Of a DNA stretch of 64,000 nt, positions 1-64,000 are shown piece after piece; positions within the stretch are counted from its first letter, which is position 1; every line of letters starts with the position of its first letter. Location of the stretch: positions 1,356 to 65,355 of the forward strand of contig JAGVQB010000045.1 of NCBI GenBank assembly GCA_020051955.1. The letters run 5' to 3'. Source of the DNA: a bacterium. GTDB lineage: Bacteria; Patescibacteriota; Patescibacteriia; UBA9934; GWF2-40-263. The notes under the pieces are model-generated. The model did no database searches. It worked only from the letters and a program-made list of their open reading frames with translations, and was not told where the DNA came from. The translations under genes were made by a program, and so were the position numbers.

Positions 1-2474
1 TGTTCTTTAATTTTGATCGTTACGATTTGGGCAAAGTTGGTCGCTACAAGTTTAATCTGCGTTTCAATTTGGACTTCAACGATGATTTGGTTGAAAAGGA
101 AGAGAATCGCATCATCGGCGCGGAGGATTTGATTCTGATTATTCGTGAGATCATCCGTTTGAATATCAATCAAGAGGAACCAGATGACGTTGATCACCTT
201 GGCAATCGACGTGTTCGCGCGGTGGGGGAGCTCATCCAGGGGCGATTCCGTGTCGGGCTAGCGCGCATGGAGCGCATTGTGCGCGACCGCATGAGCACAA
301 AAGATATTGAGTCGCTCACGCCAGGCCGTCTTATCAATGCAAGACCAGTGATCGGCGCGGTGCGGGAGTTCTTTATGTCTTCCCAGCTTTCGCAGTTTAT
401 GGATCAGACAAATCCTTTGGCCGAGCTTGAACACAAGCGTCGTCTTTCGGCAATGGGTCCTGGCGGTCTTTCGCGCGAGCGCGCTGGGTTTGAAGTGCGC
501 GACGTGCACCCAACTCACTACGGCCGCATTTGTCCTATCGCCACTCCTGAAGGACCAAACATCGGTCTCATTGGTCACTTGTCCAGCTACGCGGTCATTA
601 ATGATTATGGGTTTATTGAGGCGCCGTATCGAAAAGTCATTAAGGAAGAAAAAGACGGCAAAGTCACTTCGCGCGTAACGGGCGAGATCGAATATATCAA
701 CGCGTTTAAGGAAGAGCGTTCAGTAACAGTGCCAGCGACAACGCCAATCAATGAGGATGGAACATTTAAGGATGAGTTCGTTGGAGCGCGACGATTTGGA
801 GAGCCAAAAATTGTTCCGCAGTCCGAGGTGGATTACATGGACGTGTCTTCAAAACAGATTGTTTCCATTGGCACGGCGCTTATCCCGTTTTTGGAACACG
901 ATGACGCGACTCGCGCGCTCATGGGAACAAACATGCAACGTCAGGCAGTGCCGACAATCAAACCAGACGCGCCGATAATTGGGACTGGTGTTGAGAAGCG
1001 TTCGGCACGTGATTCAGGTCACGTTGTTTTGGCAGATCAGTCAGGCGAGATAACTCGCGTGGAAGGTGATCGCATTCAAATTACAGACAAAGACAAAAAT
1101 CGATTCGATTACGAGCTAAAGAAATTTTTGCGCTCCAACAACTCGACCTCCATTAACCAGCGACCTGTTGTCGCTCGTGGGCAAAAGGTAAAAGTGGGAG
1201 ACGTCATCGCGGACTCATCCGCGGTTGATCAAGGCGAGCTCGCGCTTGGGCAAAATTGTTTGGTCGCTTTCATGGCTTGGGATGGATACAACTTTGATGA
1301 CGCGGTCATTTTGTCTGAACGACTTGTTCATGATGATCGGTTCACTTCCGTCCACATCGAGCATTACACAATTGACGTGCGTGACACAAAACTTGGTCCA
1401 GAGGTAATGACAAGCGATATCCCAAACGTGTCGGAAGAGAAGCTAATGAATCTGGACATGGAAGGGATTATTCGCGTGGGAGCCGAAGTAAAGAGCGGGG
1501 ACATTTTGGTCGGAAAGATTACGCCAAAGGGCGAGACTGAACTTTCAGCTGAAGAAAAATTGTTGCGCGCGATATTCGGCGAGAAGGCGCGCGATGTGCG
1601 CGACTCTTCCTTGTATTTGGAACACGGAGAGCACGGCAAGGTGGTGGCAGTTACGATTTTTTCGCGCGAGGAAGGCGATAAACTTTCACCTGGCGTTATT
1701 AAGTCCATACAGGTGACCATCGCGGATCTGCGAAAGATTCAGGTTGGTGATAAGGTCGCGGGTCGCCACGGAAACAAGGGAGTTATTTCGAAGGTGGTTC
1801 CACTCGCGGACATGCCGTTCTTGGAAGACGGAACGCCTGTTGACATCATTCTCACACCGCTTGGTATTGTTTCGCGCATGAACCTCGGACAGATTCTTGA
1901 GGTGCACATGGGGTTGGCGGCCAACGCGTTGGGATACAACGTCACAACGCCTGTGTTGAACGGTGTTTCAGAAGCAACAATTCACTCTGAACTTGAGCGC
2001 GCGGGGTTCCCAGCGTCTGGTCAGCTTACTCTTTTCGACGGACGTTCTGGCGACGCGTTTGAGAATAAGATCACAGTAGGATACATGTACATGCTGAAAC
2101 TTTCACACATGGTGGAAGACAAGATGCACCAACGATCCATTGGTCCTTACTCCCTTATCACACAGCAACCTCTGGGCGGCAAGGCACAGTTCGGGGGACA
2201 GCGTTTTGGAGAAATGGAAGTCTGGGCGCTGGAAGCATACGGCGCTTCACACACGCTTCAAGAAATCCTTACGATCAAATCAGATGACATCACCGGGCGC
2301 TCGAAGGCGTACGAGTCAATTATAAAAGGAGAGCGCATAAGAAAAGTAAACATTCCAGAATCATTCAATGTGCTTGTGCGCGAATTGAAAGGTTTGTGTA
2401 TGGACGTGGAACTTCTCAAGGACGGAGCAAAGGTCGAGCTCCCGGGTGAAAAGAAGACGAAGGTTGGGAAATAA
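1..2474 (+). CDS. rpoB: DNA-directed RNA polymerase subunit beta, C-terminal ~815 aa (5' end lies upstream of the window)
   Basis: The ORF is open from the window edge. It carries conserved beta-subunit motifs ([42 protein letters not shown]) and is followed 25 nt later by rpoC. Confidence 0.95.
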
Positions 2475-2498
2475 TTTGAGAGGTCTCAAAACACATAT

Positions 2499-5400
2499 AT
2501 GTTTAAACGCCAAGATTCACTTAAATCGACTGACTTTGACTCCATTCGCCTGCGCCTTGCCTCTCCAGAGGCGATGCGTTCATGGTCTTTTGGTGAGGTG
2601 AGCAAGCCCGAGACGATAAACTATCGTACGCAGAAGCCTGAAAAGCAGGGCTTGTTTGCCGAGGAAATTTTTGGACCATCCAAAGATTGGGAATGTTACT
2701 GCGGAAAATATAAGAAGATACGTTACAAAGGAATCATCTGTGATAAGTGTGGCGTGGAAGTAACCCAGGCGGTTGTGCGACGCGAACGCATGGGGCACAT
2801 CGAACTCGCGGCTCCGATTACGCACATTTGGTTTTTGCGCGGAGTGCCATCCAAGATTGGAACTATCCTCGACCTCTCAATTCAAAACTTGGAGAAGATT
2901 ATTTATTTCGCGAGCTTCCTCGTAACCGACGTTAACGAAGTCGCGAAGGAACAGACCGTGGAGCAGGTGAATGCCGAACGCAAGAGCAAAGAGAAAATGA
3001 TCGAAGGTGAGTTCAAGCGCGACACTGGGCGTCTGGAACAAAAGTTTGGTGAAGATAAGAAAGCGATTGAGAAAGAAACAAAACGTCTTGTGGAGATTCG
3101 CGACACTAAACTCGCGGAGCTTGAGGAAGATTTTGACTCGGTCATTGAAGATCTCAAAAGCATGAAGGTAATGTCAATCATTTCCGAGCAGACGTATCAC
3201 GAGTGGTCGCTCAAGTACGGTCATGTGTTTGAGGCGAATATTGGGGCAGAGGCGGTTAAGGAGATGCTTTTGCGTATCAATGTGGATGAGACCATGAAAG
3301 TTTTGGGAGAAGAATTAAAGGGCGCGACCAAGACAAAGCATAATCGAATCTTGCGCCGTCTAAAATTGTTGAAGTCTTTTTCAATCAACCAGATCAAACC
3401 GTCATGGATGGTATTGGACGTGTTGCCAGTGATACCTCCAGACCTGCGTCCAATGGTGCCGCTTGATGGTGGGCGATTTGCAACATCCGATCTTAACGAT
3501 TTGTATCGTCGTGTCATCAACCGCAATAACCGACTGAAGCGGTTGTTCGAGCTTAGCGCTCCTGAAGTAATTTCTCGCAACGAGAAGCGTATGTTGCAAG
3601 AAGCCGTTGACTCGCTCATTGATAACAGCGCGCGTCACAGCAAGACCGTTATCGCGGCAACTGGAAAGAAGCGCCAGTTGAAGAGTTTGGCCGACCAGCT
3701 CAAAGGAAAGCAGGGACGTTTCCGACAGAACTTGTTGGGTAAGCGCATTGACTACTCTGGTCGCTCCGTGATTGTTGTGGGTCCGCACCTTCATTTGGAT
3801 CAGTGCGGTATTCCAAAAAAGATGGCGTTGGAACTTTTCAAGCCGTTTGTTATTTCAAAATTGATCGCGCGCGAATATGTTCACAACATACGCAGCGCTA
3901 ATCGGTTCATCGAAAGCGATCGTCCAGAGACGTGGGATATTTTGGAAGAGGTTACAAGCGACGCGTTTGTCCTTCTCAACCGCGCTCCAACTCTGCACCG
4001 TCTGGGTATCCAGGCGTTCCGTCCTCTCCTTATCGAGGGCAAGGCCATTCAAGTTCACCCACTTGTGTGTGATGCTTACAACGCGGACTTTGATGGCGAC
4101 CAGATGGCAGTACACGTTCCACTAACAGAAGAAGCTCGCGCAGAGGCGCGCGAATTGATGCTCGCGACCAAGAACTTGCTCAAGCCTTCCTTTGGAGGGC
4201 CTGTCGCGACGCCTGGAAAAGATATTGCCTGGGGTATCTTCTATCTGACAATGGAACCAACACCTCAACCAGAAAAACGCGAGGAGCTTCCAATTTTTGC
4301 TTCAGAGACTGACGCGCTCTACGCGGTTCAAAATGAGCGACTCTTACTGCGCGATTGGATTTTGGTGCGGCTGAAGAACGGCGACATAATCGTGACAACT
4401 CCTGGCCGCGTTCTTGTCAACCAACAGTTCCCAAAGGAGGTTCCATTCATGAACCAGACAATGGGCAAGAAGGAGCTGTCGGCGATCGTGAAATATTATT
4501 TGGAGTTACACGGATCTGAAAAGACCGCGGAGTTTCTCGATCGTTTGAAAGAGATTGGGTTCAAATATTCCACTCGCGCGGGGTACTCTTGGGGGATGGC
4601 GAACCTGCCAGATATTCCAGCCAAGAAAGCGTTGATCGAAGAAGGCGACACGCGCGTACGCGAGGTTGAAGATTATTTTGCCCAAGGGCTTCTCACTGGT
4701 TCCGAGCGTCACTCGTCAATCATCAAAGTCTGGAACGAGATTAAGGATCGTATCGCGGCCGAAGCGAAGAAAGTGCTTCCAAAAGATAACCCCGCCTATA
4801 CAATGATTGAATCAGGCGCACGTGGTTCATGGGGTCAGATGACGCAGATGGTTGGTATGAAGGGGCTTGTGGCAAACCCATCAGGAGACATTATCGAACT
4901 ACCAGTCAAATCATCTTTCAAAGAGGGCTATGACGTGTTGGAGTTTTTTATCTCAAGCCATGGAGTGCGCAAAGGTTTGACTGACACTGCTCTGCGTACC
5001 GCGAACGCTGGTTACCTCACGCGCCGTTTGGTTGATGTTGCGCAGGACGTGATTGTACGTGAGGATGATTGCGGGGATGACAAGGGTGTGGTGCTGACGC
5101 GCAAGGAATCTGAGGAGATTGGCGAGCCGCTGAACATTCGTATCCTTGGTCGCTACACACTCTCTGACATAAAAAAGCCAGGCGGTCGCAAAGTTATCGT
5201 TAAGGCAGGCGAGATGATTACAGAGGAACACATTCGTGATATTGAAGCGGCTGGTGTTCCGCTTGAAGAGGTCCACGTGCGATCTGTTATGACCTGTCAC
5301 TTGCGTCGCGGAGTGTGTCAGAAATGTTACGGTTATGATCTCGCGTACAACAAGCTGGTGAAACTTGGAACCTCGGTGGGAATTATGGCGGCTCAATCAA

Positions 5401-6518
5401 TTGGAGAGCCTGGAACACAGCTCACGATGCGCACATTCCACACGGGAGGTGTCGCTGGAAAAGATATCACACAAGGTCTGCCACGCGTTGAAGAATTGTT
5501 TGAGGCGCGCAATCCAAAACAGAAAGCGATAATGTCAGAGGTGTCTGGAAAGGCGAAAGTTGAAACAGCGTCTCGCGAGATCGTTCAGGCTGGAACTGGC
5601 AAGCAGATTTTTGACTCGCGCCCTGGGCAGAAAACCGTCGCGATTACATACGAAGGCGTTGAGGAAGAATTGTTCTCGTATGGAAAGGGTGGGGAAGCGG
5701 TAGTGAAAGATGGCGATAAAGTTAAGCTGGGCGCTGTACTGGCGCGCAAGAGCAACGGCAAGGAGGTGCTTGCTCCAGGCCCTGGAGTTGTCGCGCTCAA
5801 CAAGCCAGGATCCGTGACGCTCATCCGCGAGCAAACAAAAGTGCGTGAGTATATCATCCCGCCAGGGGTTACTCTTTACGTGAAGGATGGCGATGAAGTG
5901 GTTGCTGGTGACGCGCTGACAGACGGCAACCTCGATCTGCAAGTCCTGTTCAAGTTTAAGGGGCAGGACGCGGTGCAGAAATATCTTTCAAAGGAAATTC
6001 AGTTTATCTATTCAAGCCAAGGACAGAAACTTAACAACAAGCACATCGAGATAATCATTCGTCAGATGTTCTCGCGCGTGCGCGTGCTCGACCCTGGAGA
6101 CACTGATTTGTTGCCAGGCGAGATTATTGAGAAGGCGTCGTTTGAGGACGCCAATGATGCACTTGCGAAGGGAAGAAAGGCGGACGCGAAACAATTGTTC
6201 CTGGGTATCACGAAGATTTCGCTCTCAACCGATTCGTGGCTTTCAAGCGCGTCCTTCCAAGAGACGGCGCGCGTGCTCATTAACGCGGCTGTTACAGGAA
6301 AGATAGACAAGTTGGAAGGTTTGAAGGAAAACGTGATCATCGGTCGTTTGATCCCAGCGGGAACTGGTTTCCGCGGTATGGCAAAGGAACTCATAGGTGA
6401 CATGGAAGCAGTGCACGCGGCTCGTGAAACCAGTCGTGAACTGGCTGGCGAGGTCGATCAGGCGTTCGCGGAGAATCGCGTTGTGACAGCGGAGGCAAAA
6501 GAGAAGATAGAGGAATAA
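2499..6518 (+). CDS. rpoC: DNA-directed RNA polymerase subunit beta' (1339 aa)
   Basis: ATG at 2499 with GAGAGG upstream. Contains the zinc finger CYCGKYKKIRYKGIICDKCGVEV, NADFDGDQMAVHVP and the C-terminal clamp motifs. This is the classic rpoB-rpoC tandem. Confidence 0.97.
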   Translation: MFKRQDSLKSTDFDSIRLRLASPEAMRSWSFGEVSKPETINYRTQKPEKQGLFAEEIFGPSKDWECYCGKYKKIRYKGIICDKCGVEVTQAVVRRERMGHIELAAPITHIWFLRGVPSKIGTILDLSIQNLEKIIYFASFLVTDVNEVAKEQTVEQVNAERKSKEKMIEGEFKRDTGRLEQKFGEDKKAIEKETKRLVEIRDTKLAELEEDFDSVIEDLKSMKVMSIISEQTYHEWSLKYGHVFEANIGAEAVKEMLLRINVDETMKVLGEELKGATKTKHNRILRRLKLLKSFSINQIKPSWMVLDVLPVIPPDLRPMVPLDGGRFATSDLNDLYRRVINRNNRLKRLFELSAPEVISRNEKRMLQEAVDSLIDNSARHSKTVIAATGKKRQLKSLADQLKGKQGRFRQNLLGKRIDYSGRSVIVVGPHLHLDQCGIPKKMALELFKPFVISKLIAREYVHNIRSANRFIESDRPETWDILEEVTSDAFVLLNRAPTLHRLGIQAFRPLLIEGKAIQVHPLVCDAYNADFDGDQMAVHVPLTEEARAEARELMLATKNLLKPSFGGPVATPGKDIAWGIFYLTMEPTPQPEKREELPIFASETDALYAVQNERLLLRDWILVRLKNGDIIVTTPGRVLVNQQFPKEVPFMNQTMGKKELSAIVKYYLELHGSEKTAEFLDRLKEIGFKYSTRAGYSWGMANLPDIPAKKALIEEGDTRVREVEDYFAQGLLTGSERHSSIIKVWNEIKDRIAAEAKKVLPKDNPAYTMIESGARGSWGQMTQMVGMKGLVANPSGDIIELPVKSSFKEGYDVLEFFISSHGVRKGLTDTALRTANAGYLTRRLVDVAQDVIVREDDCGDDKGVVLTRKESEEIGEPLNIRILGRYTLSDIKKPGGRKVIVKAGEMITEEHIRDIEAAGVPLEEVHVRSVMTCHLRRGVCQKCYGYDLAYNKLVKLGTSVGIMAAQSIGEPGTQLTMRTFHTGGVAGKDITQGLPRVEELFEARNPKQKAIMSEVSGKAKVETASREIVQAGTGKQIFDSRPGQKTVAITYEGVEEELFSYGKGGEAVVKDGDKVKLGAVLARKSNGKEVLAPGPGVVALNKPGSVTLIREQTKVREYIIPPGVTLYVKDGDEVVAGDALTDGNLDLQVLFKFKGQDAVQKYLSKEIQFIYSSQGQKLNNKHIEIIIRQMFSRVRVLDPGDTDLLPGEIIEKASFEDANDALAKGRKADAKQLFLGITKISLSTDSWLSSASFQETARVLINAAVTGKIDKLEGLKENVIIGRLIPAGTGFRGMAKELIGDMEAVHAARETSRELAGEVDQAFAENRVVTAEAKEKIEE

Positions 6519-6525
6519 GGAATAA

Positions 6526-6557
6526 GAAAAACCGTCGGGGTTACCTCGGCGGTTTTT
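6526..6557 (+). terminator. rho-independent terminator of rpoC
   Basis: Sequence AAAAACCGTCGGGGTTACCTCGGCGGTTTTT: an 8 bp stem with G-U wobbles, then a T-run, 8 nt after the rpoC stop. Confidence 0.6.
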
Positions 6558-6653
6558 GGTATCGCCGGTTGACTTTTGGCCTGGAATATAATAAATTTGC
6601 GCACTTCGTATGTGTTGTGGTCGAATTGCCGCCATTCGTTCCACCAAAAAAAC

Positions 6654-6727
6654 ACACGACAATTATTCTCACGATCGACGAAATAATTGTCAGGGAGATT
6701 TTTGCGCGTATAAGTGACGATCGGGTT
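6654..6727. repeat. left copy of a ~73 bp direct repeat flanking the AbiE cassette; contains 10 bp inverted repeat GACAATTATT/AATAATTGTC
   Basis: ACACGACAATTATTCTCACGATCGACGAAATAATTGTCAGGGAGATTT... recurs at 8115-8188 with about 85 % identity. The ORF track shows the same peptide, IFLTIDEIIVREI, at both sites. Confidence 0.7.
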
Positions 6728-6733
6728 TTGTAT

Positions 6734-7429
6734 TTATTTTTCGCTTTCTAACCAAGCTTTTAATAAAAAGATTGTCTCCGTTCGAAGCTTTGCTCGCGCC
6801 CAGTCTTTCCGCGGTTCGTTCAGCATCTCTCCGAGACCATCGAGGATGTGACGATTATCCATTTTTTCCAAAAGCTCTGTGCACTTAGCTAAAACTTCTT
6901 TAAACGGCATCTTTGCACGGCTCTCAACTAATTTTCTATTTATTGGCCAATTATTCTTCGCGAAAAAATACACATCGTAAACATCACGGCTCGTTTTTCC
7001 GATCCGCTCATACATCGCCATTAGTTTGTTGGCGAACATGTCCTCCTTGACCATTACTTGCATTGAGATACCAAGCAAAGTTTTTAATTCATACTTAGAA
7101 CCAAAATCCCTGCGGTTAACCTCAATCTTGATATTTTGAGATTTCAAATCGTATGAGATAACCGTGACGAGGTTGAATCGTTTGATTCTTGAATCAACAA
7201 CCTTGCCATAACTCATAGCTATTTTTTGTATTTTCTCAAATACTTCCTGCTTTTTATTTTCGTTTAAAAGGTCAAGATCGATACCAACTGAATTACGGGT
7301 CAAGTCATAAAACATTAAGGCGGCTGTGCCACCCTTAAACCCCAAATAGGGAGACAGCGAGGTATCAGAAAAAATATCTTTCAAGATTTGTAATAAGATA
7401 TTTTTGTGTTTCGGATAGTCTAATGTCAT
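6734..7429 (-). CDS. abiEii: nucleotidyltransferase AbiEii/AbiGii-family toxin (type IV TA system), 231 aa
   Basis: LGFKGGTAALMFYDLTRNSVGIDLDL matches the GGTAL...DLD nucleotidyltransferase signature of DUF1814/AbiEii. Size fits, and it sits directly downstream of an AbiEi-like gene. Local GC is about 32 %. Confidence 0.8.
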   Translation of the reverse strand: MTLDYPKHKNILLQILKDIFSDTSLSPYLGFKGGTAALMFYDLTRNSVGIDLDLLNENKKQEVFEKIQKIAMSYGKVVDSRIKRFNLVTVISYDLKSQNIKIEVNRRDFGSKYELKTLLGISMQVMVKEDMFANKLMAMYERIGKTSRDVYDVYFFAKNNWPINRKLVESRAKMPFKEVLAKCTELLEKMDNRHILDGLGEMLNEPRKDWARAKLRTETIFLLKAWLESEK

Positions 7430-7434
7430 ATGGT

Positions 7435-8031
7435 TTAATTATTGTCTTTGTAGTGTTTAAAATATTCTGCAACTTTTTTCCCCATCCTCTTATTGCGATA
7501 TATCGGCAAAATTTCAAAAACCTTGTCCCAATCCAAAACGTCCAAGTGATCGAAGTGATAATCCTTGCTGATATATATCCGATCCAAAAACGCTCGCTCT
7601 TTTGTCGCAGTAGAAATATCGTTTGTATGTTCAATCCCGATTGTATTGCTCAAAACATAATCTTTCATTCTTATAAAAGATATTTTTTGTCCGTCTGCTT
7701 CAATTTCCCTGGTAACATAAGAAGCAACAAAAATATTTTCATAGTACTGGAAGTTTATTCCTGTCCGAGTTAATACCGTTTCAAAACTGATGTATGAAGG
7801 CGTGTAGATTCGAGTAGCTAACTCAAAACGATCGTAGTTATTATCTTTGGCATAAATGCCACGATGGACTCTGATCAATTTTCCTCTTTTTACGTAATTG
7901 CTCAATCTCACCCGGACCTTTGCTTCTCCTTGTTCGCCCCACAACAAAGCAATGTCTTTGGTAGAAAAGACAGTTTTGGGAGATCTTAACAAGGATTCGA
8001 TGTATTGACCTTTTGTGGGTTTATTATCCAT
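7435..8031 (-). CDS. abiEi: AbiEi-family antitoxin / transcriptional regulator (198 aa)
   Basis: The C-terminal half (RVHRGIYAKDN...YTPSYISFETVLTRTGI) resembles the AbiEi antitoxin domain. There is a 5 nt gap to abiEii on the same strand, the canonical AbiEi-AbiEii operon order. Confidence 0.72.
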   Translation of the reverse strand: MDNKPTKGQYIESLLRSPKTVFSTKDIALLWGEQGEAKVRVRLSNYVKRGKLIRVHRGIYAKDNNYDRFELATRIYTPSYISFETVLTRTGINFQYYENIFVASYVTREIEADGQKISFIRMKDYVLSNTIGIEHTNDISTATKERAFLDRIYISKDYHFDHLDVLDWDKVFEILPIYRNKRMGKKVAEYFKHYKDNN

Positions 8032-8114
8032 ATGTTTACTGTTAGTAACCTTAAAGCTTACTTGCAGTGCAATTATATGCGACTATTGGAAAATAACAAG
8101 GTGGTGGAGCATAT

Positions 8115-8188
8115 ACACGACAATTTTTCTCACGATCGACGAAATTATTGTCAGGGAGATTTCCGTGACACATAAGGGACGATCGGAC
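8115..8188. repeat. right copy of the ~73 bp direct repeat flanking the AbiE cassette
   Basis: ACACGACAATTTTTCTCACGATCGACGAAATTATTGTCAGGGAGATTTCC...GACGATCGG; see the left copy at 6654-6727. Confidence 0.7.
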
Positions 8189-8385
8189 CTTGTGTGTCCA
8201 GGACAGTAGAACATACTCAACGATTGAAATATCAGGAAGCCCTGGAGAGGTTGGGTTCTTTTTGTTATGATCTTGAGGCTATGGCACGTCATTCTCACTA
8301 TTAAATCTGGCACGCAGGATATCCAACAAACCGATGACGCGATTGAGGCATAGGATGACGTGGGCACGGTTTATATAAACGAACT

Positions 8386-8865
8386 ATGGAAGGACGAATA
8401 ATCATGGGACTGGATCCAGGGTATGGTCGAATGGGCTTTGGCGTGATTTTTGTTGAGGGAACGAAACTCGAGCTGGTTGACTATGGTGTGTCCACGACGC
8501 TTTCTGGGGACACGATTGAGAATCGGCTTCTAAGTATCGCCAACGATTTGCATGATTTGTTCGCGCATCATCAGCCAGACGTTGTCGCGATTGAAAAGTT
8601 TTTTTTCGGCAAGAGCGCTTCAACCGCGATGAACGTCGCGCAAGCTCGAGGTGTCGCGTTGCTCATGGCAGCGCAATCAGGCACGCCTGTTTTTGAGTTT
8701 ACCCCAGCGCAGGTCAAGAAGGCATTGACAGGGGATGGCACTGCTGGCAAGGCCGCGATGCAGAGGATGGTAAAGGAATTACTTCATCTTCCTCATGTTC
8801 CAAAACCAGATGACGCCTCTGATGCTATCGCTGTTGCTATAACGGCGAGTACTAAGAGGTGGTAA
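8386..8865 (+). CDS. ruvC: crossover junction endodeoxyribonuclease RuvC (Holliday junction resolvase)
   Basis: RIIMGLDPGYGRMGFGVI (N-terminal catalytic Asp), VAIEKFFFGKSASTAMNVAQARGV and DASDAIAVAI. The start may instead be the ATG at 8401. Confidence 0.9.
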   Translation: MEGRIIMGLDPGYGRMGFGVIFVEGTKLELVDYGVSTTLSGDTIENRLLSIANDLHDLFAHHQPDVVAIEKFFFGKSASTAMNVAQARGVALLMAAQSGTPVFEFTPAQVKKALTGDGTAGKAAMQRMVKELLHLPHVPKPDDASDAIAVAITASTKRW

Positions 8866-8902
8866 AATGGTAACAAACTAAATATTGCTTGATTTAAAAA
8901 AT

Positions 8903-9202
8903 ATGATTGCTCCACTTAAGATATTTATTGACCGTTTAATTGAGGAAAAAGATCTTTTAGCTCTTGAACCAGAAGTGCTAAAACAGGTAAAAGCTGATCT
9001 TTCAGAACGTCTTGAGGATCGTATTAATGCGGCTGTTCTTAAGCATCTTCCACCCGACAAGCTTTCCGCGTTTGAAAAATTGCTTGATACTAAAGCGTCA
9101 GATGAGGAGATACAGAGGTTTTGTCGTGAGCAGATTCCGAATCTCGACGAAGTGATCGCGTCAACGCTCGTGGAGTTTCAGCTGACATACCTTCAAGTTT
9201 AA
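8903..9202 (+). CDS. small helical hypothetical protein (~99 aa), immediately upstream of the giant ORF
   Basis: ORF of about 105 aa with a coherent helical, charged composition. Start chosen at the ATG at 8903 (track starts at TTG 8885). No Shine-Dalgarno sequence and no recognisable family. Confidence 0.4.
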   Translation: MIAPLKIFIDRLIEEKDLLALEPEVLKQVKADLSERLEDRINAAVLKHLPPDKLSAFEKLLDTKASDEEIQRFCREQIPNLDEVIASTLVEFQLTYLQV

Positions 9203-9211
9203 TTATTCTGT

Positions 9212-12200
9212 ATGCATACGAACGAAGGCGCTCCTTCTGTTGTGGAAGGATCAGAAAGTACAAAAGCGAAGAAGAAGATTGTTATTGTTGAACACGCGGG
9301 AGCTATTGAAACTGAATCTCGTGATGCAGCCGAAGCTCACATGTCTGCTTCTAAAAAAGAGTTGAAAGGCGTGCGTGGAGTTTTTAAAAAAATTTGGAAG
9401 CATAATTTATTTCACGAGTATTATCGTCAAAAAGAAATTGCATTAGTGCGCGAGAAAATACTTAATACCAAAAGTCTTTTTGCAGGTGAGAAAGAAGCTC
9501 GTGTAGCGCATAAGGCGGCGATGGGCGCGCTAACTGATCGTTTTTTGCAGGAGTATGAAGAGGCGGTACACAAGGAAGCCGGGGAGTCGCGAGAAGTACT
9601 TGGGAACGAGGAGACCGATGTTGATACTCGGGAAGAGATACACAAAGTATTGAGAGATTACGCGGCTGGAAATTTGACGGAGGAAACATTTGAGGAAGAA
9701 CGTAACAGGATACTGTCAAAGCTTACTGGCTTGTCGCGCGAGGCAATTCAAAGCGAGGTACGACATACGGACAGCTTGCGTGAGGTCGCGCACGGACTGC
9801 GACAGTCGGTTGAGCATGGATCGTGTCTTGAAGACCTCGATATTGATTTTGATATCGTGATTGGGCGCGCTAAGTGTGGAGTCCGCACAGAAGCACAGTT
9901 TAATACGGTGGATCGTATTGTGGAGAAAATCCAATCAAGTCGCGTTGGAAAGTTTTTGAATGAGACAACTGTCGCGTCGGCAGTCGCGATTGCGTATTCT
10001 CTGACAGCTGGGCTGTCCCAACGCTTGGCGCGAAGTAAGGCGCTCGCTTGGGGGAGTTTCGGACTTACTGCCGCGATCAGCGGCGGTGTTGCCGCGGCAA
10101 GGGAGAGCAAACGAATTGAAGAAGAACGTCGGCAACACGGAAGGGAAATGGCAAAGGGGCAAACTTTTGAGGAAACTCAAACGCCACGTCGCAAAGAAAT
10201 GGAAAACTATCGGTATGAAACAAAAGACGCGTATGTGATCACACGCGAACTTTCAGACACCCTCGAATATGATTTGAAAGAGGCCGAAGCATTTTCTCGC
10301 GTTGTTGAAAAGTTGTCTGATATTGAAGCACGCGTTCGGCTTTCTGATCGCCACAGCATTGATCTTATTTCGTATTCCAGCGGAGATTTGGTTGAGAATG
10401 AACGTTTGAATCTGGATATTGCTCGCGCTAAGGCAAAGGTAAAGTTGCGTCAGATGTACGCGTCCGGGCAGATCAACCTTACAGAGGGAGAAACAATGGA
10501 TGGATTTTTGGCAAAGTCCGCTGATCTGCAGATGGAAATATTGACTAAGGGTGATGCGGGTATTGAGGAAAAGAATCGAATTTTTAGAAAGATGAAAACA
10601 AAGCGAGTTGTGGGAGCCGCGCTCAAGGGGCTGGGGACAGGTCTCGTGATTGGTGGTGTATTTCAGGAGGCGGTAGCGTTTTTTAGCGATGCGCAGAGCG
10701 GTGTGGTTGAAGGAATGGTCGGCATACCACATGAGGCAGGGGAGAGGATAACAGCGCTTGAGCGCTTGCGAATGTTTTTGAAAGGGGAGACGTTTGATAC
10801 TCCTTTGGTTAACAGTATCGAAACGCACGCACCAGACGGAAGTCTTTTGAAACTTCCAGAGGATATAGAGATAGTGCCTAATGCTGGAAACGCGAATGTG
10901 TTTGACTTAGTTCGTGACGGGGAAACGATCGCGTCTGGGCTTGAATGCAAAGACGGGGTACTCACCGCGGCTTCGGCAAATGTGGTTGAAGATGCTGGTG
11001 GTTTTGTCGCGGTTGATAGTCATCAAGAGATGGTATTAGTACCAGGCGAACGCACCGCCGTTGATGTGGCAGGGAGTCGCACGGATCTTTTTCATCGAAT
11101 TCATCGAACCCTTTGGTATGGCAATGACACGCCCAAACCCATTTTTGATAAAAACGAATTAAAATTGGATTGGGGAGGTGGGGGTGATGGGTTTGATGAC
11201 AATGGTAATTTTACATTCAACATTGCTCGAATGAGGGCAGACGGTTCTTTTCAGGATGGTTTTTCAGTTGACGCGCAAAAGGCGATGAAAGAAGGCAAGC
11301 TGAAAATGATTCTTTCTTTGACGCGAGATACGCAAAGAGAGGTGGTGGAGATTCCGATTGATGCTCATGGAAACGCGGCTGTTGATCCAAACAGTGAAAT
11401 TGGAAAAATGTTTTTTAGTCAGAAAGATGGCAAGGCAGTATTCCACGGCGCGTTCGCTGAGGTCGTGCAGTCAACAGGCGTGGGAGAAGACGGTGGGGAG
11501 AACGTGCGAATATTGGCAACCCACATCGGAGACGAATCCGCTGTGCGAGAAGTGATACCAGAGCCAGTATTGGTTCCAGAATCGAAAGTCGTCTCAATTA
11601 CCAATATCACCTTGCCGCCAGGCGATGATCTTTTTGTCGTTCCTCCGATGGTGATTCCTGTGTTCGGAAGAAAGCCACTTGAATCCACAAAACAGCCAAC
11701 AGTTCCCCCACTACGTTATACTAAGCCACCAGAAATTGGGATCGGGTATTATTACAATTCGTTTCCGGAACAATCTGAACAGCAATGTAAAGCACGCATG
11801 TCTGAATCCTTGCGTAATAATCCTGATGCGCAGCTTGATACTGTTAAGGAGGTTCGACAATATATCGAAAAACAGGATGAAAAATATCGCGAACAGATTA
11901 AATTGTTAGCCGGGCAAGCAGACCCAATGGAGAATGGCTGTAAAGTTGCGGTATGTATTCCAGCCGCAGGTCATCAAGAGGGAGGAAATATCTATCGCAC
12001 GCTTGAAAATTATACTCATCAGATAGCTTCTCGAGATTCGTTCGAGATTTTGATTTTAGTTAATCGCCCTGATGTTGATGAGGAGGGGAAGCGTGTTGAG
12101 CCAGATCAGACAATAAATGAGATTCAACGTTTCAAAAAAGCGTATCCCGATATGCCAGTGCGAGTTATGGAAGTAATCCTTCCAAAAGGACAAGCAAAAA

Positions 12201-13093
12201 TCGGCACTATTCGGAAACTTCTGACTGACTCGGCTTTGGTACGGTATCTCGCGCGGGGTTCAGCGGTGTCTTCTGATTTAATCCTTCTTAGTAACGATGC
12301 GGATAATAAAGGAATGGCTCCAGAGTACGTTGATAATTTTATTAAAAAGTTTGACAGCAATACGGATACTGATGCGTTTTTAGGTCAATTGGATTGGGAT
12401 CCAGAATCTTATATTCGAAACCCGCTTGTGCATGTTGGAACACGTTTTTTCCAGTACGTGCACGCCGTACTCCAACGGCGTTGGAAATCCGTTTTTGGTT
12501 CTTCTGGCGCTAGCTTTGCTTATCGCGCGAGTGTGTATGCGGCCGTTGACGGGTATACTGATGGCATGACAGGTGGAGAAGATTGTGACGTGGGTGGACG
12601 TATTAGGTTAGCACGTCGAGGGGCTAAGACTCACGTCGCAGTGAGGTACGCGGGGAATCGTGTTTCTCGCCTATACACATCCTCTAGACGCGCGGAGCGT
12701 GCTATTAAGGATGGGCTTTCGCCTTCTGAACAATGGACGCGAAAGTTCAGCGCGTTTGATGATGATGTACGCAAAGTGAAATGGGAACTCACTGGTGGAA
12801 TGGATTGGGATGATATTAGTAAGGTCGAAACTTTTGTTAATCAACTAGAGACGGTGTTGAATCGAACGATTACTCAAACGATGAATGATTCCATTGATCG
12901 TGTGGCTGTTACAAAAGCGCTTGGTTGGCTTGGGATTAGTTTTGAATTCAATAAGGACCGCGGTATTCGTATTGTAAATGCCGATAAGCTTATCAATGGG
13001 CTAAAGAAATATCAGGTCGAAGGATTAGATATGATGAAACGGAAAACTGGGGAGCTTTCTAAGAAAAGAAAGCGCGCTAAAACCGAGAGGTAA
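9212..13093 (+). CDS. giant 1293-aa protein: charged coiled-coil N-terminus, predicted TM segments, C-terminal GT-A-like glycosyltransferase domain
   Basis: Uninterrupted 3.9 kb ORF. Hydrophobic stretches include VASAVAIAYSLTAGL and VVGAALKGLGTGLVIGGVF. The C-terminal region (ILILVNRPD, SNDADN as a DxD motif, GGEDCDVG) resembles GT2 catalytic domains. Confidence 0.75.
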   Translation: MHTNEGAPSVVEGSESTKAKKKIVIVEHAGAIETESRDAAEAHMSASKKELKGVRGVFKKIWKHNLFHEYYRQKEIALVREKILNTKSLFAGEKEARVAHKAAMGALTDRFLQEYEEAVHKEAGESREVLGNEETDVDTREEIHKVLRDYAAGNLTEETFEEERNRILSKLTGLSREAIQSEVRHTDSLREVAHGLRQSVEHGSCLEDLDIDFDIVIGRAKCGVRTEAQFNTVDRIVEKIQSSRVGKFLNETTVASAVAIAYSLTAGLSQRLARSKALAWGSFGLTAAISGGVAAARESKRIEEERRQHGREMAKGQTFEETQTPRRKEMENYRYETKDAYVITRELSDTLEYDLKEAEAFSRVVEKLSDIEARVRLSDRHSIDLISYSSGDLVENERLNLDIARAKAKVKLRQMYASGQINLTEGETMDGFLAKSADLQMEILTKGDAGIEEKNRIFRKMKTKRVVGAALKGLGTGLVIGGVFQEAVAFFSDAQSGVVEGMVGIPHEAGERITALERLRMFLKGETFDTPLVNSIETHAPDGSLLKLPEDIEIVPNAGNANVFDLVRDGETIASGLECKDGVLTAASANVVEDAGGFVAVDSHQEMVLVPGERTAVDVAGSRTDLFHRIHRTLWYGNDTPKPIFDKNELKLDWGGGGDGFDDNGNFTFNIARMRADGSFQDGFSVDAQKAMKEGKLKMILSLTRDTQREVVEIPIDAHGNAAVDPNSEIGKMFFSQKDGKAVFHGAFAEVVQSTGVGEDGGENVRILATHIGDESAVREVIPEPVLVPESKVVSITNITLPPGDDLFVVPPMVIPVFGRKPLESTKQPTVPPLRYTKPPEIGIGYYYNSFPEQSEQQCKARMSESLRNNPDAQLDTVKEVRQYIEKQDEKYREQIKLLAGQADPMENGCKVAVCIPAAGHQEGGNIYRTLENYTHQIASRDSFEILILVNRPDVDEEGKRVEPDQTINEIQRFKKAYPDMPVRVMEVILPKGQAKIGTIRKLLTDSALVRYLARGSAVSSDLILLSNDADNKGMAPEYVDNFIKKFDSNTDTDAFLGQLDWDPESYIRNPLVHVGTRFFQYVHAVLQRRWKSVFGSSGASFAYRASVYAAVDGYTDGMTGGEDCDVGGRIRLARRGAKTHVAVRYAGNRVSRLYTSSRRAERAIKDGLSPSEQWTRKFSAFDDDVRKVKWELTGGMDWDDISKVETFVNQLETVLNRTITQTMNDSIDRVAVTKALGWLGISFEFNKDRGIRIVNADKLINGLKKYQVEGLDMMKRKTGELSKKRKRAKTER

Positions 13094-13105
13094 AGTTGAT
13101 TGAGT

Positions 13106-13828
13106 ATGAGCGGTGAATGCAGATTCAGTGTCGTCATTCCTTTTAAGGATGAAGAGGACCGTCTTCCAAATACCGTCAAACAGGTTTTGGAATATTTTTT
13201 TTTGAAGGGTGTGACGTTTGAAATTATTTTGGTTGATGATGGGAGCGTTGATCAAACGGTTGCGCGAGTGAGCGAGTTTTTGAAAGATACGCGCGTGAGG
13301 CTGTTGAGGCACGAGGTAAATAAGGGGAAGGGCGCGGCGATACGGACTGGAGTCTTGGATAGTCGGGGAGAAATGGTTTTGTTTATGGACGCGGATATGG
13401 CAACGCCCATTGAGGAGTTTGGGAAGTTGCTTGTGGCAATTCGTGGCGGAGCTGATATCGCGATTGGATCGCGTGCGCACAAGCAATCGCAAGTTACTAA
13501 ACGACAGCCAGCGCACCGCGTCGTGATCGGCAAGATTGGAAACGCGCTTATTCGCTTGGTGCTTGGCCTTCCTTTTTCCGATACTCAATGCGGGTTCAAA
13601 ATGTTTATGCGCGCGACCGCGGTTGATCTATTTTCTGATTTAAAATTTCTACGTTGGAGTTTTGATTACGAAGTATTGTATCTTGCGCGACGGCACGGGT
13701 ACAAAATCGTGGAGGTGCCAATCGTCTGGCACAATATGCCAGGGTCGAAGTTTCATCCTGTCAAAGACGCGGTTCGTTGCTTTTGTGATTTGTTGAGTAT
13801 TAAGTGGAGGTACATTTTCAAAAAATGA
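13106..13828 (+). CDS. GT2-family glycosyltransferase, polyprenyl/dolichyl-phosphate hexose synthase-like (DPM1/ArnC-like)
   Basis: FSVVIPFKDEE...IILVDDGSVDQT...NKGKGAAIRTG...LFMDADMATP...QCGFK are typical GT2 DPM1-like motifs. Start set at the ATG at 13106; the track starts at TTG 13100. Confidence 0.88.
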   Translation: MSGECRFSVVIPFKDEEDRLPNTVKQVLEYFFLKGVTFEIILVDDGSVDQTVARVSEFLKDTRVRLLRHEVNKGKGAAIRTGVLDSRGEMVLFMDADMATPIEEFGKLLVAIRGGADIAIGSRAHKQSQVTKRQPAHRVVIGKIGNALIRLVLGLPFSDTQCGFKMFMRATAVDLFSDLKFLRWSFDYEVLYLARRHGYKIVEVPIVWHNMPGSKFHPVKDAVRCFCDLLSIKWRYIFKK

Positions 13829-13829
13829 T

Positions 13830-15545
13830 ATGGATTTTATTTTGAGCATTGCGACGTTGCAGATTCTTGCGGCATCGAAATTGATTCTGTTCGCGTCGTT
13901 TGTCGTGTTTCTGTTTTTGTTAGCTCGTTATAACCGACCATGGGCGTACGTGGTTTTGATTACAATCTCGGTCTCTGCCACGTATTACGTTTTGAGTGCG
14001 CCATTGCAGACTTTTTTTTGGGGTGGGCGGGGAGATGAAACTTTTGTTGCCGCGTATTTATCTCGCGTCTTGAATGGCGAGTTCCTGTCTGATTTCTATT
14101 ACTTCGGACTGCCACCATTTTACCCGCCATTGTATTTTTGGATCACGGGTTTTGTCAGCAAGCCGTTCGTTGCCTCCGCCATTGGCGCGGGAAAAATCGG
14201 CGTGCTAATCACACTGCTTGCATGGTGGGTGGTTCCATATTTTTTACAGAGACTGTTTTACTGCAAGTGGTTCCTTCGACAGGAAACGGAAAAGACAGTC
14301 ATCTCATCGCAGTGGTTTTGGTTCCTGGTCCCGACCTTCTTATTTGTCCTTCTGGATTTCGATAGCATTATTTTGAAACCTTACGAAACACTCCCAGCCC
14401 TGCTGTGTGTTTTGTTCATCGGCGTGTTCGCGTCAATGCTTGGATGGAGCAAGTGGGAGGCGAGACATTATTTGACGATCGGGTTTTTCGGTGGCGCGCT
14501 TTTCCTATCATATTATTTTTGGTGGTTCATTCTGATCCCAGTCATGTTTGCACTCGCGGTTTTGTCGAAAGATAAGTGGACGAATATCTTGCGCGTGGTC
14601 GGGGTTGGAGCAGTGATGTTTGTCGTGGCATCTCCCTATCTTATTCCGTTGTTGGGATCATTCGCGGGAGGAATCGAGAATTGGCAAGCGATCTTTTTCA
14701 TTCCATCAGACTTTTGGTCTTTTGCCCCATGGGGTGTGTCTTCCCTTCGCGGATTGGTTTGCTTGCTTGGGTTGTTTGGTCTGATTCGTTACAGAAAGAA
14801 TCCGTTTATCAGAGCCAACTTGCTTGTGTTGGGGATGGCGTACGCGTATCAAGGTGTTAGCATGATTTTGTTTCTCTTGGGTGGAAAACCAATCCAAGCC
14901 GCAAAACCATTCTTGTTTCTTGGCACTGCCACGTTGTGCGTTGGCGCGGCCGCGGCAATAATTTCGATTTTCAAATTTCTGTCGAGACGCCTTGACACAC
15001 AATCCGTTAAATCCGTCGCACTGGTGATGGTGATAGTCTTTGTGTCTCTTATGCCGCAAATTCGGTTTCTTGATGACCCAAAAGTTTTGCAACAGATAGA
15101 GTCTGATTTGCTAGAAACAGGGGACGTGTATCTGGCGGAGAATATTCAAAACACCGTTCCAGATTGGAATGAGCGCGCGTGGTTATCAAGTGGTACGGCT
15201 GGGTTGAACGCTTATTTGCCAATTCATTATTTTCTCGCGCACAACCCGCACTTTAGCCATCAGGCCGCGAAGTTTTCAGAGCGTTTTGATCGAGTCGTGA
15301 AACTCGCGAACGCTGGTTCCTCGGAGCGCTTTGTCGCGATAGCGGACGAGCAACCACGGATTGACGCGCTACTTTTTTTCAAAGACCCAGGCGCGCAAAC
15401 GTACCCGCTTTTTTTCTGGGAGGACAATTACCCAAACGGTGGAAAAGAAATCAGGATCGAGATTGACCCTGATTGGGTGTCAGAAAAGTTTTGGGATATG
15501 AGGCACGAGGATGATGATTGGGTGGTATATACGAGGAAGGAGTAA
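13830..15545 (+). CDS. polytopic membrane protein, probable GT-C glycosyltransferase partner of the GT2 (ArnT/PMT-like; inference)
   Basis: 571 aa with at least 10 predicted TM helices and a soluble C-terminal domain. Its start comes 2 nt after the stop of the upstream GT2 gene. The GT2 plus GT-C pairing is a classic polyprenyl-P-sugar synthase/transferase couple. Confidence 0.6.
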   Translation: MDFILSIATLQILAASKLILFASFVVFLFLLARYNRPWAYVVLITISVSATYYVLSAPLQTFFWGGRGDETFVAAYLSRVLNGEFLSDFYYFGLPPFYPPLYFWITGFVSKPFVASAIGAGKIGVLITLLAWWVVPYFLQRLFYCKWFLRQETEKTVISSQWFWFLVPTFLFVLLDFDSIILKPYETLPALLCVLFIGVFASMLGWSKWEARHYLTIGFFGGALFLSYYFWWFILIPVMFALAVLSKDKWTNILRVVGVGAVMFVVASPYLIPLLGSFAGGIENWQAIFFIPSDFWSFAPWGVSSLRGLVCLLGLFGLIRYRKNPFIRANLLVLGMAYAYQGVSMILFLLGGKPIQAAKPFLFLGTATLCVGAAAAIISIFKFLSRRLDTQSVKSVALVMVIVFVSLMPQIRFLDDPKVLQQIESDLLETGDVYLAENIQNTVPDWNERAWLSSGTAGLNAYLPIHYFLAHNPHFSHQAAKFSERFDRVVKLANAGSSERFVAIADEQPRIDALLFFKDPGAQTYPLFFWEDNYPNGGKEIRIEIDPDWVSEKFWDMRHEDDDWVVYTRKE

Positions 15546-15554
15546 TTTCCAGTT

Positions 15555-15653
15555 ACCGTTATCTACAGATTACAGCATGGCGAATACGAATGTCGTGCGA
15601 ATATGCGAATAGGATCGTCCCATTAGCATATTCGCACGAGATTCGCATTAGTT
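15555..15653 (-). repeat. copy 1 of a ~100 bp palindromic interspersed repeat (IR-element) with CTGTAATCTGTAGAT box
   Basis: Near-perfect reverse complement of 48331-48430. It contains the internal palindrome TCGTGCGAATATGC...GCATATTCGCACGA and lies between convergent genes. Confidence 0.75.
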
Positions 15654-15664
15654 AAATTTCAGAT

Positions 15665-16066
15665 TCATACGTTATCCGTTTTCCTGAACGTCCACAGCGT
15701 GTTCATTATAAAGTTCCATATCAATACAATCGCCACGATGAAAACCTTCGCGGCAACATACCAGATTCCAACTTTTAGGAAGATGAGCATCAGCAGGCTG
15801 TTGATCGCGAAGCCCACGACAGAAACGCACAAAAATTTTGTGAATTGATGAACGACGCGTTTATTTTTGTCTTTATAAGTCCAGAGCTTATTCCACGAGT
15901 AATTATTGATGACCGCCAGCAAAAAGGAAATTGTGTTGGCGATAAGCACTGGCCAAGCGAAAACTTCCACGAGAAATATTAGCACGACAAAGTCAATTAG
16001 CGTGCCGCTAAATCCAACGGCTGAATATTTTAGAAATCGTCGTGTGTATATTTTTTTTGCCAGCAT
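15665..16066 (-). CDS. GtrA-family membrane protein (polysaccharide/glycolipid translocation)
   Basis: FLKYSAVGFSGTLIDFVVLIFLVEVF...NNYSWNKLWTYKD has the typical GtrA (PF04138) layout with 4 TM helices. Start set at the ATG at 16066. Confidence 0.8.
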   Translation of the reverse strand: MLAKKIYTRRFLKYSAVGFSGTLIDFVVLIFLVEVFAWPVLIANTISFLLAVINNYSWNKLWTYKDKNKRVVHQFTKFLCVSVVGFAINSLLMLIFLKVGIWYVAAKVFIVAIVLIWNFIMNTLWTFRKTDNV

Positions 16067-16152
16067 ATTAGAAGTTTGACAGCATGTGGTATAGACCACG
16101 CTTCTTTATTGAAGCTTTAAACTCACTTTAAACTCACTTTAAAGTGAGTTAT

Positions 16153-17661
16153 TCACAGGAGTTTTCCTTGCAATAGTCCGGATTTTTTGGCTTCTTCACT
16201 TAAAAACCTTGGGTGTAATTTGAATGCCACATTGGGGTCTTGTTTTTTTTCGGTAGTTCGTACTAACACTTCTTTTCCAATCAATTCTTCGAGCCTTGCG
16301 TTAGTAAAAGGTCTTGACCTACCAAGAAGTTTTTCGACCTCGCTTGGGCGCACCTCCCCCTTCTCTTCAATGAGCTCAAGAATATTGTAGTGGGCTTCTT
16401 CCAAGCCGAGTTTTGTCAACTCGTTTTCATTGATGAAAGGCTTCGGTTCGGTCTTAATTTTTTCAGGGACAAGGGTTGCACGAAATAACACGCGGAACGC
16501 ACCAGCTTCTTCAAGAAATTCCGGTTCAGGCAGCCGAACGTCCCGCATCACTCTACGCATTCTTTCGATACCTGAGCCGCGTTTTTCCATGAATCCTCCC
16601 ATGCGGACAAGTGCTTCCGCGATCGTTGCGTTTCGTGAGCGGGGAGCGAAGTCGCCCCGTATAACAATTTCAATTGTTAATGGTGGTATGAATCCGCCTG
16701 GATTGAGTATAGACACCGACGTGCCCCTGACTCGAAGATGAGTCTCAGCTAATGAGTCGCGATAGTCCCGGTGTACAACCGCATTGACCACGGCCTCTCT
16801 AAGAGCCTCAAGAGGGATGACAGGAGTGTTAATTCGTCGGAAGCCGGCAATACGCGCGGCGACCGGAATATGACGCCGGATGAAAGCTTCAACGGCCCGA
16901 AGTTGATCGAAGAGCGTTCCACCGAATGTCTGGAGGTCATCCCAATCGTTTTGTTCCTCGTTCATTTTCACATCGGCCTTTATAACGGCATGAGGCAGAA
17001 AGTTTTGCGGATTTTTACCAAACAATAAGATTCCAGCGATGGTTGGCACAAAATTTCCATCCGTTCTTTTACTGACGAATCCTTCCCTCGAAAGAAGAGT
17101 CATTAAATCTTTCGTAGAAAATTCGTTAAAGCTCGTCTTTTTTAGATAACCTTCCGCGGCGTTCAAATCAAGGTCTTCGACACTGGCCGCTTCGAGTAGC
17201 ATACGATCTTGCGGATCAGGGCTTCGATCACGACACATCTGGGCGATCTGGTCATCAGAGGCCTCGATATTGGAACTGCCAATGCGAACAAAAGGTCTTT
17301 CGTAGCCGCGGATTTTATATGGTGGGCGGGGACCCTTTGGACAACGAACGATTACGATTTTCTGGCCTTTGAATTCCGTTATCTCTACGCTAGGTGAAAC
17401 ATCCAAATCAGGAACGTTGCCCCTCAATTGTTGGAAAAAACTATGCTCCAATTGTTGCGGGTTTGGCACTCCAACAACCTCGCCTGTCTTATCACGAATG
17501 CCAAAAAGAATTGTTCCGCCCTTGGTATTGTAAAAAGCAGTCAACGATCGCATGACGTGCAATTTATGTTCTTGCGCTTCGGTAGCCGAGAGATCAGCCT
17601 TGAGTTCGATGTGGTCATTCTCAAGCCCAGCTATTGCTTCTTGGATTTCAATTTCTGTCAT
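16153..17661 (-). CDS. Schlafen/AlbA_2 (divergent AAA) domain protein with C-terminal HATPase_c_4-like domain; putative regulator
   Basis: 502 aa. The N-terminal IELKADL...GGTILFGIRDKTGEVVG pattern is typical of AlbA_2/divergent-AAA domains. The C-terminal half resembles the RecG-C-terminal-like ATPase domain fused to a wHTH. Confidence 0.7.
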   Translation of the reverse strand: MTEIEIQEAIAGLENDHIELKADLSATEAQEHKLHVMRSLTAFYNTKGGTILFGIRDKTGEVVGVPNPQQLEHSFFQQLRGNVPDLDVSPSVEITEFKGQKIVIVRCPKGPRPPYKIRGYERPFVRIGSSNIEASDDQIAQMCRDRSPDPQDRMLLEAASVEDLDLNAAEGYLKKTSFNEFSTKDLMTLLSREGFVSKRTDGNFVPTIAGILLFGKNPQNFLPHAVIKADVKMNEEQNDWDDLQTFGGTLFDQLRAVEAFIRRHIPVAARIAGFRRINTPVIPLEALREAVVNAVVHRDYRDSLAETHLRVRGTSVSILNPGGFIPPLTIEIVIRGDFAPRSRNATIAEALVRMGGFMEKRGSGIERMRRVMRDVRLPEPEFLEEAGAFRVLFRATLVPEKIKTEPKPFINENELTKLGLEEAHYNILELIEEKGEVRPSEVEKLLGRSRPFTNARLEELIGKEVLVRTTEKKQDPNVAFKLHPRFLSEEAKKSGLLQGKLL

Positions 17662-17737
17662 AGTTTTGTGTCATAGGTTCCCAAAAGGGGCTTCCAGTTA
17701 TTCATATACTCCGGAGATATTTTTCGTCCGCTCGGTT

Positions 17738-19066
17738 TTAGTAATTGAATCCTTGAACCCAAAATGCTTGTACTAGGAAAAAGAGATAGGGGGCTACGAG
17801 CAATCCTAGAATCGGCAACGCGACTCGGTTTTTTTGCGCGCTCGCGAATCCGTAGATAATTGGGAATAAGTAAACAGGATAAATGAAAATTGATTTTACG
17901 ATCCCCATATCAAAATAATGGTATCGATAACTGAAGTAGATCAACGCTGAAAAGAAAGACGCTGTGATGCCAATGCCAAGCAGGGGGAGAACGTGCTGTT
18001 TTTTCTTGAGTGCGAGCGCGATCATTACGACCATACCCCACAACATAATCACAGCGGGCACAATCGCGAGCCAAACGAGTTTCGATGTGAGAGAAAAGTT
18101 TTGTTTTGTTACGTACGTGTTGCTCACGGTTGTGCGCACGAGATCCTCCGCGGGCGCTTGTGCGATCAGGTCATCATTTTCCATCATTCCATAGTAGTCA
18201 TAAAACGAATCCGCGTAGAACATACTCGAGAACGCGCGCCCACCAGAGTACCAGTATGGAAATTTGAAAATGTCAGCGTCAAACCATGTGTAGTCTTTTA
18301 CTCTCTCGTCGAGCTTGAGTGGCATCGGTTCCAAAAAGTTCTGATTGTTTATCGATGGAGCCGCAAGGACATTTTGCGCGCGATAGATTTGCCAGGGCAG
18401 AACAAGAATCACAACAGGCACGATGAAAAGGGCGAGTTTGATCCACGCGGATTTTTTGTGGCGCCTAAGCAGATCAATCATTAGTGTGAGACCAACGAAC
18501 GCGATCGGGATGACGGCGGTAACTTTTGTCAAAAGTGCCAGTCCGCAGACAATGCCAAGGGCGAGTGTATTTTTCCGAGTTGTTTTTTCTTTCCGTTGAT
18601 AATCAATCAACAGGGTGATAATCAGAAAGATGAAGAAGTAATTCAACAGTTCGTTTGTCAAAAAGGTTGACGCCTCGGTCATTGCTGGCAACAGACTCAA
18701 CATGATAAACGAGGATAGGATCGCGAGCTTGTTCTTTGTTGCTTGTTTGATGATTCTGTAAACAAGAAAACTCACGCCCAAGCTCAAGACCACTTGCGCC
18801 AGACTCAACGTCTTCAAAATTGGTTTGATGTCTTCTGTAAACAACAAAACGATTTTCGCCACGCCCGCGTAGATCAAATAATACAAAGGTTCATGCCATG
18901 CCACATAGTTATCCTCAATTGATGGGAAACGGTTTTCTTGGGCGAGCGATAGAATATAATCAATGTGCCCACCGCCGTCGTAACCCCAAAACGGGTTGAA
19001 GTGCCAAGCGTTGTGGATGCGAAATATGATGAGAAAGATTGTAAAAAAAATTAAACATATTTTCAT
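17738..19066 (-). CDS. GT-C family membrane glycosyltransferase (ArnT/PMT, GT39/83-like)
   Basis: 442 aa polytopic membrane protein. The first periplasmic loop carries WHEPLYYLIYAGV, reminiscent of the E-x-PPL-YW motif of ArnT/PMT enzymes. Confidence 0.65.
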   Translation of the reverse strand: MKICLIFFTIFLIIFRIHNAWHFNPFWGYDGGGHIDYILSLAQENRFPSIEDNYVAWHEPLYYLIYAGVAKIVLLFTEDIKPILKTLSLAQVVLSLGVSFLVYRIIKQATKNKLAILSSFIMLSLLPAMTEASTFLTNELLNYFFIFLIITLLIDYQRKEKTTRKNTLALGIVCGLALLTKVTAVIPIAFVGLTLMIDLLRRHKKSAWIKLALFIVPVVILVLPWQIYRAQNVLAAPSINNQNFLEPMPLKLDERVKDYTWFDADIFKFPYWYSGGRAFSSMFYADSFYDYYGMMENDDLIAQAPAEDLVRTTVSNTYVTKQNFSLTSKLVWLAIVPAVIMLWGMVVMIALALKKKQHVLPLLGIGITASFFSALIYFSYRYHYFDMGIVKSIFIYPVYLFPIIYGFASAQKNRVALPILGLLVAPYLFFLVQAFWVQGFNY

Positions 19067-19114
19067 AAAGGCAACATAAGAATAATTGTAAAAGGTGAAT
19101 AATACAAACTGAAA

Positions 19115-19150
19115 TATTAAAAGCCCACCAGAGAATGGTGGGTTTGCGTT
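19115..19150 (-). terminator. rho-independent terminator downstream of pyrB
   Basis: CCCACCAGAGAATGGTGGG hairpin (19124-19142), followed on the minus strand by TTTTAATATTT. Confidence 0.6.
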
Positions 19151-19156
19151 TATGTC

Positions 19157-20119
19157 TCAGGTTGCGTGTCGCGCGTGCTTCCCGCGGTTGCGCGGCGGGA
19201 GGATCATTGAGAGAAGCGCCATGCGGACATAGAGACCGTTCTTTGCCTGAAGGAAGTACGCCGCGCGTGGATCACCATCGATCTCCACGGGGATCTCGTT
19301 GTTGCGTGGAAGTGGGTGCAAGATGATTGAGCCTGGCTTCATCCGTGCGACCAATTCTGGCGTGAGGCAGTAGTCACTACCGTCTGACGAGACACCCTCG
19401 ACCCCTTGATGTCGTTCCTTCTGCACGCGGGTCATGTACACCACGTCCGCGTCGTCGATTACGTCTTGGAGATGCTCGCTTTCGAATATACCCAGCCTCC
19501 TCATCGCGAGTTGAGTTCGAAGATTCTGTGGCAGTCGCAGCGCTCGCGGTGAGATGAAGCTCATTCGCGTTTGCGCGAGGTCCAGTAGGTGCGCGAGCGA
19601 GTGGACGGTTCTGCCGTACAGATGATCGCCAACGAATGCCACGTGTAGGTTTTTTGGATCTCCGATTTTTTCCACGATCGTGAAGAGATCCAGGAGCGCC
19701 TGCGTGGGATGCTCGCCGTTTCCATCACCAGCGTTGATGATTGGTACAGGACTCACGGCGGCGGCGCGCGCGGCGGCTCCGAGTTCTGGGTGGCGCAAGA
19801 TGATTGCGTCCGCATATCCACCGATCACGCGTATCGAATCTTCCAGTGTCTCTCCCTTGGTAGCGGAGGAGAAATGCCCCGCGCTCTCGGTTCCGATGAC
19901 CCTGGCGCCTTGAAGTTGCGCGGCAGTGTCAAACGATAGACGTGTGCGCGTTGATGGTTCGTAGAAGATCATCGCCACCACGCGACCCACGAGCACTGGT
20001 TCGCACAGTCCGTGATCCACTCCGAAGCGCATTTGGCGCGCTCGGGTGAAGATCTCCTCGATCAGCCTGGGGTCTTGGAATTGGTCCGCACTTAGGACAT
20101 GCTGAAGTTCTGTTCCCAT
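19157..20119 (-). CDS. pyrB: aspartate carbamoyltransferase catalytic subunit
   Basis: Contains the STRTR and HPTQ carbamoyltransferase motifs. ATG at 20119 is preceded by AGGAGG (20123-20128). The track's upstream extension across the tRNA region was rejected. GC is about 59 %, above the local background. Confidence 0.9.
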   Translation of the reverse strand: MGTELQHVLSADQFQDPRLIEEIFTRARQMRFGVDHGLCEPVLVGRVVAMIFYEPSTRTRLSFDTAAQLQGARVIGTESAGHFSSATKGETLEDSIRVIGGYADAIILRHPELGAAARAAAVSPVPIINAGDGNGEHPTQALLDLFTIVEKIGDPKNLHVAFVGDHLYGRTVHSLAHLLDLAQTRMSFISPRALRLPQNLRTQLAMRRLGIFESEHLQDVIDDADVVYMTRVQKERHQGVEGVSSDGSDYCLTPELVARMKPGSIILHPLPRNNEIPVEIDGDPRAAYFLQAKNGLYVRMALLSMILPPRNRGKHARHAT

Positions 20120-20228
20120 TCTTACCTCCTTGAAACCAGGGAGAGTATATCGGGGATAAAAAGTTTGGGCAACAGAGGTTTCTCTCTTGCCAGGGCATAA
20201 AAGATAAGTTAGTATTTTGGGGAAATAG

Positions 20229-20303
20229 GCGGGTATCGTATAGCGGTTATTATTCCAGTTTTCCAAACTGGTGATGCGGGTTCGACTCCCGCTACCCGCT
20301 CCA
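20229..20303 (+). tRNA. tRNA-Gly (anticodon TCC), 75 nt
   Basis: Hand-folded cloverleaf: acceptor GCGGGTA/TACCCGC, anticodon stem CCAGT/ACTGG, loop TTTCCAA, T-arm GCGGGTTCGACTCCCGC, and an encoded CCA. Confidence 0.85.
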
Positions 20304-20402
20304 TCCCGTTCAAACATTGCGCCATCACCGTTAAACCGTTTGGAAGTGACAATGTCACTTCCTGTGGGGTTTACCGATTATGTCGCGGAGTTTGAACGGG
20401 AT
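20303..20402 (+). repeat. MITE-like ~100 bp element, copy A (13 bp terminal inverted repeats ATCCCGTTCAAAC / GTTTGAACGGGAT)
   Basis: Abuts the 3' end of tRNA-Gly. It is about 80 % identical to 46304-46403, with shared termini and a shared core CATCACCGTTAAACCG...GGTTTACCGATT. Confidence 0.7.
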
Positions 20403-20416
20403 CCATTTATCAACAC

Positions 20417-20470
20417 GGGACGTAGCTCAGCCCGCTTGTGCTCCCGCCATTAATGGATGCGCGGCTGGGA
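20417..20470 (+). pseudogene. tRNA-Pro 5' fragment (pseudo-tRNA)
   Basis: GGGACGTAGCTCAG matches the first 14 nt of the downstream tRNA-Pro, and GAGCGCCTG matches its D-stem/anticodon-stem junction. Foreign sequence lies in between, and there is no T-arm or acceptor 3' half. Confidence 0.45.
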
Positions 20471-20512
20471 GCGCCTGATCCACGGGTTTGGTCTGAAATA
20501 AAAACTTAATAT

Positions 20513-20588
20513 CGGGACGTAGCTCAGTAGGTAGAGCGCCTGGTTTGGGACCAGGAGGTCGCAGGTTCGAGCCCTGTCGTCCCGACCA
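20513..20588 (+). tRNA. tRNA-Pro (anticodon TGG), 76 nt
   Basis: Acceptor CGGGACG/CGTCCCG, anticodon stem CCTGG/CCAGG with loop TTTGGGA, T-loop TTCGAGC, discriminator A and encoded CCA. Confidence 0.85.
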
Positions 20589-20740
20589 TTCGACTACCGT
20601 TGTTTTTTACAACGGCAGTCGAATGTCCCGAGCGAGCGCTAGCGAGCCGAGGGGCTGGTGGGTAACAACCGCTCATGGTCTGCGACCGTGTTGTGAAAAG
20701 AAGAGACTGAGGGTTCAAGACTCACTGGCTTGACCAGACA

Positions 20741-20768
20741 AAAAAATCGACGATCGTCGATTTTTTTG
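20741..20768. terminator. bidirectional rho-independent terminator
   Basis: AAAAAAATCGACGATCGTCGATTTTTTT: a perfect palindrome flanked by an A-run and a T-run. Confidence 0.65.
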
Positions 20769-20812
20769 TCATCAATAACGTTTGGCAGAAGGCAGGTTAA
20801 ACATTCAATTTT

Positions 20813-20840
20813 AAAAACGGATCTATTCGATCCGTTTTTA
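20813..20840. terminator. bidirectional terminator at the 3' end of tRNA-Phe
   Basis: AAAAACGGATCTATTCGATCCGTTTTTAAA. Confidence 0.6.
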
Positions 20841-20842
20841 AA

Positions 20843-20917
<75 letters not shown>

Positions 20918-20983
20918 AAACAACTTTCAGAATTGGCAATCTGCCTAAACAAATGTGGCCCACCACGTCGCTCGCGAGCGACG

Positions 20984-21060
20984 TGGTGGGCGTGGATGGA
21001 CTCGAACCATCGACCTCAACATTATCAGTGTTGCGCTCTAACCACCTGAGCTACACGCCC
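20984..21060 (-). tRNA. tRNA-Ile (anticodon GAT), 77 nt
   Basis: The reverse complement reads GGGCGTGTAGCTCAGGTGGTTAGAGCGCAACACTGATAATGTTGAGGTCGATGGTTCGAGTCCATCCACGCCCACCA. The 32 bp hairpin at 20959-20990 overlaps the CCA end and acts as a terminator. Confidence 0.85.
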
Positions 21061-21356
21061 TTATTTTTTTGGCGTGTAGCGAAGGTGGTTGACCACCTGC
21101 CCGCCCACCATAGCCCGAAGGGCGACGGCGGGAGCTACACGCCCGTATGAATAACGTTCAGAATTGGCGATCTGCTCGCTCTTCGGTCGGAAACTCGCTC
21201 GCTGTAGGATTCACCTACACCTCGCGAGCTTTCCTTCCTGCAGAGCGTCGCATCTCATTTAATTCTGAACGTTATTCGTTTGAATGATTTGAAAGAACGG
21301 CGATACTATATCAAGGCATAAAAGTGTTGGCAAGGCTATTTTATACGTAAGGAAAT

Positions 21357-21390
21357 ATAAAAAGCGACACGCGTATCGTGTCGCTTTGCG
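21357..21390 (-). terminator. rho-independent terminator of the secreted-protein gene
   Basis: AAAGCGACACGCGTATCGTGTCGCTTT hairpin followed by a T-run on the minus strand, about 20 nt after the stop at 21412. Confidence 0.6.
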
Positions 21391-21411
21391 TTTAGAGGAG
21401 GACTCGCTTCA

Positions 21412-22317
21412 CTAGTCTTCGCGCGGCAGGCTTGCGAGCCACTCTCTTCTACCATTGAGTTTCGGGACGACCTCGACCTCGTATTCCCAGCCGTAATGCG
21501 CCGGGATCTCAAGAATCGATTCAGGATACGATGGCGATGTGAGTTGATGGCGTCCTCCATGATTGTCAGTGGCTATCACGGAGAACTTGTGACCTTTTTG
21601 CGCGCGAAGCATTCTTGTCCCTGGGAGAAGAATGACGCGGGCAGGTGAGGTCTGAATGGAGTACTTGTCGAAGCGCAAGAACTGGTCGCAGGCTTCGCTC
21701 AAGTTGATGACCGCGAGGCGCCGGAGCGTTACGCGAGTGACAACCAGACGTTCGCTTCCGCCCGTTCTCACAACCACCGGGTCTGGCGCGTCGTAGAGGC
21801 GATCATCGATCAGGAGCGTTCTTGGGAACTTGATTCTGACGCTGGTTGTCCCATCGTGCGGGATTCCCAGCCATCTCTCGCCGTTATTCCCCGGTTGCCA
21901 TGGCACGGCCTTGTCGATGACTAGTTCGCCACCGACCAGCCCGGATAGCTTGAGCGCGACAACGCGTTCGCACATTCCATCTGGAAGCGAACGTTGCTGG
22001 CGCACGTAGTCCTGTCGCATACCAAGCGGCATCCAGTCTCGAAGGGACACAGGGCTCTCCACGGAGCACTTCTCGGTCCACGAGTCGTGCAACGTGTTAT
22101 CTTCCGTCAGCGCATCGCCGTCGATCAGCTCGAAGGCAATCCAAAGCAAGCCGTCTTCTTTGCGCGATCGTGGGGCATCGTCGTTTGTTGTTGTGAACGA
22201 CGTCCAGATTGTGCCATCGTCCTCGAACGTTGATTGTGCCCCGGCAATCTCTGGGAAAAACCAGGCGATTGGGATGATGAGAATGAGGGCGAAGAGGTTC
22301 AAGCGGTTTCGTTCCAT
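21412..22317 (-). CDS. secreted hypothetical protein (301 aa) with N-terminal signal peptide
   Basis: ATG at 22317 with AAGGAGA 8 nt upstream. MERNRLNLFALILIIPIAWFFPEIAGAQS is a signal peptide. GC is about 58 %. No confident family; the ATDNHGG stretch is not diagnostic. Confidence 0.7.
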   Translation of the reverse strand: MERNRLNLFALILIIPIAWFFPEIAGAQSTFEDDGTIWTSFTTTNDDAPRSRKEDGLLWIAFELIDGDALTEDNTLHDSWTEKCSVESPVSLRDWMPLGMRQDYVRQQRSLPDGMCERVVALKLSGLVGGELVIDKAVPWQPGNNGERWLGIPHDGTTSVRIKFPRTLLIDDRLYDAPDPVVVRTGGSERLVVTRVTLRRLAVINLSEACDQFLRFDKYSIQTSPARVILLPGTRMLRAQKGHKFSVIATDNHGGRHQLTSPSYPESILEIPAHYGWEYEVEVVPKLNGRREWLASLPRED

Positions 22318-22441
22318 TTTCTTTTTCTCCTTGAGGCGGGAACGAAAAACCCATCTGCACACAATTGTGCGGATGGGGGGTTGGGTACTTATATTCCAGC
22401 ATGATTTTTTGATCCCGTCAACGGGGCTTCTGTGGAAAACT

Positions 22442-22470
22442 AAAAACATTCGGCAGTGCCGAATGTTTTG
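22442..22470. terminator. bidirectional terminator ~135 nt downstream of the 16S 3' end
   Basis: AAAAACATTCGGCAGTGCCGAATGTTTT: an 11 bp perfect stem flanked by A and T runs. Confidence 0.7.
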
Positions 22471-22601
22471 AAACCAATTCTCTACTTTGTGATTGCAACG
22501 TGTATTCCCTTGCTCGGTCTTTAAACCGAACTGTTCTGATCAATCTGATTGATCTCGACCTAGGAACATGTCCCGACCCTTAGGTCAGGAAAAATCCCTA
22601 A

Positions 22602-24505
<1,904 letters not shown>

Positions 24506-24781
24506 TGCTTTGGGTCTTACGACCTCAAAGCTCTGTTGTTTTGTGACTTTTGTCACTACTAGGAATAACGTTGCAATCACACAGTAGATAATTGTGTGAT
24601 TTGGTAGATTGGTTTGTTTAGTTGTAAAGATCCAGCAAGAGACATTTTTAAAACCCTCGCAGGGCCTCCCCCGGGAGAGCTTCTTTTGGAACGTATATTT
24701 GTAACTTGCGGGCGCATTTTAGAAAAAGCACGTAATACTGTCAAGGACACATTGGGGAAAGGGTGGAGAAAGGTGTTTTCT

Positions 24782-24810
24782 TTGACAAAACAAGATGTTT
24801 TTGTTATCTT
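24782..24810 (+). promoter_or_regulatory. sigma70-like promoter for khpA-trmD (TTGACA-17-TATCTT)
   Basis: TTGACAaaacaagatgtttttgtTATCTT lies about 105 nt upstream of the khpA-like start. Confidence 0.5.
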
Positions 24811-24916
24811 ATTGTTGTTCATTACCTTTGTCTCTGGCGTGCATCCATGCTCGCGGGTCGACAGAAAAAGATAAGGTTAATGATTACTTGATTCGATAAT
24901 AGTCGATGCAACAGCT

Positions 24917-25294
24917 ATGGCTGACAAGCTTTTCGACCAGGAGTTCGTCGAATACATCGTGCGCGCGATCGTCAATCATCCAGAGGACGTCCGCACCGAG
25001 CGTATTGTTGACGAACGTGGCGTGCTCATCACCCTCTTCATAAACCAAGAGGACATGGGTTACGTAATTGGTCGCCAGGGTCAGACTGCTCGTTCTGTGC
25101 GGACTCTGCTCAAGATCGTTGGCGCAAAGGAGAATGCCCGCGTCAACCTCAAGATCTATGAGCCAGAAGGCGCACGCCGCCCACCACGTCGTGAAGATCG
25201 TCCAGGCGATGATCGCACTCCTCGCGACGATCGTGGACCACGCGATGACTTCCGTCGTAGTGACGACACGTCTGTAGATGATCTGGGTATCTAG
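24917..25294 (+). CDS. khpA: KH-domain RNA-binding protein (KhpA/UPF0109-like) with R/D-rich low-complexity C-terminal tail
   Basis: VIGRQGQTARSVRTLL carries the GXXG loop of a type II KH fold. The N-terminal roughly 80 aa is KhpA-sized. It sits upstream of trmD, as in the canonical rpsP-khpA-rimM-trmD neighbourhood. Confidence 0.75.
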   Translation: MADKLFDQEFVEYIVRAIVNHPEDVRTERIVDERGVLITLFINQEDMGYVIGRQGQTARSVRTLLKIVGAKENARVNLKIYEPEGARRPPRREDRPGDDRTPRDDRGPRDDFRRSDDTSVDDLGI

Positions 25295-25304
25295 ATCAAA
25301 AACC

Positions 25305-25345
25305 AAAAACCAGCTACTCTAATCGGTAGCTGGTTTTGATTTTAT
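25305..25345 (+). terminator. hairpin plus T-run between khpA and trmD (terminator/attenuator)
   Basis: CCAGCTACTCTAATCGGTAGCTGG stem-loop followed by TTTTGATTTTATTTTT, ending 5 nt before the trmD ATG. Confidence 0.5.
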
Positions 25346-25349
25346 TTTT

Positions 25350-26084
25350 ATGGCAAAGAAAAAGATTCGACGTTTCGACATTCTGACAATTTTTCCAGAA
25401 ACAGTGACGCCCTATGTTCAGGCGTCGATTTTGGGTCGCGCGCAGGAGGCTGGGTTGATTGAGGTTAAGACGCATGACCTTCGCGTGTGGTCGACTGATA
25501 AGCATCATAAAGTTGATGACACGCCATATGGCGGGGGCCCTGGGATGGTGATGAAGGTTGAACCGTTTGAGAGGGCGGTGAGGGAACTCAAGGGAGGAGG
25601 GGTGAGGGGTGAGGGGAGAGGGAGGAGGGAGGAGGTGAGAGGGAAGACGCGGGTGATTCTTACGTCGGCTTCTGGTGAGACGTTCACTCAGAAAGACGCG
25701 AAGAGGTTGGAAAAGTACGATCACCTTATCTTTTTGTGCGGTCGTTATGAGGGAGTTGATCATCGCGTAGAAGAGTATGTCGCGGATGAAGCGTTTTCGA
25801 TCGGGGAGTATGTTTTAACTGGCGGTGAGTTACCTGCAATGGTGATGATAGACGCGATCGCGCGTCTGGTGCCTGGTGTGATTGAAAAAGATTCGCTCGC
25901 GCGCGAGTCGCATAGCAAGAAAGGTTACCGCGAGCATCCACAATATACGAAGCCCGCGGTTTACAGTCCCGGGGCTAGTGGGAGGGGTAAGACGATTGCA
26001 CAGTGGGAGATTCCCGACGTCCTTCTCTCCGGCGATCACAAAAAAATCGAGGAGTGGCGCAACAAACATTCAGTTACAAAATAA
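25350..26084 (+). CDS. trmD: tRNA (guanine37-N1)-methyltransferase
   Basis: FDILTIFPE, TPYGGGPGMVMKVEP and YEGVDHRV...VLTGGELPAMVMIDAIARLVPGV are TrmD SPOUT motifs. It also contains a G-rich low-complexity insert, KGGGVRGEGRGRREEVRGKT. Confidence 0.92.
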   Translation: MAKKKIRRFDILTIFPETVTPYVQASILGRAQEAGLIEVKTHDLRVWSTDKHHKVDDTPYGGGPGMVMKVEPFERAVRELKGGGVRGEGRGRREEVRGKTRVILTSASGETFTQKDAKRLEKYDHLIFLCGRYEGVDHRVEEYVADEAFSIGEYVLTGGELPAMVMIDAIARLVPGVIEKDSLARESHSKKGYREHPQYTKPAVYSPGASGRGKTIAQWEIPDVLLSGDHKKIEEWRNKHSVTK

Positions 26085-26108
26085 CGACCCAGTGTGGGTC
26101 GTTTGTGT
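26085..26108. terminator. bidirectional terminator between trmD and the convergent hypothetical gene
   Basis: CGACCCAGTGTGGGTCG hairpin followed by TTTGTGT. Confidence 0.55.
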
Positions 26109-26122
26109 CTAGAACGCTGTCT

Positions 26123-26551
26123 CTAGCAGTGGTCGATGTCGCAGATGTCCACCAGAACGCCGCCCAGGCTGATCGCCGATCTTGTGGCAGTCTCGAATCG
26201 ACTCGAGCTTGCCGGCGTGCTACCCAGCATGGCGTGATGGCGCGCCAGACCGTTGGCGATGTAGAGGAAGAAATTGTTCGATGCCACACTGTCCTCGGGC
26301 GACAGTCGCAGGAACGGAGCGAAATGCAAACGTGTGAAGATCGGAACCCTGCGGTACTCTTCCGCATTCCTGAGGAACGTCGAGAGGGCACGTTCTATCT
26401 CAGTCGGTGCCATACTTGCGTCGTGGAGGCCGCGTTGCATCTTCTCGTCGCACATCTCTTCATGCATGATCTCGACACCTTCGCGCCAGATCACACACGC
26501 CCACCTGCCGTTCTTGCAAAGAACGAGGTTGAATACGTCCCCTGCCTTCAT
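26123..26551 (-). CDS. hypothetical protein (142 aa), GC-rich
   Basis: ATG at 26551 preceded by AGGAGG. There is no family-level similarity I can recognise. It lies downstream of rlmN on the same strand. Confidence 0.5.
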   Translation of the reverse strand: MKAGDVFNLVLCKNGRWACVIWREGVEIMHEEMCDEKMQRGLHDASMAPTEIERALSTFLRNAEEYRRVPIFTRLHFAPFLRLSPEDSVASNNFFLYIANGLARHHAMLGSTPASSSRFETATRSAISLGGVLVDICDIDHC

Positions 26552-26611
26552 CACATCCTCCTGCGGACTTAGACAGACACCGCGCCGCGCGGTGTGTCTC
26601 TGTGTACGAGG

Positions 26612-27667
26612 CTAGTCGAAATTGGCGGGATTGTCAATGGATAGTTGCCCGCAGGCGGCCGTTATATCAGCACCCATCGCGCGGCGCACAGTGGCAGTGA
26701 CGTTATTTTTTTGTAGGGAGTCGTGGAAGGCGGTGATCGTTGTGTCATCAGAGCGTTCAAAATCAACACCTGTCAGGTTGTAGGGGATGAGGTTTACTTT
26801 TATGCGGCCGATTCGGTTTACAAAAGTTGAAAGCGCCTTGGCGTGAGTGGGGGAATCGTTTACTCCCTTGAGCATAACGTATTCGAAAGTGAGGTGATGG
26901 CGTCTGTTGCCGTGGAGCTTGAGATAATTCTTTGCCCAGCGTTCAAGTCCAGGCAGAAATTCATCGTAAGAAGTTGGTACGATTTGTTTGCGCGTTGATT
27001 CGATCGCGGAGTGGAGAGAAACAGCCAGGCGCACAGGCGGCCATTGTTTGTCAGTGAGGATTTGTTCCAGGCGCGGGAGTATGCCAACAGTTGAAACGGT
27101 AATGTGCGTGGGACCAATGTCGGTTTTTGCAAGCAATGTGTTGAGCGCGCCGCGGACTTCTTCGTAGTTCGCAAGTGGTTCTCCCATGCCCATTATTACG
27201 ATATTGGAAATGCGAGGCGAGGTGGTGAGGTGGTCAGGTGGTAAGGTGTTTTCGGAATACATTTTCCAAAAACGATATTGATCAACAATTTCATCACTTG
27301 AGAGGTTGCGCGTGAGTCCCATCTTTCCAGTCGCGCAAAAACTGCATCGCATCGCGCAACCAACCTGCGAGGACACGCAGATCGTCCATGCCCCACGCCG
27401 GTTGGCCATAAGCACACTCTCGATTTGTTTGCCACCCTCCACGTTGAGCAGAGCTTTGTGCGTTTCGCCATTCGCGCTGACTTGAATGTTGGCAAGCCCA
27501 ACCGACAGCCATGGGATTTCCTTGAGGCTCTCGCGCATGGATTTGGGAATTGTCGTTGCTTCATCCCAACCATTGGCAGACGAAAAAAGCGCGTCCTCGA
27601 TTTGCTTCCAGCGAAAAGCCGGTTCGTTTGGGAAAAGTTTTTCGAATTGAGTTTTGCGTGTCTCCAT
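26612..27667 (-). CDS. rlmN: 23S rRNA/tRNA (adenine-C2)-methyltransferase, radical SAM (RlmN/Cfr family)
   Basis: Radical-SAM cluster CAMRCSFCATG, plus GMGEPLANY and the C-terminal Cys region. 351 aa, the size of RlmN. Confidence 0.88.
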   Translation of the reverse strand: METRKTQFEKLFPNEPAFRWKQIEDALFSSANGWDEATTIPKSMRESLKEIPWLSVGLANIQVSANGETHKALLNVEGGKQIESVLMANRRGAWTICVSSQVGCAMRCSFCATGKMGLTRNLSSDEIVDQYRFWKMYSENTLPPDHLTTSPRISNIVIMGMGEPLANYEEVRGALNTLLAKTDIGPTHITVSTVGILPRLEQILTDKQWPPVRLAVSLHSAIESTRKQIVPTSYDEFLPGLERWAKNYLKLHGNRRHHLTFEYVMLKGVNDSPTHAKALSTFVNRIGRIKVNLIPYNLTGVDFERSDDTTITAFHDSLQKNNVTATVRRAMGADITAACGQLSIDNPANFD

Positions 27668-27712
27668 AAAATAATAGGCGAGAGCTTCTGCTCCCGCCTA
27701 TATTATATCTGA

Positions 27713-28060
27713 TTATTGCGCTGGTGTTTCAGCTGGTTTTTCTTTTGCGGCTTCCGCGGCTTTTGCGTCGAGTTTGGTTTTGCGCGTTTTTGAGATGTGG
27801 CTTACGCCGCGCTTCTCGCCTTCCACGATTTTTTCATCAACGAGCAGGTTCCACAGTGTGCTAGACACTTCAGCTCCTTGCGCGATCCAGTATTTAACGC
27901 GGTCAGCGTTGATTACCAATTCGCGTGGGTTTTTGCGTGGATCAAAGTGGCCGAGGATTTCTGTGTACTTAGCCCACGGGTCGCGGTGTTTTGGGATTAC
28001 GATGACTCGGTAGATTGGCGCGCCAGTTTTCCCAACGCGAGAGAGACGGATAGAAAGCAT
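27713..28060 (-). CDS. rpsP: 30S ribosomal protein S16 with short K/A/E-rich C-terminal extension
   Basis: MLSIRLSRVGKTGAPIYRVIV...YTEILGHFDP is the canonical bS16 N-terminus. Confidence 0.93.
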   Translation of the reverse strand: MLSIRLSRVGKTGAPIYRVIVIPKHRDPWAKYTEILGHFDPRKNPRELVINADRVKYWIAQGAEVSSTLWNLLVDEKIVEGEKRGVSHISKTRKTKLDAKAAEAAKEKPAETPAQ

Positions 28061-28146
28061 AATTTTGGTCGTTGTGTTTGATTACGTAAACCGTGCCGCA
28101 AGGATAAGGAATCTGACTGGGAATGTCAACAAATAAGCCAAATACC

Positions 28147-28175
28147 TTGACAAAACGGTCAAAATATGATATTCT
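28147..28175 (+). promoter_or_regulatory. sigma70-like promoter (TTGACA-17-TATTCT) feeding a ~200 nt structured leader
   Basis: TTGACAaaacggtcaaaatatgaTATTCT. The downstream leader carries two tandem CAGGCTnnAGCCTG hairpins before the ATG at 28382. Confidence 0.5.
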
Positions 28176-28381
28176 TGTCTCTTCTGTTTATTGTGAGAAG
28201 GGAGGAATTCCTCAATTGAGTGACTTATTTCCTGGTAGCCGCAGGCTTTAGCCTGTGTGCGATTCACGCGGCGCAGGCTGTAGCCTGCGGCCGCCACGGA
28301 AAGAATCGGCCGTTCAGTTGAGGGATTCATCCCCTGCCGTTGCTCATCCCGAGCGCGGTGCAAGTAAAGAGGTACGAGAAG

Positions 28382-28849
28382 ATGTCCAAGAACGTTGCCA
28401 TGCTCGTCTGCGCGGTTCTGTTCTTCCTCGCGGCCGTCGCCCAGGTGGCGCACGCCGACGAGACTTCGGTCGCGCCCGCGACCGTCTCGGTCACCTACGC
28501 CGGCGAGGAGTGGAAGCCCGGCAAGGCACTGGGCATCTGCGTCCAGACGGGTCTGCGGTCGAAGGGTCTACTCGGCGACTACTCCGTGGTCTTCAGCTTC
28601 ACCACGGAGAGCGTCATGACGTCGAGAGAGAGGTTCTGGGGTGCTCTTAGCTTCCTCCTCATCGACAGCGACGAGAACCTGATCTCCATGGCCTTCGGGC
28701 AGGAGGTCGGGGAGACGGCTGAGGAGTTGAAGCAGAGAGCGATCGGAGGAGACAAGCTGTCTCCAGGCGGTCGCTACTTCCTCTCGACCTGCGAGACACT
28801 CACGAATACCGTCGTGAGCTTCGTCCCGCGGGCGGAGGTGAAGGAGTAG
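28382..28849 (+). CDS. small secreted hypothetical protein (155 aa), very GC-rich
   Basis: ATG at 28382 with AAGAGG upstream. Signal peptide MSKNVAMLVCAVLFFLAAVAQVAHA. Sample lines give 65-73 % GC. Confidence 0.6.
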   Translation: MSKNVAMLVCAVLFFLAAVAQVAHADETSVAPATVSVTYAGEEWKPGKALGICVQTGLRSKGLLGDYSVVFSFTTESVMTSRERFWGALSFLLIDSDENLISMAFGQEVGETAEELKQRAIGGDKLSPGGRYFLSTCETLTNTVVSFVPRAEVKE

Positions 28850-29921
28850 GACGGAACCGGAACTAAGACAAGAAACGGGGGGTGCGGAGGAACGTCGATG
28901 GACGACGACAGGGAGCTCATGAGGGATCTGGTGGAGATCTGGGTGGTAACCACCCTGTTTCAACTCCTCCTTTTCTGTGGGGCGTACCTGATAGGGTACT
29001 TCTTCACCGGGTTCTCGAGTTGAGTCCACGGAACCTGGAATGCGTCCGCGTGGCGCCAGGTTTCAAATCAACGCGGCGGATCGCAGTTCACCAGATCCGA
29101 GTATTCGCAACCGAGCTCGTAGGTGGAACGGGCTCAAATGGAGTAGACATGGGCTACAGCTAGAAGGAAGCGTCTGGAGGTCGTAAGACCAAGTCACGGC
29201 CAGGCGTGGATACATAAGTGACCCGGCGTACTATGCGAGGTTGCCAGACGTGAGAGTTAGGAACGGAAAGGGACAGAAAGCCCGAGTACAAGTACGAAGC
29301 GATACCGTCTGAAGCAATCACTCGAGAGCAATCTCGGGACGTCGGGGAGTGGTAACACTCCGAAGGGTCGCGCCAAAGCATGGGAGCCGTTGACAGTGAA
29401 GGCTCAAAGGGCTGGCAACCCAATCTGTCAAAAAGGCCTTGTGAGTTTGGCCTCCTGTCTACGGACGGGTCAAATGAACTCTCCTTGGTTGTGGCGGTCA
29501 ACAACCCGTTTTCAATCCGCGTTTTAAGAAAAACGAGGACTTTGGTCGGCAGAGTTCGACACGGCGCGCGAGACGTTCTTGCGCCACTTGCCAGCGGTGT
29601 ATCACTGGCAGACTCGCATTTCGCGAGCGGGGAATTGTGTGGCGCCCTTAAAGGCCACTTTGCAGAAGGAGGTCAGAAATGACTTACCCGTTGCTGTTCT
29701 ACGATGTTACAAACGCGCTTTCCCCTGAGCGCGCCAAAAAACCAAAGGTAAGGGGGTAAGGATCTCGGCCGTCAACGTGACAAAACGGCCGGGGATCCTA
29801 ACGATACTTTCCCCGGTCGCTTGGGCGCCTCCCGCGTCCATCACGTTGCGTTCCGGGGTCCTCTACCGAAATGCTGATTGTTACATCGCGTACCAATCGG
29901 CAGGTCAGTTGAGAGAAACAT
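28850..29921 (+). other. ~1.07 kb GC-rich segment without credible ORFs (candidate structured RNA or foreign remnant)
   Basis: All six frames are broken into ORFs shorter than 115 codons with implausible composition. There are many local hairpins. A 26-codon sORF with a perfect AAGGAGG Shine-Dalgarno sequence sits at 29679-29759. The segment ends at a strong terminator at 29922-29948. Confidence 0.4.
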
Positions 29922-29948
29922 AAAACACGTCTTTATGAGACGTGTTTT
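29922..29948. terminator. bidirectional rho-independent terminator
   Basis: AAAACACGTCTTTATGAGACGTGTTTT: an 11 bp perfect stem with A and T runs. It abuts the relE stop. Confidence 0.75.
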
Positions 29949-29949
29949 G

Positions 29950-30216
29950 TTATAGATGGTGATAGATATCTTTGCGATGGCAGATTCTGTGTAGAATAAT
30001 TTTTGATCGATCGAATGTATAAATTAAACGGTAGTCACCCACACGTAAGCGCCAAAGTGGCGGACGTGTGAACCCAGAAAGTTTTTTAATGTCGAGCGTC
30101 GCATTGATTGGGTTTAGTTGAAGTAGCTTTGCGATCACGTCTGCCTTAATTTGTATTTGGATCGGAAGACTACGAAAATCCTTCGTGAATTGCCGAGTCA
30201 CGACGATCTCTCGCAT
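29950..30216 (-). CDS. relE: RelE/ParE-family type II toxin (88 aa)
   Basis: RLRVGDYRLIYTFDRSKIILHRICHRKDIY matches the conserved RelE/ParE C-terminal core. Confidence 0.8.
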   Translation of the reverse strand: MREIVVTRQFTKDFRSLPIQIQIKADVIAKLLQLNPINATLDIKKLSGFTRPPLWRLRVGDYRLIYTFDRSKIILHRICHRKDIYHHL

Positions 30217-30219
30217 ACT

Positions 30220-30414
30220 TTAAACGAGCTCGCGAAGGGAACGCACTGTTCGCGTCTTTCCTTGCGTGGCTTCTTTAATAGAACGTCGCAACCCCTTTTG
30301 AAACACTGGGTCAAAATCGCCAGACCTCTCAAGGATATCTTCCACTAGATTTGCAAGATTCAAACTTGCACGAAAGATGCGGCGTAATTTTAGTTGAGTT
30401 ACAGTTTGGTTCAT
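30220..30414 (-). CDS. putative cognate antitoxin (RHH/ParD-RelB-like, ~64 aa)
   Basis: Small ORF ending 3 nt before relE, at ATG 30414. MNQTVTQLKLRR... has antitoxin-like size and position. The family assignment is tentative. Confidence 0.5.
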   Translation of the reverse strand: MNQTVTQLKLRRIFRASLNLANLVEDILERSGDFDPVFQKGLRRSIKEATQGKTRTVRSLRELV

Positions 30415-30517
30415 ACATACGCAAGTTAACACGGAGTAAAGCTAGGAGTCCAGTTTTTTGTTGATTCCTTTCTCCGTTTGGGTTTTGGATTTTGGTTTTT
30501 TGGATTTTTCGGTTTCA

Positions 30518-32788
30518 TTACCTCCTCGCAACCCCATTCTGCGTGATTTCCTCCAGGTGGACTGACAACAAGCTCGAAATGCCGTCAGTGCCCATTGTTA
30601 CGCCATAGAGAATATCTGCTTTTTCCATTGTCGCGCGGTTGTGGGTGATGACGATGAATTGGCTAGTGCGCGCGAGGTCCTCCAGGATCGCGGCGAAGCG
30701 GATTGTGTTGGCTTCATCAAGCGCGGCATCAACCTCGTCGAGCACAACAAACGGCGCTGGGTTTACTGCCATGATTGCGGAGACAAGAGCGATTGATGTA
30801 AGCGCGCGCTCACCACCGGAAAGCAGGTTTAACGCCTTGAGCCTTTTCCCAGGCGGGGTTGCTTGGATGTCGATGCCGACAATTTTTTCCTCCGCGTTTA
30901 CCCGTTCCCTGTTCACCGTTCCCTGTTCACTGTTCCCTCCCTCTACCGTTTCCTCCACCTCTTCCCTCGTCAACTTCACCAACGCGCACGATCCTCCACC
31001 GAAAAGCATTTTGAAATATCGCTCAAACTCTTTATTGATTTTGGAGAACGTTGCCTTTGACTGTTTTTCAATTTGTTCGTCGAGTTCCTTGATTATTTTT
31101 TCTGTTGACGCGAGAGCGGCGTTGAGGTCTTTGACCTGCTCATCAAGAAATTCGAAACGATCTTTTGTCTCGCCGTATTCTTTTACTATTTCCGGATCAA
31201 TTCCACCTATGAGTTCGAGCTTGTATCGAAGGCGCTGGATTTCGGGATAGGCTTCATCGGTTTGGATTTTGGATTTTGGATTTTGGATTTTTTCCTGCCT
31301 CACCCCCACCGCCCTCTCCTTCATAAACTCATCCATCTCCCGCGTGAGGGCTTTTTGGCGTTCCTCAAAACGCACTAAAGCGATTTGGAGAGTGTTGCGC
31401 TCGTTTTCTAGCAAGTGGGTTTGATTTTGTTTTTCGCGCAGGGAATGTTGCAAGCCGATAAGTTCACTTCGGGCAGTGCGTTCCTTACTTGTGTAGTTGT
31501 CGATTGTTTTTTCAAGCTCGTCAATTTCTTTTACTAGATTTTGTTCTTGCGTTCGCTTGGTTTTCAGTTCCTCAACCATTTTTGGATCAGGCTTGATGTC
31601 TTCTGGGTTTGGGCGCTGAAGACTTTTGGAAAGTTTTTGTGACCGCGTAAGAAGTGACTCGATTCCATCCAAAATTGCCTCCAGCCCTTTCAGCCCTCGC
31701 AGTCCTTTTAGTCCTTCCACCATTCCCTCAACCTCCTCAACGATTTTCAACAAAGGAAGCGGCGCCCAATTTGATTGCGCGCGCGCTCGCGCGAGTTCGA
31801 TTTCTTTTTCGAGCGAGAATTGCTCGCTCCGCAAAGCCTCACGTTTTTTTCCAAGCGCTTTGTATTGATTCTTCAAACCTACCAGTTGTGTGTCCTCATC
31901 GGTCCCAAAGTTTTCAGCGCGCTCTGATTCTTTTTCAAGCGTGTGAAGTTCTGCCCTCTCGGTTTTAATTTTTTTCTCAATCTCATCAAACCCCTGTCTT
32001 GCTGTTTCCAATTCGTCCATCAGGTTCCACCATTGAGAACCGTAATAACACGACTCAAGCTCGTGGAGGGCTTTTTCAATCTCACCGCGTTGTTCAAGAC
32101 GTACTGCTTGGCGCTTAAGAGAACGAAGCCGCGGTTCGATTTCCCGCAACAGCATTTCAACCTCTGTCAGATTTTCGTGTGTGCGCGTGAGTTTTAACAA
32201 TGCCTCGTGTCGTTTGATTTGGAATGGTTTTACTCCGGTGGCATCGTCAAAAAAATCTTTGCGCTCCTCTGGAGATGAAACAAGAATGTGGTCAATCATG
32301 CCTTGTCCGATAACGCAGTACGAACGCTGTCCAACGTTTGCTTCTGCCAGAAGTAGTTGGATATCAGCAAGGCGAACAGAGCCCTCGTTGAGGAGATAAT
32401 CGGAAGTTCCATCTCGAAACAGCCTCCGCGTGATTACTACCTCTGGGTATTCAAGTGGCATTGTTTTGTCTTGGTTGTTGAAGGTCAAAGATACTTGCGC
32501 AAAGCCAGATCGTCCTTTGCCATCAGAGCCAGAAAAAATTACATCCTCTGATTTTTTTCCACGCAAAAGTTTAAGACTTTGTTCACCCAGCACCCATCTG
32601 ATCGCGTCAGCAAGGTTTGATTTACCGCTACCATTTGGACCAACGATGGAGGTGATGGGGAATCGTAATTCCCCCCCTGCCCGAGGGGGGGTCAGGGGGG
32701 GTGGGAGTGCGGCCGGTGGGAGAAAAGAAAGCGTTGTTTTTTTTGCAAACGTTTTGAACCCCTGCAGTTCCAGTTTAGTAAGAAACAT
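30518..32788 (-). CDS. SMC/RecF-superfamily ATPase with long coiled coils (SMC-like, 756 aa, no obvious hinge) carrying several low-complexity inserts
   Basis: N-terminal Walker A (GPNGSGKSNLADAIRWVLGEQS), a long heptad-rich middle, and C-terminal signature plus Walker B (LSGGERALTSIALVSAIMAVNPAPFVVLDEVDAALD). The inserts LPPAALPPPLTPPRAGGELR, KIQNPKSKIQ and VEETVEGGNSEQGTVNRERVNAE are encoded by simple repeats. Confidence 0.8.
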   Translation of the reverse strand: MFLTKLELQGFKTFAKKTTLSFLPPAALPPPLTPPRAGGELRFPITSIVGPNGSGKSNLADAIRWVLGEQSLKLLRGKKSEDVIFSGSDGKGRSGFAQVSLTFNNQDKTMPLEYPEVVITRRLFRDGTSDYLLNEGSVRLADIQLLLAEANVGQRSYCVIGQGMIDHILVSSPEERKDFFDDATGVKPFQIKRHEALLKLTRTHENLTEVEMLLREIEPRLRSLKRQAVRLEQRGEIEKALHELESCYYGSQWWNLMDELETARQGFDEIEKKIKTERAELHTLEKESERAENFGTDEDTQLVGLKNQYKALGKKREALRSEQFSLEKEIELARARAQSNWAPLPLLKIVEEVEGMVEGLKGLRGLKGLEAILDGIESLLTRSQKLSKSLQRPNPEDIKPDPKMVEELKTKRTQEQNLVKEIDELEKTIDNYTSKERTARSELIGLQHSLREKQNQTHLLENERNTLQIALVRFEERQKALTREMDEFMKERAVGVRQEKIQNPKSKIQTDEAYPEIQRLRYKLELIGGIDPEIVKEYGETKDRFEFLDEQVKDLNAALASTEKIIKELDEQIEKQSKATFSKINKEFERYFKMLFGGGSCALVKLTREEVEETVEGGNSEQGTVNRERVNAEEKIVGIDIQATPPGKRLKALNLLSGGERALTSIALVSAIMAVNPAPFVVLDEVDAALDEANTIRFAAILEDLARTSQFIVITHNRATMEKADILYGVTMGTDGISSLLSVHLEEITQNGVARR

Positions 32789-32865
32789 ACTGGGAAATTA
32801 TAACATGGAACGCACGATTATTGACCCAAAATAGCCAAGAGGTTATGCTATTCGGCTACTTGAAT

Positions 32866-33840
32866 ATGGAGACTTATTTGCACAGACATATTCACGACTT
32901 GTTACTCAAGGCTGATCACCCTGTATTTATTGCTGACGAACGCATTGATGGTGATACGCTTGGATCAGCTTTGGCTGTCGCGGATTATCTTGCGTCGCTT
33001 GGCAAGAAAGTACCCGTGTTTGTTTCCGCGCCAGTGCCCGTGCAGTATCAGCGTCTACCTCGAGTGTCCCAGTGTACGACTGACATCCAGGTGTTTGCTG
33101 ATCCTTCTATTGATCTAGTTGTGAGTTTTGATTGTTCTGATGGAAAGTTTATCCATTCATTTGTTGAACAGATTCCAGCTCGTCCAACCCTAGTGAACAT
33201 TGATCACCACACGACAAATGATCGTTATGGGGACGTGAACCAGGTCATTGATGGTGCTCCTGCGACAGCTTACGTTATTTATCGGTTTTTTGAGGTGAAC
33301 CGAATTCTCCCTTCAAAGGATGCGGCAACATGCCTTCTTGTCGGATTGTGTTTTGACACAATGGCGTTTACCAATTCAGCGACCAACGATGGTGTACTTG
33401 AGGCCGCGTCCCAGTTAGTCCTGTTGGGCGCGCGTGTTCAAGACGTGATCCGCTCACTTTATCAGAATCGTTCAATAGCCGCGTTGCGCGTGTGGGGGCT
33501 TGCACTTGAGCGTTTGCAAGAGGATTCTGTTCAAGGAACACTTTCCACGTTTTTGACACGCAATGACTTGGATGGAAACCAAGTAACAGATGACGAGATA
33601 GATGGCATCTCGAATTTTTTAAACATCGTCATCGAGTCAAAGATACTTTTGGTTTTAAGAGAAACTCCATTGGGGGACGTGAAGGTGTCCATGCGTTCAC
33701 TTACGCAGGACGTAAGCGTTATAGCGAAAGCGAACGGTGGGGGGGGGCACGTACGTGCCGCTGGGTATACAATTCCACGAGCGGTTCTTGTTTGTGGGGA
33801 TAATGGCTGTTGGAGAGTGGAAAAAAAGCAGATAAATTGA
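32866..33840 (+). CDS. nrnA: DHH-family phosphoesterase NrnA (bifunctional oligoribonuclease / pAp phosphatase)
   Basis: DHH motif VNIDHHTTN, the DHHA1 GGGH motif (NGGGGHVRAAG), and the N-terminal DGDTLGSALAVADYL. Start set at the ATG at 32866. Confidence 0.85.
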   Translation: METYLHRHIHDLLLKADHPVFIADERIDGDTLGSALAVADYLASLGKKVPVFVSAPVPVQYQRLPRVSQCTTDIQVFADPSIDLVVSFDCSDGKFIHSFVEQIPARPTLVNIDHHTTNDRYGDVNQVIDGAPATAYVIYRFFEVNRILPSKDAATCLLVGLCFDTMAFTNSATNDGVLEAASQLVLLGARVQDVIRSLYQNRSIAALRVWGLALERLQEDSVQGTLSTFLTRNDLDGNQVTDDEIDGISNFLNIVIESKILLVLRETPLGDVKVSMRSLTQDVSVIAKANGGGGHVRAAGYTIPRAVLVCGDNGCWRVEKKQIN

Positions 33841-33864
33841 TAAACTGATGCCATCGAAATAATC

Positions 33865-34485
33865 ATGCAAAATATGTCGACAATTCGTTCAGAGTTTCCT
33901 CCAACAGATCAAGTGCTTGTCCCAATGGTTGTTGAAAAGACTCACATGGGCGAGCGCGCGTACGATATTTATTCACGACTGTTGAAAGATCGAATTATTT
34001 TTTTGGGAACAGCGATTGATGATAATGTCGCGAATCTTATCATCGCGCAGATGTTGTTTTTGGAGAGTCAGGACAAGACAAAAGAAATTAAACTCTACAT
34101 CAACTCACCAGGCGGAAGCGTGACAGCTGGGCTCGCGATTTACGACGCGATGCAATATGTGAAGCCAGACGTGTCAACGATTTGTGTTGGACTTGCCGCG
34201 TCAATGGGCGCGGTTCTACTTGCCGCTGGCGCAAAGGGAAAGAGATTCGTGCTTCCAAACTCCGAGATTATGATTCATCAAGTGCTTGGTGGCGTGCAGG
34301 GGCAGGCGACTGACATCAAGATTCACGCGGAGCGTATTCTCAAAATTAAAGACAGGCTGAACGACATTCTTTCAAAGCACACAGGCAGAAAAAAGTCGCT
34401 TGTGGAGGAGGATACCGAGCGCGATTACTTCCTTGATCCAGATGAAGCAGTGAAATATGGGCTGGTTGATAAGGTTATCTCATAG
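33865..34485 (+). CDS. clpP: ATP-dependent Clp protease proteolytic subunit
   Basis: [28 protein letters not shown], the [15 protein letters not shown] segment with the catalytic Ser, and MIHQVLGG. Confidence 0.95.
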
Positions 34486-34786
34486 GGACAATACGTGGAC
34501 AAACCGGGGATGGTTTACAAGAAATCCTCGGTTTTTCAAACAAAAAACAGCGCTCTTGCAAAGGCTGTCATCGTCAGGTAAACTTTCGATGTAAACAAGC
34601 TTGACAACTTTCGATTTCCGGGCTAGACTTGAGCGTTAAAACTCAAGCCTCTTTCTTTCATTCTATTTAGTGATCTGCAGGCACGACAAGCATGGGATTT
34701 CAATGTATGGATACATCAGGTTTTCGGACTCGATCTATCCTTACGTGAAATTTCTTGCCTGCAGGTTACTGAATGGAATAATCATC

Positions 34787-34809
34787 AAACGTCGCGAGAC
34801 GTTTTTTTG
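34787..34809 (+). terminator. rho-independent terminator ~320 nt downstream of clpP (possible sRNA end)
   Basis: AAACGTCGCGAGACGTTTTTTT. It is preceded at 34602-34636 by TTGACA-17-TAGACT. Confidence 0.55.
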
Positions 34810-35017
34810 ATTTCGTAACCTCTTGTCGGATAGTACGTCGATTGCGAGTGAGCATGCAAGGAAAACTGTGGATAAAAATAGTCGGGCGGTGGCATATTGT
34901 TATATTGATAAATTGTTAAATGGTTAAATTGTTGTGGAGCAAGACGATGGGCGGCAGACAAAACGTCTATCTAGACAACCATTTAACAATATAACCATTT
35001 AACAATTTAACCCTCTG

Positions 35018-36898
35018 TCAACCACCCAACGATTCTTCTCCCTTCTCACTTTCAGTTTCATTCTCTTCCACTTTTTCTTCCTCAACTTTTTCTACTCCGA
35101 TAAGACACGTTTTAGGTAATGGGCGGTAATGAGATGGAAACTCCGTTTGCTCAACAGACCCATCTGGTTTCACAATTGTGTATTTGAAAGTTGTGTCAGC
35201 TCCAATGTGAGAGGCCTGGCATGTTTCTTCTCCAGGTTCGAGACCAGTGGTTTCAACTTTAACGTCTTCGCCAACAGGAATCCATCTCAATACTTCTGGC
35301 GCGCTGTACGTGCCTGTTCTGCCGTCTGAAGTTCCCCAGAACGTGAACCGCAATTCTTGCGAATCAGTTTGGTTTTCAGCTTGAAAAAGTATGTGGTGTT
35401 GCGTGTCGTTGGTGAACTTAAAATCAGGGGCAGGTTCGTAAATTGTCGCGTCCGTGCCAGGGTTTCCATTGGCAGGGTCGTTGTAATAGGAAACGACAAT
35501 TGAATGGTTTCTGCGCTCAACAATTGGCAAACCGGAATTCATTGTCGCGCGAAATGTTGTTGTTCCGATTTGGCACAGGCCGCCTCCTATTTCTGGCGTT
35601 ATCTTGGCACCCTTTATCACGAGTTCTGGGAGGTAGCCGTTTTCTGATGTAAAAGGCGCGAGCGCGGATAGTAATGAAAAAGTGTCGCCGGGCGCGATGA
35701 GAATACCATTGAGAAGGTTAACTCCATTTTGAATGTTGGCGCGCCGATTCATTGGACTGCCACGATAGTTTGATGTGCCGACTCCAAGGACTTGAGTGAT
35801 ACCTAGACCGTTTACTTCCCCCGTCTTGATACGTGGCTCGATAGTGTCGATCGTGACTTCAATCGTTCCTTCACTTTGTCCTCTTACGCGCGAAAGTAGT
35901 TCGTCTTTTAATAATTTTACATCGACCTCTCGTCCGTTAGTGCTTCCCGCAAAATCAATTACTCGATCGTTTAACATTTCAAGTCGCGCGTCTTGTGCTT
36001 GTCGGTCAATGACGTTGGTGATTTGTATTACCCAGGTTTGAAATGCTTCTTCTTGAAAAACAAGCGCGTCATTTTTACCTGGAGTAAGAATCTTCGAAAG
36101 ATTTTGGTCTGTCATTTCCCATATCTGATTTTCTTTTGCGAATGTGACTACAAACGGTGCGTGAGCTAAAGCATCCATCGCGCGCGCGACTTGCCTGATT
36201 GCACTTTGTTCATCGATAGCTGGTTCGACGTATTTAAGATGCAATGGTATTTCGCCAGGGGTAAGGGTTGAAAGCTGTGATTCGAGGATTCCAAAAAACT
36301 GATCCCATTGAAGCTCTCTTCCGTTTTGCGCTGAGATTACCGCTATCGTCCACCCTTCAGGCGTGTTCGTAAATTCGAAACTCGCGTCGCGTGACAGTGT
36401 TTCTTTCCCCTGGAAGAGGTCGATCACTTGTTCCCTTATTTTTTCTCTGTTTATTTTGATAGAGATTTTTGTCTGTTCACCAAGCACTATATTTTTAAAC
36501 ATTGCCCAGGAGTCAAAGAATTCGTTGTGGCTGTGAAGTGTCATGAGTTCCGTGAGCGCACCATCAAGATCGAAACCAACGTCTTCGACAAGATCGGCTG
36601 AAATGACCGTAGCAAGAGTAAGAACCTTTTTATCGTTGTCGAGAGTTACCTCAACGCCAGCAGTTAAGATGTCATCGATTTTTTTTTGAAGGGTTTGTCG
36701 TGCCGCTTCAGGCTTCATTCCACCAATGGACAAAGCCCCGATGGAAACATTTGGTGGAAGGCGTCCATCAAAACTTTTTGCCCACAGAAAACTTATCAAA
36801 CAAAAAATAAATAGCACGACGAGCAGGCTCGCCGCGCCTATTACAATGTATTTTATTTTCGAGCGGCGTTCTGGATTAGGTTCCGTATCAGGCACCAT
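35018..36898 (-). CDS. VanW-family protein with N-terminal membrane anchor
   Basis: GGGLCQIGTTTFRATMNSGLPIVERRNHS is the VanW-domain signature. There is an N-terminal TM helix and an acidic C-terminal tail. Start set at the ATG at 36898, 1 nt after the hsp20 stop. Confidence 0.8.
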   Translation of the reverse strand: MVPDTEPNPERRSKIKYIVIGAASLLVVLFIFCLISFLWAKSFDGRLPPNVSIGALSIGGMKPEAARQTLQKKIDDILTAGVEVTLDNDKKVLTLATVISADLVEDVGFDLDGALTELMTLHSHNEFFDSWAMFKNIVLGEQTKISIKINREKIREQVIDLFQGKETLSRDASFEFTNTPEGWTIAVISAQNGRELQWDQFFGILESQLSTLTPGEIPLHLKYVEPAIDEQSAIRQVARAMDALAHAPFVVTFAKENQIWEMTDQNLSKILTPGKNDALVFQEEAFQTWVIQITNVIDRQAQDARLEMLNDRVIDFAGSTNGREVDVKLLKDELLSRVRGQSEGTIEVTIDTIEPRIKTGEVNGLGITQVLGVGTSNYRGSPMNRRANIQNGVNLLNGILIAPGDTFSLLSALAPFTSENGYLPELVIKGAKITPEIGGGLCQIGTTTFRATMNSGLPIVERRNHSIVVSYYNDPANGNPGTDATIYEPAPDFKFTNDTQHHILFQAENQTDSQELRFTFWGTSDGRTGTYSAPEVLRWIPVGEDVKVETTGLEPGEETCQASHIGADTTFKYTIVKPDGSVEQTEFPSHYRPLPKTCLIGVEKVEEEKVEENETESEKGEESLGG

Positions 36899-36899
36899 A

Positions 36900-37277
36900 C
36901 TAGTCGAGTTCAGTGATTGGAACAGATTTTTCATTTTCGATTTTTTTCATCCGAATGGTGAGGATGCCGCGTCTCAGAAGCGCGTCAACAGAATCTGGAT
37001 CCACCCGCGACGGCAATATGATTGTGCGCGAGAAAGCGCCCCAGTGACATTCTTGCACGTGTGTTTCTCCACCAAACTCCTCGCATCCATGCGCGCGTTC
37101 GCCGCGGATTGTAAGAGTGTCTTCTGTTAAGCTGATTTCTAAATCTTGCGCTGTTACCCCAGCGATCGCGGAGCGCACAACTATTTCGTGTTCGCTCTCA
37201 ATAACATCGACAGAAAGTTTGCCCTCTTGAATAGAGAGCCAGTCCGAGCTTTCAAGTTTGTTTGTGGTGTGTTGCAT
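36900..37277 (-). CDS. Hsp20/alpha-crystallin family small heat-shock protein
   Basis: The alpha-crystallin domain pattern (SVDVIESEHEIVVRSAIAGV...GAFSRTIILPSRVD...GILTIRM) is characteristic of the Hsp20 family. Confidence 0.85.
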   Translation of the reverse strand: MQHTTNKLESSDWLSIQEGKLSVDVIESEHEIVVRSAIAGVTAQDLEISLTEDTLTIRGERAHGCEEFGGETHVQECHWGAFSRTIILPSRVDPDSVDALLRRGILTIRMKKIENEKSVPITELD

Positions 37278-37289
37278 AACGCGGCTATT

Positions 37290-37979
37290 TTACCTCAATT
37301 CGTATCTCCTAAGCCACTCATACAGCGGACCGATTGTGAAACCCACAACGGCAGCCCACATTATTTCTTCAATGGGCACGCCGCCGATGATAAAAGTTGA
37401 GAGAGTGTCGAAACGCCAGAAAGACGCGGCATCAAGCGGGAACAGGCGGATAAAAAAAAGTTGTTCGGTTATGAAGACAAGCGCCGCGGTGAATATCCCA
37501 GACAGGAGCGCGTTCATGAGCAGGTCGTGCCGGTCAGCAATGATGTACATTCCAACGAGCAAGCCACCTACGATAAGCGAAAGGATTGATGACAAAGAAA
37601 AAACGCAGAGGAGCAAGAGGGAAGCAAATGCCCACAGCCCCAGCACAAGCACGAGGTGAGCGATCCAATGGCCCACGTGGTGAATTTTGTAGTGGCTACC
37701 ACGAAGTTTGTGTGCGTGGCGTCCGATCAACACTTGGTAAATCACAGCGGCGATTCCAAACAGAGAGAACGCGAATATCAAATCCTCGATGCCAATAACA
37801 GATTGCTTTTCCAAAATAGCGCCTCGATAATCCATTGACGCGATAAGCAGAACACCAGGCGAAATCACAAGTCCCACCACGCTCATCATAACTTGTTCGC
37901 GCCGCGTTTCGTTCGCGAAAAGCAAAATCGCGAGCCACACAACAAACAGTACGATCGACACAAGAAGAAATGTTGTCAT
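37290..37979 (-). CDS. polytopic membrane protein, function unknown
   Basis: 229 aa with about 7 predicted TM helices. No confident family. Confidence 0.55.
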   Translation of the reverse strand: MTTFLLVSIVLFVVWLAILLFANETRREQVMMSVVGLVISPGVLLIASMDYRGAILEKQSVIGIEDLIFAFSLFGIAAVIYQVLIGRHAHKLRGSHYKIHHVGHWIAHLVLVLGLWAFASLLLLCVFSLSSILSLIVGGLLVGMYIIADRHDLLMNALLSGIFTAALVFITEQLFFIRLFPLDAASFWRFDTLSTFIIGGVPIEEIMWAAVVGFTIGPLYEWLRRYELR

Positions 37980-37980
37980 A

Positions 37981-38463
37981 TTACCAATCGGTTATTTTTC
38001 CGCGTCCGGCTTTTCGGCGCCTGTCAGCTTCCTGTGTCCTTCGCTCTTTTGCTTTTACACCTTTTGGTTTGCGCGTTGGTATGCGTTCTTCCTCTGGCGT
38101 GAGCGCATCGCGCACAAGAGCCGTGAGTTTGGCGAGGGCTTCTTCTTTGTTTTGTTTTTGTGAGCGTTCGGTTTCAGACTTGATGACCAGCTCGTCAGCG
38201 CGGTTGATTCGATTGCGCGCGAAGACGCGGACCGTGACTTTTTGTTCATCAGATAGAACAAGAGAATCGCCAACTTTCCATCTCACCTCAACCTTACTGT
38301 TGGTTGTGTTAACACTTTGTCCTCCAGGACCCCCGCTTCGCGTCGCACTTATTTGAACTTCGCATTCTGGGATGAGGCCAGTTTGCCAATCAAACGCAGG
38401 TCGTGAATCTCTTGTTTCTTTCATAGCGTCTGGTGGCATTCCACCAGGTATCTCACGAGGCAT
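37981..38463 (-). CDS. arfB: peptidyl-tRNA hydrolase ArfB (alternative ribosome-rescue factor, GGQ domain) with basic C-terminal tail
   Basis: SGGPGGQSVNTTNSKVEVR GGQ motif; a short RF-1-domain protein of 160 aa. Confidence 0.85.
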   Translation of the reverse strand: MPREIPGGMPPDAMKETRDSRPAFDWQTGLIPECEVQISATRSGGPGGQSVNTTNSKVEVRWKVGDSLVLSDEQKVTVRVFARNRINRADELVIKSETERSQKQNKEEALAKLTALVRDALTPEEERIPTRKPKGVKAKERRTQEADRRRKAGRGKITDW

Positions 38464-38466
38464 ATT

Positions 38467-39495
38467 TTATATTTTCCCTTTCGTTAACACCCCCGACTTG
38501 TACAGTTCGATTAGAGCCAGCAACGCCGCAAGGATCGTCGGGCCAGCGATCGCGCCAATAGCTCCAAACGCACTCAAACCTCCAAGCACGCTGATGAGTA
38601 CGAGGAACGCGTGCATGTGAGTACTGCCGCTGATGAGGTATGGACCAATGAAATTATCAGCCATTGAAACAAGCACAACAGACCAGATGAGAAGCCCGAT
38701 GGCCGCTCCAGTGGAACCAGTGAAAAAGAGAAAGAGAATCGCGGGGATGAGCACGAGGCCAGTGCCGACAAGCGGAATGAGAGCCGCGAGGATGGTTAAC
38801 ATTCCCCAGATGAGAGCGCCGGGCACGCCAAAGATTGTCATTCCAATTCCCGCGAAGACGCCTTGGATGATCGCCACCAAGAGTACGCCAAAGACGACTG
38901 ATCGAACTGTGCAGACGATACGCTTAAAGATCTTGCTATCCATTGAGTCGCGCAGAGGGGAGAGTTCCATGAGTTCTTTCGCAAGACGGTCGCGGTCAAC
39001 TAAGAGATAGTAAAGGCACATGAAGAACAGAAACGCGTTCAAGACAAATTTTGTTGTGCTGGAAAAAAGGTTGCCGATATTTTGGAATGCCCAAGACGCG
39101 ACAGTGCTACCAAGCTCTGAAAGATCAATGGAGAAGATTTGAGCTTGTACTGATTCTGGCAGTAGCGCGACGATAGGGGAAGTCGTTGGGTTGATTTGTT
39201 CAATCCAGCTTTTGTCTTGGAGGGACGCGTGGATAAGATCAGACGCCTGGCGCGCCATGAGGAGCAGGATAAGAAGCAGAGGGATAAAGATGAGGAGTAG
39301 GACAGCGAACGTCATCGCGCCAGCGGATAGTTTACCGTGTTTGAGTATCGCGCGAAGTCTGCGTTCAAGTGGCGAGAGAATGATCGCCACAACACACGAC
39401 AAAAGAAGCACGAGCGCGAAGGGCTGAATGACTTGCCAGAAGAGATAGATGATCACGCAAGCGACAAAAAGGAAAAACCATTTTTCAATGGTCAT
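38467..39495 (-). CDS. AI-2E family transporter (UPF0118/PerM-like)
   Basis: The topology matches AI-2E (TqsA/YdiK) proteins: 8 TM helices, a long first loop, and a C-terminal GxxGxxxG-rich helix. The start is uncertain (ATG 39495 or 39516). Confidence 0.7.
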   Translation of the reverse strand: MTIEKWFFLFVACVIIYLFWQVIQPFALVLLLSCVVAIILSPLERRLRAILKHGKLSAGAMTFAVLLLIFIPLLLILLLMARQASDLIHASLQDKSWIEQINPTTSPIVALLPESVQAQIFSIDLSELGSTVASWAFQNIGNLFSSTTKFVLNAFLFFMCLYYLLVDRDRLAKELMELSPLRDSMDSKIFKRIVCTVRSVVFGVLLVAIIQGVFAGIGMTIFGVPGALIWGMLTILAALIPLVGTGLVLIPAILFLFFTGSTGAAIGLLIWSVVLVSMADNFIGPYLISGSTHMHAFLVLISVLGGLSAFGAIGAIAGPTILAALLALIELYKSGVLTKGKI

Positions 39496-39648
39496 GTGAG
39501 AAGATTGGAGGTGCATAGTGTCTTTAGTATAGCAGGAACGCGTAGAGTTTGGGTACTTAATGGCTCGTGTTTTGTGGTGGTACACGCGAAAGACGGTGTG
39601 ACACGAATGGATCAAATAAAAACACCCAGCTGTCGCTGAGTTTTTTAT

Positions 39649-39723
39649 TGGTGACCCCACCGGGAGTCGAACCCGGCTTTACAGGATGAAAACCTGTCGT
39701 CCTAACCGATAGACGATGGGGCC
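39649..39723 (-). tRNA. tRNA-Glu (anticodon TTC), 75 nt
   Basis: The reverse complement reads GGCCCCATCGTCTATCGGTTAGGACGACAGGTTTTCATCCTGTAAAGCCGGGTTCGACTCCCGGTGGGGTCACCA. Confidence 0.85.
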
Positions 39724-39950
39724 ATAAGTTGAGAAACGTAACGGCGATATGATAACAAAAATCCTGTGACGGTCAACTCTGTGTTGGAGTTTTTCAACGG
39801 TCTCGCCTGTGCGCCACTCTCAAGCCGTTAAAGGTTGGGTGGGTTAAGTGGAGGTGGCTCGATCGTGAGTCGTCGCCAGAGGAGACCAACGACATCCTTA
39901 GTCGCACTAGCACGCAGTGGTGCATCCGTCTCATCCTCATCGGTGGATAC

Positions 39951-40616
39951 GTGCAGTTCTATGGATCCAGGAAGGACGAAGGACATCTGTTGGGTGCCTA
40001 CTTCAGCAAGTCCATTTGGCAACGCCTGTGGGTCTCGGTCGCGGGTCCTATCGCAAACATCCTCACCGCCTTTTTGTTCATCTGGGTGGCTTTCTTCATT
40101 GGCTGGCAATACCAAACGGATTGCAAACTGGACGCGTACGGCGTGGTTGATCCCAGCTCGTGTCAGACCGTGAAGGAGGTGGGTGGTCAGTCGGTGTGGA
40201 TGTCCTTCACGCTGGCGGCGAAGGCCAGTGCCAGGGTGCCAGTATTGATTGGGGAGCATGTCGAAGAGATCGTCGACGGGACAATCAAGGACATCAAAGC
40301 CAGATGGGGGAATGAGCCAGTGGGGATCGTGGGGGCGGCAGATGTCATTTGGGAAGGGGCACAAGAAGGAGCGGGGAAGTTGCTGATAATCATGTGGGCG
40401 TTCTCCTTGATCATCGGCTTTGGCAACCTCCTGCCATTCCCCCCGCTTGACGGTTCGCACATCTGGCTCGACCTTGTCTCGCTGTTGCGAGATGGGTGGT
40501 TGCGCACGAGCCTTAGGTACGTCTGGATAGCATTCGGCGCGTCCCTTCTTCTGTCGGAGTTCGTCTTGTTCATCATCACAAGCACCCACGACCTGTGGTT
40601 GTTGCTTGCGCGCTGA
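39951..40616 (+). pseudogene. C-terminal fragment of an RseP/site-2 protease (M50) gene; lacks the HExxH domain
   Basis: VAGPIANILTAFLF and NLLPFPPLDGSHI are the two conserved C-terminal RseP motifs. The in-frame upstream region (open from 39756) has no start codon and no HExxH. GC is about 58 %. It has its own terminator at 40614-40640. Confidence 0.55.
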
Positions 40617-40648
40617 CCTCGACTTGGGGTCAGTTTTTTTAAAGTTTG

Positions 40649-40675
40649 AAAAACCCGCGAAGAGTCGCGGGTAGG
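40649..40675 (-). terminator. rho-independent terminator of the Gmad2-domain protein gene
   Basis: CCCGCGAAGAGTCGCGGG hairpin followed by a T-run on the minus strand. Confidence 0.55.
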
Positions 40676-40778
40676 TGCTGAATGGAGTCGGTTCTGACCC
40701 CAGGTGATTCTCGCTCATGCCCGTTCATCAAGGCCGTTCCTTTTATGTTGAGAGCGTATTGAATTTTTTGGGAAAAAA

Positions 40779-41981
40779 CTATTTGCCGATAATGACAGGA
40801 ACACTGAGTTCGTCATCATTTTCAGGAAGTCCGGAAGGGTCATCTTTTTGCAAAACGAGAGTCCCCGCTTTGCCAATGTTTTGCAGATTCGTCGCAAAGG
40901 TGATCGTGGCTTTAAAGGGGACGAAATCGCTCGTCATCCAATCATCTTGCGCTTGTGCAACGCACCACCCGAGTGTATTTCCTTTGTAGTCAAGGAGGAG
41001 TATTGGGAAACTTGCCTCAAAAAACCAGTAACCGCGCGCTTGCCCGGTGATGAGAAGTGGACTGCTGACAACGGTGTTGGGCAAGGGAGAATCGAGGATT
41101 ATGCTACTTGTATGTTTTTCCGTTTCCTCTGACCAGACAATCATTTTCATGCCGGGGATTTGGAGGATATTTACCTCAACTTGTGGCTTGCAACTGCACA
41201 TACTAATAGAGATGCCGGTCCATGCGTCTATGGGAGAGATGGTGACGACGCCGTCCTTTTCCGTAAACATTGTTTGACCGATAATTGTGTTGCACATGCC
41301 CGTCGTTCCCGCATCAATAGTTGCGCGTATGACTTCCTCGGTAGTCGGATTTGGTTTGGAAATGGTGCCCATATGGGCAATAGTGAGCGATGAACGATAT
41401 CCCGCACTATCCATTTTTTCTCCGTCACAATAGGCGGTTGTCTCAGCCTGCGATGTTAGATAGGTGAACGTGTAATCAGAAAGAGTCGTTGTTTGAAGAA
41501 TATTATCTCGCACCGCAAGTGCTATACTTTTGCCTATGGAAGGAGTCATGGCCATGGGTTCGTCCTCAGCCACCACGGCATATGTGGCAATGATTGTTCC
41601 CGCATCAATCGTGATGTTTTGTGGGGTAACGCGATCGCCAAGAAAAACGGCGTTTGTACCAAGTGCGCCGTCTGAAGTGTTCAGTGCTGTTACGATATAA
41701 TAAAAAGCTCCGGTTCCCTCGCTTGTTTGTTTAAGAAAAAAAATTGCGTCTTCAACTCCATCATCATTTATGTCTCCATTCGTTACCTCCCCAAATATTT
41801 CCGTAGTATCTGTTTTTCCATCGACAAGATTTACTTGATCATTTGAGACTGTGTAAGTTGCGTTACGAGGATCAAACTGTGCGGAAGTAGTGGGTTTATG
41901 TGAGTACGATAGGAAAGCTCCATAGAGACAACCTCCAAGAATAACCGGAATCGCGACTGCGATAAGAATTTCTTTTTTCAT
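40779..41981 (-). CDS. secreted or lipid-anchored protein with C-terminal Gmad2 immunoglobulin-like domain
   Basis: Signal/anchor MKKEILIAVAIPVILGGC. The C-terminal ITGQARGYWFFEASFPILLLDYKGNTLG matches the Gmad2 motif (GxARG.WFFEA...L.D). Confidence 0.7.
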   Translation of the reverse strand: MKKEILIAVAIPVILGGCLYGAFLSYSHKPTTSAQFDPRNATYTVSNDQVNLVDGKTDTTEIFGEVTNGDINDDGVEDAIFFLKQTSEGTGAFYYIVTALNTSDGALGTNAVFLGDRVTPQNITIDAGTIIATYAVVAEDEPMAMTPSIGKSIALAVRDNILQTTTLSDYTFTYLTSQAETTAYCDGEKMDSAGYRSSLTIAHMGTISKPNPTTEEVIRATIDAGTTGMCNTIIGQTMFTEKDGVVTISPIDAWTGISISMCSCKPQVEVNILQIPGMKMIVWSEETEKHTSSIILDSPLPNTVVSSPLLITGQARGYWFFEASFPILLLDYKGNTLGWCVAQAQDDWMTSDFVPFKATITFATNLQNIGKAGTLVLQKDDPSGLPENDDELSVPVIIGK

Positions 41982-42010
41982 AATTTTTCGTTACCGGATG
42001 ATTATCAAAA

Positions 42011-42355
42011 TTACTTAACTTTTTTATCTTTTGGTTTTACCACCCTCCGAATCGTTTTAACAATATCTTTGACAAAGGGATTAGTTTGTTCAATTCTAGG
42101 AAAAACCTTTTTTCCTTCGCGTTCTTTTTGAAGAAGACCGGCCTGTTCTAAAACTTTGATATGTTGAGAAATCAGAGGCAAAGAAAGGCCTAAAATCTCG
42201 GCAAGATCACTGACGGACACTTTTGGTTGTTCGGCTAAAATACAAAAAATTCTATATCGGCTGACCTCACTAAGCGCTTTAAAAGCTACGACCATATTTT
42301 TGTCGTTTTGAATAGAAAGGGCATCTATTATCCGGGTTTCTTTTTTCCGCAACAT
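42011..42355 (-). CDS. ArsR/SmtB-family transcriptional regulator
   Basis: FKALSEVSRYRIFCILAE...VSDLAEILGLSLPLISQHIKVLEQAGLL is a winged-HTH of the ArsR type. Confidence 0.85.
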   Translation of the reverse strand: MLRKKETRIIDALSIQNDKNMVVAFKALSEVSRYRIFCILAEQPKVSVSDLAEILGLSLPLISQHIKVLEQAGLLQKEREGKKVFPRIEQTNPFVKDIVKTIRRVVKPKDKKVK

Positions 42356-42436
42356 AAGTTAAATATTTAAGCAACTGTTTAATAGCTGAAAGGTACACCA
42401 TAAGGAATCATCTGTCTATGAAGGTAAAAAAATGGG

Positions 42437-42494
42437 TCAGATTCGACTTCCGACTTTTTTTGAACAATGTAAAAAGTTGGAAGTCGGATCTGAC
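42437..42494. promoter_or_regulatory. 16 bp inverted repeat (GTCAGATTCGACTTCC / GGAAGTCGGATCTGAC) with 26 bp spacer in the arsR divergent promoter region; candidate operator
   Basis: Near-perfect dyad located between arsR (minus strand) and the paralogous small genes (plus strand). Confidence 0.45.
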
Positions 42495-42576
42495 CTCAGG
42501 AGATCCCTGCATTGACCGATATAAGACAGGCTGATAAATTATTCGTGGCAAGGAAACAACGAAACGGAGAGAGAAC

Positions 42577-42954
42577 ATGATTCGCATGAAGTACCATTTG
42601 CTGATTACGCGAAAGGGTCAAGCTGAAGGCGCGACCGTCGAAGTCGAGGCTGAGTACACCAACGTGGAGGATGTGGTCACGGACATCCTGTCAGTGGTGA
42701 ATGTGTTCGGAAATGGAAGCCGCGCGAGCACCGCTCAACGACTTGCGACAGTGAGCTCTTCGAAAATCCTCTCGCAGATCAAGGATCTCGATCCCTCTTC
42801 GAAGATCATCATCCATGGTGGAAGGGAAGTTGAGGAGGGAATCCCCGAGGGGCTGGTGAGAGACCCCGGAGCACTCTTCTCTGTTGCCTGTTGCCGGGCG
42901 TGGGGGGACCGACGCGAGGACGCGGCGAGGGAAGCGCGTCGCAACCGCGAGTAA
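42577..42954 (+). CDS. small hypothetical protein, paralog 1 (GC-rich)
   Basis: GGAGAG lies upstream. The N-terminus MKYHLLITRKGQAEGATVEVEAEYTNVEDVVTDILSVV parallels paralog 2. Confidence 0.55.
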   Translation: MIRMKYHLLITRKGQAEGATVEVEAEYTNVEDVVTDILSVVNVFGNGSRASTAQRLATVSSSKILSQIKDLDPSSKIIIHGGREVEEGIPEGLVRDPGALFSVACCRAWGDRREDAAREARRNRE

Positions 42955-43088
42955 CTGGGTAACGGTATTGTGGCTTGCATCAGCGAAAATATCGTAACCG
43001 AGTAATGGCGAAGGTAGGTCGTTGGCTCTTGACCGATCGTCAAAAAGCTGGTAGGTTTTTGTGGCTAGGAACCTGCAAAAAGAGAGGA

Positions 43089-43382
43089 ATGAAAATGCCG
43101 ACGATGAAGTACAACGTCCTGATCGGTGACGACGGCGAACGGCGCGAGGTGGTGGTCGAGTACTCCGACATCACCGCGCTGGTGAGGGACATTCTCGACG
43201 TAGGGAGGATCCATTCGCCGACAGCGCGCACCAGTGAAAGGGATCGTGTGGAGAGTGCGTCGGGTTTGCCGCTTCTCAAGGCGCTCACGGACTGGCGACC
43301 CGGGGATTCGGTCACGATCCTCAATGCGGAGGAAGCACCACTCCGAAGTCGAGAATTCTTCGACGTGGCCTTCACTGGTTAG
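43089..43382 (+). CDS. small hypothetical protein, paralog 2 (GC-rich)
   Basis: GAGAGG then ATG at 43089. The N-terminus MKYNVLIGDDGERREVVVEYSDITALVRDILDVG is alignable with paralog 1. Confidence 0.55.
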   Translation: MKMPTMKYNVLIGDDGERREVVVEYSDITALVRDILDVGRIHSPTARTSERDRVESASGLPLLKALTDWRPGDSVTILNAEEAPLRSREFFDVAFTG

Positions 43383-43506
43383 TTGCCCCGTACACGATTC
43401 GTGCGCCTGTGAAATACCAGGCGTTTTATTTTTGGAAAAATAAAACCGCCCGTTTATCTTCCGCACGTGGGTGCGGCCGATTTTGGGCGGAGAGAGAACG
43501 TCTGAC

Positions 43507-45138
43507 CTAGTGTGCCGCCTTGCCCTTGGGGATCGCCTTGCGGATGAGCACGCACAGCACGAACCCTATCACTGCTGGCGGGATCATCCACAGCGGCCAA
43601 TCTGACCAGTTGTGCCAGTCAGCGGCCGCCGCCTCCCTGGGAAGCCTGGCACCGTACCAGAATGCCATGAGTGAACTTCCCAGGTACACGCATCCGTCGA
43701 TGATGCCCACTGCGATGCCCGCGTTCTTGGATCCGCCGAAGTCCTGCGTCGCTGTCCCAGAGAGCATTCCGTGCACGCCGATGACGCACAGGGACGCGAT
43801 CAGGCACAGCCACATCACAGCGGCGTTCCCAAGCACGAAGTACATCACGCACGCGCACGCGATCATGCCGCCGTAGAGTATGGCCGCGACCGGTCCGCGT
43901 CTTGATTCAAAGAACCTGTCACTGATGATGCCTGCGAACATGCCACCGAGGATTCCCGCCAGGCAAAGGAGCATACCCCAGTGAGGCTCGAGGTATGAGC
44001 CAACGTGGGTTGCCTTCATGAAGCTTGGTCCCCACTGCATGATCGCCTGCCTGACGAAGCCAGTGCAGAACTCGATCGCGGCTACCGCGACGATGATCGG
44101 GTTGCGCGCCATCATCAGGAAGACCTTGTGAGGCGGGTTTGTTGGTCCCTTCTCGCCAGATGTCGCATCTCCTGTGTCGAAGTCCTCGAGCCCAGCATCC
44201 TTGGGTGAGTTGCGGATGAGCTTGTGGCCAACCACGAAGCTCACGCACAGGATGGCTGCTGGGACAAAGAACACGAGGTGGACCTGGTGCTCCCAGATCT
44301 TGAGGAGTAGACCGTTCCAGTCATAGGCAAAGTAGAGTCCAAGCGAGATCAGGATCCCGAAGATGGCACCAAAGACTCCACGTTCCTTCACGTGGAACCA
44401 CGGCGAGTTCACCTTGACGATGGCGACAGCGCCGAAGCTCTGGAAGTACATATTGATCGCGTAAAGAACACAGAGGGCAGGCATGAGCTTGGAGGTGGCA
44501 CTCACATTGTGCTCGATACCGAAGAGCCCACGGAACCAGACGAAGCCGCTGAAGATCGGCTTGGCGAATTCATTCACCACGTTACCAAGCGCGCCGATTT
44601 CTCCGTTGCTTCTCACGACTTCCCACGCCACGACGCCCATCAGGACATTGGCGATGATGACCCCAGCGGCCGAGATCAGGATCGTCAGCCTTCCGCCGTA
44701 TCGGTCAGTGAGCGGACCATTGAGCAAGAACGACAGTCCATACACCAACGTGCCGATCCCGAAGATGATCCCGAAGTCAGCGTTGTCCATGAGACCGAAC
44801 TGGCTGAACTCCTTCTTGCTCACTGTCAGGTTGTAGCGCGCCATGTAGAGGAACGCGTAGATCGCTCCTAGTGGAACCCAGTTCATCACCCGTCTCTTGA
44901 TGAGGTCGGGCTTGAGATGGTCCATCGCGAGCTTGGGTTGACGCGCGAACACGAACACGATGACAACGAGCAGAAGCAGGATTGGGAGGAACTCCTTCAG
45001 GGAGATCAGGAACACGCTTTCCTTGCTTGTACCTGCCTCTTGCGCGGCAAGTGCGAGCGTTGGGAAGAGACTCATTGCCAGGGCAGAAAGAGCTACGAGA
45101 ATTTTGGACACCGGCGCCTCCTTGTGGGTTTTGCCCAC
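43507..45138 (-). CDS. MFS transporter, organophosphate:Pi antiporter (GlpT/UhpC)-like
   Basis: 543 aa with 12 TM helices. YMARYNLT...YGLSFLLNGPLTDRYGGR resembles the OPA-family N-terminal signature. GC is about 56 %. Confidence 0.7.
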   Translation of the reverse strand: MGKTHKEAPVSKILVALSALAMSLFPTLALAAQEAGTSKESVFLISLKEFLPILLLLVVIVFVFARQPKLAMDHLKPDLIKRRVMNWVPLGAIYAFLYMARYNLTVSKKEFSQFGLMDNADFGIIFGIGTLVYGLSFLLNGPLTDRYGGRLTILISAAGVIIANVLMGVVAWEVVRSNGEIGALGNVVNEFAKPIFSGFVWFRGLFGIEHNVSATSKLMPALCVLYAINMYFQSFGAVAIVKVNSPWFHVKERGVFGAIFGILISLGLYFAYDWNGLLLKIWEHQVHLVFFVPAAILCVSFVVGHKLIRNSPKDAGLEDFDTGDATSGEKGPTNPPHKVFLMMARNPIIVAVAAIEFCTGFVRQAIMQWGPSFMKATHVGSYLEPHWGMLLCLAGILGGMFAGIISDRFFESRRGPVAAILYGGMIACACVMYFVLGNAAVMWLCLIASLCVIGVHGMLSGTATQDFGGSKNAGIAVGIIDGCVYLGSSLMAFWYGARLPREAAAADWHNWSDWPLWMIPPAVIGFVLCVLIRKAIPKGKAAH

Positions 45139-45237
45139 GTTTTTGAGTGTCTGTTTGCCGTGAGCGAACGGCAGTATTGACCCTAATACGACAGAGGGAA
45201 ATGTGCAAACAAAAAACCGAGGAGGTACCTCGATTAT

Positions 45238-45708
45238 TTATTGGAGTGGATGACGGCGAAGTTGAGCGGCTGTTTCAGCGTCAATTGATGTCGAGGAGCT
45301 GTAAAAACTTAGAGCCTTGTCGCGAGATCCTCGTATCTCTTCATCGCGCACGTTATCGAGAGCGTCTTGTGACTTTTGCCATTCTTGCAATAGCCGGTCA
45401 GCCTCACCATTTTTTGATCGCCCAAGACGTTCATTAAGAGAGGCTTGTTTGTATTTTGCTTCTGCAAGAAGGACCTTTGCTATCTCGACACTTCCACGCC
45501 CACCTTTACCACGAGATGCTTCTTGCTGTGCTTGCGCGACTTTTTGTTCGAGACCCAATATCTTGCGCACGCCTGTTTCGACTGGGTCTTCGCGATATGT
45601 AAAATCAGCTACCCGTTCTTTTCCGCCAGTCGCCTTAATATCCGGCACCTCCTCAAATACAATTCCTTCATCTGGCGCGGATTCCCTGCGTGGTCTGCCG
45701 AACGCCAT
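45238..45708 (-). CDS. hypothetical charged protein (156 aa)
   Basis: ORF following the lipoprotein gene on the same strand, with a terminator at 45206-45232. No family. Confidence 0.45.
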   Translation of the reverse strand: MAFGRPRRESAPDEGIVFEEVPDIKATGGKERVADFTYREDPVETGVRKILGLEQKVAQAQQEASRGKGGRGSVEIAKVLLAEAKYKQASLNERLGRSKNGEADRLLQEWQKSQDALDNVRDEEIRGSRDKALSFYSSSTSIDAETAAQLRRHPLQ

Positions 45709-45713
45709 AGAAA

Positions 45714-46184
45714 TTATTTTATCGCTCTTATTACTGTGATCGAAGTCTGCCCATCCATTTCACTTACAGCCACCGAAATTATAACATCGCCTTTTTGAAA
45801 CACCTTCATAAGTCTTCCGTTGTAATTGGAATCAGTTTCCATCTCCCACCCATCGCCCAAGAGTTCGTCTTCATACCACTGCGCGACAGAAGCTAGACTA
45901 GCGGTCGTCGTCGAGAGAAGCGTCGCGCCTTGGTTTGGGATAACTGATGCGGCGAGGATTTGCGCGCCTTCATACACAGGCACGTCAGATGGAAAGTCGT
46001 TTGGGATTTGCGCGTTTTCGCCAATGCTCGCGTACGCGCCAGTCTCTTTGTCTTCGTAGGTATAAGTGTCGTCCGCGATGTTGATTTCACCAGAGTCGCT
46101 TGGTTGCGCGGTTTGTTGAGTACGGTTAAAACATCCGCCACCAATGAGCACAAGGGTAAAGAGTGGGAACAGGAGAAATTTCAT
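45714..46184 (-). CDS. putative lipoprotein (signal peptide plus LIGGGC lipobox-like)
   Basis: MKFLLFPLFTLVLIGGGCF followed by a Thr/Ser/Asp-rich mature domain. Confidence 0.55.
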   Translation of the reverse strand: MKFLLFPLFTLVLIGGGCFNRTQQTAQPSDSGEINIADDTYTYEDKETGAYASIGENAQIPNDFPSDVPVYEGAQILAASVIPNQGATLLSTTTASLASVAQWYEDELLGDGWEMETDSNYNGRLMKVFQKGDVIISVAVSEMDGQTSITVIRAIK

Positions 46185-46303
46185 AAGATGGTCGAACATA
46201 CCACTTAAGGACCGATCGGACCTTAAATGGTATGAGTTATTGTTAAAAGTTTTGAAATAAGTGATGATTGTTACTACTTTACCATTATTTTAAGCTCAAT
46301 TCC

Positions 46304-46403
46304 ATCCCGTTCAAACACCGCGTCATCACCGTTAAACCGCTGACAAGTGACGTCGTCTCTTCCTGCGCGGTTTACCGATTTTGGCGCAGCGTTTGAACGG
46401 GAT
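46304..46403 (+). repeat. MITE-like ~100 bp element, copy B, in the typA leader
   Basis: ATCCCGTTCAAACACCGCGTCATCACCGTTAAACCG...GGTTTACCGATT...GCGTTTGAACGGGAT. It is about 80 % identical to 20303-20402 and shares the same 13 bp termini. Confidence 0.7.
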
Positions 46404-46446
46404 CTATCTTGACCGATCGGGTTCCTTCGTATACTCTTCTCGCGTT

Positions 46447-48270
46447 ATGACACGCGACGACATAAGAAACATCGCAATCATCGCTCACGTTGACCATGGT
46501 AAGACGACCTTGGTGGACGCGCTTTTGAAACAGAGCAACACTTTTCGCGACGCGCAGGCAATGGGTACGACTATCATGGACAGCAACGAGATCGAGCGCG
46601 AGCGAGGCATTACGATTTTTGCCAAGAACGCCGCGATCGAGTGGAAGGGGATAAAGATCAACATCGTTGATACGCCAGGGCACGCTGACTTTGGCGGCGA
46701 GGTTGAGCGAGTGATGAATCTTGTTGACGGCTGTCTCCTGCTTGTTGATGCCAAAGAGGGGCCAATGCCGCAGACAAAATTTGTGCTCAAGAAGGCGCTT
46801 GAGGCTGGGCACAAGATCATCGTTGTTATCAATAAGATTGATAAGAAAGACGCGCGCCCAAGCTGGGTCGTTGATAAAACCTTTGATTTGTTTATTGATT
46901 TAGGTGCAACCGACGAGCAGGCGCGCTTTCCTGTTTTGTATGCTTCCGCTATCAATGGCGTGGCAGGAACTTCGCAAGAGATGGCTTCAATGAAAGGTAT
47001 CGAGCCCATTCTTGATTCAGTTGTCGAGTACATCAGCGGACCTTCGGGCGATCCTGCCGATCCTTTGCAGATTTCCGTTGTGAACATCTTTTACGATAAC
47101 TACAAAGGTCGTGTCGCGATTGGGCGCGTCGTGAACGGAGTCGCAAAAAACGGAATGCAGGTGAAGCATGTGAAGCGTGATGGAAGCGAGAAGCTCGGAA
47201 AAATTACCGCACTGCAGATATTCAAAGGGTTGGGTCGTGTTGACGCGCAAGAGGTCAACGCAGGAGAAATAGTCGCGGTCGCGGGAATCGAGGACGCGCA
47301 CATTGGCGAGTCGTTTGTTGATCCACTTGAAGGGAAGGCTCTACCGGTGATGTCTATCGAGGATCCAACAGTCAAAATGACGTTTGGCGCAAACACGTCA
47401 CCTTTTGCCGGGAAAGAAGGTGAGTATTCAACAGCAAGACATTTGAAGGAACGTCTTGAGCGCGAACTGTTGAACGACGTTGCGCTAAGGATGGAAAAGG
47501 GGGAAGGGGACTCTCAATTTATTATTTCTGGGCGCGGCGAGTTGCACTTGGCAATTTTGATCGAGAAGATGCGCAGGGAAGGATACGAACTTCAGGCCTC
47601 GAGGCCGCAGGTTATTTTCAAAGAAAAGGAAGGTGTGGTGATGGAGCCTTTTGAGGCGGTGTCCACTGAATGTCCGGATACATTTTCTGGAATCGTTATC
47701 GAAAAGATGGGTAAGCGGCGAGGAGAGATGAAGGATATGAAGGTTGAGAATGGTACTTCGTTTATGGAGTTTGAGATTCCTACGCGCGGGCTTATCGGTT
47801 ATCGAAGTGAGTTTTTGACTGATACAAAAGGACAGGGAGTGTTGAATACTCTACTGCTTGGGTACCGCGAGAAAGTTGGGGACGTTACAGCAGGCGGTCA
47901 CGGTGCCATGATCTCGATGGAACAAGGTGAGACAATGGGTTACGCGCTCACCAACTTGCAGGATCGTGGTGGTATGTTCGTTGGCCCCGGCGTGCAAGTG
48001 TATGTGGGAATGGTGATTGGGGAGAACTCGCGCAACGAGGATATGGATGTGAATCCGTGTAAAGAAAAGAGACTGTCGAATATGCGTTCAAAGGGTGATG
48101 GCGCGTCAGTCGCGCTGGAACCACCTCGACATATGACTCTTGAAATGTGCTTGGAGTTTTTGGCAGACGACGAACTTCTGGAAGTCACACCAAAGTCGCT
48201 ACGCATCCGCAAAACGATTCTTGATCCAGTGCGCCGCAAGCGTGCTGGGATGCAAACCGAGACCTCGTGA
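46447..48270 (+). CDS. typA: translational GTPase TypA/BipA
   Basis: IRNIAIIAHVDHGKTTLVD, DTPGHADFGGEVER and NKIDK G-motifs, with BipA-type domains downstream. ATG at 46447. Confidence 0.93.
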   Translation: MTRDDIRNIAIIAHVDHGKTTLVDALLKQSNTFRDAQAMGTTIMDSNEIERERGITIFAKNAAIEWKGIKINIVDTPGHADFGGEVERVMNLVDGCLLLVDAKEGPMPQTKFVLKKALEAGHKIIVVINKIDKKDARPSWVVDKTFDLFIDLGATDEQARFPVLYASAINGVAGTSQEMASMKGIEPILDSVVEYISGPSGDPADPLQISVVNIFYDNYKGRVAIGRVVNGVAKNGMQVKHVKRDGSEKLGKITALQIFKGLGRVDAQEVNAGEIVAVAGIEDAHIGESFVDPLEGKALPVMSIEDPTVKMTFGANTSPFAGKEGEYSTARHLKERLERELLNDVALRMEKGEGDSQFIISGRGELHLAILIEKMRREGYELQASRPQVIFKEKEGVVMEPFEAVSTECPDTFSGIVIEKMGKRRGEMKDMKVENGTSFMEFEIPTRGLIGYRSEFLTDTKGQGVLNTLLLGYREKVGDVTAGGHGAMISMEQGETMGYALTNLQDRGGMFVGPGVQVYVGMVIGENSRNEDMDVNPCKEKRLSNMRSKGDGASVALEPPRHMTLEMCLEFLADDELLEVTPKSLRIRKTILDPVRRKRAGMQTETS

Positions 48271-48330
48271 TTTAAAAGGCGGGAGCAAAGGCTCCTGTCT
48301 TTTTTGTAGGTAGCCTGCGCCTATTTTGGG

Positions 48331-48430
48331 TAACGAATGCGAATCTCGTGCGAATATACTAATAGGACGATGCTATTCGCATATTCGCACGACATTCGTA
48401 TTCGCTCTACTGTAATCTGTAGATCGGTAG
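48331..48430 (+). repeat. copy 2 of the ~100 bp palindromic interspersed repeat (IR-element) with CTGTAATCTGTAGAT box
   Basis: Reverse complement of 15555-15653 with about 95 % core identity. It lies between the typA terminator and the 3' end of the minus-strand MFS gene. Confidence 0.75.
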
Positions 48431-48433
48431 CTT

Positions 48434-49669
48434 TTATGTCCCTACCTCTTGAACCGCAACAGGCTCATCGCTATGAGCCAACGTTCGCATCAACCGTTTG
48501 AGTAACCACAGAACTGGCAACTGAACGACAAACATCATCACAAGTCCATAACGAATCGTTGCGTCTGGGGCGAGGTGGTAAGCGAGGATAAATAAGAGAA
48601 GCCCGACCACGCGGCCAAAGTTGAGACAGTACTCGCGGTCGAGGATGTAAAGAAAACGGTGCTCGCTATCACGTTTCACTTCTCGATCCACCACCTCATA
48701 CAGGACCGTGACAAACGATGACCAGCGTAATGATCCAGTAATGCCCGCGATAATAAAGTACGCGATCGCGGAAGCGGCCGTGAACACGCTTGCGAAAAGC
48801 GCGCCAGCAAGGAGGTTCACAGCGACCCAGATTCCGACCAGCATTAGGTGATGTTTGTGACGCACGCGCTTGCCGATCGCGTAGATCATGATGGCGGAGA
48901 GCACGCCAGTGAGAGCCTTCACGCTACCAACGGCTTCCTCCTGACCAAGAAAAAGGAGTACGACCAAAAGTGGAATCACGACTTCCAGGCCACTGGTTAT
49001 GCTATTGAGCATTTCGATTGCTCGTTGCTGGTTCCACCTAGCGGTCGCGTGTCGAACAAACGGCGTGTTCACGACAAACGGTTCGATTACAAATTTGTGT
49101 GCGAGCACGCCGGTCGCGATGAGGAGGACGAGCCCGATCCCAGCGCAAAGTTGATACGCTTGTGCGACAGAGTAGGAAGGAATCGTGCCACCAAGCGCGA
49201 TGAACCAACCAATAACCAACGGCGAGACGATCCCTGCCACGATTCCAAGCATTGTCTCCACGCTGATAAATCTAAATCGTCGCGCGTCCTGCGTAAACTT
49301 TGATGTGATGCTATTGCGGTTAGCCCAGTAGAAACCTTGTGCGAGTCCAAGAGCGAGTCCAAGTGGGAGAGTGTAATCAGCCGCGGAAGCGCCCATTGAT
49401 ACTAAGAGCACTGGGATGAGTCCTTGCGCAAGACAACCAAAGGCATAGAGCTTGCCACTTTGCCACACTCGTAGCGCGTAGGCATTAACGAGAAATCCAA
49501 GCGAGATCCCCGCGTACATTCCAATGTTGAAAATCCCAAGCGTGATTGGGTCATGGTCCAGTCGCCACAAGAAAGTATTTGTGTAAACAGACACCATTGG
49601 CGAGGCAAGCGCGAAGAGGAAAAAAGATAGGAGTAGGCGACGTTGATTTTGGGAGAGGTCGTTGAGCAT
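48434..49669 (-). CDS. MFS-type membrane transporter (411 aa)
   Basis: 12 predicted TM helices with an MFS-like repeat structure. ATG at 49669. Confidence 0.65.
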   Translation of the reverse strand: MLNDLSQNQRRLLLSFFLFALASPMVSVYTNTFLWRLDHDPITLGIFNIGMYAGISLGFLVNAYALRVWQSGKLYAFGCLAQGLIPVLLVSMGASAADYTLPLGLALGLAQGFYWANRNSITSKFTQDARRFRFISVETMLGIVAGIVSPLVIGWFIALGGTIPSYSVAQAYQLCAGIGLVLLIATGVLAHKFVIEPFVVNTPFVRHATARWNQQRAIEMLNSITSGLEVVIPLLVVLLFLGQEEAVGSVKALTGVLSAIMIYAIGKRVRHKHHLMLVGIWVAVNLLAGALFASVFTAASAIAYFIIAGITGSLRWSSFVTVLYEVVDREVKRDSEHRFLYILDREYCLNFGRVVGLLLFILAYHLAPDATIRYGLVMMFVVQLPVLWLLKRLMRTLAHSDEPVAVQEVGT

Positions 49670-49689
49670 ATTGATGGAAAGTATACTGC

Positions 49690-49880
49690 CGACAAAGTTC
49701 AAAAAACAAATTACAACTGACAAATTACAAGCAATTTACAATGAACAAATTACAAACAAATTACAATTAACAATTTACAATAGGCGGTGCAAACAATTTC
49801 AGTGCCCCCGTTTGTAATTTGTCCAATTGTGATTTGTTAATTTGTTTCTTGCCCATTTGTCATTTGCGTTTTTGTGTGGC
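49690..49880. repeat. iteron-like array: ~8 direct copies of ACAAATTACA followed by ~6 inverted copies (TTGTAATTTG), forming a ~170 bp imperfect palindrome
   Basis: The left arm is ACAAATTACAACTGACAAATTACAAGCAATTTACAATGAACAAATTACAAACAAATTACAATTAACAATTTACAA. The right arm reads GTTTGTAATTTGTCCAATTGTGATTTGTTAATTTGTTTCTTGCCCATTTGTCATTTG. Confidence 0.7.
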
Positions 49881-49904
49881 CACTGTAGGCTTTAGGTAAG
49901 AAAT

Positions 49905-50978
49905 ATGCAGACACACGATCAGCTTCCAACAAAAGAAGACCTCTTCCCATTATTAGAAAAACTGTTTGGTTTTTCATCGATTCAGGATTTGGTTCTAATC
50001 GTCGGTGGGCATTTGAGTAAGAATTTTTTGCTTTTGGTTGGCGGAGAAAAATATTTTCTTAAACAATACCGCTACAAGCTCAACCCCGTTATACATCAGA
50101 TTAAATTCGCGGAGACTTTTTATTCGTCAAAGGGGGTAAGGGTGATAATGCCATTGCGTGATAGGTTTGATCGCCCAGCTTTTTTCTTTAATGGAAATTG
50201 GTTTAGTCTGTTTCCTTTTATTGATAAAAAGGCAATTGAAATTTCACAGCTTACTGACGACGGGCTGATGACGCTTGCGAACCAATTAGGCGTCATGCAC
50301 ACGGCCGGGAAAGATGCTGGAAAGACGACGCAGTCTCTTTTGATGTGGGATAAAAATCGTTTTAACCTCGATGTATGTGAGCTTGAAATGAAACTTGAGA
50401 GTACGGACGTGCAAGAAACAACGAACATGTTGATAGCCAGCGTCCTAGAGCAAAAAAAGAAATTCGTTGAGAAAAATATTTTTGCCCTAGAGGATATCTC
50501 TCTTCCTTTTGACACATTGCTCCACGGAGATCTTAGTTACCAGAACGTATTTTTTTCACCTGATCAGAAACAGATCGATTATGTTTTTGATTTTGAAAAA
50601 ACCGCGCGCGGGCCTCGCGCGTTCGAACTCGCTCGCTCGATATGTATAAATGTATTTGATGATGGGTGGGATGATAAACGACTTGAAAAGGCCACCTTAT
50701 TTTTGCGAGCGTATCAAGAGGTGGCCCCGATTACCTACGAGGAATTTTTAATCGGGCTTCGGGCGTATCTGGTTCTTACTGCTCACCAGCTGTGGATTGA
50801 ATGGAAGATACTTTTTTGTGGTGAAACAAAATATATTCCTCTGTTACGTTCACATAGCATTAGGATCAACCATTTGGGGGATGGCATTGATACACTGGCG
50901 ACATCAATTTATGGGAGGCAAATAGGATCACATGAATTTCCACCCCCGTCACCCCTGCCACCTGTGTCACCCTTGTAA
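49905..50978 (+). CDS. aminoglycoside/choline-kinase-type phosphotransferase family protein (APH-like) with Pro-rich C-terminal repeat
   Basis: The Brenner motif LLHGDLSYQNVFF and a downstream DFE are typical of PF01636. The C-terminus PPPSPLPPVSPL is encoded by CACCC repeats. Confidence 0.75.
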   Translation: MQTHDQLPTKEDLFPLLEKLFGFSSIQDLVLIVGGHLSKNFLLLVGGEKYFLKQYRYKLNPVIHQIKFAETFYSSKGVRVIMPLRDRFDRPAFFFNGNWFSLFPFIDKKAIEISQLTDDGLMTLANQLGVMHTAGKDAGKTTQSLLMWDKNRFNLDVCELEMKLESTDVQETTNMLIASVLEQKKKFVEKNIFALEDISLPFDTLLHGDLSYQNVFFSPDQKQIDYVFDFEKTARGPRAFELARSICINVFDDGWDDKRLEKATLFLRAYQEVAPITYEEFLIGLRAYLVLTAHQLWIEWKILFCGETKYIPLLRSHSIRINHLGDGIDTLATSIYGRQIGSHEFPPPSPLPPVSPL

Positions 50979-51043
50979 CCCTTGTAGCTCTTGTCACCTT
51001 TGTTTTTCCCTCCCTCCTCACCACACACCATTGCCACATACCA

Positions 51044-51072
51044 CCAACGGTTGACAGGCCGTTGGTTTTTTT
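51044..51072 (+). terminator. rho-independent terminator of the APH-like gene
   Basis: CCAACGGTTGACAGGCCGTTGGTTTTTTT. Confidence 0.65.
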
Positions 51073-51142
51073 GTAGGGTTCGCGTGCGAAAGGCAAAACC
51101 ATTGCCAATCATTTGGAGGGGCATACAACCCAGGAGGAAGTC

Positions 51143-51862
51143 ATGGCAACCCCAGCCCGGTTCTACCGAACGCCACACGAGTTCACAATGGCGTTCATGG
51201 CCAATGTCGCAAAGACGTCGGCCACGGCAGTGACAGGGCAACAGAAGGGGCGCCATCGGCACCGTCCTGGGAAGCCCTACGCAGGAGTATCTGGTGATGA
51301 GCTCGCAGGGAAGGTGTTCGCGAACATGCGTTCTGTCGCACGCATGATTGCGACGGTTTCAGACCCAAACCGCCCACACACGGACTGGACAGTTCGGCAG
51401 TTCGTGGCACAGACAGTGCATCTCATACACAGGGGGATCAAGAACGCCAAGCGGATGAAGGCGCTGAGGACTCACCAAACAGCTCGTGGGTACGGTTGCT
51501 CTGCGGAGCGCGTACCAGAGTTGTGGGAGGAGTTCATTCGGGATCTGCAGATGAAGATGAAGCTGGACGAAGATGATCCGCAAGAGCTGTGCGCTTGGGT
51601 CGAATACCAAGTGCGCTTCAAGATCCATCCGTTGGCGGATGGGAGCGGAAGGTTGGCCACGGCGCTCGCGGCTTGGATCATGTTCCGGGCAGGGCGTGCG
51701 ATTCCCAACTACAGCTTCCTGCAGAGAAGCGAAATGCATGCCAAGCTCCGCGAGGGCGAAGTTGCGTTTCGTGAGTACTATCTGCGGGTGTGCTTTAGTG
51801 AGGGGGGTCCAAAGGAGCTGACCCCAACGGGAACAAACCCTCCTGACGAAGCAGCCGCCTGA
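51143..51862 (+). CDS. Fic/Doc-family protein (239 aa), GC-rich, stand-alone
   Basis: AGGAGG then ATG at 51143. IHPLADGSGRLATALAAWIM fits the Fic active-site motif HPFx(D/E)GNGR. GC is about 62 %. It has its own terminator at 51886-51930. Confidence 0.7.
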   Translation: MATPARFYRTPHEFTMAFMANVAKTSATAVTGQQKGRHRHRPGKPYAGVSGDELAGKVFANMRSVARMIATVSDPNRPHTDWTVRQFVAQTVHLIHRGIKNAKRMKALRTHQTARGYGCSAERVPELWEEFIRDLQMKMKLDEDDPQELCAWVEYQVRFKIHPLADGSGRLATALAAWIMFRAGRAIPNYSFLQRSEMHAKLREGEVAFREYYLRVCFSEGGPKELTPTGTNPPDEAAA

Positions 51863-51948
51863 GGGCGAGCTGCTGGTACGACGCCGGACTGACTTACGAG
51901 CCAGTCCGTTTTCTTTTTCCGATTTTTTTTGTAGGATGTCTGTCACAT

Positions 51949-53019
51949 ATGCGTGTCCTTGGAATCGAAACAAGTTGTGATGAAACAGCGGCGGCGATTG
52001 TGTCTGAGTATGACGGTAGTTTTGTGATTGAAAAAAGCGTGCTGGCATCGCAGGCGAAGATTCACGCGCAATACGGCGGAGTAGTGCCAGAGGTTGCCGC
52101 GCGTGAGCATGCCGCGTTTTTGTTTCCGCTGTTGGAAGAGCTTGGTGTGCCGCGAGACGGCGCGGGGATTGACGCGCTCGCCGTGACTTATGGTCCTGGG
52201 CTTGTGCCTGCGTTGCGGGTGGGGGTGGAGGCGGCCAAGGCACTCGCGTGGTGCTGGGGCAAACCGTTGGTGGCAGTGAATCATTTGGAGGGGCACATAT
52301 ATAGCGTGTGGTTGGATGGGGAAGGAAAGATCCAAAATCCAGGAACCAAAATCCAAACAACGCAAAGTAACTCAGTTGAGTTTCCAGCAGTATGCCTGCT
52401 TGTGTCAGGTGGGCATACCGAGCTTGTTCTCATGCGAGATCATGGTGAGTACGAGTTGCTGGGAATGACGCGAGATGACGCGGCTGGGGAGGCGTTTGAT
52501 AAAGTCGCAAAGTTGTTGGGACTGCCGTACCCAGGTGGTCCAGAGATTTCGAAAGTGGCGCTTAATGGGAACCCACGCGCGGTTAATTTTCCAAGGCCGA
52601 TGATTGAGTCCGGGGATTTGGATTTTAGTTTTGCTGGATTGAAGACGGCGGTGAGGGTTTTTGTCGAAGGTGGGGAGGTGGGGAGGTGGGGAGGTGATTT
52701 AGATATTGCGGATATTGCCGCGAGTTTTCAGCAGGCTGTGGTTGACGTGCTTGTCTCAAAGACCTTACAGGCGGTCAAGAAAGTCGTGCCGCGCAGTGTG
52801 ATTTTGTCGGGCGGTGTGTCTGCGAACAAGTTACTTAAAGAAATACTTGAGAGCGAATTGCGTCGCGTTGCCCCAGAGATTCCATTTTATGTCCCAGAGC
52901 TTTCTCTTACTGGCGACAACGCCGCTATGATCGCGGCCGCGGGTATCATGCGCGCCAAGCGCGGGGCGTTTGCTGACCCTCTCACACTGGTCGCGGATCC
53001 GAACGCGAAATTAAACTAG
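51949..53019 (+). CDS. tsaD: tRNA N6-adenosine threonylcarbamoyltransferase (Kae1/TsaD), with two low-complexity inserts
   Basis: MRVLGIETSCDETAAAIV and the HLEGH metal-binding site. Inserts KIQNPGTKIQTTQS and EGGEVGRWGGDLDI are present. Confidence 0.92.
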   Translation: MRVLGIETSCDETAAAIVSEYDGSFVIEKSVLASQAKIHAQYGGVVPEVAAREHAAFLFPLLEELGVPRDGAGIDALAVTYGPGLVPALRVGVEAAKALAWCWGKPLVAVNHLEGHIYSVWLDGEGKIQNPGTKIQTTQSNSVEFPAVCLLVSGGHTELVLMRDHGEYELLGMTRDDAAGEAFDKVAKLLGLPYPGGPEISKVALNGNPRAVNFPRPMIESGDLDFSFAGLKTAVRVFVEGGEVGRWGGDLDIADIAASFQQAVVDVLVSKTLQAVKKVVPRSVILSGGVSANKLLKEILESELRRVAPEIPFYVPELSLTGDNAAMIAAAGIMRAKRGAFADPLTLVADPNAKLN

Positions 53020-53043
53020 ATCCATAGGACCTATTCGACCTAT

Positions 53044-53493
53044 ATGACCCATGTAATCCGCACTGAACAAGAAACTAAAAAACTCGCCGGAGAGTTTGCG
53101 CAAAAGTTGCGCGGCGGCGAAGTTGTTTTTTTGAATGGAGATTTGGGGAGTGGAAAGACGACGTTTGTGCGTGGCGTCGCGCAGTCGCTGGGTTTCCACG
53201 AGCCTGTTCGTAGCCCGTCTTTCACGCTTGTTAACCGTTACAAGGTTTCAAGTGGGGGAATCAACGAGATTGTTCACGTTGATCTTTACCGTTTGAAGAC
53301 ACCGGATGAACTTCGCGCGCTTGCGCTTGATGAAGAGATTGGAAGAAATGATGCCATTGTTTTTGTTGAGTGGCCACAAAACGCTCAAGGGCTTTTGGGT
53401 GAGTCAACTTATTCAATCGACTTTGTTATCAATGGGGATTCACGGGCGATCACTATTCGCCAACAGTCCTTAACACCTCATCAACCGATGTAA
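53044..53493 (+). CDS. tsaE: tRNA threonylcarbamoyladenosine biosynthesis ATPase TsaE (YjeE)
   Basis: P-loop GDLGSGKTTFVRG with the TsaE-typical length and order after tsaD. Its 3' end overlaps the convergent pilB-like gene by 41 nt. Confidence 0.85.
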   Translation: MTHVIRTEQETKKLAGEFAQKLRGGEVVFLNGDLGSGKTTFVRGVAQSLGFHEPVRSPSFTLVNRYKVSSGGINEIVHVDLYRLKTPDELRALALDEEIGRNDAIVFVEWPQNAQGLLGESTYSIDFVINGDSRAITIRQQSLTPHQPM

Positions 53494-55189
53494 GCCCGTC
53501 GAGAACTTTTAACACGCCGTCTTGTTGGATTGTAACCATACCTTGCTGTTTTGCGAGATCACGAACTTGATACTCTGACAGCGATTCAGAAAGCGCGGCC
53601 TTGATCTCTTCGCTCATAATTAAGATCTCGTACATTCCAAGTCGCCCTTTGTATCCAGTGCCATTGCAAGCTCCACATCCTTTTCCTTTGTAAAATTTCC
53701 ATTCTGATTCTGGCGCTACCGTTTCTCCTGAAGCAGGGGAGAGATCAGATATTGATTTTTTGACGAATGCCATTTCATCATCGTTCAGTTGGACTTCTGC
53801 TTTGCATTTTTGGCACACTCGTCGCGCGAGGCGCTGTCCGATGATCGCGTTTAACGATGGCGCTAGCAAGAACGGCTTGACTCCCATTGAAATAAAACGT
53901 GGAAGCGCGCCTGCCGCGTCGTTTGTGTGAAGCGTTGAAAGCATTAGGTGACCAGTGAGCGCGGCGTTGATAGATACGTCTGCTGTTTCAAGGTCGCGGA
54001 TTTCTCCCACCATCACGATGTCAGGATCTTGGCGCAAAATCGAGCGTAAACCGCTCGCGAAAGTGTAATCGCGAGAGTGATCAATTTGTGACTGGTTGAT
54101 TCCCTCGAGCTTGTATTCGATCGGGTCTTCAAGCGTGATGATTTTTACATCTGACGTGTTGAGCTTGCGCAATATCGCGTAGAGCGTGGTAGTTTTTCCT
54201 GAACCGGTAGGACCAGTGGTGACGATCATTCCGTGCGGCTTTTGAATTTCTTTGAGAAGCTTTTTCTCCGCGAGTGGTCGGCATCCAAGCTGCCCAAACT
54301 CAACATTGATGGAGCCCGGTTTCAATACACGCATCACGACTGACTCGCCCCATGTTGTGGGGATCGCGGAAACACGCACATCCGTATCGCCAGATTTGAG
54401 GAATATTGTGAAGCGACCGTCCTGTGGCTTATTTATGACATTGATTTTGAGCCCGCTGATAAGCTTGATGCGCGCCACGATTTTTTTCCAGAAGTCGTGT
54501 GGGAGCGTGGCAACGTCTTGTAGGACACCGTCGATTCGGAAGCGCAACGCGATCTTCTTCTCCTCTGCTTCAACGTGTACGTCGCTTGTGTCAAACTGGA
54601 GCGCCGCCGCCATGACGATTGTGATGATGTCAGTGACCGAAGCGTTGTCAACAACTTTTTGAATGTCCGTAAACGTCTTTAATTTGCTCTGAAATTTTTC
54701 GAGCTCTGCGTCCGTGACCTGTACTCCTTTTACGATCTCCTTGATTTGCGGCAGAGTATCGTAGGCTTTAATGGCGACACGTAAACTTTCTTCCGATATT
54801 TTGTAGACACCTCCATTAGCTTTGTAACGTTCTTGTAATTCAAACAAAAGATTCTTCACGCCCTCCTGGTCAGGATCGATGGAAGCGAGGCGGATCTCTT
54901 GACCGGAATAAAGAAAGCAAACGGTTTTGAGAGCCTGCGCGCGCGCAAGCGGCACAGTGCGTAAAGCCTCTGGCGAGATTGGGAACCCTTTGAGATTTAC
55001 GTAGGGGACACCCAATTGTGCTGCTTCCGATTGCGCTTCCTGTTCCTTTTCTTTCAAACGCACATCCGCCATTTTTTCCTCAAACTTTTCCACGGTGGTG
55101 CGCTCGCCGCCGTCTGACGTCGCGGTTGCTGTCGCGCCAGCGCCAGTGTACTTGAGAAGGTCTTCGATGCTTTGGATATCGTTGGACAT
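53453..55189 (-). CDS. GspE/PilB-family secretion or type IV pilus assembly ATPase
   Basis: Walker A GPTGSGKTTTLYA, Asp box, Walker B VGEIRD, the tetracysteine CQKC...CGAC and an N-terminal GSPII-like domain. No pilC, pilM or pilin genes are in the window. Confidence 0.85.
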   Translation of the reverse strand: MSNDIQSIEDLLKYTGAGATATATSDGGERTTVEKFEEKMADVRLKEKEQEAQSEAAQLGVPYVNLKGFPISPEALRTVPLARAQALKTVCFLYSGQEIRLASIDPDQEGVKNLLFELQERYKANGGVYKISEESLRVAIKAYDTLPQIKEIVKGVQVTDAELEKFQSKLKTFTDIQKVVDNASVTDIITIVMAAALQFDTSDVHVEAEEKKIALRFRIDGVLQDVATLPHDFWKKIVARIKLISGLKINVINKPQDGRFTIFLKSGDTDVRVSAIPTTWGESVVMRVLKPGSINVEFGQLGCRPLAEKKLLKEIQKPHGMIVTTGPTGSGKTTTLYAILRKLNTSDVKIITLEDPIEYKLEGINQSQIDHSRDYTFASGLRSILRQDPDIVMVGEIRDLETADVSINAALTGHLMLSTLHTNDAAGALPRFISMGVKPFLLAPSLNAIIGQRLARRVCQKCKAEVQLNDDEMAFVKKSISDLSPASGETVAPESEWKFYKGKGCGACNGTGYKGRLGMYEILIMSEEIKAALSESLSEYQVRDLAKQQGMVTIQQDGVLKVLDGLTSVDEVLRTVGE

Positions 55190-55242
55190 AAAAACTAGGA
55201 GTTCAGCCCCTAGTTTACCGCGACGACGATTCTTTCGCCAGT

Positions 55243-56226
55243 TTATTTATGCACGAGTCGAAACAATTTTGAGAAAACCTTTTTTCCATGGATCCGATGC
55301 GTACCATGTTTGTAAAATTCGTACCAAGCGCTGTATTGAAAAGTGGTGGTTGCGCCAATGAACGCGAGCATGAGGGCAATAAGGAACAAGCCGAAGAGCA
55401 GATTGGCCGCAAAGAAGAGGGAAGGTATCCCAGTGAGCAAGGTTGTAGTGAAAATGATCGCGTATGGGACAGACATCAAAGTGAGAATCAACAAGCACGC
55501 GAAGAGAGCACAGATGACAAGAGCAAAAAGAATTAATCCATATTCGAGCGTGGCGATCCAGTGTCGCGCGAATAGTCGCGTGCCCCGAGTGAACGCGTCG
55601 TGAACGCACAACCCGCGGTCAACGATTCCAAGAAGTGTGAACTGATAGACGATTTGGATCACGACTAGTGTTGGGATGAGCACTAACGCGAGCAGAAAAA
55701 ATAAGAGTGCGCTGTTGGAAGAAGTGACGACGTAGAAAGAGAATAGTGGAAGCGCCAGGAGGAACACTACTAGCGCGCTGGTGAGTTTGTTGAGGGTTGC
55801 GATTAGGAGAAGCTGAAAGAAATGTTTAGCCGCTTCTAGTTTGAGCGAGTAAAGTTTTTGCGGTTTGCTCGATTTAAGTCCCAAGATAAGTCCGCCCTGC
55901 GCGATGGTGGCGGCAACTACCAACAGCACGCAAACGAGAGTCGCGACAGTTACTGAAAGCGTGACGCGACCAGATCCAAGAATCGCCATTTTGTGGATAT
56001 AGGTGCCAACAAGCTCGTACCAGATGAACGAACTGTGCGTGAGCCCTTCGAGGAACGAGCCAGTGGTTTCGATTTTTTTCAGTGACGCGGCAACAATGTC
56101 CGCCACTCCGCCTGTTGATATGAGTGCGGCGAAGATACCAAAAACCCACAGGTTCTTTCGTTGCCACGTGAGAGCAAATGCCTCACGCAAAAACACACGA
56201 TATAGAGCTGTGGGTTTTGTAAACAT
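55243..56226 (-). CDS. polytopic membrane protein, function unknown
   Basis: 327 aa with about 8 TM helices. No confident family. Confidence 0.5.
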   Translation of the reverse strand: MFTKPTALYRVFLREAFALTWQRKNLWVFGIFAALISTGGVADIVAASLKKIETTGSFLEGLTHSSFIWYELVGTYIHKMAILGSGRVTLSVTVATLVCVLLVVAATIAQGGLILGLKSSKPQKLYSLKLEAAKHFFQLLLIATLNKLTSALVVFLLALPLFSFYVVTSSNSALLFFLLALVLIPTLVVIQIVYQFTLLGIVDRGLCVHDAFTRGTRLFARHWIATLEYGLILFALVICALFACLLILTLMSVPYAIIFTTTLLTGIPSLFFAANLLFGLFLIALMLAFIGATTTFQYSAWYEFYKHGTHRIHGKKVFSKLFRLVHK

Positions 56227-56244
56227 ATCCTCCTAATGTTTTTT

Positions 56245-58053
56245 TCAGACGAACAGTGCTTCGAACGCTTCCTTCTCCAGCGTTTCTTTTTCCAGAAGCG
56301 CGTTCGCGATTTTATCGAGCTGTGCTTTTTCTTTTTTCAGTATAGCACGCGCGGTTTCAATGGCGCCATCCACGAGCAGTTTCACTTCTTGATCTATCGC
56401 CTCCGCGGTTTTCTCCGAGTAGTTGCGTTGGTCGTGAATTTCTTTTCCCAAGAATACCAGTTCCTGCGACTCTCCGAACACTCGCGGTCCCAGCCCTTCG
56501 CTCATCCCATAGCGTGTGACGAGTTCACGAGCAAGGCGCGTGCACTTGCGCAGATCATCGGAAGCCCCAGTTGTCACATCGCCGAAAGTTTCTTTCTCGC
56601 AAATGAACCCACCAAGCAGAACCGCCATGTCGTCCAAAAATTCCGCGCGTCTGTGCAATCGGCGATCTTCCATTGGCAACTTGAGCGTGTAGCCAGCGGC
56701 TGAGCCGCGCGAAATGATCGAAACTTTATGGACAGGATCTGCGTTTGGGAGACTGTGCGCGACAAGCGCGTGGCCAGCTTCGTGATAGGCAGTGATTTTT
56801 TTCTCCTCTTTGTTCATTAGGAAACTTTTTCGCTCTGGTCCCAACAAAACTTTCTCGATCGAATCAAGCGTGTCTTCCTGGCTGACGGTCGTATCGTTGC
56901 GCCTGGCCGCGCGGATCGCCGCTTCATTCAACAGGTTCATAAGATCAGCGCCAGAAAATCCAGGGGTGCGCTCCGCGACTCGACGCAAGTTTACGTCAGG
57001 CGCGAGTGGTTTATTTTTGGCATGGATTTGGAGGATGGCTTCGCGGTCATTGATGTCTGGTAGATCCAAAATAACACGTCTGTCAAAACGTCCTGGGCGC
57101 AACAGCGCTGGGTCCAACACGTCTGGTCGGTTTGTCGCCGCCATCACGATCACTCCAATGTTTGGATCAAACCCATCCATCTCCACGAGGATTTGGTTTA
57201 GGGTCTGCTCGCGCTCGTCGTGGCTTCCTCCAAGTCCCGCGCCACGATGACGTCCCACTGCGTCAATCTCATCGATGAAGACAATGCACGGCGCGGCTTT
57301 CTTCGCGCGTCCAAACAAGTCGCGCACGCGCGAGGCGCCAACGCCCACGAACATTTCTACAAACTCCGAGCCGCTCAAATGAAAGAATGGAACGCCAGCC
57401 TCTCCAGCGACAGCTCGCGCAAGCAACGTCTTACCAGTTCCAGGGGCACCCATGAGTAGCACGCCCTTTGGAAGTTTCGCGCCGAGGTCAGCGAATTTTT
57501 TTGGGCTCTTCAAAAATTCTACGACCTCTTGCAGTTCATCCTTTGCTTCCTTCGCGCCTGCCACATCCAGGAATGTAACTTTTTGTTTGATGTCTTTCAT
57601 CTCGCGCGCGCCTGACATTCCAAACGATAACGCTCGATTGTTAGCGCCCTGCATTTGTCGGATCATGAACCAAAAAACAATGATGAGCAGAATGAGCGGA
57701 AGCAACGAGGGTAGTATGACACCCATGATGTATGAACGCGTTGTGCGATCGCTAACAGAGATGTTGGCGGTTTTCAATTGCTCGGGAGTCACGCCGTAGT
57801 CGACAAGCACCTCGGAAAGAGAGTTTGAAGATTCCTTGCGGGTCACTTGTTGCGCCCCGTCCTTCAGGGTGACTTTTACGTCAGTTCCTTCAATGGTCAA
57901 ACTCTCCACGACGCCGTTTTGTATCTCTTCCACAACTGTTGCCATGCTGACATCCACGGGCTTATCACCACTCAATGAGTAGCTTGAAAAAATGGCAGAG
58001 AGAATTACGAGCGTGACGAGCGCTATGATAATGTTTTTTGAGAGAGGCTTCAT
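56245..58053 (-). CDS. ftsH: ATP-dependent zinc metalloprotease FtsH
   Basis: AAA Walker [24 protein letters not shown], the SRF region, and the zinc site HEAGHALV. Confidence 0.95.
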
Positions 58054-58055
58054 AG

Positions 58056-59195
58056 TTACTCGATTATAGGAGCGTCAGGCGCGTCTTGTGTTGGCACCTC
58101 GAGAGGTTGATTGATAGCTTTTATGGAGAGACCAAGACGGTGTTCGTTTGGTTCGATTGAAACGATTCTAAAATCGAGTGTTTCGCCTTCTTTACCAATC
58201 TGCTCCACGTCGGTTACGGGCTTGTCAGAGAGTTCCGACACGTGAGCCAGACCGTGGATTTCAGGATCAAGCTCCACGAAGAATCCAAACGGGTTCACTT
58301 TGAGAACCTTTCCCTTCACAATATCTCCGACCTTGTAGCGTTCGCTAACCGATTCCCACGGGTCGTGTACAAGTTTTTTCATTGAGAGAAAAATTTTACT
58401 TCCTTCCAGACCGATGATTTGTGCCTGTACTGTTTGTCCTATCTTGAGGATGTCGCGTGGGTGGTCGATTCTTTGCCAGGCGATTTCGGAGATGTGCACT
58501 AACCCTTCAAGCGCGTCGAACTTTACAAAAGCTCCGAAGTCAGCAAGCGCGGTGATTTCTCCCTCAATCTTGTCGCCAACTTTATATTGCGAGATGACAT
58601 TTTTTTGCGTGTCTTCCCACACGGCCTTTTCTGAAACGATCAGCTTTTCGTCAGCCTCGTTAACATCAATCACGCGCACGCTCATTTTCATGTCCACGTA
58701 GCTTTTGAGTTTTTCGAAAATCTTATTTTTATCGCCACCACTTACGCGTGGGTAGTGATCGGGCGAGAGCTGGGAGACTGGAATGAATCCAGTGATGTTG
58801 TTGAGGCGCACGATAAGACCGCCCTTGTTGGCCTCTACGATTTTGGTTTCAACTGTTTCTCCAGTTGTAAAAAGACGACGGACGTCATCCCACGCTTTTT
58901 GCTGGCCCGCGAAACGGAACGAGAGCTCAATCTCACCATTTTCGTTTTCTAATCCAATAACCGTTGCTTCCACCTGCTCGCCTTCTTTGATGCCGGTGTA
59001 CTGTGAGGATTCAGCAAAGAGTTCCTTGCCGCGCACTACACCTGTGGCGATGCCGCTTAGGTCCAAACGGATCTCGCGACGCCCGGTGTTGATGACAGTG
59101 CCGGTGACAACGTCACCGACGGCTGGGAATTTAAGATAGAGACCGTCTGTAAGGAGCGTTTCAAGCTGGGAGCTTGAGACAGGCTGTTGAGCCAT
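58056..59195 (-). CDS. rpsA: 30S ribosomal protein S1 (four S1 domains)
   Basis: Repeated S1 OB-fold units (VGDVVTGTV..., VGDKIEGEI..., VGDIVKGKV...). Confidence 0.85.
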
Positions 59196-59544
59196 AAGTG
59201 TTTTCCGTTAGGCATGTCCCCCAAAGCCTTTGCTAAGGAGGAGGGCCCAAACGGTGCTAAGAATAAGATAATGGTGGGAGTGTAGTAGAATCGGCTGGTT
59301 GCGTCAATAAATAGGGGGAGGGAATCAAGGTGGTCAAGGCTGTCGAGGTTATCAAGGTTGGGAGGGTGTTAATAGTATTCCCCCTCCTTTTCAAGGAGGG
59401 GTCAGGGGTGGTTATCCCGCACTATCTGTAAAATCTGTAAATCTGTAAGAATCTGTAATCTGTAGATAGGTAGTCTCTATGTTCAACGCGCCTCGGCTAG
59501 TCTAAAATAGACGCATAAGAATTATCTCCAGGATCCCTACTAAT

Positions 59545-60225
59545 ATGTCTCACCCACACAAATCAATGCTGGACGAGTTTCAGTACGCGATAAATCATTT
59601 TGCCCCCACGCTCCCGCCGGAGGTAAAGACCGAGGCGCAGGTTATCCACGATAAGCTTGAAGCCGATGAAACCGTTGATGAGGGCGCGCTCAAGAAGGCG
59701 TTTTATTCGATTGGTCGCAAGGAGTATCCACACAGGCACGCCTATGAAGAACTTACTCACACCGGTGCCGAGGCACTAATGAAACAGATGGTGATTGATC
59801 ACGTTGATGAGACAGTGCGCGGGTTTATCAAACCTCTTTTGAATGAGGGCGTGTCACTTGAAGAGCTTGTTGCGAGCGAAATTTTTGAGTCTAAGCTCGA
59901 TGCCAAACAACGCTATCAAGTTGAGGACGGAATTATGGTTGCCAAGAGCAAGCTCGCGGATAAATTAAAGGCTCACGTTGGCGCGCAGGCAACACAGTAT
60001 GAAGAGTTGGTTGGAAAGTGGACAGCGCAAGCGAATGAAATTGAAAAAGCAATAAACGATCTTGAAGTTTTCTCACAGGGCGGTGAAGAAAATCAACAGG
60101 CAGAAATTAAAAGCAAGGTCGCGCGTTTCCGCGAAGGGTTTTTGGTGACCGAGCCAGATCCAAGCCTTGAGGAGGTGAAGAAAGAGATCGAGTATTGGAG
60201 AGAAACGTTTGCGCAAGAGGAGTAG
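59545..60225 (+). CDS. hypothetical cytoplasmic protein (226 aa)
   Basis: Clean ORF with a helical, acidic composition. No family recognised. Confidence 0.5.
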   Translation: MSHPHKSMLDEFQYAINHFAPTLPPEVKTEAQVIHDKLEADETVDEGALKKAFYSIGRKEYPHRHAYEELTHTGAEALMKQMVIDHVDETVRGFIKPLLNEGVSLEELVASEIFESKLDAKQRYQVEDGIMVAKSKLADKLKAHVGAQATQYEELVGKWTAQANEIEKAINDLEVFSQGGEENQQAEIKSKVARFREGFLVTEPDPSLEEVKKEIEYWRETFAQEE

Positions 60226-60246
60226 CGATGGTACAATTTCGCCCGT

Positions 60247-60870
60247 ATGAATATCACTTGGCACGGGTTTTCTTGCTTTGAAATCGGGATAAAAACAGCG
60301 CAGGGCGACGTCAGAATCGTGACTGATCCCTATGACAACGCGACTGGTTTGCGCTTCCCTCGCACACTGGAGGCAGAAATTCTTTTGGTTAGCCATAACG
60401 AAGAAGACGCGAACAACACTTCAGCGGTTTTGGGACATCCTTATTTGATCAACCTCCCCGGCGAGTTTGAGGTGAAGGATGTTTTTGTTTTTGGAATCCC
60501 ACTCAACAAAGGTAACCTCGCGTTTTGTATTGAGGCAGAGGGGATGCGGCTCGCGCATCTTGGGGCGTTAGATCGTGCGCTCACTGACGAGGAGTTGCAG
60601 GCGCTGGAAAACATCGACGTGTTGATGTTGCCTGTGGGCGGTGGCCGTGTGCTTAGCGCGTCTACTGCCTCGGAAGTGATCGCGCAGGTGGAGCCCAGAA
60701 TCGTGATCCCAATGACACACGGTGTCGAAGGAGTAAAAGAGAAGTTGACCGGCGTGGATGATTTTTGCAAGGAGCTTGGTGCGTGCAAGCGGGAGGAGAT
60801 GAACAAGTTTAAGTTTACGAGCAAGGATCTGCCAGAGGAAGATATGAAGATCGTGAGTCTGACGCGATAA
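60247..60870 (+). CDS. MBL-fold metallo-hydrolase (UPF0173-like)
   Basis: MNITWHGFSCFEI...LVSHNEEDANN...LAHLGAL...PMTHG follows the beta-lactamase-fold histidine pattern of the YtkL/UlaG-like group. Confidence 0.75.
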   Translation: MNITWHGFSCFEIGIKTAQGDVRIVTDPYDNATGLRFPRTLEAEILLVSHNEEDANNTSAVLGHPYLINLPGEFEVKDVFVFGIPLNKGNLAFCIEAEGMRLAHLGALDRALTDEELQALENIDVLMLPVGGGRVLSASTASEVIAQVEPRIVIPMTHGVEGVKEKLTGVDDFCKELGACKREEMNKFKFTSKDLPEEDMKIVSLTR

Positions 60871-60871
60871 T

Positions 60872-61084
60872 ATGAAGCGTCCAGTGAATCTGCGACCAAT
60901 GGATCCAGCGCGACATCGTTGGTATTTAGTAGGAGTGACTTTAACGGTCGCGGTTGTGGCGGTCGCGTGGGTGTTCACGCTTTCGCAAACAATCTCGCCA
61001 GAGCTCGTTCGAATCCGTGATGGGTTCGTTTCCGTGATTGGAAAAGCGGCGGATGGTATAAAGCAAATAGAAGTTGATAAATAA
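60872..61084 (+). CDS. small single-TM protein (70 aa)
   Basis: A short ORF with one hydrophobic helix (WYLVGVTLTVAVVAVAWVFTL). It is tightly packed between two genes. Confidence 0.35.
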   Translation: MKRPVNLRPMDPARHRWYLVGVTLTVAVVAVAWVFTLSQTISPELVRIRDGFVSVIGKAADGIKQIEVDK

Positions 61085-61087
61085 GTT

Positions 61088-63571
61088 ATGGCAAAGAAAA
61101 AACAATTTGTACCCCAGGATCCAAATGAAGAACGCGTTCTTGATCGCGGGATGATCTCTCAGAGTCTCGTGGAAGAGATGCAATCTTCGTATTTGGACTA
61201 CGCGATGTCAGTTATCGTCGGGCGCGCGCTTCCGGATGTGCGCGACGGTTTGAAGCCTGTGCATCGGCGTATTTTGTTTTCAATGTGGCAGACTGGTTTG
61301 CGCGCGAACGCGAAGTTCAAAAAGTGCGCGTCAGTTGTTGGAGACGTGCTTGGTAAATATCACCCTCACGGCGACTCCGCTGTGTATGAATCTCTCGTTC
61401 GCATGGCACAGGATTTTTCAATGCGCTATCCGCTTGTGCGCGGGCAGGGGAACTTCGGGTCATTGGATGGGGATGCCGCGGCCGCGTATCGTTACACAGA
61501 GGCAAAGCTCGAACAGATTTCAGAGGAGTTACTTGTTGATCTTGAAAAAGACACGGTGAACTTCATGCCAAACTTTGATGGGACGCACAAGGAGCCAAAG
61601 GTGCTTCCTGCTAAACTTCCAAACTTATTGATAAATGGCACCGTTGGTATCGCGGTGGGAATGGCGTCCAACATCCCTCCGCACAATTTGAATGAGGTGT
61701 GTCAGGCAATCCTGGCGCTCATTCGCGATCGCGACATCAGTGTTGAGGCGCTTTCAGACATTGTTCAGGGTCCTGATTTTCCAACAGGAGGCATTGTCTA
61801 CAACACGCACGATATAAAAACCGCGTTCGCAACTGGTAAGGGCGGAGTCGTAGTGCGAGCGAAGACAGAAATTGTTGAAGATAAAAACGGGAACTACGTA
61901 ATCATCGTGAACGAAATCCCTTATCAGGTGAACAAGGCAAGTTTACTTATGAAGATCGCGGAAAACGTTCGCGACAAAAAGATCGAAGGGATCAGGGATT
62001 TGCGCGACGAGTCAACGCAGGAGGGCGTGCGTATCGTCATCGAACTCAAGAAGGACGCGTTTGCCAAGAAGGTTTTGAATCGTTTGTATCAGACCACTCA
62101 GTTGCAGGAAACGATTCATTACAACATGTTGGCGCTTGTGGACGGGATCCAGCCGCGCGTTTTGAATCTTAAGAACATTTTGGAGGAGTACATCAAACAT
62201 CGTCGCGAGGTCGTGCGTCGCCGCACACAATTTGATCTTGATCGCGCGAAAGAGCGCGCGCATATTTTGGAAGGGTTGCGCATTGCCATTTTGAAGATCG
62301 ACGAGGTGATCAAGACGATTAAAAAATCTAAAGACAAGGACGAGGCGCGAGGAAATCTCATGGGCAAGTTTAAACTTTCTGAACGCCAAGCGCTCGCTAT
62401 TTTGGACATGCGTCTGCAACAACTGGCTAATCTTGAGACGTTGAGAGTGGAGACAGAGTACAAAGAAAAACTCGCTATCATTCAAGAGTTAGAAGCGATT
62501 TTGGGATCAGAAAAAAAGATGCTCGCGGTTATCGCGAATGAAGTGGAGGAGCTGGGCAGGAAGTATGGTGAAGGTCGTCGCACGCAGATTGTGAAGCATG
62601 GCGTGAAGGAGTTTTCCATTGAAGACGTAGTGCCAGACACATCAACCGTTGTTATGATTACCAAGGCTGGGTACATCAAACGTCTTCCTCCCGACACATT
62701 CAAGATACAAAAGCGCGGCGGAAAAGGTGTGGCTGGGCTTACGACAAAAGAAGAGGATGTGGTGGAGCAGGTGTTTACAACTACCACGCACAAAGATCTT
62801 ATGTTCTTCACGACGCGCGGGCGTGTGTTTAAGCTGAAGGCATATGACGTCCCAGAGGCATCGCGCACTGCCAAGGGTCAGGCCATCGTGAACTTCCTAC
62901 AGCTCGCGCCGGGCGAGACAGTGTCCTCATCTTTTTCAATGGAGGATATGGAAGGGAAGAAATATTTGCTGATGGTCACAGAGCGCGGGACAATGAAGAA
63001 GGTTGAGTTAGATCAGTTTGAGACTGTGCGTCGGTCAGGGCTCATCGCGATCAAGTTGAACGATAATGACAGCTTGCAATGGGTCTGGCCAACTGGTGGA
63101 AAGGACGATGTAATGCTTGTGAGCGCGGCTGGTCAGGCAATAAGATTTGGTGAAAAAGATATTCGTTCAATGGGGCGCACCGCGGCAGGCGTGCGCGGAA
63201 TGCGTCTCAAGGGCAATGATCGTATTGTTGGAATGGGTGTGGTTGGCGCGGGACAAGCAAAAGAGAAACAGTTATTGGTAGTGATGAAGAATGGTTATGG
63301 AAAGCGAAGCGAAGTCGCGGAGTATAAAGTCCAACACCGCGGAGGTTCAGGAGTGAAGACCGCGAACATCACAAAGAAGACAGGGGAGATAATTAGCGCG
63401 TACATTGTAAGTGAAAAGGACGAGCTCGACTTATTTGTGATGACAGCGGCTGGGCAGGCTCTGCGCGCGACTCTCACTTCTGTTTCAGTGCTTGGTCGCG
63501 CGACACAGGGTGTGCGCGTAATGCGCTTCAAAAAGGAGGATGACACAGTCGCCAGCATCGCCCTCATCTAG
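61088..63571 (+). CDS. gyrA: DNA gyrase subunit A
   Basis: Active-site region [23 protein letters not shown], the QRDR-like [20 protein letters not shown], and C-terminal beta-pinwheel repeats. Confidence 0.95.
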
Positions 63572-63680
63572 CGTTGACAGTGCCAATTGTCCCTGCTAAC
63601 CTTCCGTCGTTCACCTCCCCACCTTCCCACCTCCCACACCTAATCACCTCCCCACCTAACCACCTCACCACCTAACCACT

Positions 63681-63950
63681 ATGCCAGTCCCAGCACATCG
63701 ACGTTCACGTTCTCGCGTTCGCAGTCGTCGCTCTCACGACGCGATGAAGCCAGTGAACCCAAGCGTCTGTTCTTCTTGTCATTCGCCAATAATGCCTCAC
63801 CGCGCTTGTTCTGATTGTGGCCTCTACAATGGCCGTAAGGTTTTGGATAATTCACGCAAAGCCGCGCGCCTTTTGCGCAAAGGATCCGCTGTCGCGCCAA
63901 AACACGATCACAAGGCAGAGTCTTCGGACAGTTCCGTTACTGCTCACTAA
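63681..63950 (+). CDS. rpmF: 50S ribosomal protein L32 with C-terminal extension
   Basis: MPVPAHRRSRSRVRSRRSH...CSSCHSPIMPHRACSDCGLYNGRKV matches the bL32 Cys4 zinc ribbon. Confidence 0.8.
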   Translation: MPVPAHRRSRSRVRSRRSHDAMKPVNPSVCSSCHSPIMPHRACSDCGLYNGRKVLDNSRKAARLLRKGSAVAPKHDHKAESSDSSVTAH

Positions 63951-64000
63951 TCCCTGTTCACTGCTCCCTGTCGCCTGCCCCTCGTTCGTTCTTTTATGCC

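What the first reader, a model, noticed from the sequence alone, without database searches (positions are those of the whole stretch)
25590..52700. Recurrent in-frame simple-sequence insertions inside conserved housekeeping genes
Short G-rich repeats sit in-frame in conserved proteins. In the smc-like gene, 32636-32720 (C7, G7, G7 homopolymers) inserts LPPAALPPPLTPPRAGGELR right next to the Walker A loop. Also in smc, (GGATTTT)n at 31255-31300 gives KIQNPKSKIQ, and three tandem CGTTCCCTGTTCAC units at 30880-30960 give VEETVEGG.... In trmD, 25590-25645 (GGTGAGGGGAGAGGGAGG...) gives GGGVRGEGRGRREEVRGKT. In tsaD, 52322-52360 gives KIQNPGTKIQ, the same peptide as in smc, and (GGTGGGGA)3 at 52665-52700 gives EGGEVGRWGGD. 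In the APH-like gene, 50925-50978 gives PPPSPLPPVSPL. The same repeat types also occur intergenically, at 30470-30517, 59290-59420 and 63590-63680. This looks like a genome-wide propensity for microsatellite-like insertions that are tolerated in surface loops. Alternatively, the homopolymer tracts G7/C7 could act as slipped-strand contingency sites.
Basis: seen in the sequence. Interest (0 to 1): 0.6.

Follow-up and report, generated by a model that had tools for sequence, protein, structure and literature searches.

The report
Translated repeat DNA inside essential genes

Summary
Every repeat listed is present. Each one lies in-frame in trmD, smc, tsaD or the APH-like gene, and each is absent from the nearest orthologs and from solved structures. 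The sites are loops whose length varies across the whole Uhrbacteria clade, and AlphaFold gives them low confidence.

The window is rich in tandem repeats: 45 loci against 8.7 expected. Repeat density is 8-15 times higher in non-coding DNA than in coding DNA.

The "microsatellite" reading is only partly right. The smc insert next to Walker A is one copy of a dispersed element of about 39-41 nt, TCCCCCCCCTGCCCGAGGGGGGGYTAGGGGGGGTGGGAG. The same element, with sharp borders, sits in-frame in TrmD, IleRS, LeuRS, PurB, MiaA, TruB, UvrD, Tmk and glycosyltransferases on 29 metagenome contigs. A diverged copy lies at 59378-59412.

The (ATCCAAA)n and (GGAGGTGG)n arrays are dispersed families too. (ATCCAAA)~4 also occurs in cyanobacteria, Chloroflexota and Acidobacteriota, mostly in the sense (KSKIQNP) orientation when it lies inside a gene.

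G/C homopolymers are not enriched (10 against 10.4 expected), so the contingency-locus idea is not supported.

Best explanation: repeat DNA is inserted or expanded, and selection keeps only copies that are stop-free, a multiple of three in length, hydrophilic, and located in permissive loops. The phenomenon works like the Rickettsia palindromic elements but is a new variant of that kind.

The parts
25350..26084 (+). trmD (tRNA m1G37 methyltransferase), the host gene
   Evidence: Pfam PF01746, E=8e-53. PDB hits at E=1e-51.
25591..25647 (+). G-rich tandem array (units AGGGAGG / GGGGTGA) in trmD loop site 1. It encodes GGGVRGEGRGRREEVRG.
   Evidence: TRF. The insert is +14 aa against 8byh and +9 aa against L121. 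AF2 pLDDT is below 50 for residues 84-97. L124 and L133 carry the C/G-run element at the same site. Order-specific similarity to the element's G arm is marginal, p about 0.04, and model R1 does not detect it.
25965..26003 (+). Second trmD insert (SPGASGRGKTIAQ) at loop site 2, possibly a shortened relic of the C/G-run element (CCCGGGGCTAGTGGGAGGGGT).
   Evidence: It is absent from PDB TrmDs and from most orthologs. Other orthologs carry SPPFPRGGKGGLPPD-type element peptides at this site. R1 gives only a partial match at 25971-25982, E=0.22. The shuffle test gives p about 0.13, so the link to the element is inconclusive.
26612..27667 (-).
   Evidence: NCBIfam TIGR00048 scores 268.7 bits, just below its cut-off of 290. 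Pfam Radical_SAM.
27219..27248 (-). (GAGGTGGT)3.8 on the + strand, which reads ACCACCTC in the gene's sense. It adds 7 aa (TLPPDHLTTSP).
   Evidence: TRF. Pairwise alignment with L121. It belongs to the GGAGGTGG family.
30476..30515 (-). Degenerate (ATCCAAA) array of about 4 units, intergenic, starting 2 nt after the smc stop codon.
30518..32788 (-). Short SMC (756 aa), the host gene.
   Evidence: NCBIfam SMC_prok_B scores 614.6 bits against a cut-off of 567, in two stretches. Orthologs across Uhrbacteria are all about 750 aa.
30902..30938 (-). 14-mer x2.6 (CCGTTCCCTGTTCA on the + strand) in the variable C-terminal region of smc. It encodes GNSEQGTVNRERVN.
   Evidence: TRF score 67. The region is hypervariable in alignment A2. 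A related unit lies at 63940-63971.
31261..31291 (-). Perfect (ATCCAAA)4.4 in the gene's sense orientation, in the variable smc linker. It encodes KIQNPKSKIQ.
   Evidence: TRF reports 100% matches. The linker is hypervariable, and other orthologs have heptamer-type peptides there.
32668..32707 (+). Copy of the dispersed C/G-run element of about 39-41 nt (ATTCCCCCCCTGCCCGAGGGGGGGTCAGGGGGGGTGGGAG). It is antisense to smc and is read as LPPPLTPPRAGGE. It sits in the hairpin turn just before the P-loop strand.
   Evidence: It is about 35/38 identical to the insert in L124 TrmD. Model R1 scores it at 51.6 bits, although this copy was part of the model's training set. 29 metagenome loci carry the core. 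It adds 13 aa against 36 of 37 orthologs. Query residues 24-44 correspond to B. subtilis Smc residues 24-25.
49905..50978 (+). APH-like kinase, the host gene.
   Evidence: Pfam APH.
50941..51003 (+). 9-mer array (CACCCCTGT / TGTAACCCT) that spans the stop codon and gives a 15-aa C-terminal extension ...EFPPPSPLPPVSPL.
   Evidence: The ortholog in L125 ends 15 aa earlier.
51949..53019 (+). tsaD, the host gene.
   Evidence: Pfam PF00814, E=1e-82. PDB 6nak, E=7e-83.
52330..52357 (+). Degenerate (ATCCAAA)4 in the sense orientation, in tsaD loop site 1. It encodes KIQNPGTKIQ.
   Evidence: The site is a hypervariable hot spot in 40 orthologs. AF2 pLDDT is about 50-58 over residues 123-140.
52668..52696 (+). 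Perfect (AGGTGGGG)3.6 in tsaD loop site 2. It encodes GGEVGRWGG.
   Evidence: It lies at the site where other orthologs carry IPPLPEGGAGGV-type element peptides. AF2 pLDDT is 54. Similarity to the element is not significant, p about 0.11.
59378..59412 (+). Diverged intergenic copy of the C/G-run element (TTCCCCCTCCTTTTCAAGGAGGGGTCAGGGGTGGT), upstream of the S1-domain gene.
   Evidence: R1 scores it at 16.1 bits, E=0.0014, and it was not in the training set. The shuffle test gives p about 0.003. The hairpin folds at -9.3 kcal/mol, z=-2.8.
59325..59464 (.). Intergenic arrays (TCAAGGTTG)4 and (ATCTGTAA)4.9 that flank the element copy.
63611..63679 (+). (CACCTCCC)n, the complement of the GGAGGTGG family, ending 1 nt before the rpmF start codon.
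63940..63971 (+). 14-mer x2.3 (CTGTTCACTAATCC) at the 3' end of rpmF, related to the smc 14-mer.

Best explanation
The window comes from a Candidatus Uhrbacteria (Patescibacteria/CPR) genome that has recently been colonised by several families of very short repeat DNA.

Class 1 is a palindrome-like mini-element of about 39-41 nt: a C7-8 run, a 7-nt loop (TGCCCGA or TTCCCAA), G7, 3 nt, G7 and a TGGGAG tail. It is dispersed in many CPR-type and other environmental genomes. One copy sits in smc. A diverged copy is intergenic at 59378-59412. The second trmD insert, and possibly the G-rich trmD array, may be decayed copies.

Class 2 is a set of short tandem arrays with units of 7, 8, 9 or 14 nt and about 3-5 copies. 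The ATCCAAA and GGAGGTGG families each occur at three loci in the window.

Both classes arise mainly in non-coding DNA. Inside genes, purifying selection removes every copy except those that meet four conditions:
- the added length is a multiple of three;
- the frame in use has no stop codon;
- the encoded peptide is hydrophilic and flexible (K/Q/N/P/S-rich or P/G/R-rich);
- the site is a surface loop that already varies in length within the clade.

The inserts are translated and are probably neutral passengers.

Shown:
- the inserts are lineage-specific;
- they lie in loops;
- the element has many copies with sharp borders in unrelated genes;
- no element copy is seen in a stop-containing frame;
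- the arrays are enriched in non-coding DNA;
- intragenic heptamer arrays favour the sense orientation.

Inferred:
- The mode of spread. The candidates are insertion of a single-stranded hairpin by a transposase acting in trans, or template switching guided by microhomology. In smc the native LPP codons CTCCCACC mimic the element end CTCCCACCCCCCC.
- The idea that slippage in the element's homopolymer runs can restore or shift the reading frame.
- The neutrality of the inserts.
For: Inserts and loops:
- Searches show the inserts are absent from orthologs and solved structures.
- AF2 gives low confidence only at the inserts: TrmD residues 84-97 below 50, TsaD residues 123-140 and 241-250 at about 50-58 in a model with mean pLDDT 88.

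The element family:
- The window smc copy closely matches the L124 TrmD copy.
- 29 metagenome loci carry the core. The 25 distinct copies tabulated share the flanking (A)AT C-run and, in subfamily a, the TGGGAG tail. These lie outside the search pattern, and conservation stops abruptly beyond them.
- Pfam confirms the hosts: class I aaRS, adenylosuccinate lyase, MiaA, UvrD, Tmk, TruB, OB-fold aaRS, GT2 and GT4.
- Copies are read in 4 or more of the 6 frames and never in the two frames that contain TAG or TAA.
- Further copies lie on the same contigs.
- A diverged copy that was not in the training set lies in the window.
- Two cleanly measurable insertions are each 13 codons long: smc and TrmD site 2 in L124 against L133.
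- The smc site is also occupied in P0124/L155, with a different run length and a different frame, while the nearest relatives of both genes are empty.

The arrays:
- The enrichment and the recurrence of the same units are shown.
- Repeat density is 8-15 times higher in non-coding DNA.
- The syntenic relatives L121 and L123 have almost none.
- (ATCCAAA)>=3 occurs in at least 120 loci of species-representative genomes. About 40 of roughly 130 arrays lie in long ORFs in the sense orientation, against about 12 antisense.

Indels of 3 aa or more between orthologs are rare in about 24 syntenic gene pairs. Where the window has the extra residues, they almost always coincide with repeat DNA.
Against: - No transposase or RAYT gene is present in the 64 kb, and no target-site duplication is seen, so mobility is inferred only from distribution.
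- The element's predicted hairpin is not more stable than shuffles of the same composition (z about -1).
- The link between the G-rich arrays in trmD, tsaD and rlmN and the element is weak: p=0.04-0.13, and model R1 finds nothing.
- The count of copies in stop-free frames is partly circular, because copies were called intragenic on the basis of ORF continuity.
- Translation has not been shown experimentally.
- Only 64 kb of this genome was seen.
- Recurrent occupation of the same loops could reflect survivorship alone and need not mean targeting.
Confidence: 0.7

Rival explanations
1. Pure local slippage. Each tract arose on the spot by replication slippage at a loop-coding sequence and was tolerated. 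No copying between loci is involved.
For: Several arrays are perfect head-to-tail repeats, such as smc 31261-31291 and tsaD 52668-52696. The window has a general excess of tandem repeats. Slippage probably does expand or contract arrays once they exist; trmD site 1 looks like duplicated GGGGTGA and AGGGAGG units.
Against: - The smc N-terminal insert is a non-tandem sequence of about 40 nt found nearly identical in more than 10 unrelated gene families on 29 contigs.
- The same heptamer and octamer units recur at 3 loci each in 64 kb, against 0.08-0.19 expected.
- (ATCCAAA) arrays in other phyla show a mode of 4 units with a sharp drop at 5 units (67 against 9) and one preferred start phase (74 of 129). 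A slippage-only process would not produce this.
Confidence: 0.15
2. Contingency loci. The G7/C7 homopolymers, or the 7-8-nt arrays, act as slipped-strand switches that turn genes on and off.
For: Losing or gaining one 7- or 8-nt unit, or one base in a G7 or C7 run, would shift the reading frame. A G9 run also exists in the DHH gene at 33739-33747.
Against: - G/C runs of 6 or more number 10 observed against 10.4 +/- 3.3 expected, and three of the four G/C runs of 7 or more belong to the single smc element.
- The host genes are single-copy housekeeping genes (trmD, tsaD, smc, rlmN). They are not surface, restriction-modification or host-interaction genes.
- All nine in-gene tracts are in the ON frame.
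- The MiaA element is unchanged in length across a cluster at 92-100% identity.
Confidence: 0.04
3. Functional inserts. The G-rich, hairpin or G-quadruplex-prone sequences regulate translation or mRNA stability, or the P/G-rich peptides add a function to the proteins.
For: - The element at TrmD site 1 is more conserved (86% nt identity) than the flanking codons (72%) between L124 and L133.
- The MiaA element persists over 8% protein divergence.
- The tsaD array contains three perfect Shine-Dalgarno-like GGAGGTG motifs, and the complementary array abuts the rpmF start codon.
- G-rich heptamer repeats in Xanthomonas and Nostoc form G4 structures and prefer four units (PMC4692102).
Against: - Presence or absence is patchy among close relatives.
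- The same element is read in at least four different frames and in both orientations, so no single peptide or RNA strand is conserved.
- The inserts fall in low-confidence loops.
- The apparent conservation rests on only 14 codons and can equally be explained by recent independent insertion.
Confidence: 0.08
4. Sequencing or assembly artefact, for example poly-G artefacts or chimeric joins at low-complexity sequence.
For: The contig comes from a metagenome assembly. Homopolymer-rich sequence is error-prone.
Against: - All in-gene tracts preserve the reading frame, and both halves of each host protein align to orthologs across the tract.
- The element recurs in independent projects and assemblers (JGI, ENA Hainich, NCBI GCA_964359375.1, Logan).
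- Identical contigs were recovered from different samples: L121 and L122 are 99.98% identical, and L155-L157 are identical over the smc 5' region that was compared.
Confidence: 0.02

Closest known systems
Rickettsia palindromic elements (RPE; Ogata et al. 2000 and 2002, as summarised in PMC10969869)
   Same: Both are dispersed multi-copy palindrome-like repeats. Both are inserted in-frame into unrelated housekeeping genes of a small, reduced genome. Both are translated as extra peptide segments at positions compatible with the protein fold, and both also occur between genes.
   Different: RPEs are about 100-150 bp and belong to Rickettsia-specific families. This element is about 39-41 nt, is built from C and G homopolymer runs, occurs in CPR and other environmental genomes with GC 0.42-0.71, and shows no evident sequence relationship to RPEs. 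Sequence comparison with RPE consensus sequences was not run. The window also has tandem arrays in the same role, which RPEs do not.
Heptanucleotide long simple-sequence repeats: cyanobacterial STRR, GGGAATC in Xanthomonas and GGGGA(T/C)T in Nostoc (PMC4692102), and TAACTGA in Beggiatoaceae and cyanobacteria (PMC4679880)
   Same: Shared features: 7-nt units, a few copies with a preference for about four units, many dispersed loci carrying the same unit, mostly intergenic and close to gene ends, and occasional inverted pairs of arrays. (ATCCAAA)n itself is abundant in Nostocales and other cyanobacteria.
   Different: Those repeats are reported as under-represented in coding regions and are discussed as regulatory or G4 elements. 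Here two of three ATCCAAA arrays and two of three GGAGGTGG arrays lie inside essential genes and are translated. ATCCAAA cannot form a canonical three-tetrad G4.
REP/BIME elements mobilised by RAYT transposases (PMC3733652)
   Same: Both are 20-40 nt palindromic repeats present in many copies. Both are plausibly moved as single-stranded hairpins by an enzyme acting in trans and leave no target-site duplication.
   Different: REPs carry a GTAG or CGTC tag at the 5' end and are extragenic. This element begins (A)AT followed by a C run and is mostly intragenic. No RAYT gene was seen in the 64 kb window.
Coding palindromes in Nematomorpha mitochondrial genes (PMC6649704)
   Same: Both are inverted repeats embedded in protein-coding sequence, with both arms translated.
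   Different: Those are long (up to 284 bp), perfect, mitochondrial, and are not a dispersed family with a conserved sequence.
Phase-variable contingency loci
   Same: Both are simple repeats inside coding sequence whose length changes would shift the reading frame.
   Different: Here the unit sizes are 7-8 nt or isolated G7 runs, the hosts are housekeeping genes, homopolymers show no excess, and there is no evidence of ON/OFF heterogeneity.

Membership tests
RPE-type protein-coding palindromic selfish elements | A dispersed multi-copy repeat with a conserved consensus and sharp borders | tested here: met
   There are 25 distinct copies with consensus AATCCCCCCCCTGCCCGAGGGGGGGCTAGGGGGGGTGGGAG. 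Conservation extends beyond the search pattern and then stops abruptly. Copies outside the training set were found with model R1.
RPE-type protein-coding palindromic selfish elements | Inserted in-frame into unrelated protein-coding genes without disrupting them | tested here: met
   The hosts are SMC, TrmD, class I aaRS, PurB, MiaA, UvrD, Tmk, TruB, an OB-fold aaRS, GT2 and GT4, and the ORFs continue on both sides of the element.
RPE-type protein-coding palindromic selfish elements | Palindromic, able to form a hairpin | tested here: inconclusive
   The C run can pair with either G run (MFE -11 kcal/mol), but z is only about -1 against shuffles of the same composition. The diverged intergenic copy folds significantly better than its shuffles (z=-2.8).
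RPE-type protein-coding palindromic selfish elements | Insertion sites lie on the protein surface and are compatible with the fold | tested here: met
   In the PDB alignments the inserts fall in gaps or turns. AF2 gives low pLDDT only at the inserts.
RPE-type protein-coding palindromic selfish elements | Sequence homology to the RPE-1 to RPE-10 families, with a length of about 100-150 bp | tested here: not met
   The length is about 39-41 nt, so it is not a member of the Rickettsia families. It only works like one. No direct sequence comparison was run.
REP/BIME (RAYT-associated) | A GTAG or CGTC tetranucleotide tag at the 5' end | tested here: not met
   The consensus starts AAT(C/T)CCCC and ends TGGGAG.
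REP/BIME (RAYT-associated) | Extragenic location | tested here: not met
   Most of the 29 loci carry the element inside long ORFs.
REP/BIME (RAYT-associated) | A cognate RAYT (Y1 transposase) gene in the genome | tested here: inconclusive
   None was found among the window ORFs scanned, but only 64 kb was available.
Heptanucleotide long SSR / STRR-type repeats | Tandem 7-nt units with few copies and a mode of about four | tested here: met
   The window arrays have 4.0-4.4 units. In 129 arrays from species-representative genomes the 4-unit class is the mode, 67 against 9 for five units. The same preference is reported for GGGAATC in PMC4692102.
Heptanucleotide long SSR / STRR-type repeats | The same unit dispersed at many loci and shared with cyanobacteria | tested here: met
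   There are three loci in the window and at least 120 loci in species-representative genomes, many of them Nostocales.
Heptanucleotide long SSR / STRR-type repeats | Predominantly intergenic | tested here: met
   Repeat density is 8-15 times higher in non-coding DNA. The intragenic copies are the exception that prompted the finding.
Phase-variable contingency loci | An excess of long homopolymers or short-unit SSRs in the genome | tested here: not met
   G/C runs of 6 or more: 10 observed against 10.4 expected.
Phase-variable contingency loci | Length heterogeneity within populations giving ON and OFF frames | not testable with these tools
   No reads were available. The proxies show no variation: L121 and L122 are identical, and the MiaA cluster keeps the element length.
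MITE | Terminal inverted repeats plus a target-site duplication | tested here: not met
   No target-site duplication appears in the aligned flanks. The 8-nt direct repeat CTCCCACC in smc is the native LPP codons plus the element's own end.

The most novel reading that the evidence does not exclude
The 39-nt (13-codon) C/G-run element is an active, non-autonomous mobile element adapted to life inside coding sequence in gene-dense CPR genomes.
- Its length preserves the reading frame.
- Four of its six frames are open and encode flexible P/G-rich loops.
- Its three homopolymer runs allow the frame to be reset quickly by slippage. Compare the window's smc copy with the L155 copy: same site, different internal frame.
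- It integrates next to sequences that mimic its own end (CTCCCACC).

By extension, the 4-unit heptamer cassettes found across cyanobacteria, Chloroflexota, Acidobacteriota and CPR would be inserted as discrete units by an unrecognised mechanism, and would not grow by slippage.
Probability: 0.2. Interest if true: 0.8.

Novelty: new variant of a known kind. Interest (0 to 1): 0.6.

Why it matters
CPR/Patescibacteria genomes are usually described as streamlined and poor in repeats. This window shows that selfish or neutral repeat DNA can persist in them by being translatable, inside essential genes such as smc, trmD, tsaD, rlmN and aminoacyl-tRNA synthetases. Rickettsia, another lineage with a reduced genome, uses the same strategy, so it may be a general way for repeats to survive where intergenic space is scarce.

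Practical consequences:
- The inserts are natural maps of permissive loops in TrmD and TsaD. TrmD is an antibiotic target.
- They are a source of alignment and phylogenomic noise in marker genes.
- They can be mistaken for low-complexity errors or frameshifts during MAG curation.
- They could serve as strain or lineage markers.

The element of about 40 nt is a concrete sequence that can be searched for. It makes the question of how very small repeats move directly testable.

Tried and rejected
1. Strain-level indel polymorphism. L121 and L122 carry the same SMC protein from two samples, and their gene calls differ in length, but the DNA is 99.98% identical with no gaps. The length differences come from gene calling, so this comparison says nothing about repeat instability.
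2. G-rich arrays as decayed element copies. Sequence model R1 finds nothing in trmD site 1 or tsaD site 2. Shuffle-controlled local alignment gives p=0.04 (trmD site 1), 0.13 (trmD site 2), 0.11 (tsaD site 2), 0.09 (rlmN) and 0.71 (upstream of rpmF). This is kept only as a weak possibility for trmD.
3. Homopolymer excess: none.
4. Viral origin: no element copies in IMG/VR.
5. Length polymorphism of the element among close relatives. The MiaA cluster at 92-100% identity differs only at the N-terminus.
6. Transposase in the window: none among the ORFs scanned.
7. Literature. No paper in the searchable library connects CPR with in-frame palindromic or tandem repeats. The searches for STRR terms were swamped by unrelated uses of the term.
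8. 16S insertion made of the same repeats: no. It is a single 412-nt intervening sequence with its own ORF.
9. The (GLK)n 9-mer in smc at 31682-31716 is conserved in orthologs, so it is not an insert.
10. Bypass or splicing of the inserts. This was considered unlikely because every in-gene copy preserves the frame and none lies in a stop-containing frame, but it was not tested directly.

Full report
**Source and context.** The window comes from a Patescibacteria/CPR genome. The best TsaD, SMC and TrmD relatives are annotated Candidatus Uhrbacteria or Parcubacteria. The 16S rRNA gene (22602-24505, minus strand) is 1904 nt long because of one 412-nt insertion. The host genes are:
- trmD, 25350-26084 (+)
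- an RlmN-like radical-SAM gene, 26612-27667 (-)
- a short, 756-aa smc, 30518-32788 (-)
- an APH-like kinase, 49905-50978 (+)
- tsaD, 51949-53019 (+)

These assignments rest.

**Check of the observation.** Three points needed correcting:
- The smc 14-mer array is 30902-30938 and encodes GNSEQGTVNRERVN.
- The APH-like tract is a 9-mer array that runs across the stop codon and adds a 15-aa tail.
- The smc N-terminal tract is not tandem.

The repeat load is far above chance:
- 45 tandem-repeat loci against 8.7 in Markov shuffles, and 10 against 0.25 at score >=50.
- The ATCCAAA family gives 6 matches against 0.19 expected.
- The GGAGGTGG family gives 7 matches against 0.08 expected.

**Are they inserts?** Yes.
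- TrmD has +14 aa against solved structures and +9 aa against the syntenic relative L121.
- TsaD has +16 and +5 aa against Thermotoga TsaD, and the nearest relative (P0002, 76% identity) lacks both inserts.
- The smc N-terminal segment adds 13 aa against 36 of 37 aligned Uhrbacteria orthologs. It sits in the turn before the P-loop strand, where the query has residues 24-44 and B. subtilis Smc has residues 24-25.

In about 24 syntenic ortholog pairs (window against L121 and L125), indels of 3 aa or more are rare. Where the window has the extra residues, they almost always coincide with repeat DNA.

The alignments of 40 TsaD, 38 SMC and 32 TrmD orthologs show that these exact sites are hot spots of length variation across the clade. 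AlphaFold models give low confidence only there: TrmD residues 84-97 below 50, and TsaD residues 123-140 and 241-250 at about 50-58 in a model with mean pLDDT 88.

**What the smc N-terminal insert really is.** On the plus strand, 32668-32707 reads ATTCCCCCCCTGCCCGAGGGGGGGTCAGGGGGGGTGGGAG. A nearly identical sequence is inserted at loop site 1 of TrmD in the closest available relative (L124, assembly GCA_964359375.1). A second, related copy sits at TrmD site 2 of the same gene.

A scan of metagenome contigs with the core CCTNCCCNAGGGGGGGNNAGGGGGGG returned 29 loci. The copies share sequence outside the search pattern: a 5' (A)AT C-run and, in subfamily a, a 3' TGGGAG. Conservation then stops abruptly. 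There are two subfamilies:
- subfamily a: loop TGCCCGA with tail TGGGAG;
- subfamily b: loop TTCCCAA with tail TTGCC.

Most copies lie inside long ORFs. Pfam identifies the hosts as class I aminoacyl-tRNA synthetases, adenylosuccinate lyase, MiaA, UvrD, thymidylate kinase, TruB, an OB-fold aaRS, GT2, GT4 and TrmD. One host is annotated Candidatus Andersenbacteria. Host contigs range from 42 to 71% GC.

The element is read in at least four frames:
- sense: SPPARGGVRGGGR and IPPLPEGGLGGVG;
- antisense: LPPPLTPPRAGG, as in the window, and PTPPNPPSGRGGI.

It is never read in the two frames that contain TAG or TAA.

The two insertions that can be measured cleanly are both 13 codons long, so the element is effectively 39 nt and preserves the frame.

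A sequence model built from the copies finds an additional, diverged intergenic copy in the window at 59378-59412 (E=0.0014; shuffle p about 0.003). It also finds extra copies on the metagenome contigs. None occur in viral contigs.

**Recurrent use of the same sites.** The SMC of P0124 (L155) carries the element at the same site and in the same orientation as the window's smc. Its copy has C6 and G6 runs and a different spacer, is read in a different internal frame (PLHPPSGRGE), and adds 27 nt where the window's copy adds 39. The nearest relatives of both genes are empty at this site. This means either independent insertion at one site, or one old insertion whose frame was reset by slippage in the homopolymer runs.

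In the window, the native LPP codons (CTCCCACC) lie 7 nt from the element's own end (CTCCCACCCCCCC). This hints at integration guided by microhomology, but it rests on a single case.

At trmD site 2 the window has CCCGGGGCTAGTGGGAGGGGT, which resembles a shortened subfamily-a element. L124 and L121 have subfamily-b-like sequence there.

Other TsaD orthologs carry quite different coding palindromes at site 1. L159 has a 13-bp perfect inverted repeat within about 120 nt. L158 has nested GTCATTGCGAG.../...CTCGCAACGAC arms. At site 2, L158 also carries a subfamily-b element with a nested insert of about 95 nt. In-frame palindromic DNA is therefore a general feature of these loops in CPR, not a peculiarity of this window.

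**The tandem arrays.**
- (ATCCAAA) of about 4 units occurs in smc (perfect), in tsaD (degenerate) and 2 nt after the smc stop codon. All three copies are in the same orientation relative to the adjacent gene.
- (GGAGGTGG)n occurs in tsaD, in rlmN (antisense) and immediately upstream of rpmF (complement).
- A 14-mer family occurs in smc and at the end of rpmF.

Repeat density is 8-15 times higher in non-coding than in coding DNA. Several purely intergenic units (ATTGTTAA, ATCTGTAA, AACCATTT) contain stop codons, whereas every in-gene unit is stop-free. This is what a selective filter would produce.

The syntenic relatives L121 and L123 have almost no such arrays, so the arrays are recent in this lineage.

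(ATCCAAA)>=3 was found in at least 120 loci of species-representative genomes. They are mostly filamentous cyanobacteria, Chloroflexota, Acidobacteriota, Verrucomicrobiota and Planctomycetota, with a few CPR. About 40 of roughly 130 arrays lie inside long ORFs in the sense orientation (KSKIQNP), against about 12 in the hydrophobic antisense orientation (FGFWILD).

Array length is bimodal, at about 3.5 and 4.5 units, with a sharp drop beyond four units (67 against 9). One start phase (AATCCAA) accounts for 74 of 129 arrays. A preference for four units has been reported for other heptamers (PMC4692102). It is not explained here.

**Alternatives.**
- G/C homopolymers are not enriched (10 against 10.4 expected), and three of the four G/C runs of 7 or more belong to the one smc element. 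The contingency-locus idea is therefore not supported.
- An artefact is excluded by three facts: the reading frame is preserved at every tract, both halves of each host protein are continuous across the tract, and the element recurs in independent projects.
- The idea that the G-rich arrays in trmD, tsaD and rlmN are decayed element copies is only weakly supported: p=0.04 for trmD site 1, not significant elsewhere, and no hit with the model.
- No transposase gene is present in the window.

**Comparison with known systems.** The phenomenon works like the Rickettsia palindromic elements. These are repeats of about 150 bp inserted in-frame in many housekeeping genes (PMC10969869, citing Ogata 2000 and 2002). 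The element here is not a member of those families, because it is far shorter and is built from homopolymer runs. It also fails the defining features of REP/RAYT elements (no GTAG or CGTC tag, mostly intragenic) and of MITEs (no target-site duplication).

The tandem arrays belong to the known class of heptanucleotide long SSRs (PMC4692102, PMC4679880). The difference is that here they are translated inside essential genes.

No paper in the searchable library links CPR genomes with such elements.

**Verdict.** [quoted passage not shown] It includes a new element family of about 39 nt that is read in several frames. Interest is moderate to high.

Noticed in passing
window 22602-24505 (-); ORF 24040-24402 (-): The 16S rRNA gene carries a single 412-nt insertion near model position 80. 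An ORF inside it matches PF05635, the '23S rRNA-intervening sequence protein' (E=1.6e-22). This is an IVS-type element in 16S, whereas the Pfam family is named for 23S rRNA.
   Followed up: partly
window 30518-32788 (-); orthologs P0121-P0240: The SMC protein is only about 750 aa in this whole Uhrbacteria clade. It matches SMC_prok_B in two stretches, and no hinge domain was detected by Pfam. One ortholog (P0153, 1220 aa) carries an intein with a LAGLIDADG domain.
   Followed up: no
window 34896-34933 vs 34977-35012; 49704-49781 vs 49807-49867: In these intergenic regions a tandem array is followed by its own reverse-complement array, for example ATTGTTAA.../...TTAACAAT and ACAAATTACAA.../...TTGTAATTTGT. 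Each pair forms a long foldback built from repeats. Inverted pairs of (ATCCAAA) arrays were also seen in Acidobacteriota loci (L020, L070, L071).
   Followed up: no
window 52668-52696 and 63611-63679: The tsaD array contains three perfect Shine-Dalgarno-like GGAGGTG motifs on the mRNA strand. The complementary, anti-SD-like CACCTCC array ends 1 nt before the rpmF start codon, and rpmF has no obvious SD sequence.
   Followed up: no
L001-L120 (species-representative genomes carrying (ATCCAAA)n): The arrays have a strongly preferred size of about 3.5 or 4.5 units, with very few of 5 or more. One start phase (AATCCAA) accounts for 74 of 129 arrays across distant phyla. Simple slippage would not produce this.
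   Followed up: partly
L158 2118-3380; L159 3001-4128; alignment A1: Other CPR TsaD orthologs carry long in-frame palindromes of unrelated families at loop site 1. The peptides are of the types VIASEAKQSSEEIASSP..PRNDT, MECKSEGKGKFFDF..HSITQPL and FKAPLGAS..DRPEGRL. One ortholog also has a C/G-run element with a nested insert of about 95 nt at site 2.
   Followed up: partly
window 33739-33747 (+): A G9 homopolymer lies inside the DHH-family gene and encodes the conserved GGGGH motif. It is the longest G/C run in the window.
   Followed up: no
locus of P0124 (L157 1-290): In this relative, a reverse transcriptase (RVT_1) gene and a bAvd-like gene lie a few kb upstream of smc. This suggests a diversity-generating retroelement.
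   Followed up: no
window 6734-8031 (-): An AbiEii toxin and AbiEi antitoxin pair lies immediately downstream of rpoB and rpoC.
   Followed up: no
window 9212-13093 (+): A 1293-aa ORF has no Pfam or NCBIfam match.
   Followed up: no
L152 (metagenome contig Ga0208373_1009130): One membrane protein carries the C/G-run element plus two copies of another translated repeat (...CHPERATRAEGSRV...VVGMTQT... and ...DDRAEKSRDPSASLGMTQT...). Several element families can therefore accumulate in a single gene.
   Followed up: no

Follow-up and report, generated by a model that had tools for sequence, protein, structure and literature searches.

A large structured RNA conserved between rpsP and smc in Candidatus Uhrbacteria, probably a new family within an operon-like unit

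Introduction

Large, intricately folded bacterial RNAs are rare, and several of them (RNase P, group II introns, OLE, GOLLD and ROOL) have opened new areas of biochemistry and structural biology. Very few non-coding RNAs are, to our knowledge, on record from the Candidate Phyla Radiation (CPR). Because CPR genomes are tiny, about 0.9 kb of conserved non-coding sequence represents a substantial investment in these organisms. We analysed such a sequence in a 64-kb stretch of DNA (hereafter the window) from Candidatus Uhrbacteria, a clade of ultra-small groundwater bacteria.

Among the closest known systems are OLE, GOLLD, ROOL and raiA, large ornate non-coding RNAs with a function that is poorly known or not known, whose properties we take in part from PMC12286853. 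Like them, the RNA described here exceeds 500 nt, contains many short covarying helices, conserved unpaired junctions and pseudoknots, is lineage-restricted and appears as a stand-alone transcription unit. In contrast to them, it occupies a fixed site between rpsP and smc rather than a prophage, tRNA or membrane-protein context, it carries a conserved mini-ORF led by a Shine-Dalgarno (SD) sequence, and its terminal palindrome has further copies nearby. It has no sequence or structure similarity to these RNAs, whose Rfam models give no match even at E<=5.

RNAIII/hld of S. aureus, SgrS/SgrT and SR1/SR1P of B. subtilis are RNAs of 200-500 nt that act by base-pairing with mRNAs. They combine a structured RNA with a short peptide ORF, both conserved, as is predicted here; the structured part of the present RNA, however, greatly exceeds any antisense seed in both size and conservation, and its peptide is only 9-11 aa long and dispensable in one lineage (L092; homologous loci carry L numbers). 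A further parallel is tmRNA (SsrA), which has a tRNA-like acceptor/T-arm domain and a tag ORF without SD or AUG. Both RNAs contain pseudoknots and a short internal ORF engaged by ribosomes, in our case by prediction, but the present RNA has no tRNA-like domain or CCA-proximal acceptor stem, and its peptide is unlike a degradation tag. We rejected a tmRNA assignment: ARAGORN finds five tRNAs and no tmRNA in the window, the Rfam tmRNA clan is negative, and the sORF has both AAGGAGG and AUG. Group II introns, ORF-less and attC-targeting IIC forms among them, possess domains V/VI and D1-D4, lie in a gene or after a terminator or attC hairpin, and usually encode a reverse transcriptase. This class was also set aside, since we found no Intron_gpII or group-II-D1D4 match and no reverse transcriptase among the listed neighbour families, and the RNA is a promoter-driven unit ending in its own terminator.

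Two other systems resemble parts of the locus. Leader-peptide attenuators and nascent-peptide arrest ORFs such as pheL, tnaC and ermCL are, like the second small ORF of this unit (sORF 2), very short, SD-led ORFs with a conserved, aromatic-rich peptide and adjoining strong hairpins. Here, however, no regulated gene lies downstream of sORF 2; the unit ends at a terminator, a convergent RelE/ParE gene comes next, and there is no co-oriented downstream gene, so that a leader-peptide attenuator was rejected. Integrons carry an intI tyrosine recombinase gene beside attI and Pc, with promoterless, co-oriented cassettes arrayed behind this common promoter, and CALINs are groups of attC sites devoid of an integrase. 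Their attC sites of 57-141 nt have R''(RYYYAAC) and R'(GTTRRRY) boxes, an unpaired central spacer, a variable terminal structure and extrahelical bases that define strand choice. In partial resemblance to these systems, a promoter is followed in several Uhrbacteria loci by co-oriented small ORFs, imperfect AAC...GTT palindromes with variable loops bound the units, toxin-antitoxin modules are found among them, and the sites are highly similar within one genome. The Uhrbacteria loci differ in having no IntI among the Pfam families listed for nearby ORFs, in hairpins that are shorter and more symmetric than attC and without extrahelical bases, and in having a large conserved RNA in the array; the array itself is absent from window-type loci.

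Layout of the unit

The interval is predicted from sequence to be one transcription unit of the Uhrbacteria chromosome, running 5' to 3' from a sigma-70-type promoter through a ~130-nt leader hairpin, a gene for a 155-aa secreted protein, an ORF for a 41-aa membrane peptide and a structured RNA of ~0.8-0.9 kb (about 29040/29131-29921) to an intrinsic terminator. Its features, in window coordinates, are as follows.

28129-28101, - strand: divergent rpsP promoter
28147-28175, + strand: sigma-70-type promoter with extended -10 (TTGACAAAACGGTCAAAATATGATATTCT), from a consensus scan (10/12 + TG)
28200-28333, + strand: near-perfect 5'-leader hairpin of ~130 nt, from the fold, inverted repeat I1 and direct repeat D4
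28382-28849, + strand: gene for a 155-aa small secreted protein (ORF155), from the ORF and its coding periodicity
28898-29023, + strand: 41-codon ORF41 for a putative small membrane peptide (MDDDRELMRDLVEIWVVTTLFQLLLFCGAYLIGYFFTGFSS), from the ORF list, with GGAGG 7 nt before the ATG
about 29040-29130, + strand: 5' extension of the RNA, kept in the window-type subgroup, from upstream alignments and the L091, L092 and L093 sequences
29131-29592, + strand: conserved core of the RNA, about 17 helices, from conservation, alignments A1/A2/A5/A6, RNAalifold and pair counts
29149-29163, + strand: mini-ORF 1 (AUG GGC UAC AGC UAG), with GGAG upstream at 29140-29143
29593-29665, + strand: variable hairpin region between core and sORF, differing in length and sequence among relatives
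29666-29759, + strand: AAGGAGG SD (29666-29672) and sORF 2 (29679-29759), from per-locus extraction and codon-position counts
29713-29859, + strand: 3' domain of the RNA, from conserved blocks A1/A2 and a single-sequence fold
29860-29914, + strand: terminal palindromic hairpin of the HP family, from helices 18-19 with compensatory changes, the HP census and the fold
29922-29948, bidirectional: intrinsic terminator (AAAACACGTCT-CATAA-AGACGTGTTTT), from a terminator scan and inverted repeat

Much of this layout had been recognised in the earlier note, whose TTGACA-17-TATTCT promoter (10/12 matches with the TG extension), 155-aa ORF (with its ATG at 28382, not 28383), 26-codon sORF preceded by AAGGAGG and perfect 11-bp terminator hairpin are all present. 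Its reading of the interval as a single unit also holds, in that no further sigma-70-like promoter is predicted on the + strand between 28176 and 29921; the lone terminator-like match on that strand, at 29487-29506, corresponds to a pseudoknot stem within the RNA itself. Other statements needed correction. A GC content of 65-73 % describes three 60-nt lines only (28260, 28440 and 28500) and is lower elsewhere, with means of 61.7% for 28200-28849 and 55.5% for 28850-29921 vs 47-52% in the flanks. The segment 28850-29921, described as lacking a believable gene, indeed has no long ORF shared with relatives, but the 41-codon ORF41 within it was overlooked. Two tandem hairpins had been placed in the leader; the CAGGCTnnAGCCTG copies on which they were based exist, at 28240-28255 and 28272-28287, but form opposite arms of the one hairpin.

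The promoter at 28147 is predicted to drive the whole unit. Among the 14 aligned relatives, 12 have the same 26-nt promoter motif (<=6 substitutions) 5' of the RNA and on its strand, as do L091-L098, at a distance of 71 to 2987 nt. The leader hairpin folds at -86.7 kcal/mol (z = -10.7, equalled by 0/200 shuffles) around a core palindrome, CCTCAAT...GTTGAGG, at 28210-28323, and its homologue in the leader of L093 is set between identical flanking motifs (AAGGGAGGA ... GGGATTCAYCC). To judge from their sequences, the promoter, leader hairpin, protein family, RNA and sORF are above chance, each being kept in independent assemblies.

The order rlmN-rpsP ... RNA ... smc is found in all loci long enough to show both flanks. 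What lies between promoter and RNA varies: nothing in L007, a leader-peptide/terminator element and small ORFs in several relatives, and a gene of the ORF155 family in the window, L091, L092 and L093. The leader-peptide-plus-terminator element directly follows the promoter in the relatives that have it and is missing from the window. The ORFs in this position are unrelated from locus to locus, the RNA being constant, and the upstream protein genes would exploit the strong conserved promoter of the RNA.

The ORF155 product has a predicted N-terminal signal peptide ending AHA|DE, and its gene shows a coding periodicity of GC1/2/3 = 0.58/0.45/0.87. A library of 1.84-billion proteins contains eight relatives with 29-49% identity, which conserve ICVQTGLR and CExLTNTVVxFxPR motifs and two Cys. 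Contigs were inspected for five of these relatives, four of which adjoin the RNA; family members occur in promoter-ORF-RNA order in L091, L092 and L093-95 and nearby in L096-98. GC3 in the family is 0.82-0.90 regardless of host composition. Sequence comparison thus places ORF155 in a small unannotated family tied to the RNA locus and recurring in other species, and the gene is predicted to be co-transcribed with the RNA. ORF41, with a predicted transmembrane-like character, has a GC3 of 0.79 vs 0.38-0.57 in host genes (one host exception, 43507-45138, has 0.77). No counterpart of ORF41 was seen in L091-L093, which makes it specific to the window's contig among the loci examined. Neither ORF155 nor ORF41 has a Pfam match.

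Conservation and structure of the RNA

The RNA is present in 17 other distinct assemblies, for 18 sequences in all, and wherever the flank suffices it lies between rpsP and smc, 3' of the same promoter. Nine Uhrbacteria loci match window positions 29100-29930, with identities of 64-75% and E values between 1e-24 and 1e-66, and pairwise identity among copies is 50-82%. Conservation of the core is seen with nhmmer and blastn, and the profile yielded 15 distinct copies, and then L091-L093 and L096; a covariance model recovers all copies at 58-143 bits. The RNA was not found in phage, plasmid and viral collections. Its distribution looks narrow, confined to one Uhrbacteria subclade, which argues against a universal housekeeping role.

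The RNAalifold structure comprises 83 pairs in 19 helices; ~45% of the alignment columns are without structure, because variable regions align poorly. Across these pairs, 95.0% of cells are paired vs 85.4% in shuffles (0/500 reach the observed value) and 32-44% in slid controls. Compensatory double changes affect 45 pairs, vs 7-15 in slid controls, and the covariation score is 0.364 vs 0.05-0.09. Conserved and invariant G-U pairs place the RNA on the + strand, for which the fold energy is -422.8 kcal/mol (- strand, -379.1). No frame-consistent ORF is common to the homologues. Compensatory pairing beyond the controls together with the lack of a conserved frame identifies a structured non-coding RNA, and its extent (about 790-880 nt from the conserved 5' hairpins to the terminator), at least 19 helices, a pseudoknot, and its promoter and terminator make it, descriptively, a large ornate one.

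The core is closed by long-range pairings, 29140-29145/29587-29592 and 29365-29367/29583-29585. It contains the most conserved nucleotides of the RNA, which are not those around the sORF SD, and within it an invariant block, AAGGGTCGCGCCAAAGCATGG at 29363-29383, runs for ~21 consecutive nt that are mostly unpaired. An H-type pseudoknot is formed by CUCC at 29481-29484 and a stem, 29487-29492/29501-29506, with the loop GGCGGUCA; the stem covaries, with six variants. Upstream of the core, the 5' extension consists of a hairpin, a UCAACGCGG element complementary to that hairpin's CCGCGU loop, a GGAUC...GAUCC hairpin and a CUCG-UAGGUGGAA-CGGG hairpin. Since its single-sequence fold is not significant (z = -0.3), the extension is defined by conservation. 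The variable hairpin region that follows the core corresponds to the poorly alignable columns 700-810 of alignment A2.

Searches against known families were negative. None of the 4227 models of Rfam 15, including RNase P, tmRNA, SRP, 6S, group I/II introns, OLE, GOLLD, ROOL, HEARO and raiA, matches the RNA, in agreement with the earlier note, which saw no RNase P, tmRNA, SRP or group II signatures in the region. At gathering scores the whole window yields 16S and tRNAs only. In 27000-31000 the sole match of any kind is that of a miRNA model on the leader hairpin, which is due to chance (23.6 bits vs a gathering score of 57), and seven homologous loci searched at up to E<=5 have nothing on the RNA. 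No description of the RNA was found in the literature searched. It is probably undescribed, although absence from Rfam and from that literature is not proof.

Mini-ORFs and 3' end

In mini-ORF 1 the SD, the AUG and a nearby stop just 5' of GGAAGCG are conserved and the peptide is not; the ATG is present in 14 of 15 aligned copies, with a stop 2-5 codons on in most. Its GGAGG may instead be the 5' strand of the closing helix rather than an SD, an alternative modelled by RNAalifold in which it is 88% paired with one compensatory pair only.

For sORF 2, the first nine codons (MTYPLLFYD) encode the conserved peptide. Relatives stop after 9-11 codons, giving MTYPLLFYDH*, MTFPLLFYES*, MAYPLLFYES*, MTYPMLLYES*, MHFRPLLFYEF* and xFPSWFG*, and in the window the stop is lost and the frame extends to 26 codons through the following hairpin. 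Differences at codon positions 1/2/3 number 62/64/110 and 25/29/47. By this third-position excess, the conserved SD and start and the two related peptide types, the sORF is apparently translated and under peptide-level constraint. The peptide is truncated in L002 and divergent in L004. The peptide can be dispensed with, as L092 retains the core but has no sORF domain, and a second, core-less copy of the domain in L009 indicates that it can stand alone.

Two hairpins, CGCGC-(C-rich loop)-GCGCG and GGAUCUCGGCCG...CGGCCGGGGAUCC, are found in the 3' domain, as is a CCCCGG...CCGGGG pairing that leads into the terminal hairpin; to judge from complementarity in the aligned copies, the CCCC loop of the first hairpin may form a pseudoknot with a downstream GGGGG. 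The terminal hairpin belongs to a family, HP, with the consensus CCUCAAC-N4-bulge-UCGAG-loop-CUCGA-bulge-N4-GUUGAGG. The window has a CCUCUAC...GUUGAGA variant common to L093, and its 3' arm is the 27-nt direct repeat (D1) partner of 28304-28330. The window's copy of the RNA is somewhat atypical in its weak closing helix, degenerate terminal hairpin and lost sORF stop.

In some relatives, further copies of the HP hairpin surround small ORFs and toxin-antitoxin modules and form an integron-like array; no integrase is among the Pfam families listed for ORFs near the RNA. The members in the 64-kb window are those at 28210-28323 and the degenerate one at 29860-29914, other regex matches being mismatched and due to chance. 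Dispersed palindromes of REP/MITE type, which are scattered in many intergenic copies across a genome, were considered and rejected; true members cluster between rpsP and smc in relatives (<=64 kb per genome).

The terminator, an A-tract/hairpin/T-tract, is bidirectional: it closes the RNA on the + strand and, on the - strand, the RelE/ParE operon that converges on it, the stop of the RelE/ParE gene (29950-30216) being immediately adjacent. Equivalent terminators lie 3' of the RNA in at least seven relatives, L004, L007, L083, L084, L090, L092 and L093.

Discussion

We consider it probable, at roughly 0.6, that the interval is a single operon-like unit and that the product common to all its versions is a large structured RNA (~0.8-0.9 kb) of a new family. 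Of the candidates put forward in the earlier note, a long non-coding RNA is strongly supported, since 29131-29921 is kept in the 17 other assemblies with no shared ORF and heavy covariation. A riboregulated small-protein locus was partly right, in that the ORF155 family recurs in a promoter-ORF-RNA operon and the sORF shows a coding-type pattern. Because transcription is predicted to terminate right after the RNA, it would not regulate any downstream gene in cis. Our best guess is a stable RNA that does not serve as an mRNA and acts in trans, as an RNP scaffold or as a ribozyme-type molecule. Ribosomes would engage both the 5' mini-ORF and the internal sORF, and their passage would remodel neighbouring RNA structure: several GGAGG elements could compete for CCUCC-like partners, and the sORF stop is placed at the foot of a hairpin/pseudoknot. 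Translation status might thereby be coupled to the folding, stability or activity of the RNA.

We weighed this reading against others, taken here in falling order of plausibility. In the first, the locus is an integron-like cassette platform, with a Pc-like promoter, CCTCAAC...GTTGAGG hairpins as attC-like ssDNA recombination sites bounding mobile cassettes (small ORFs, toxin-antitoxin modules), a recombinase encoded elsewhere, and the RNA, always with one 3' site, as the fixed array anchor or a participant in recombination. Such a platform would account for the confinement of HP hairpins to the rpsP-smc region in the loci examined, for arms that covary to preserve pairing while the outer 7-mers stay constant, and for a terminal loop of 3 to >80 nt, which recalls the variable terminal structure of attC. 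Near-identical HP copies flank units such as HicAB in L002/L096, many copies share with the 3' end of the RNA its preceding hairpin, the promoter-to-RNA ORFs are co-oriented with the promoter in inserts of 71 to 2987 nt, and the GC3 of the ORF155 family is independent of the host, as that of a mobile gene might be. As for the sites themselves, CCTCAAC and GTTGAGG each match 6/7 of an attC box and enclose a 3x3 internal loop and a variable terminal loop, but the hairpins are only 41-45 nt, shorter than attC, and symmetric, no extrahelical bases were seen, and the one asymmetric position (C.A vs U.G) is not uniformly oriented. Moreover, no integrase (Phage_integrase) or other recombinase, transposase or reverse transcriptase appears in the 25 most frequent of 31 Pfam families among 143 ORFs within 5 kb of the RNA at 14 loci, nor in the 25 of 69 Pfam families listed for the 38 long ORFs of the window; no cassette was seen to recur in identical form at a second position or in a second genome; and window-type loci (the window and L093) have no array, only the degenerate hairpin of the RNA. 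We regard this platform as unlikely.

A second reading, unlikely in our estimate, is that of a giant cis-regulatory RNA. Its real product would be the peptide of 9-11 aa (MTYPLLFYD / xFPSWFG), perhaps a micropeptide with a role in signalling or regulation, and its ~550-nt core would be a riboswitch- or thermosensor-like sensor gating the sORF SD. The conserved SD-sORF with its peptide-level constraint, its position just 3' of the closed core, GGAGG/CCUCC-type elements that could pair alternatively and the core-less sORF-domain copy in L009 are in keeping with this. It is difficult to reconcile, however, with L092, where the core remains and the sORF domain is gone, with the truncated (L002) and divergent (L004) peptides, or with the window copy, which reads through to a 26-aa product. 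A 550-nt aptamer would also be about 3-5 times the size of known riboswitches, and conservation is highest in the core, not near the SD.

More speculatively, and with still less confidence, the RNA could be the heart of an integrase-less integron-like gene-capture locus, or a ribozyme or guide RNA acting on hairpin modules. The CCUCAAC...GUUGAGG two-hairpin modules at the ends of both the RNA and the cassettes would then be recognised, processed or recombined by the core, with ribosome loading on the mini-ORFs controlling core activity. If true, this would mean RNA-centred shuffling or processing of accessory genes in CPR bacteria.

That the RNA is a long structured 3' UTR or mRNA stabiliser, a tail of ORF155 and other mRNAs that gives exonuclease protection or localisation and has no function of its own, seems to us improbable. 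It does always lie 3' of the promoter and of variable ORFs, with stable hairpins and a terminator at its end, and the terminal hairpin module also follows other small ORFs. In L007, however, the promoter is followed directly by the RNA with no ORF; elsewhere the upstream ORFs are unrelated between loci and the RNA is constant; and the ~21 invariant, mostly unpaired nt, long-range helices and pseudoknot exceed what a stabiliser needs. Finally, a pseudogene, degraded foreign insert or assembly chimera, each of which the earlier note had raised as a candidate or as a refuting outcome, might be suspected from GC above that of the flanks, the atypical GC3 of ORF155 and ORF41 and the recording of the exact ORF155 sequence from a single 71-kb contig, but is highly improbable: a Pfam search at E<=1 of the six longest ORFs on both strands (41-153 aa) gave no match except a chance one to CD52 (E = 0.15), the homologues conserve no frame, compensatory base-pair changes are incompatible with neutral decay, and 17 other assemblies, independent and produced by several studies, have the RNA at this locus, with the promoter-ORF155 family-RNA order repeated in L091, L092 and L093.

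With the new RNA family as the preferred reading, the locus bears on the regulation or exchange of accessory genes in the CPR. A ~550-nt covarying core with about 20 invariant unpaired nt and two mini-ORFs of predicted ribosome-loading capacity, predicted co-transcription with small secreted cysteine proteins, and a palindrome bounding toxin-antitoxin and orphan-gene units nearby are not known to occur together elsewhere. The secreted cysteine proteins of the ORF155 family are candidate host-interaction factors of presumed episymbionts. The 18 alignable sequences provide a concrete target for structure determination and metatranscriptomics. A model of the RNA would also improve annotation, as gene callers misplace 'hypothetical proteins' at these loci: a 134-aa antisense ORF lies on the RNA in L093, and a 213-aa ORF just upstream of it in L096.

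A single predicted transcription unit between rpsP and smc

The window belongs to the core chromosome of a CPR bacterium and carries rpoB/rpoC, gyrA, ftsH, clpP, tsaD, trmD, ruvC, one 16S rRNA gene and tRNAs; the RlmN encoded beside the locus considered here shares at most 71% identity with proteins of Candidatus Uhrbacteria MAGs. The parts of the locus are as follows.

Neighbours of the RNA unit and anatomy of the large RNA in the window
27713-28060, minus strand: rpsP, upstream neighbour of the unit
28898-29023, plus strand: 41-codon ORF with a GGAGG Shine-Dalgarno sequence, transmembrane-like sequence and GC3 of 0.79
about 29040-29130, plus strand: 5' extension, hairpins conserved in the window-type subgroup
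29131-29592, plus strand: core, closed by long-range pairings and holding the invariant block 29363-29383
GGAG 29140-29143 and AUG 29149, plus strand: mini-ORF 1, 4 codons, at the 5' edge of the core
29593-29665, plus strand: variable hairpins
29666-29759, plus strand: Shine-Dalgarno sequence and sORF 2
29713-29859, plus strand: 3' domain, with a CGCGC hairpin whose C-rich loop is able to pair with a downstream G-run, and further hairpins
29860-29914, plus strand: terminal palindrome, with the terminator directly after
29950-30216, minus strand: RelE/ParE toxin gene, downstream neighbour, followed by a putative antitoxin and smc

Nearly all the features that the earlier note read from this segment are present. 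The TTGACA-17-TATTCT promoter lies at 28147-28175, agrees with the consensus at 10 of 12 positions and has a TG extension; a 155-codon gene for a signal-peptide protein (ORF155) occupies 28382-28849; AAGGAGG at 29666-29672 stands ahead of the ATG of sORF 2 at 29679; and the 11-bp perfect terminator hairpin at 29922-29948, flanked by A- and T-tracts, is bidirectional and serves the convergent RelE/ParE gene as well. The two CAGGCTnnAGCCTG motifs of the leader are present at 28240-28255 and 28272-28287, but they lie on the two sides of a single ~130-nt hairpin (28200-28333; folding energy -86.7 kcal/mol, z = -10.7), not two tandem hairpins. A GC content of 65-73% was correct for three 60-nt lines only, whereas the means are 61.7% (28200-28849) and 55.5% (28850-29921), against 47-52% in the flanks. 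Likewise, the claim that 28850-29921 holds no gene applies to the RNA part, which has no shared long ORF, but fails for the 41-codon ORF. Since no second promoter is predicted between the one at 28147 and the RNA in the window, the picture of one unit comprising promoter, leader, protein gene, RNA and terminator stands.

A large structured RNA

We compared the locus across 80 rlmN neighbourhoods, one genome per species. Nine Uhrbacteria loci match the segment 29100-29930, with nucleotide identities of 64-75% and in constant orientation relative to rlmN, and the homologous stretches have no long ORF in common in any frame. Five additional distinct copies came from metagenomes, scanned with the invariant 21-mer AAGGGTCGCGCYAAAGCATRG, and the 15 distinct RNA sequences are 50-82% identical in pairwise comparison. 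Their consensus structure (RNAalifold) comprises 19 helices with 83 base pairs. Compensatory double substitutions occur at 45 of these pairs, and the structure is compared with controls below.

Support for the consensus structure: observed; shuffled alignments; alignments slid by 1-3 columns
Cells paired: 95.0%; 85.4% (0 of 500 shuffles reach the observed value); 32-44%
Pairs with double changes: 45; 22.3; 7-15
Covariation score: 0.364; 0.179; 0.05-0.09

Invariant G-U pairs (for example columns 162/334 and 195/270 of alignment A2) and the lower folding energy of the plus strand (-422.8 versus -379.1 kcal/mol for the minus strand) identify the plus strand as the RNA strand. Outside the RNAalifold structure lies an H-type pseudoknot (29481-29506), in which a CUCCUC tract is followed by a 6-7-bp stem with the loop GGAGGUYA; the stem occurs in six covarying versions (CGTAGGT/ATCTACG, TGCACGT/ATGTGCA, TGCAGAT/ATCTGCA, CGCAGGT/ATCTGCG, GGTCAT/ATGACC and GGTTGT/ACAACC). 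About 45% of the alignment columns carry no assigned structure, the variable regions align poorly, and plain MAFFT realignment of the variable blocks produced no consensus structure for them.

The Rfam search proposed in the earlier note was run with Rfam 15 and gave no match on the element, either in the window (gathering and permissive thresholds) or in seven homologous loci (E<=5). In one of the relatives, a SAM (S-box) riboswitch was found on the RNA-distal side of rlmN (L002:9160-9262, plus strand; 47.3 bits, above the gathering score); standard riboswitches are thus detectable there, and the empty result on the large RNA is meaningful. ARAGORN found no tmRNA. A likeness to CR-I/CR-V of RNase P (GAGGAAAG, ACAGAAAGCCCG) falls in the variable hairpins and, compared by eye, is not conserved among the homologues, so that this candidate was rejected. 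Full-text literature searches returned no relevant description of a non-coding or structured RNA in Uhrbacteria, Patescibacteria or CPR. That the segment is a strongly constrained structured RNA of ~0.8-0.9 kb, and a new one, we regard as highly probable.

A covariance model built on the 137-nt most conserved core recovers the 13 RNA-bearing loci among 86 sources searched (58-143 bits) and finds no distant copies where other CPR lineages were covered by their rlmN neighbourhoods (1.17 Mb). Within the data reached, one Uhrbacteria subclade thus accounts for all copies of the RNA, a range that is a lower bound. Loci L002/L096-98, L083 and L005 come from groundwater, at Hainich and other sites. 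Public annotation places 'hypothetical proteins' here, of 134 aa antisense to the RNA (L093:7007-7411, minus strand) and of 213 aa on the non-coding stretch between promoter and RNA (L096:7240-7881), both lacking a Pfam match and conservation; an antisense ORF of the same kind as the former lies at 29160-29504 (minus strand) in the window. Such calls are probably mis-annotations arising from the unmodelled RNA.

Two small reading frames

In relatives, sORF 2 has 9-11 codons and in every case a Shine-Dalgarno sequence. Its peptides are of type A (MTYPLLFYDH*, MTFPLLFYES*, MAYPLLFYES*, MTYPMLLYES*, MHFRPLLFYEF*) or type B (MANFPSWFG*, MVRFPSWFG*, MKDYKSWFG*). Differences at codon positions 1/2/3 number 62/64/110 and 25/29/47, an excess at third positions, with synonymous variation in Leu, Pro, Phe, Tyr, Ser and Gly codons, and sORF 2 is conserved and looks translated. 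In the window its stop has been lost and the frame extends to 26 codons. The sORF domain is modular, since the RNA core of locus L092 lacks it and in locus L009 the 3' domain is present once more, with no core, ~0.8 kb downstream of the full RNA (L009:2658-2864, minus strand). This second copy has a Shine-Dalgarno-led sORF of its own ((TTG)HFRPFLFYGFCHRASL*), and its terminal palindrome is a variant, CCTCTAT...ATAGAGG.

Mini-ORF 1 has its Shine-Dalgarno sequence, AUG and stop just ahead of GGAAGCG in 14 of 15 aligned copies, and its peptide is not conserved. RNAalifold gives an alternative in which its GGAGG pairs with UUGUCC ~450 nt downstream, in a helix with 88% pairing that shows little covariation; both readings may hold at once.

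The shared promoter and its variable passengers

The promoter at 28147 is itself conserved. Its motif, TTGACAAAAyGGTCAAAAAaTGATAt, stands ahead of the RNA and on the RNA strand in 12 of the 14 relatives in the alignment, and also in loci found later, at distances from 71 nt (locus L007, with nothing between) to 2987 nt. A separate promoter just upstream of the RNA was considered and rejected: a weak TATnnT is limited to a subgroup, and a consensus scan finds none. In at least seven relatives, as in the window, an intrinsic terminator stands directly 3' of the RNA, so that the RNA is not the leader of a downstream gene. We take it to be the unvarying last element of a conserved unit that runs from promoter to terminator and is predicted to be transcribed on the plus strand.

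Many relatives carry a ~130-nt element right behind the promoter, then variable co-oriented small ORFs, then the RNA. The element contains a Shine-Dalgarno-led leader ORF of 11-13 codons (...LAFLG*/...AFLS*), a long hairpin CUGAUUAUUGGUUAUCUCC...GGUAACCGGUAAUCAG with a U-tract, a CAUUGG-GGAGAGAGA-CCUAAUG hairpin, and GGAGAGAGACC, which is able to pair with GGUUAUCUCC as a candidate antiterminator. With no Rfam match and a layout classical for an attenuator, it appears to be a leader-peptide attenuator or riboswitch-like element not described so far; at 28176-28381 in the window it is absent or replaced. Several relatives also have a ~190-aa P-loop protein (GFVGWPCAGKD..., AAA_18) between rpsP and the conserved promoter, missing there in the window.

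Recurring parts of the locus, in the window and in other loci
~130-nt element: L011:5802-6061(-), L004:6332-6591(-), L084:10834-11093(-), L090:85-344, L002:4526-4785(-), L005:5744-6003(-), L086:9307-9566
P-loop protein: L004:6733-7350(-), L007:6849-7415(-), L005:6708-7274(-), L011:6751-7308(-), L097:4588-5151
ORF155 family genes: window 28382-28849, L093:6001-6489, L096:6001-6468, L092:2131-2637, L099:2644-3093, L091:400-894

ORF155 at first appeared to be an orphan, as a word-indexed protein search found only itself; this was overturned when 1.84 billion representatives were searched exhaustively with phmmer, which returned eight relatives at 29-49% identity. Family members have a signal peptide and two Cys in common, as well as the motifs ICVQTGLR and CGxLTxTxVxFxPRE; ORF155 matches no Pfam family, and an AlphaFold2 model made without an alignment was uninformative (pLDDT 43). 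The genes for P0007 (loci L093-95), P0004 (L091) and P0005 (L092) repeat the promoter-ORF-RNA order of the window between rpsP and smc, and that for P0009 (L096-98, from the species of L002) lies ~1.7 kb upstream of the RNA at the same locus; P0008 is the sole relative read that sits elsewhere. The leader hairpin of the window also has a homologue in L093. GC3 is 0.82-0.90 for the family in every genome, against 0.43-0.75 for host genes, so the 'GC-rich island' is partly a trait of this gene family and not evidence of a one-off foreign insert. With high GC3 in every host and a recurring operon order, a recent horizontally acquired cassette was rejected; mobility, expression level or mRNA structure could cause the persistent signature.

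Interpretation of the unit

We favour, with a probability of about 0.6, a composite reading in which the new constrained RNA, with its conserved mini-ORF and its constant place in the unit, would be a stable trans-acting RNA, an RNP scaffold or ribozyme-like molecule and not a cis-regulator; ribosomes loading at both mini-ORFs would couple translation to its folding or activity; and its promoter would be used by the genes that vary upstream, among them those of the secreted ORF155 family. The coupling mechanism, taken by itself, is less likely than not and is put forward tentatively.

The locus also contains a family of palindromic hairpins. The RNA ends in ~45 nt that fold as CCUCAAC-N4-(3x3 loop)-UCGAG-loop-CUCGA-N4-GUUGAGG, with covarying inner pairs (helices 18-19). 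Profile and pattern searches found further copies in L002/L096, L010, L011, L014, L005, L086 and L009, all between rpsP and smc, often with the same small hairpin ahead as at the RNA 3' end and some flanking units such as HicAB. A 27-nt direct repeat in the window (28304-28330 and 29895-29921) comprises the 3' arms of the leader hairpin and the RNA terminal hairpin. Converging on the RNA terminator of the window is a RelE/ParE toxin (88 aa; PF05016, E = 1e-7) with a 70-aa upstream ORF (29950-30432, minus strand), the presumed antitoxin, which has no Pfam match. Relatives have HicAB or HepT modules at this position, which marks the site as a toxin-antitoxin hotspot.

With small ORFs co-oriented behind a promoter, toxin-antitoxin modules, and palindromes that have AAC...GTT cores and variable loops, the layout resembles an integron or CALIN, and an integron-like platform is the main rival. 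However, no integrase, transposase or reverse transcriptase is among the 25 most frequent of 31 Pfam families for 143 ORFs within 5 kb of the RNA (14 loci), nor among the 25 of 69 families listed for the 38 long ORFs of the window; attC sites are longer and less symmetric than these palindromes, window-type loci lack an array, and the hairpin consensus is absent from viral contigs. We judge this rival unlikely. The same exact-pattern scans of viral contigs were empty for the invariant 21-mer, so that a phage or satellite origin is not supported, and blastn in distant mode found no match for the whole island in phage or plasmid collections.

The short conserved peptides of sORF 2 invite the idea of a giant sensor for a nonapeptide, which, set beside a core in L092 that lacks the sORF domain, seems to us doubtful. 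A structured 3' untranslated region would agree with the position of the RNA behind protein genes; with promoter and RNA adjacent in L007, we find it quite improbable. A degraded foreign insert, raised in the earlier note, is contradicted by the family-wide GC richness of ORF155, the compensatory pairs and the recurring operon order, and a pseudogene or assembly chimera is scarcely credible.

Other features of the window

The 16S rRNA gene (22602-24505, minus strand; 1413 bits) spans 1904 nt against a model of 1533 positions and thus contains about 370 nt of insertion(s); insertions are common in CPR rRNA genes. Between it and rlmN, a strong G-over-C skew of +0.44 to +0.48 (300-nt windows) at 25350-25800 overlaps a 244-aa ORF (25350-26084, plus strand). 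A second GC-rich patch (43000-45200, 57-59% GC) contains a 543-aa ORF (43507-45138, minus strand) whose GC3 of 0.77 is well above that of the other host genes sampled.

Follow-up and report, generated by a model that had tools for sequence, protein, structure and literature searches.

What is a palindrome built of short repeats doing between two divergent genes of a Patescibacteria genome, and does it serve a regulator of its own? The window analysed here, a stretch of DNA of 64,000 nucleotides, raises this question between a gene for an MFS transporter and a gene for an APH-family phosphotransferase, where a repeat array forming an imperfect palindrome occupies positions 49688-49881. The initial annotation described about eight direct and about six inverted copies of a 10-bp unit around a GC-rich centre, and likened them to a multi-site operator or iteron array, or to a cruciform-forming element. 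The features of the locus are the following.

48434..49669, minus strand: MFS transporter gene (start codon 49667-49669; Pfam MFS_1).
49676..49686, no strand assigned: conserved, putatively ancestral promoter block GGAAAGTATAC, containing a leftward -10-like TATACT (minus strand, 49685->49680).
49688..49782, plus strand: left arm, a decayed seventh unit at 49692 followed by six good ACAA(A/T)TTACAA units.
49783..49810, no strand assigned: centre GGCGGTGCAAACAATTTCAGTGCCCCCG, GC-rich, 28 nt, single copy in the window (allowing up to 3 mismatches).
49811..49881, minus strand: right arm, shorter and more decayed, with two well-preserved inverted units and about three decayed ones.
49812-49822: right-arm inverted unit TTGTAATTTGT.
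49827-49837: right-arm inverted unit TTGTGATTTGT.
49838-49847: right-arm inverted unit TAATTTGTTT, after which comes the degenerate CCATTTGTCATTTGCGTTTTTGTGTGGC.
49864-49869, in the right arm: candidate -35 element TTGCGT of the APH gene, placed by its spacing of 16 nt to TAGGCT.
49883..49892, plus strand: conserved block CTGTAGGCTT, with a -10-like TAGGCT at 49886-49891 for the APH gene.
49905..50978, plus strand: APH-family phosphotransferase gene (Pfam APH).

Both gene starts that delimit the spacer were confirmed, the MFS start at 49669 by a start-to-start alignment with an orthologue of 57% identity in the relative L129, and the APH start at 49905 by a 100% identical database protein of 357 amino acids. 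After this identical match the next-best in the protein collection is at 56%, and the APH homologues in Uhrbacteria/Patescibacteria are 53-56% identical.

The repeats are present and exceed chance, with a structure that departs from the one first proposed. The left-arm 11-mers ACAA(A/T)TTACAA start at 49706, 49720, 49731, 49745, 49756, and 49770, giving start-to-start distances of 14, 11, 14, 11, and 14, and are separated by spacers of 0-3 nt; compared with the original 10-mer, four are exact, one has one mismatch, and one has two. The right arm holds an exact inverted 10-mer (49813-49822), a copy with one mismatch (49828-49837), and about three decayed units reaching to 49880. The arms are unequal, with 6(+1) direct versus 2(+3) inverted units, and while the repeats themselves stand, the counts of eight and six do not. 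The same is true of the 10-bp unit, which is better defined as 11-mers that follow a 7-nt lattice, overlain by a higher-order repeat of 25 nt. On this lattice (ACAA+NNN), 13 units beginning with ACAA follow one another between 49692 and 49777, irregularly, with some spacings of 4-6 nt and varying trailing bases. The best TRF model of the array has a period of 25 with 3.1 copies (81% matches, score 99), and alternative models with period 7 (ACAAATT) and period 14 also fit; in the period-7 model, the 11.6 copies reach a match rate of just 63% with 16% indels, indicating a degenerate form of the heptamer. The 25-nt repeat occurs three times in the left arm as an internal triplication. In pairwise comparisons of these 25-mers, mismatches were found at 6 of 66 core positions versus 6 of 9 spacer positions, and such far better preservation of the 11-mer cores than of the 3-nt spacers is the pattern that would be expected from selection on binding sites. 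The initial annotation was right that this is not a CRISPR array, in which repeats of 23-50 nt alternate with unique spacers of similar size.

Allowing up to one mismatch, ACAAATTACA has 14 matches in the 64 kb versus 4.57 +/- 2.31 expected, and none of 100 shuffles reached 14. Seven of the 14 are clustered within 132 nt at the array, the other seven being at about chance level, and nowhere else in the 64-kb window is the motif more frequent than by chance. Folded as DNA, the palindrome reaches -34.1 kcal/mol versus -21.7 +/- 3.35 for shuffles (z -3.70; none of 200 shuffles as good), and folded as RNA -50.5 versus -33.4 kcal/mol (z -4.12). The second, complementary array lies close by on the other strand and is able to pair with the first, and according to these folding models the palindrome could extrude a hairpin or cruciform, in line with the original suggestion. 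The GC-rich centre was also correctly recognized; by itself it folds locally into no more than a weak stem around a loop of 11 nt (-12.5 kcal/mol; plus-strand z -1.8, minus-strand z 0.2). Clustering and folding beyond chance bear out a repeat-built imperfect palindrome in the divergent promoter region, and the view that the motif is an AT-rich spacer sequence occurring at random frequency does not describe what was found, which is a real repeat of the SSR class.

We compared the locus with its four closest relative lineages, in which the APH protein is 53-56% identical and the synteny is conserved (TypA ... 144-aa gene | APH-Fic-TsaD-TsaE). Their divergent spacers are only 59-64 nt long and contain no array and no repeats, and no remnant of their 144-aa gene was detected by tblastn under the array or anywhere in the window. 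The blocks ATGGACAAAGTATA and TGTA(A/G)GGTT of the relatives bracket the palindrome of the window, and the two -10 boxes, about 12 nt apart in the relatives, are about 200 bp apart in the window with the palindrome between them. In the more distant APH relatives L131-L133, the gene order is rearranged and the upstream spacers are short, but the -10-like block is shared. A metagenome scan with the APH protein yielded one distant relative only (26% identity), which lacks the array. Since the relatives are without the array and the promoter blocks survive on both of its sides, we regard it as a recent insertion or expansion and not as a conserved control region.

The block GGAAAGTATAC matches ATGGACAAAGTATA(G/C), which is invariant across the short spacers of the relatives. 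Its TATACT is part of a leftward promoter-like pair, TTGTTT-18 nt-TATACT on the minus strand, in which the -35-like TTGTTT hexamer (minus strand, 49709->49704) is supplied by the outermost left-arm unit. On the other side, close relatives have TGTAAGGTT or AGTAGGGT(T/A) as the counterpart of CTGTAGGCTT, and more distant relatives have GTGTAAGTT, about equally far from the ATG. In the relatives, exactly 17 nt separate the -10-like block of APH from a conserved T(G/A)GACA, and the comparison shows the array to sit inside this 17-nt spacer of what would be an ancestral compact divergent promoter. From conservation and weak consensus matches we infer promoter roles for both blocks; a generic promoter and terminator scan gave nothing at the array and no promoter at the assigned sites.

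MAFFT aligns the ancestral TGGACAAAGTATAG with the unit CTGACAAATTACAA, the two agreeing at 10 of 14 positions. This similarity has an estimated p of only about 0.05 once offsets are allowed for, and an origin of the unit in place from the ancestral sequence is a possibility.

Short-period repeats are not confined to this spacer. The 64-kb window contains six period-7 arrays versus 0.35 expected and five period-8 arrays versus 0 expected, while none with periods of 5, 6, 9, or 10 were found, and the host genome, which is Uhrbacteria-like, has a general tendency towards tandem repeats of 7 and 8 nt. Some of these arrays are located in spacers, others within genes at variable loops of the proteins, and a second palindromic short-repeat array was located at 34896-35009 in a 3'/convergent context. 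The unit is also present far beyond this genome: at least 120 GTDB loci across many phyla carry it, mostly as (AATTACA)n, compared with a chance expectation of about 0.3 under uniform composition. In one third of these loci, the arrays lie in-frame inside ORFs, and carriers of the AATTACA unit include cyanobacteria (Nostoc, Umezakia, Microcoleus, Nostocales). The GTDB loci contain 177 period-7 arrays with 54 distinct heptamers. Inverted pairs occur in at least 14 loci, each with a different and unrelated centre, and about 17 pairs are A-rich on the left and T-rich on the right versus 3 of the opposite arrangement, a bias that is not explained by simple slippage.

We conclude, with a probability of about 0.55, that two degenerate heptanucleotide SSR arrays in inverted orientation make up the element, in the order (ACAA+NNN)n, unique centre, (NNN+TTGT)n, and that this pair is specific to the lineage; its effects on the promoters would be incidental. 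Replication slippage or unequal duplication would have expanded a short A/T-rich unit, with the threefold 25-nt unit of the left arm as the latest round of expansion, and the second arm may have arisen by a strand switch or inverted duplication, or by insertion of a hairpin, and later decayed. The array would have uncoupled two formerly overlapping promoters and would have been tolerated because its outermost TTGT-containing units could stand in for the lost -35 elements, 16-18 nt from each retained -10. No dedicated binding protein would be involved, and the array, as DNA, probably precedes the transcription start site of each gene. Negative supercoiling generated between the divergent genes could drive cruciform extrusion, and any regulatory effect would be a by-product and not a selected operator function.

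Elements of this kind have been described before, in cyanobacteria and Xanthomonas. Bacteria have an excess of heptameric SSRs, and those of Xanthomonas have conserved and variable positions (GGGANTN), with slippage as their proposed origin; 70 of 186 and 75 of 183 arrays are in inverted pairs, for which stem-loops or cruciforms are possible (PMC4692102). The present array resembles the Xanthomonas GGGAATC and Nostoc GGGGA(C/T)T arrays (Rehm et al. 2015, PMC4692102) in its tandem 7-nt units with conserved and variable positions and in its close-set arms on opposite strands, capable of forming a stem-loop or cruciform. Those arrays are mostly intergenic, differ between relatives in unit number and sequence, and are without a known binding protein (PMC4692102). 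The Xanthomonas heptamers also show a similar position-specific conservation. Several differences separate the systems besides the host, here a Patescibacteria genome. The Xanthomonas and Nostoc units are G-rich and quadruplex-forming, whereas the present unit is A/T-rich and a quadruplex is impossible; their arrays are under-represented between divergent ORFs, whereas this one lies between divergent genes; and a single unit has hundreds of copies per genome there, whereas here the unit is arrayed once in 64 kb among arrays of other units.

The cyanobacterial STRR are 7-bp, hairpin-capable repeats of unknown function in promoter and intergenic regions (PMC2670836). The present array shares with them the 7-bp repeat, the hairpin folding, and the promoter/intergenic location, and cyanobacteria also carry AATTACA. 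The canonical STRR units, CCCCAGT, TTGGTCA, and CAACAGT, differ from the present unit. STRR heptamer sequences in cyanobacteria reportedly go back to Mazel in 1990, and small dispersed repeats (SDR) nested in heptamer repeats are said to go back to Elhai in 2008; SDRs are highly conserved multi-copy cores, whereas the present centre is single-copy in the window. Upstream of hmw1A/hmw2A in Haemophilus influenzae, (ATCTTTC)n is a promoter/5'-UTR heptamer repeat that forms one arm of a long hairpin and tunes expression by repeat number (PMC12721329). Here too, a heptanucleotide repeat upstream of a gene is a hairpin arm, but in hmw at least 11 perfect units are transcribed and pair with a G-rich arm, and the repeat is phase-variable, whereas the present units are degenerate, the opposite arm consists of inverted repeats, and the array is probably upstream of both start sites. 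A literature search on tandem or palindromic repeats in Patescibacteria or the candidate phyla radiation found no report.

The element could alternatively be a non-autonomous mobile palindrome of the MITE, REPIN, SDR, or Rickettsia palindromic element type that was inserted whole and has heptamer-built arms by chance, which we consider unlikely. Rickettsia palindromic elements, REPINs, and MITEs are conserved multi-copy families, and REPINs have a cognate RAYT. The present element is like Rickettsia palindromic elements, REPINs (PMC3116915), and MITEs in being a small hairpin-forming palindromic insertion in a spacer, every syntenic relative lacks this insertion, and a single palindrome with GCC...GGC at its ends fills the entire stretch between the -10 boxes, flanked by a possible 3-nt ACT/ACT duplication, although the latter is within chance. 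Two further dispersed palindromic families with two copies each are present in the window, one of which ends in the SSR-like CTGTAATCTGTAGAT that it shares with the array at 59424. In other phyla, AATTACA arrays recur beside a conserved ACGAGGACCTTGATT segment in the Flavobacteriales (locus L035), and palindromic AATTACA arrays lie in-frame in orthologous genes of Ignavibacteria, comparable to the Rickettsia elements, which are also found in-frame in genes. Against a mobile element, neither the centre nor the arm-centre junctions recur in the 64 kb, Pfam detected no transposase or RAYT in the selected neighbouring ORFs that were scanned, and inverted pairs of other genomes all have unrelated centres. 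Unequal arms and a 25-nt triplication inside one of them also argue against insertion of a complete unit.

Binding of a protein to ACAAATTACAA cores, cooperatively on both arms and with co-regulation of MFS and APH, would make the array the multi-site operator that the initial annotation favoured. The better conservation of cores than of spacers, the clustering of the motif well beyond chance, and a location between two divergent core promoters all fit such an operator, which we nevertheless judge improbable. The array is absent from all orthologous spacers, the motif does not recur at other promoters in the window, and the right arm is largely decayed. Pfam assigned no ORF within about 7 kb on each side to a DNA-binding regulator, HTH, or Rep family, several of these ORFs matching no family at all. 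The 11- and 14-bp spacings are not helically phased, and the identical unit is arrayed in unrelated phyla and inside ORFs. Together with the window-wide excess of 7- and 8-nt repeats and the absence of a GC-skew inflection, these observations speak against the operator and iteron readings alike.

Little credence is given to a cis element acting in RNA, in which the APH or MFS transcript would carry the array as a long hairpin in its 5'-UTR and RNase III would process it. Folded as RNA, the array is highly stable, and there are precedents in the hmw 5'-UTR hairpin (PMC12721329) and in the transcript-stabilising role proposed for STRR hairpins (PMC2670836). In addition, AGTATACT (49680-49687) is itself palindromic and reads TATACT on the plus strand too, and inward-facing TACAAT hexamers occur within both arms. 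However, no -35 partner was found for the plus-strand TATACT, and the -35/17-nt/-10 pair of the relatives puts the retained APH -10 (TAGGCT) downstream of the array, with the leftward TATACT also outside it. The repeats are too degenerate for a slippage switch, and Rfam gave no match at gathering thresholds, the best being a plant miRNA-precursor model with 21 bits versus a gathering score of 211.

A further, speculative proposal to which we assign low odds is that a dedicated mechanism makes or spreads heptamer-lattice palindromes, in Patescibacteria as in many other phyla; it would be either a process that is templated or targets hairpins, or a protein reading ACAA at 7-nt intervals. If true, it would account for the strict 7-nt lattice, in which four positions are conserved and three are free, for the A-rich-left/T-rich-right preference and the recurrence of AATTACA across phyla, and for the spread into promoters and in-frame protein loops, and the element would here have rewired two essential-neighbourhood promoters.

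A replication origin, iteron cluster, partition (parC/parS-like) site, or bidirectional intrinsic terminator carries next to no weight: direct repeats do adjoin an A/T-rich region, but cumulative GC skew rises monotonically through the site without an origin-like inflection, Pfam finds no rep, dnaA, or par genes among the neighbouring ORFs, and plasmid and phage comparisons gave no similarity, and although an A-rich arm, GC-rich centre, and T-rich arm superficially resemble a bidirectional terminator, the scan finds none, the centre stem is weak, and diverging genes leave nothing to terminate. Iterons are 17-22 bp long, directly oriented, and adjoin their rep gene, and R1 parC has direct 11-bp repeats beside parMR, with clusters flanking the promoter. 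The present array is like such clusters in having short repeats on both sides of a promoter core and unlike them in its inverted arms, its units of 7-11 nt on a 7-nt lattice, the lack of rep/par genes, and its absence from relatives.

Had the array been an operator or iteron cluster, it would have hinted at a new regulator or replicon in a poorly understood Patescibacteria genome, but this finds no support in the evidence. The locus is instead a clear natural example of a heptamer-repeat palindrome that came to lie within the 17-nt spacer of compact divergent promoters, while both genes seem to have stayed intact. It illustrates how repeats of this sort can reshape the layout of a promoter, with TTGT-rich units that may substitute for -35 elements. 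The excess of 7-nt repeats, little studied and known from cyanobacteria and Xanthomonas, is now extended to Patescibacteria, where the repeats also seem to feed the variable loops of conserved proteins such as TsaD.

The divergent spacer between the MFS transporter gene (start 49669, minus strand) and the APH-family kinase gene (start 49905, plus strand) is 235 nt long. The MFS start was confirmed by start-to-start alignment with an orthologue of 57% identity, and the APH start by a 357-aa database entry that is 100% identical. A repeat-built imperfect palindrome occupies positions 49688-49881 of this spacer:

49692, direct: decayed unit of the left arm
49706, 49720, 49731, 49745, 49756 and 49770, direct: left-arm 11-mers ACAA(A/T)TTACAA
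49783-49810: centre, GGCGGTGCAAACAATTTCAGTGCCCCCG, single copy in the window
49813-49822, inverted: exact 10-mer of the right arm
49828-49837, inverted: 10-mer with one mismatch
from there out to 49880, inverted: about three decayed units of the right arm

The left-arm units are spaced 14, 11, 14, 11 and 14 nt from start to start, and the best TRF model is a 25-nt unit (core, 3-nt spacer, core) in 3.1 copies with 81% matches; period-7 (ACAAATT) and period-14 models also fit. The arm can be read as a 7-nt lattice of 13 successive ACAA-initiated units from 49692 to 49777, irregular in that some spacings are 4-6 nt and the trailing bases vary. The 10-mer described in the initial annotation therefore amounts to two ACAA heads and one ATT, and its count of about eight direct and six inverted copies was too high, the actual numbers being about 6(+1) and 2(+3). 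Aligning the left arm with the reverse complement of the right gave symmetry from GCC at 49688 to GGC at 49880, and no second GGCGGTGCAAACAATTTCAGTGCCCCCG centre was found in the window, even allowing three mismatches. The left arm has one extra 25-nt unit and far cleaner units than the right, which points to recent local re-amplification on that side.

Allowing up to one mismatch, the 64 kb contain 14 matches to the 10-mer, where 4.57 ± 2.31 are expected (0/100 shuffles reach this number). Seven of these matches lie within 132 nt at the array and the remainder are at chance level, so that a motif of merely random frequency does not describe this locus. The region folds as one long hairpin, with a DNA energy of -34.1 kcal/mol where shuffles average -21.7 ± 3.35 (z -3.70) and an RNA energy of -50.5 against -33.4 (z -4.12). 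The palindrome stands where it had been proposed.

Window positions 49670-49904 were compared with loci of relatives (L122:3937-4000, L126:3940-4000 and L129:3941-4000). In four related lineages, whose APH proteins are 53-56% identical, the neighbourhood is kept: TypA, then the MFS or another gene and a 144-aa membrane protein on the minus strand, and, across the divergent spacer, APH on the plus strand, followed by a Fic-like protein, TsaD, TsaE and a T2SS ATPase. Their divergent spacers are 59-64 nt long and repeat-free in 4/4 cases; the array is not conserved in relatives. Two blocks are conserved in these spacers, ATGGACAAAGTATA(G/C) and TGTAAGGTT / AGTAGGGT(T/A), and GTGTAAGTT is kept, equally far from the APH start, in more distant relatives. 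In every relative T(G/A)GACA and TA(A/G)GGT are separated by exactly 17 nt, plausibly as the -35/-10 pair of APH, and on the opposite strand block 1 contains TATACT, plausibly the -10 of the leftward gene. Both blocks are retained in the window:

49676-49686: block 1, GGAAAGTATAC
49883-49892: block 2, CTGTAGGCTT

They lie about 200 bp apart, and the palindrome fills exactly the gap. Because the relatives' spacers are repeat-free and both blocks are retained at this distance, the array reads, by sequence comparison, as a lineage-specific insertion or expansion inside the former spacer of two overlapping divergent promoters. The outermost left unit gives TTGTTT, 18 nt and TATACT (minus strand), and the outermost right unit, as read from the sequence, TTGCGT, 16 nt and TAGGCT (plus strand). 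The outermost units would thus supply TTG-type hexamers 16-18 nt from each retained -10, which would explain why the insertion was tolerated; a generic consensus promoter scan did not call these weak promoters. The 144-aa gene, found between the MFS (or another) gene and APH in every close relative, does not occur anywhere in the window. Only 10 nt now separate the MFS start codon and the conserved TATACT block, implying an mRNA with almost no leader.

The host is a candidate-phyla-radiation genome. Its 16S rRNA gene (22602-24505) is 1904 nt long against a 1533-nt model, with about 370 nt of insertions, and has no adjacent 23S gene, as is typical of these bacteria; tRNA-Ile lies about 1.5 kb away. 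The APH homologues carry Uhrbacteria or Patescibacteria labels. The window has an excess of tandem repeats with a period of 7 nt (6 observed, 0.35 expected) or 8 nt (5 observed, 0 expected) and contains none of periods 5, 6, 9 or 10; the arrays are built from many different units. Those in spacers and, with periods of 7-9 nt, in genes include:

59424-59466: spacer array of ATCTGTAA
63612-63679: spacer array of CACCTCCC/CACCTAAC units, from the gyrA stop to the rpmF (L32) start
30477-30508, 30902-30938 and 31261-31291: repeats in an SMC-like gene, including TTTGGAT
52330-52357 and 52668-52696: ATCCAAA and AGGTGGGG repeats in two hypervariable loops of TsaD
50941-51003: repeat at the APH 3' end

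The TsaD repeats fall on two loops that relatives have in other lengths or lack altogether, which suggests that expanding repeats are a source of loop insertions in conserved proteins. The gyrA-rpmF array runs right up to the rpmF ATG, and in sense its unit corresponds to the 3' tail of the 16S rRNA (anti-Shine-Dalgarno) and not to a ribosome-binding site.

A second array with the same architecture, short repeats (ATTGTTAA/ATGGTTAA), a unique 43-nt centre and inverted repeats, lies at 34896-35009, downstream of clpP and immediately 3' of a VanW-like gene, so it does not lie in a promoter. Between its arms and the inner left-arm units of the MFS-APH array there is weak similarity (84% over 31 nt, E ~0.06). 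Two dispersed palindromic families are also present, each in two copies. The first (15560-15655 and 48320-48420, ~90% identical, opposite orientation) is a 95-nt element built around GCGAATA-type repeats; each copy lies between convergent genes, the latter between typA and the MFS gene, and one end carries CTGTAATCTGTAGAT, identical to the end of the ATCTGTAA array. The second (20303-20402 and 46304-46403, 86% identical) is a 100-nt palindrome, ATCCCGTTCAAACA...TGTTTGAACGGGAT, with one copy abutting tRNA-Gly and the other just upstream of typA, and looks like a dispersed MITE/REP-like element.

A scan for ACAAATTACAA-N(0-4)-ACAAATTACAA over 185,579 species-representative genomes yielded at least 120 stretches, against about 0.3 expected by our calculation for uniform composition. 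The matches listed include isolate genomes and come from Acidobacteriota, Bacteroidota, Ignavibacteria, Patescibacteria, Cyanobacteria, Bacillota, Planctomycetota, Verrucomicrobiota and others, pure (AATTACA)n heptamer arrays forming the majority. Among them, inverted pairs (ACAAATT)n-centre-(AATTTGT)n occur at no fewer than 14 loci by a strict rule, with further pairs by eye (e.g. L006, L008, L017, L109, L115); the centres measure 4-236 nt and none are related. Inverted-pair loci include L004, L007, L012, L019, L027, L035, L047, L072, L081, L111 and L119, and several centres hold their own GC-rich hairpins. A-rich-left/T-rich-right pairs, the configuration of the window's array, number about 17 against about 3 of the opposite kind among the matches listed, a bias that simple slippage does not explain.

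Arrays lie within long open frames in 38/118 of the matches listed, stop-free in the sense orientation in 36, with many in Patescibacteria, for example in glycosyltransferase genes. Sense-orientation (AATTACA)3-5 arrays there encode NYKLQIT-type peptides (loci L005, L020, L021, L053, L054, L066, L068, L071, L090, L094, L102, L113, L120 and others). In orthologous Ignavibacteria genes at L012:1094-1179 and L109 (~1980-2090), palindromic AATTACA arrays occupy the same in-frame position, with differing centres and a TGTAATT arm whose stop codons have been mutated away, like Rickettsia palindromic elements in coding genes. The 0.8 Mb of matched loci listed hold 177 period-7 arrays with 54 different heptamers, and periods 14 and 21 are in excess. 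Since the same unit is arrayed in many phyla, in open reading frames and among many heptamers, it is part of a general heptamer-repeat phenomenon and not a binding site peculiar to this locus. Heptamer arrays with small dispersed repeats nested in them were reportedly described by Elhai et al. 2008.

In many bacterial genomes heptameric simple-sequence repeats (SSRs) occur in excess (Rehm et al. 2015, PMC4692102, citing Mrazek 2007). There are about 185 arrays of GGGAATC in Xanthomonas, where some positions of the unit are conserved and others vary (GGGANTN); unit numbers vary among species, and 70/186 and 75/183 of the arrays form close opposite-strand pairs with possible stem-loops or cruciforms (PMC4692102). 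The cyanobacterial STRRs (short tandemly repeated repetitive sequences) are 7-bp hairpin-forming repeats of promoter and intergenic regions, their function still unknown (PMC2670836). The functional heptamer repeat understood best is (ATCTTTC)n upstream of H. influenzae hmw1A: in the transcript it makes up one side of a long 5'-UTR hairpin, which RNase III cleaves, and its unit number tunes expression (PMC12721329).

An operator for a local regulator, as the initial annotation proposed, would account for 11-mer cores much better conserved than the 3-nt spacers (6/66 against 6/9 mismatches, our count), but Xanthomonas heptamers show a similar position-specific pattern with no known protein (PMC4692102). 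Moreover, the array is missing from orthologous spacers, its right arm is decayed, the motif is not at other promoters in the window, and no DNA-binding family was recognized among the ORFs within ~7 kb, some of which are unassigned. A mobile palindrome would fit an insertion relative to the relatives and the two dispersed families in the window; however, neither centre nor junctions recur in 64 kb, and the sole weak similarity is to the other A/T-rich array (E ~0.06-0.1). The very stable fold would suit an RNA element, but the two conserved -10 blocks flank the array and point outward, and there is no Rfam match. An iteron array, origin or partition site is rejected (monotonic GC skew, no nearby rep or par genes, no similarity to plasmids or phages), as is a terminator (weak central stem with an 11-nt loop, empty terminator scan, divergent flanking genes).

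We therefore favour, at a probability of roughly 0.55, an inverted pair of degenerate heptanucleotide SSR arrays, comparable to STRRs or to the Xanthomonas pairs, which formed recently, in this lineage of Patescibacteria, within a compact divergent promoter. Its role is probably that of passive upstream DNA only, which may act as spacer or insulator, as a replacement source of -35 elements, and as a potential cruciform. Least certain is how it originated, whether by slippage plus inverted duplication or as a small mobile hairpin that inserted here. The array would join a known but functionally unexplained kind of repeat and is of modest interest, part of which comes from the recurrence of an identical unit in many phyla, from the bias in pair configuration and from the arrays lying in frame in proteins of Patescibacteria.
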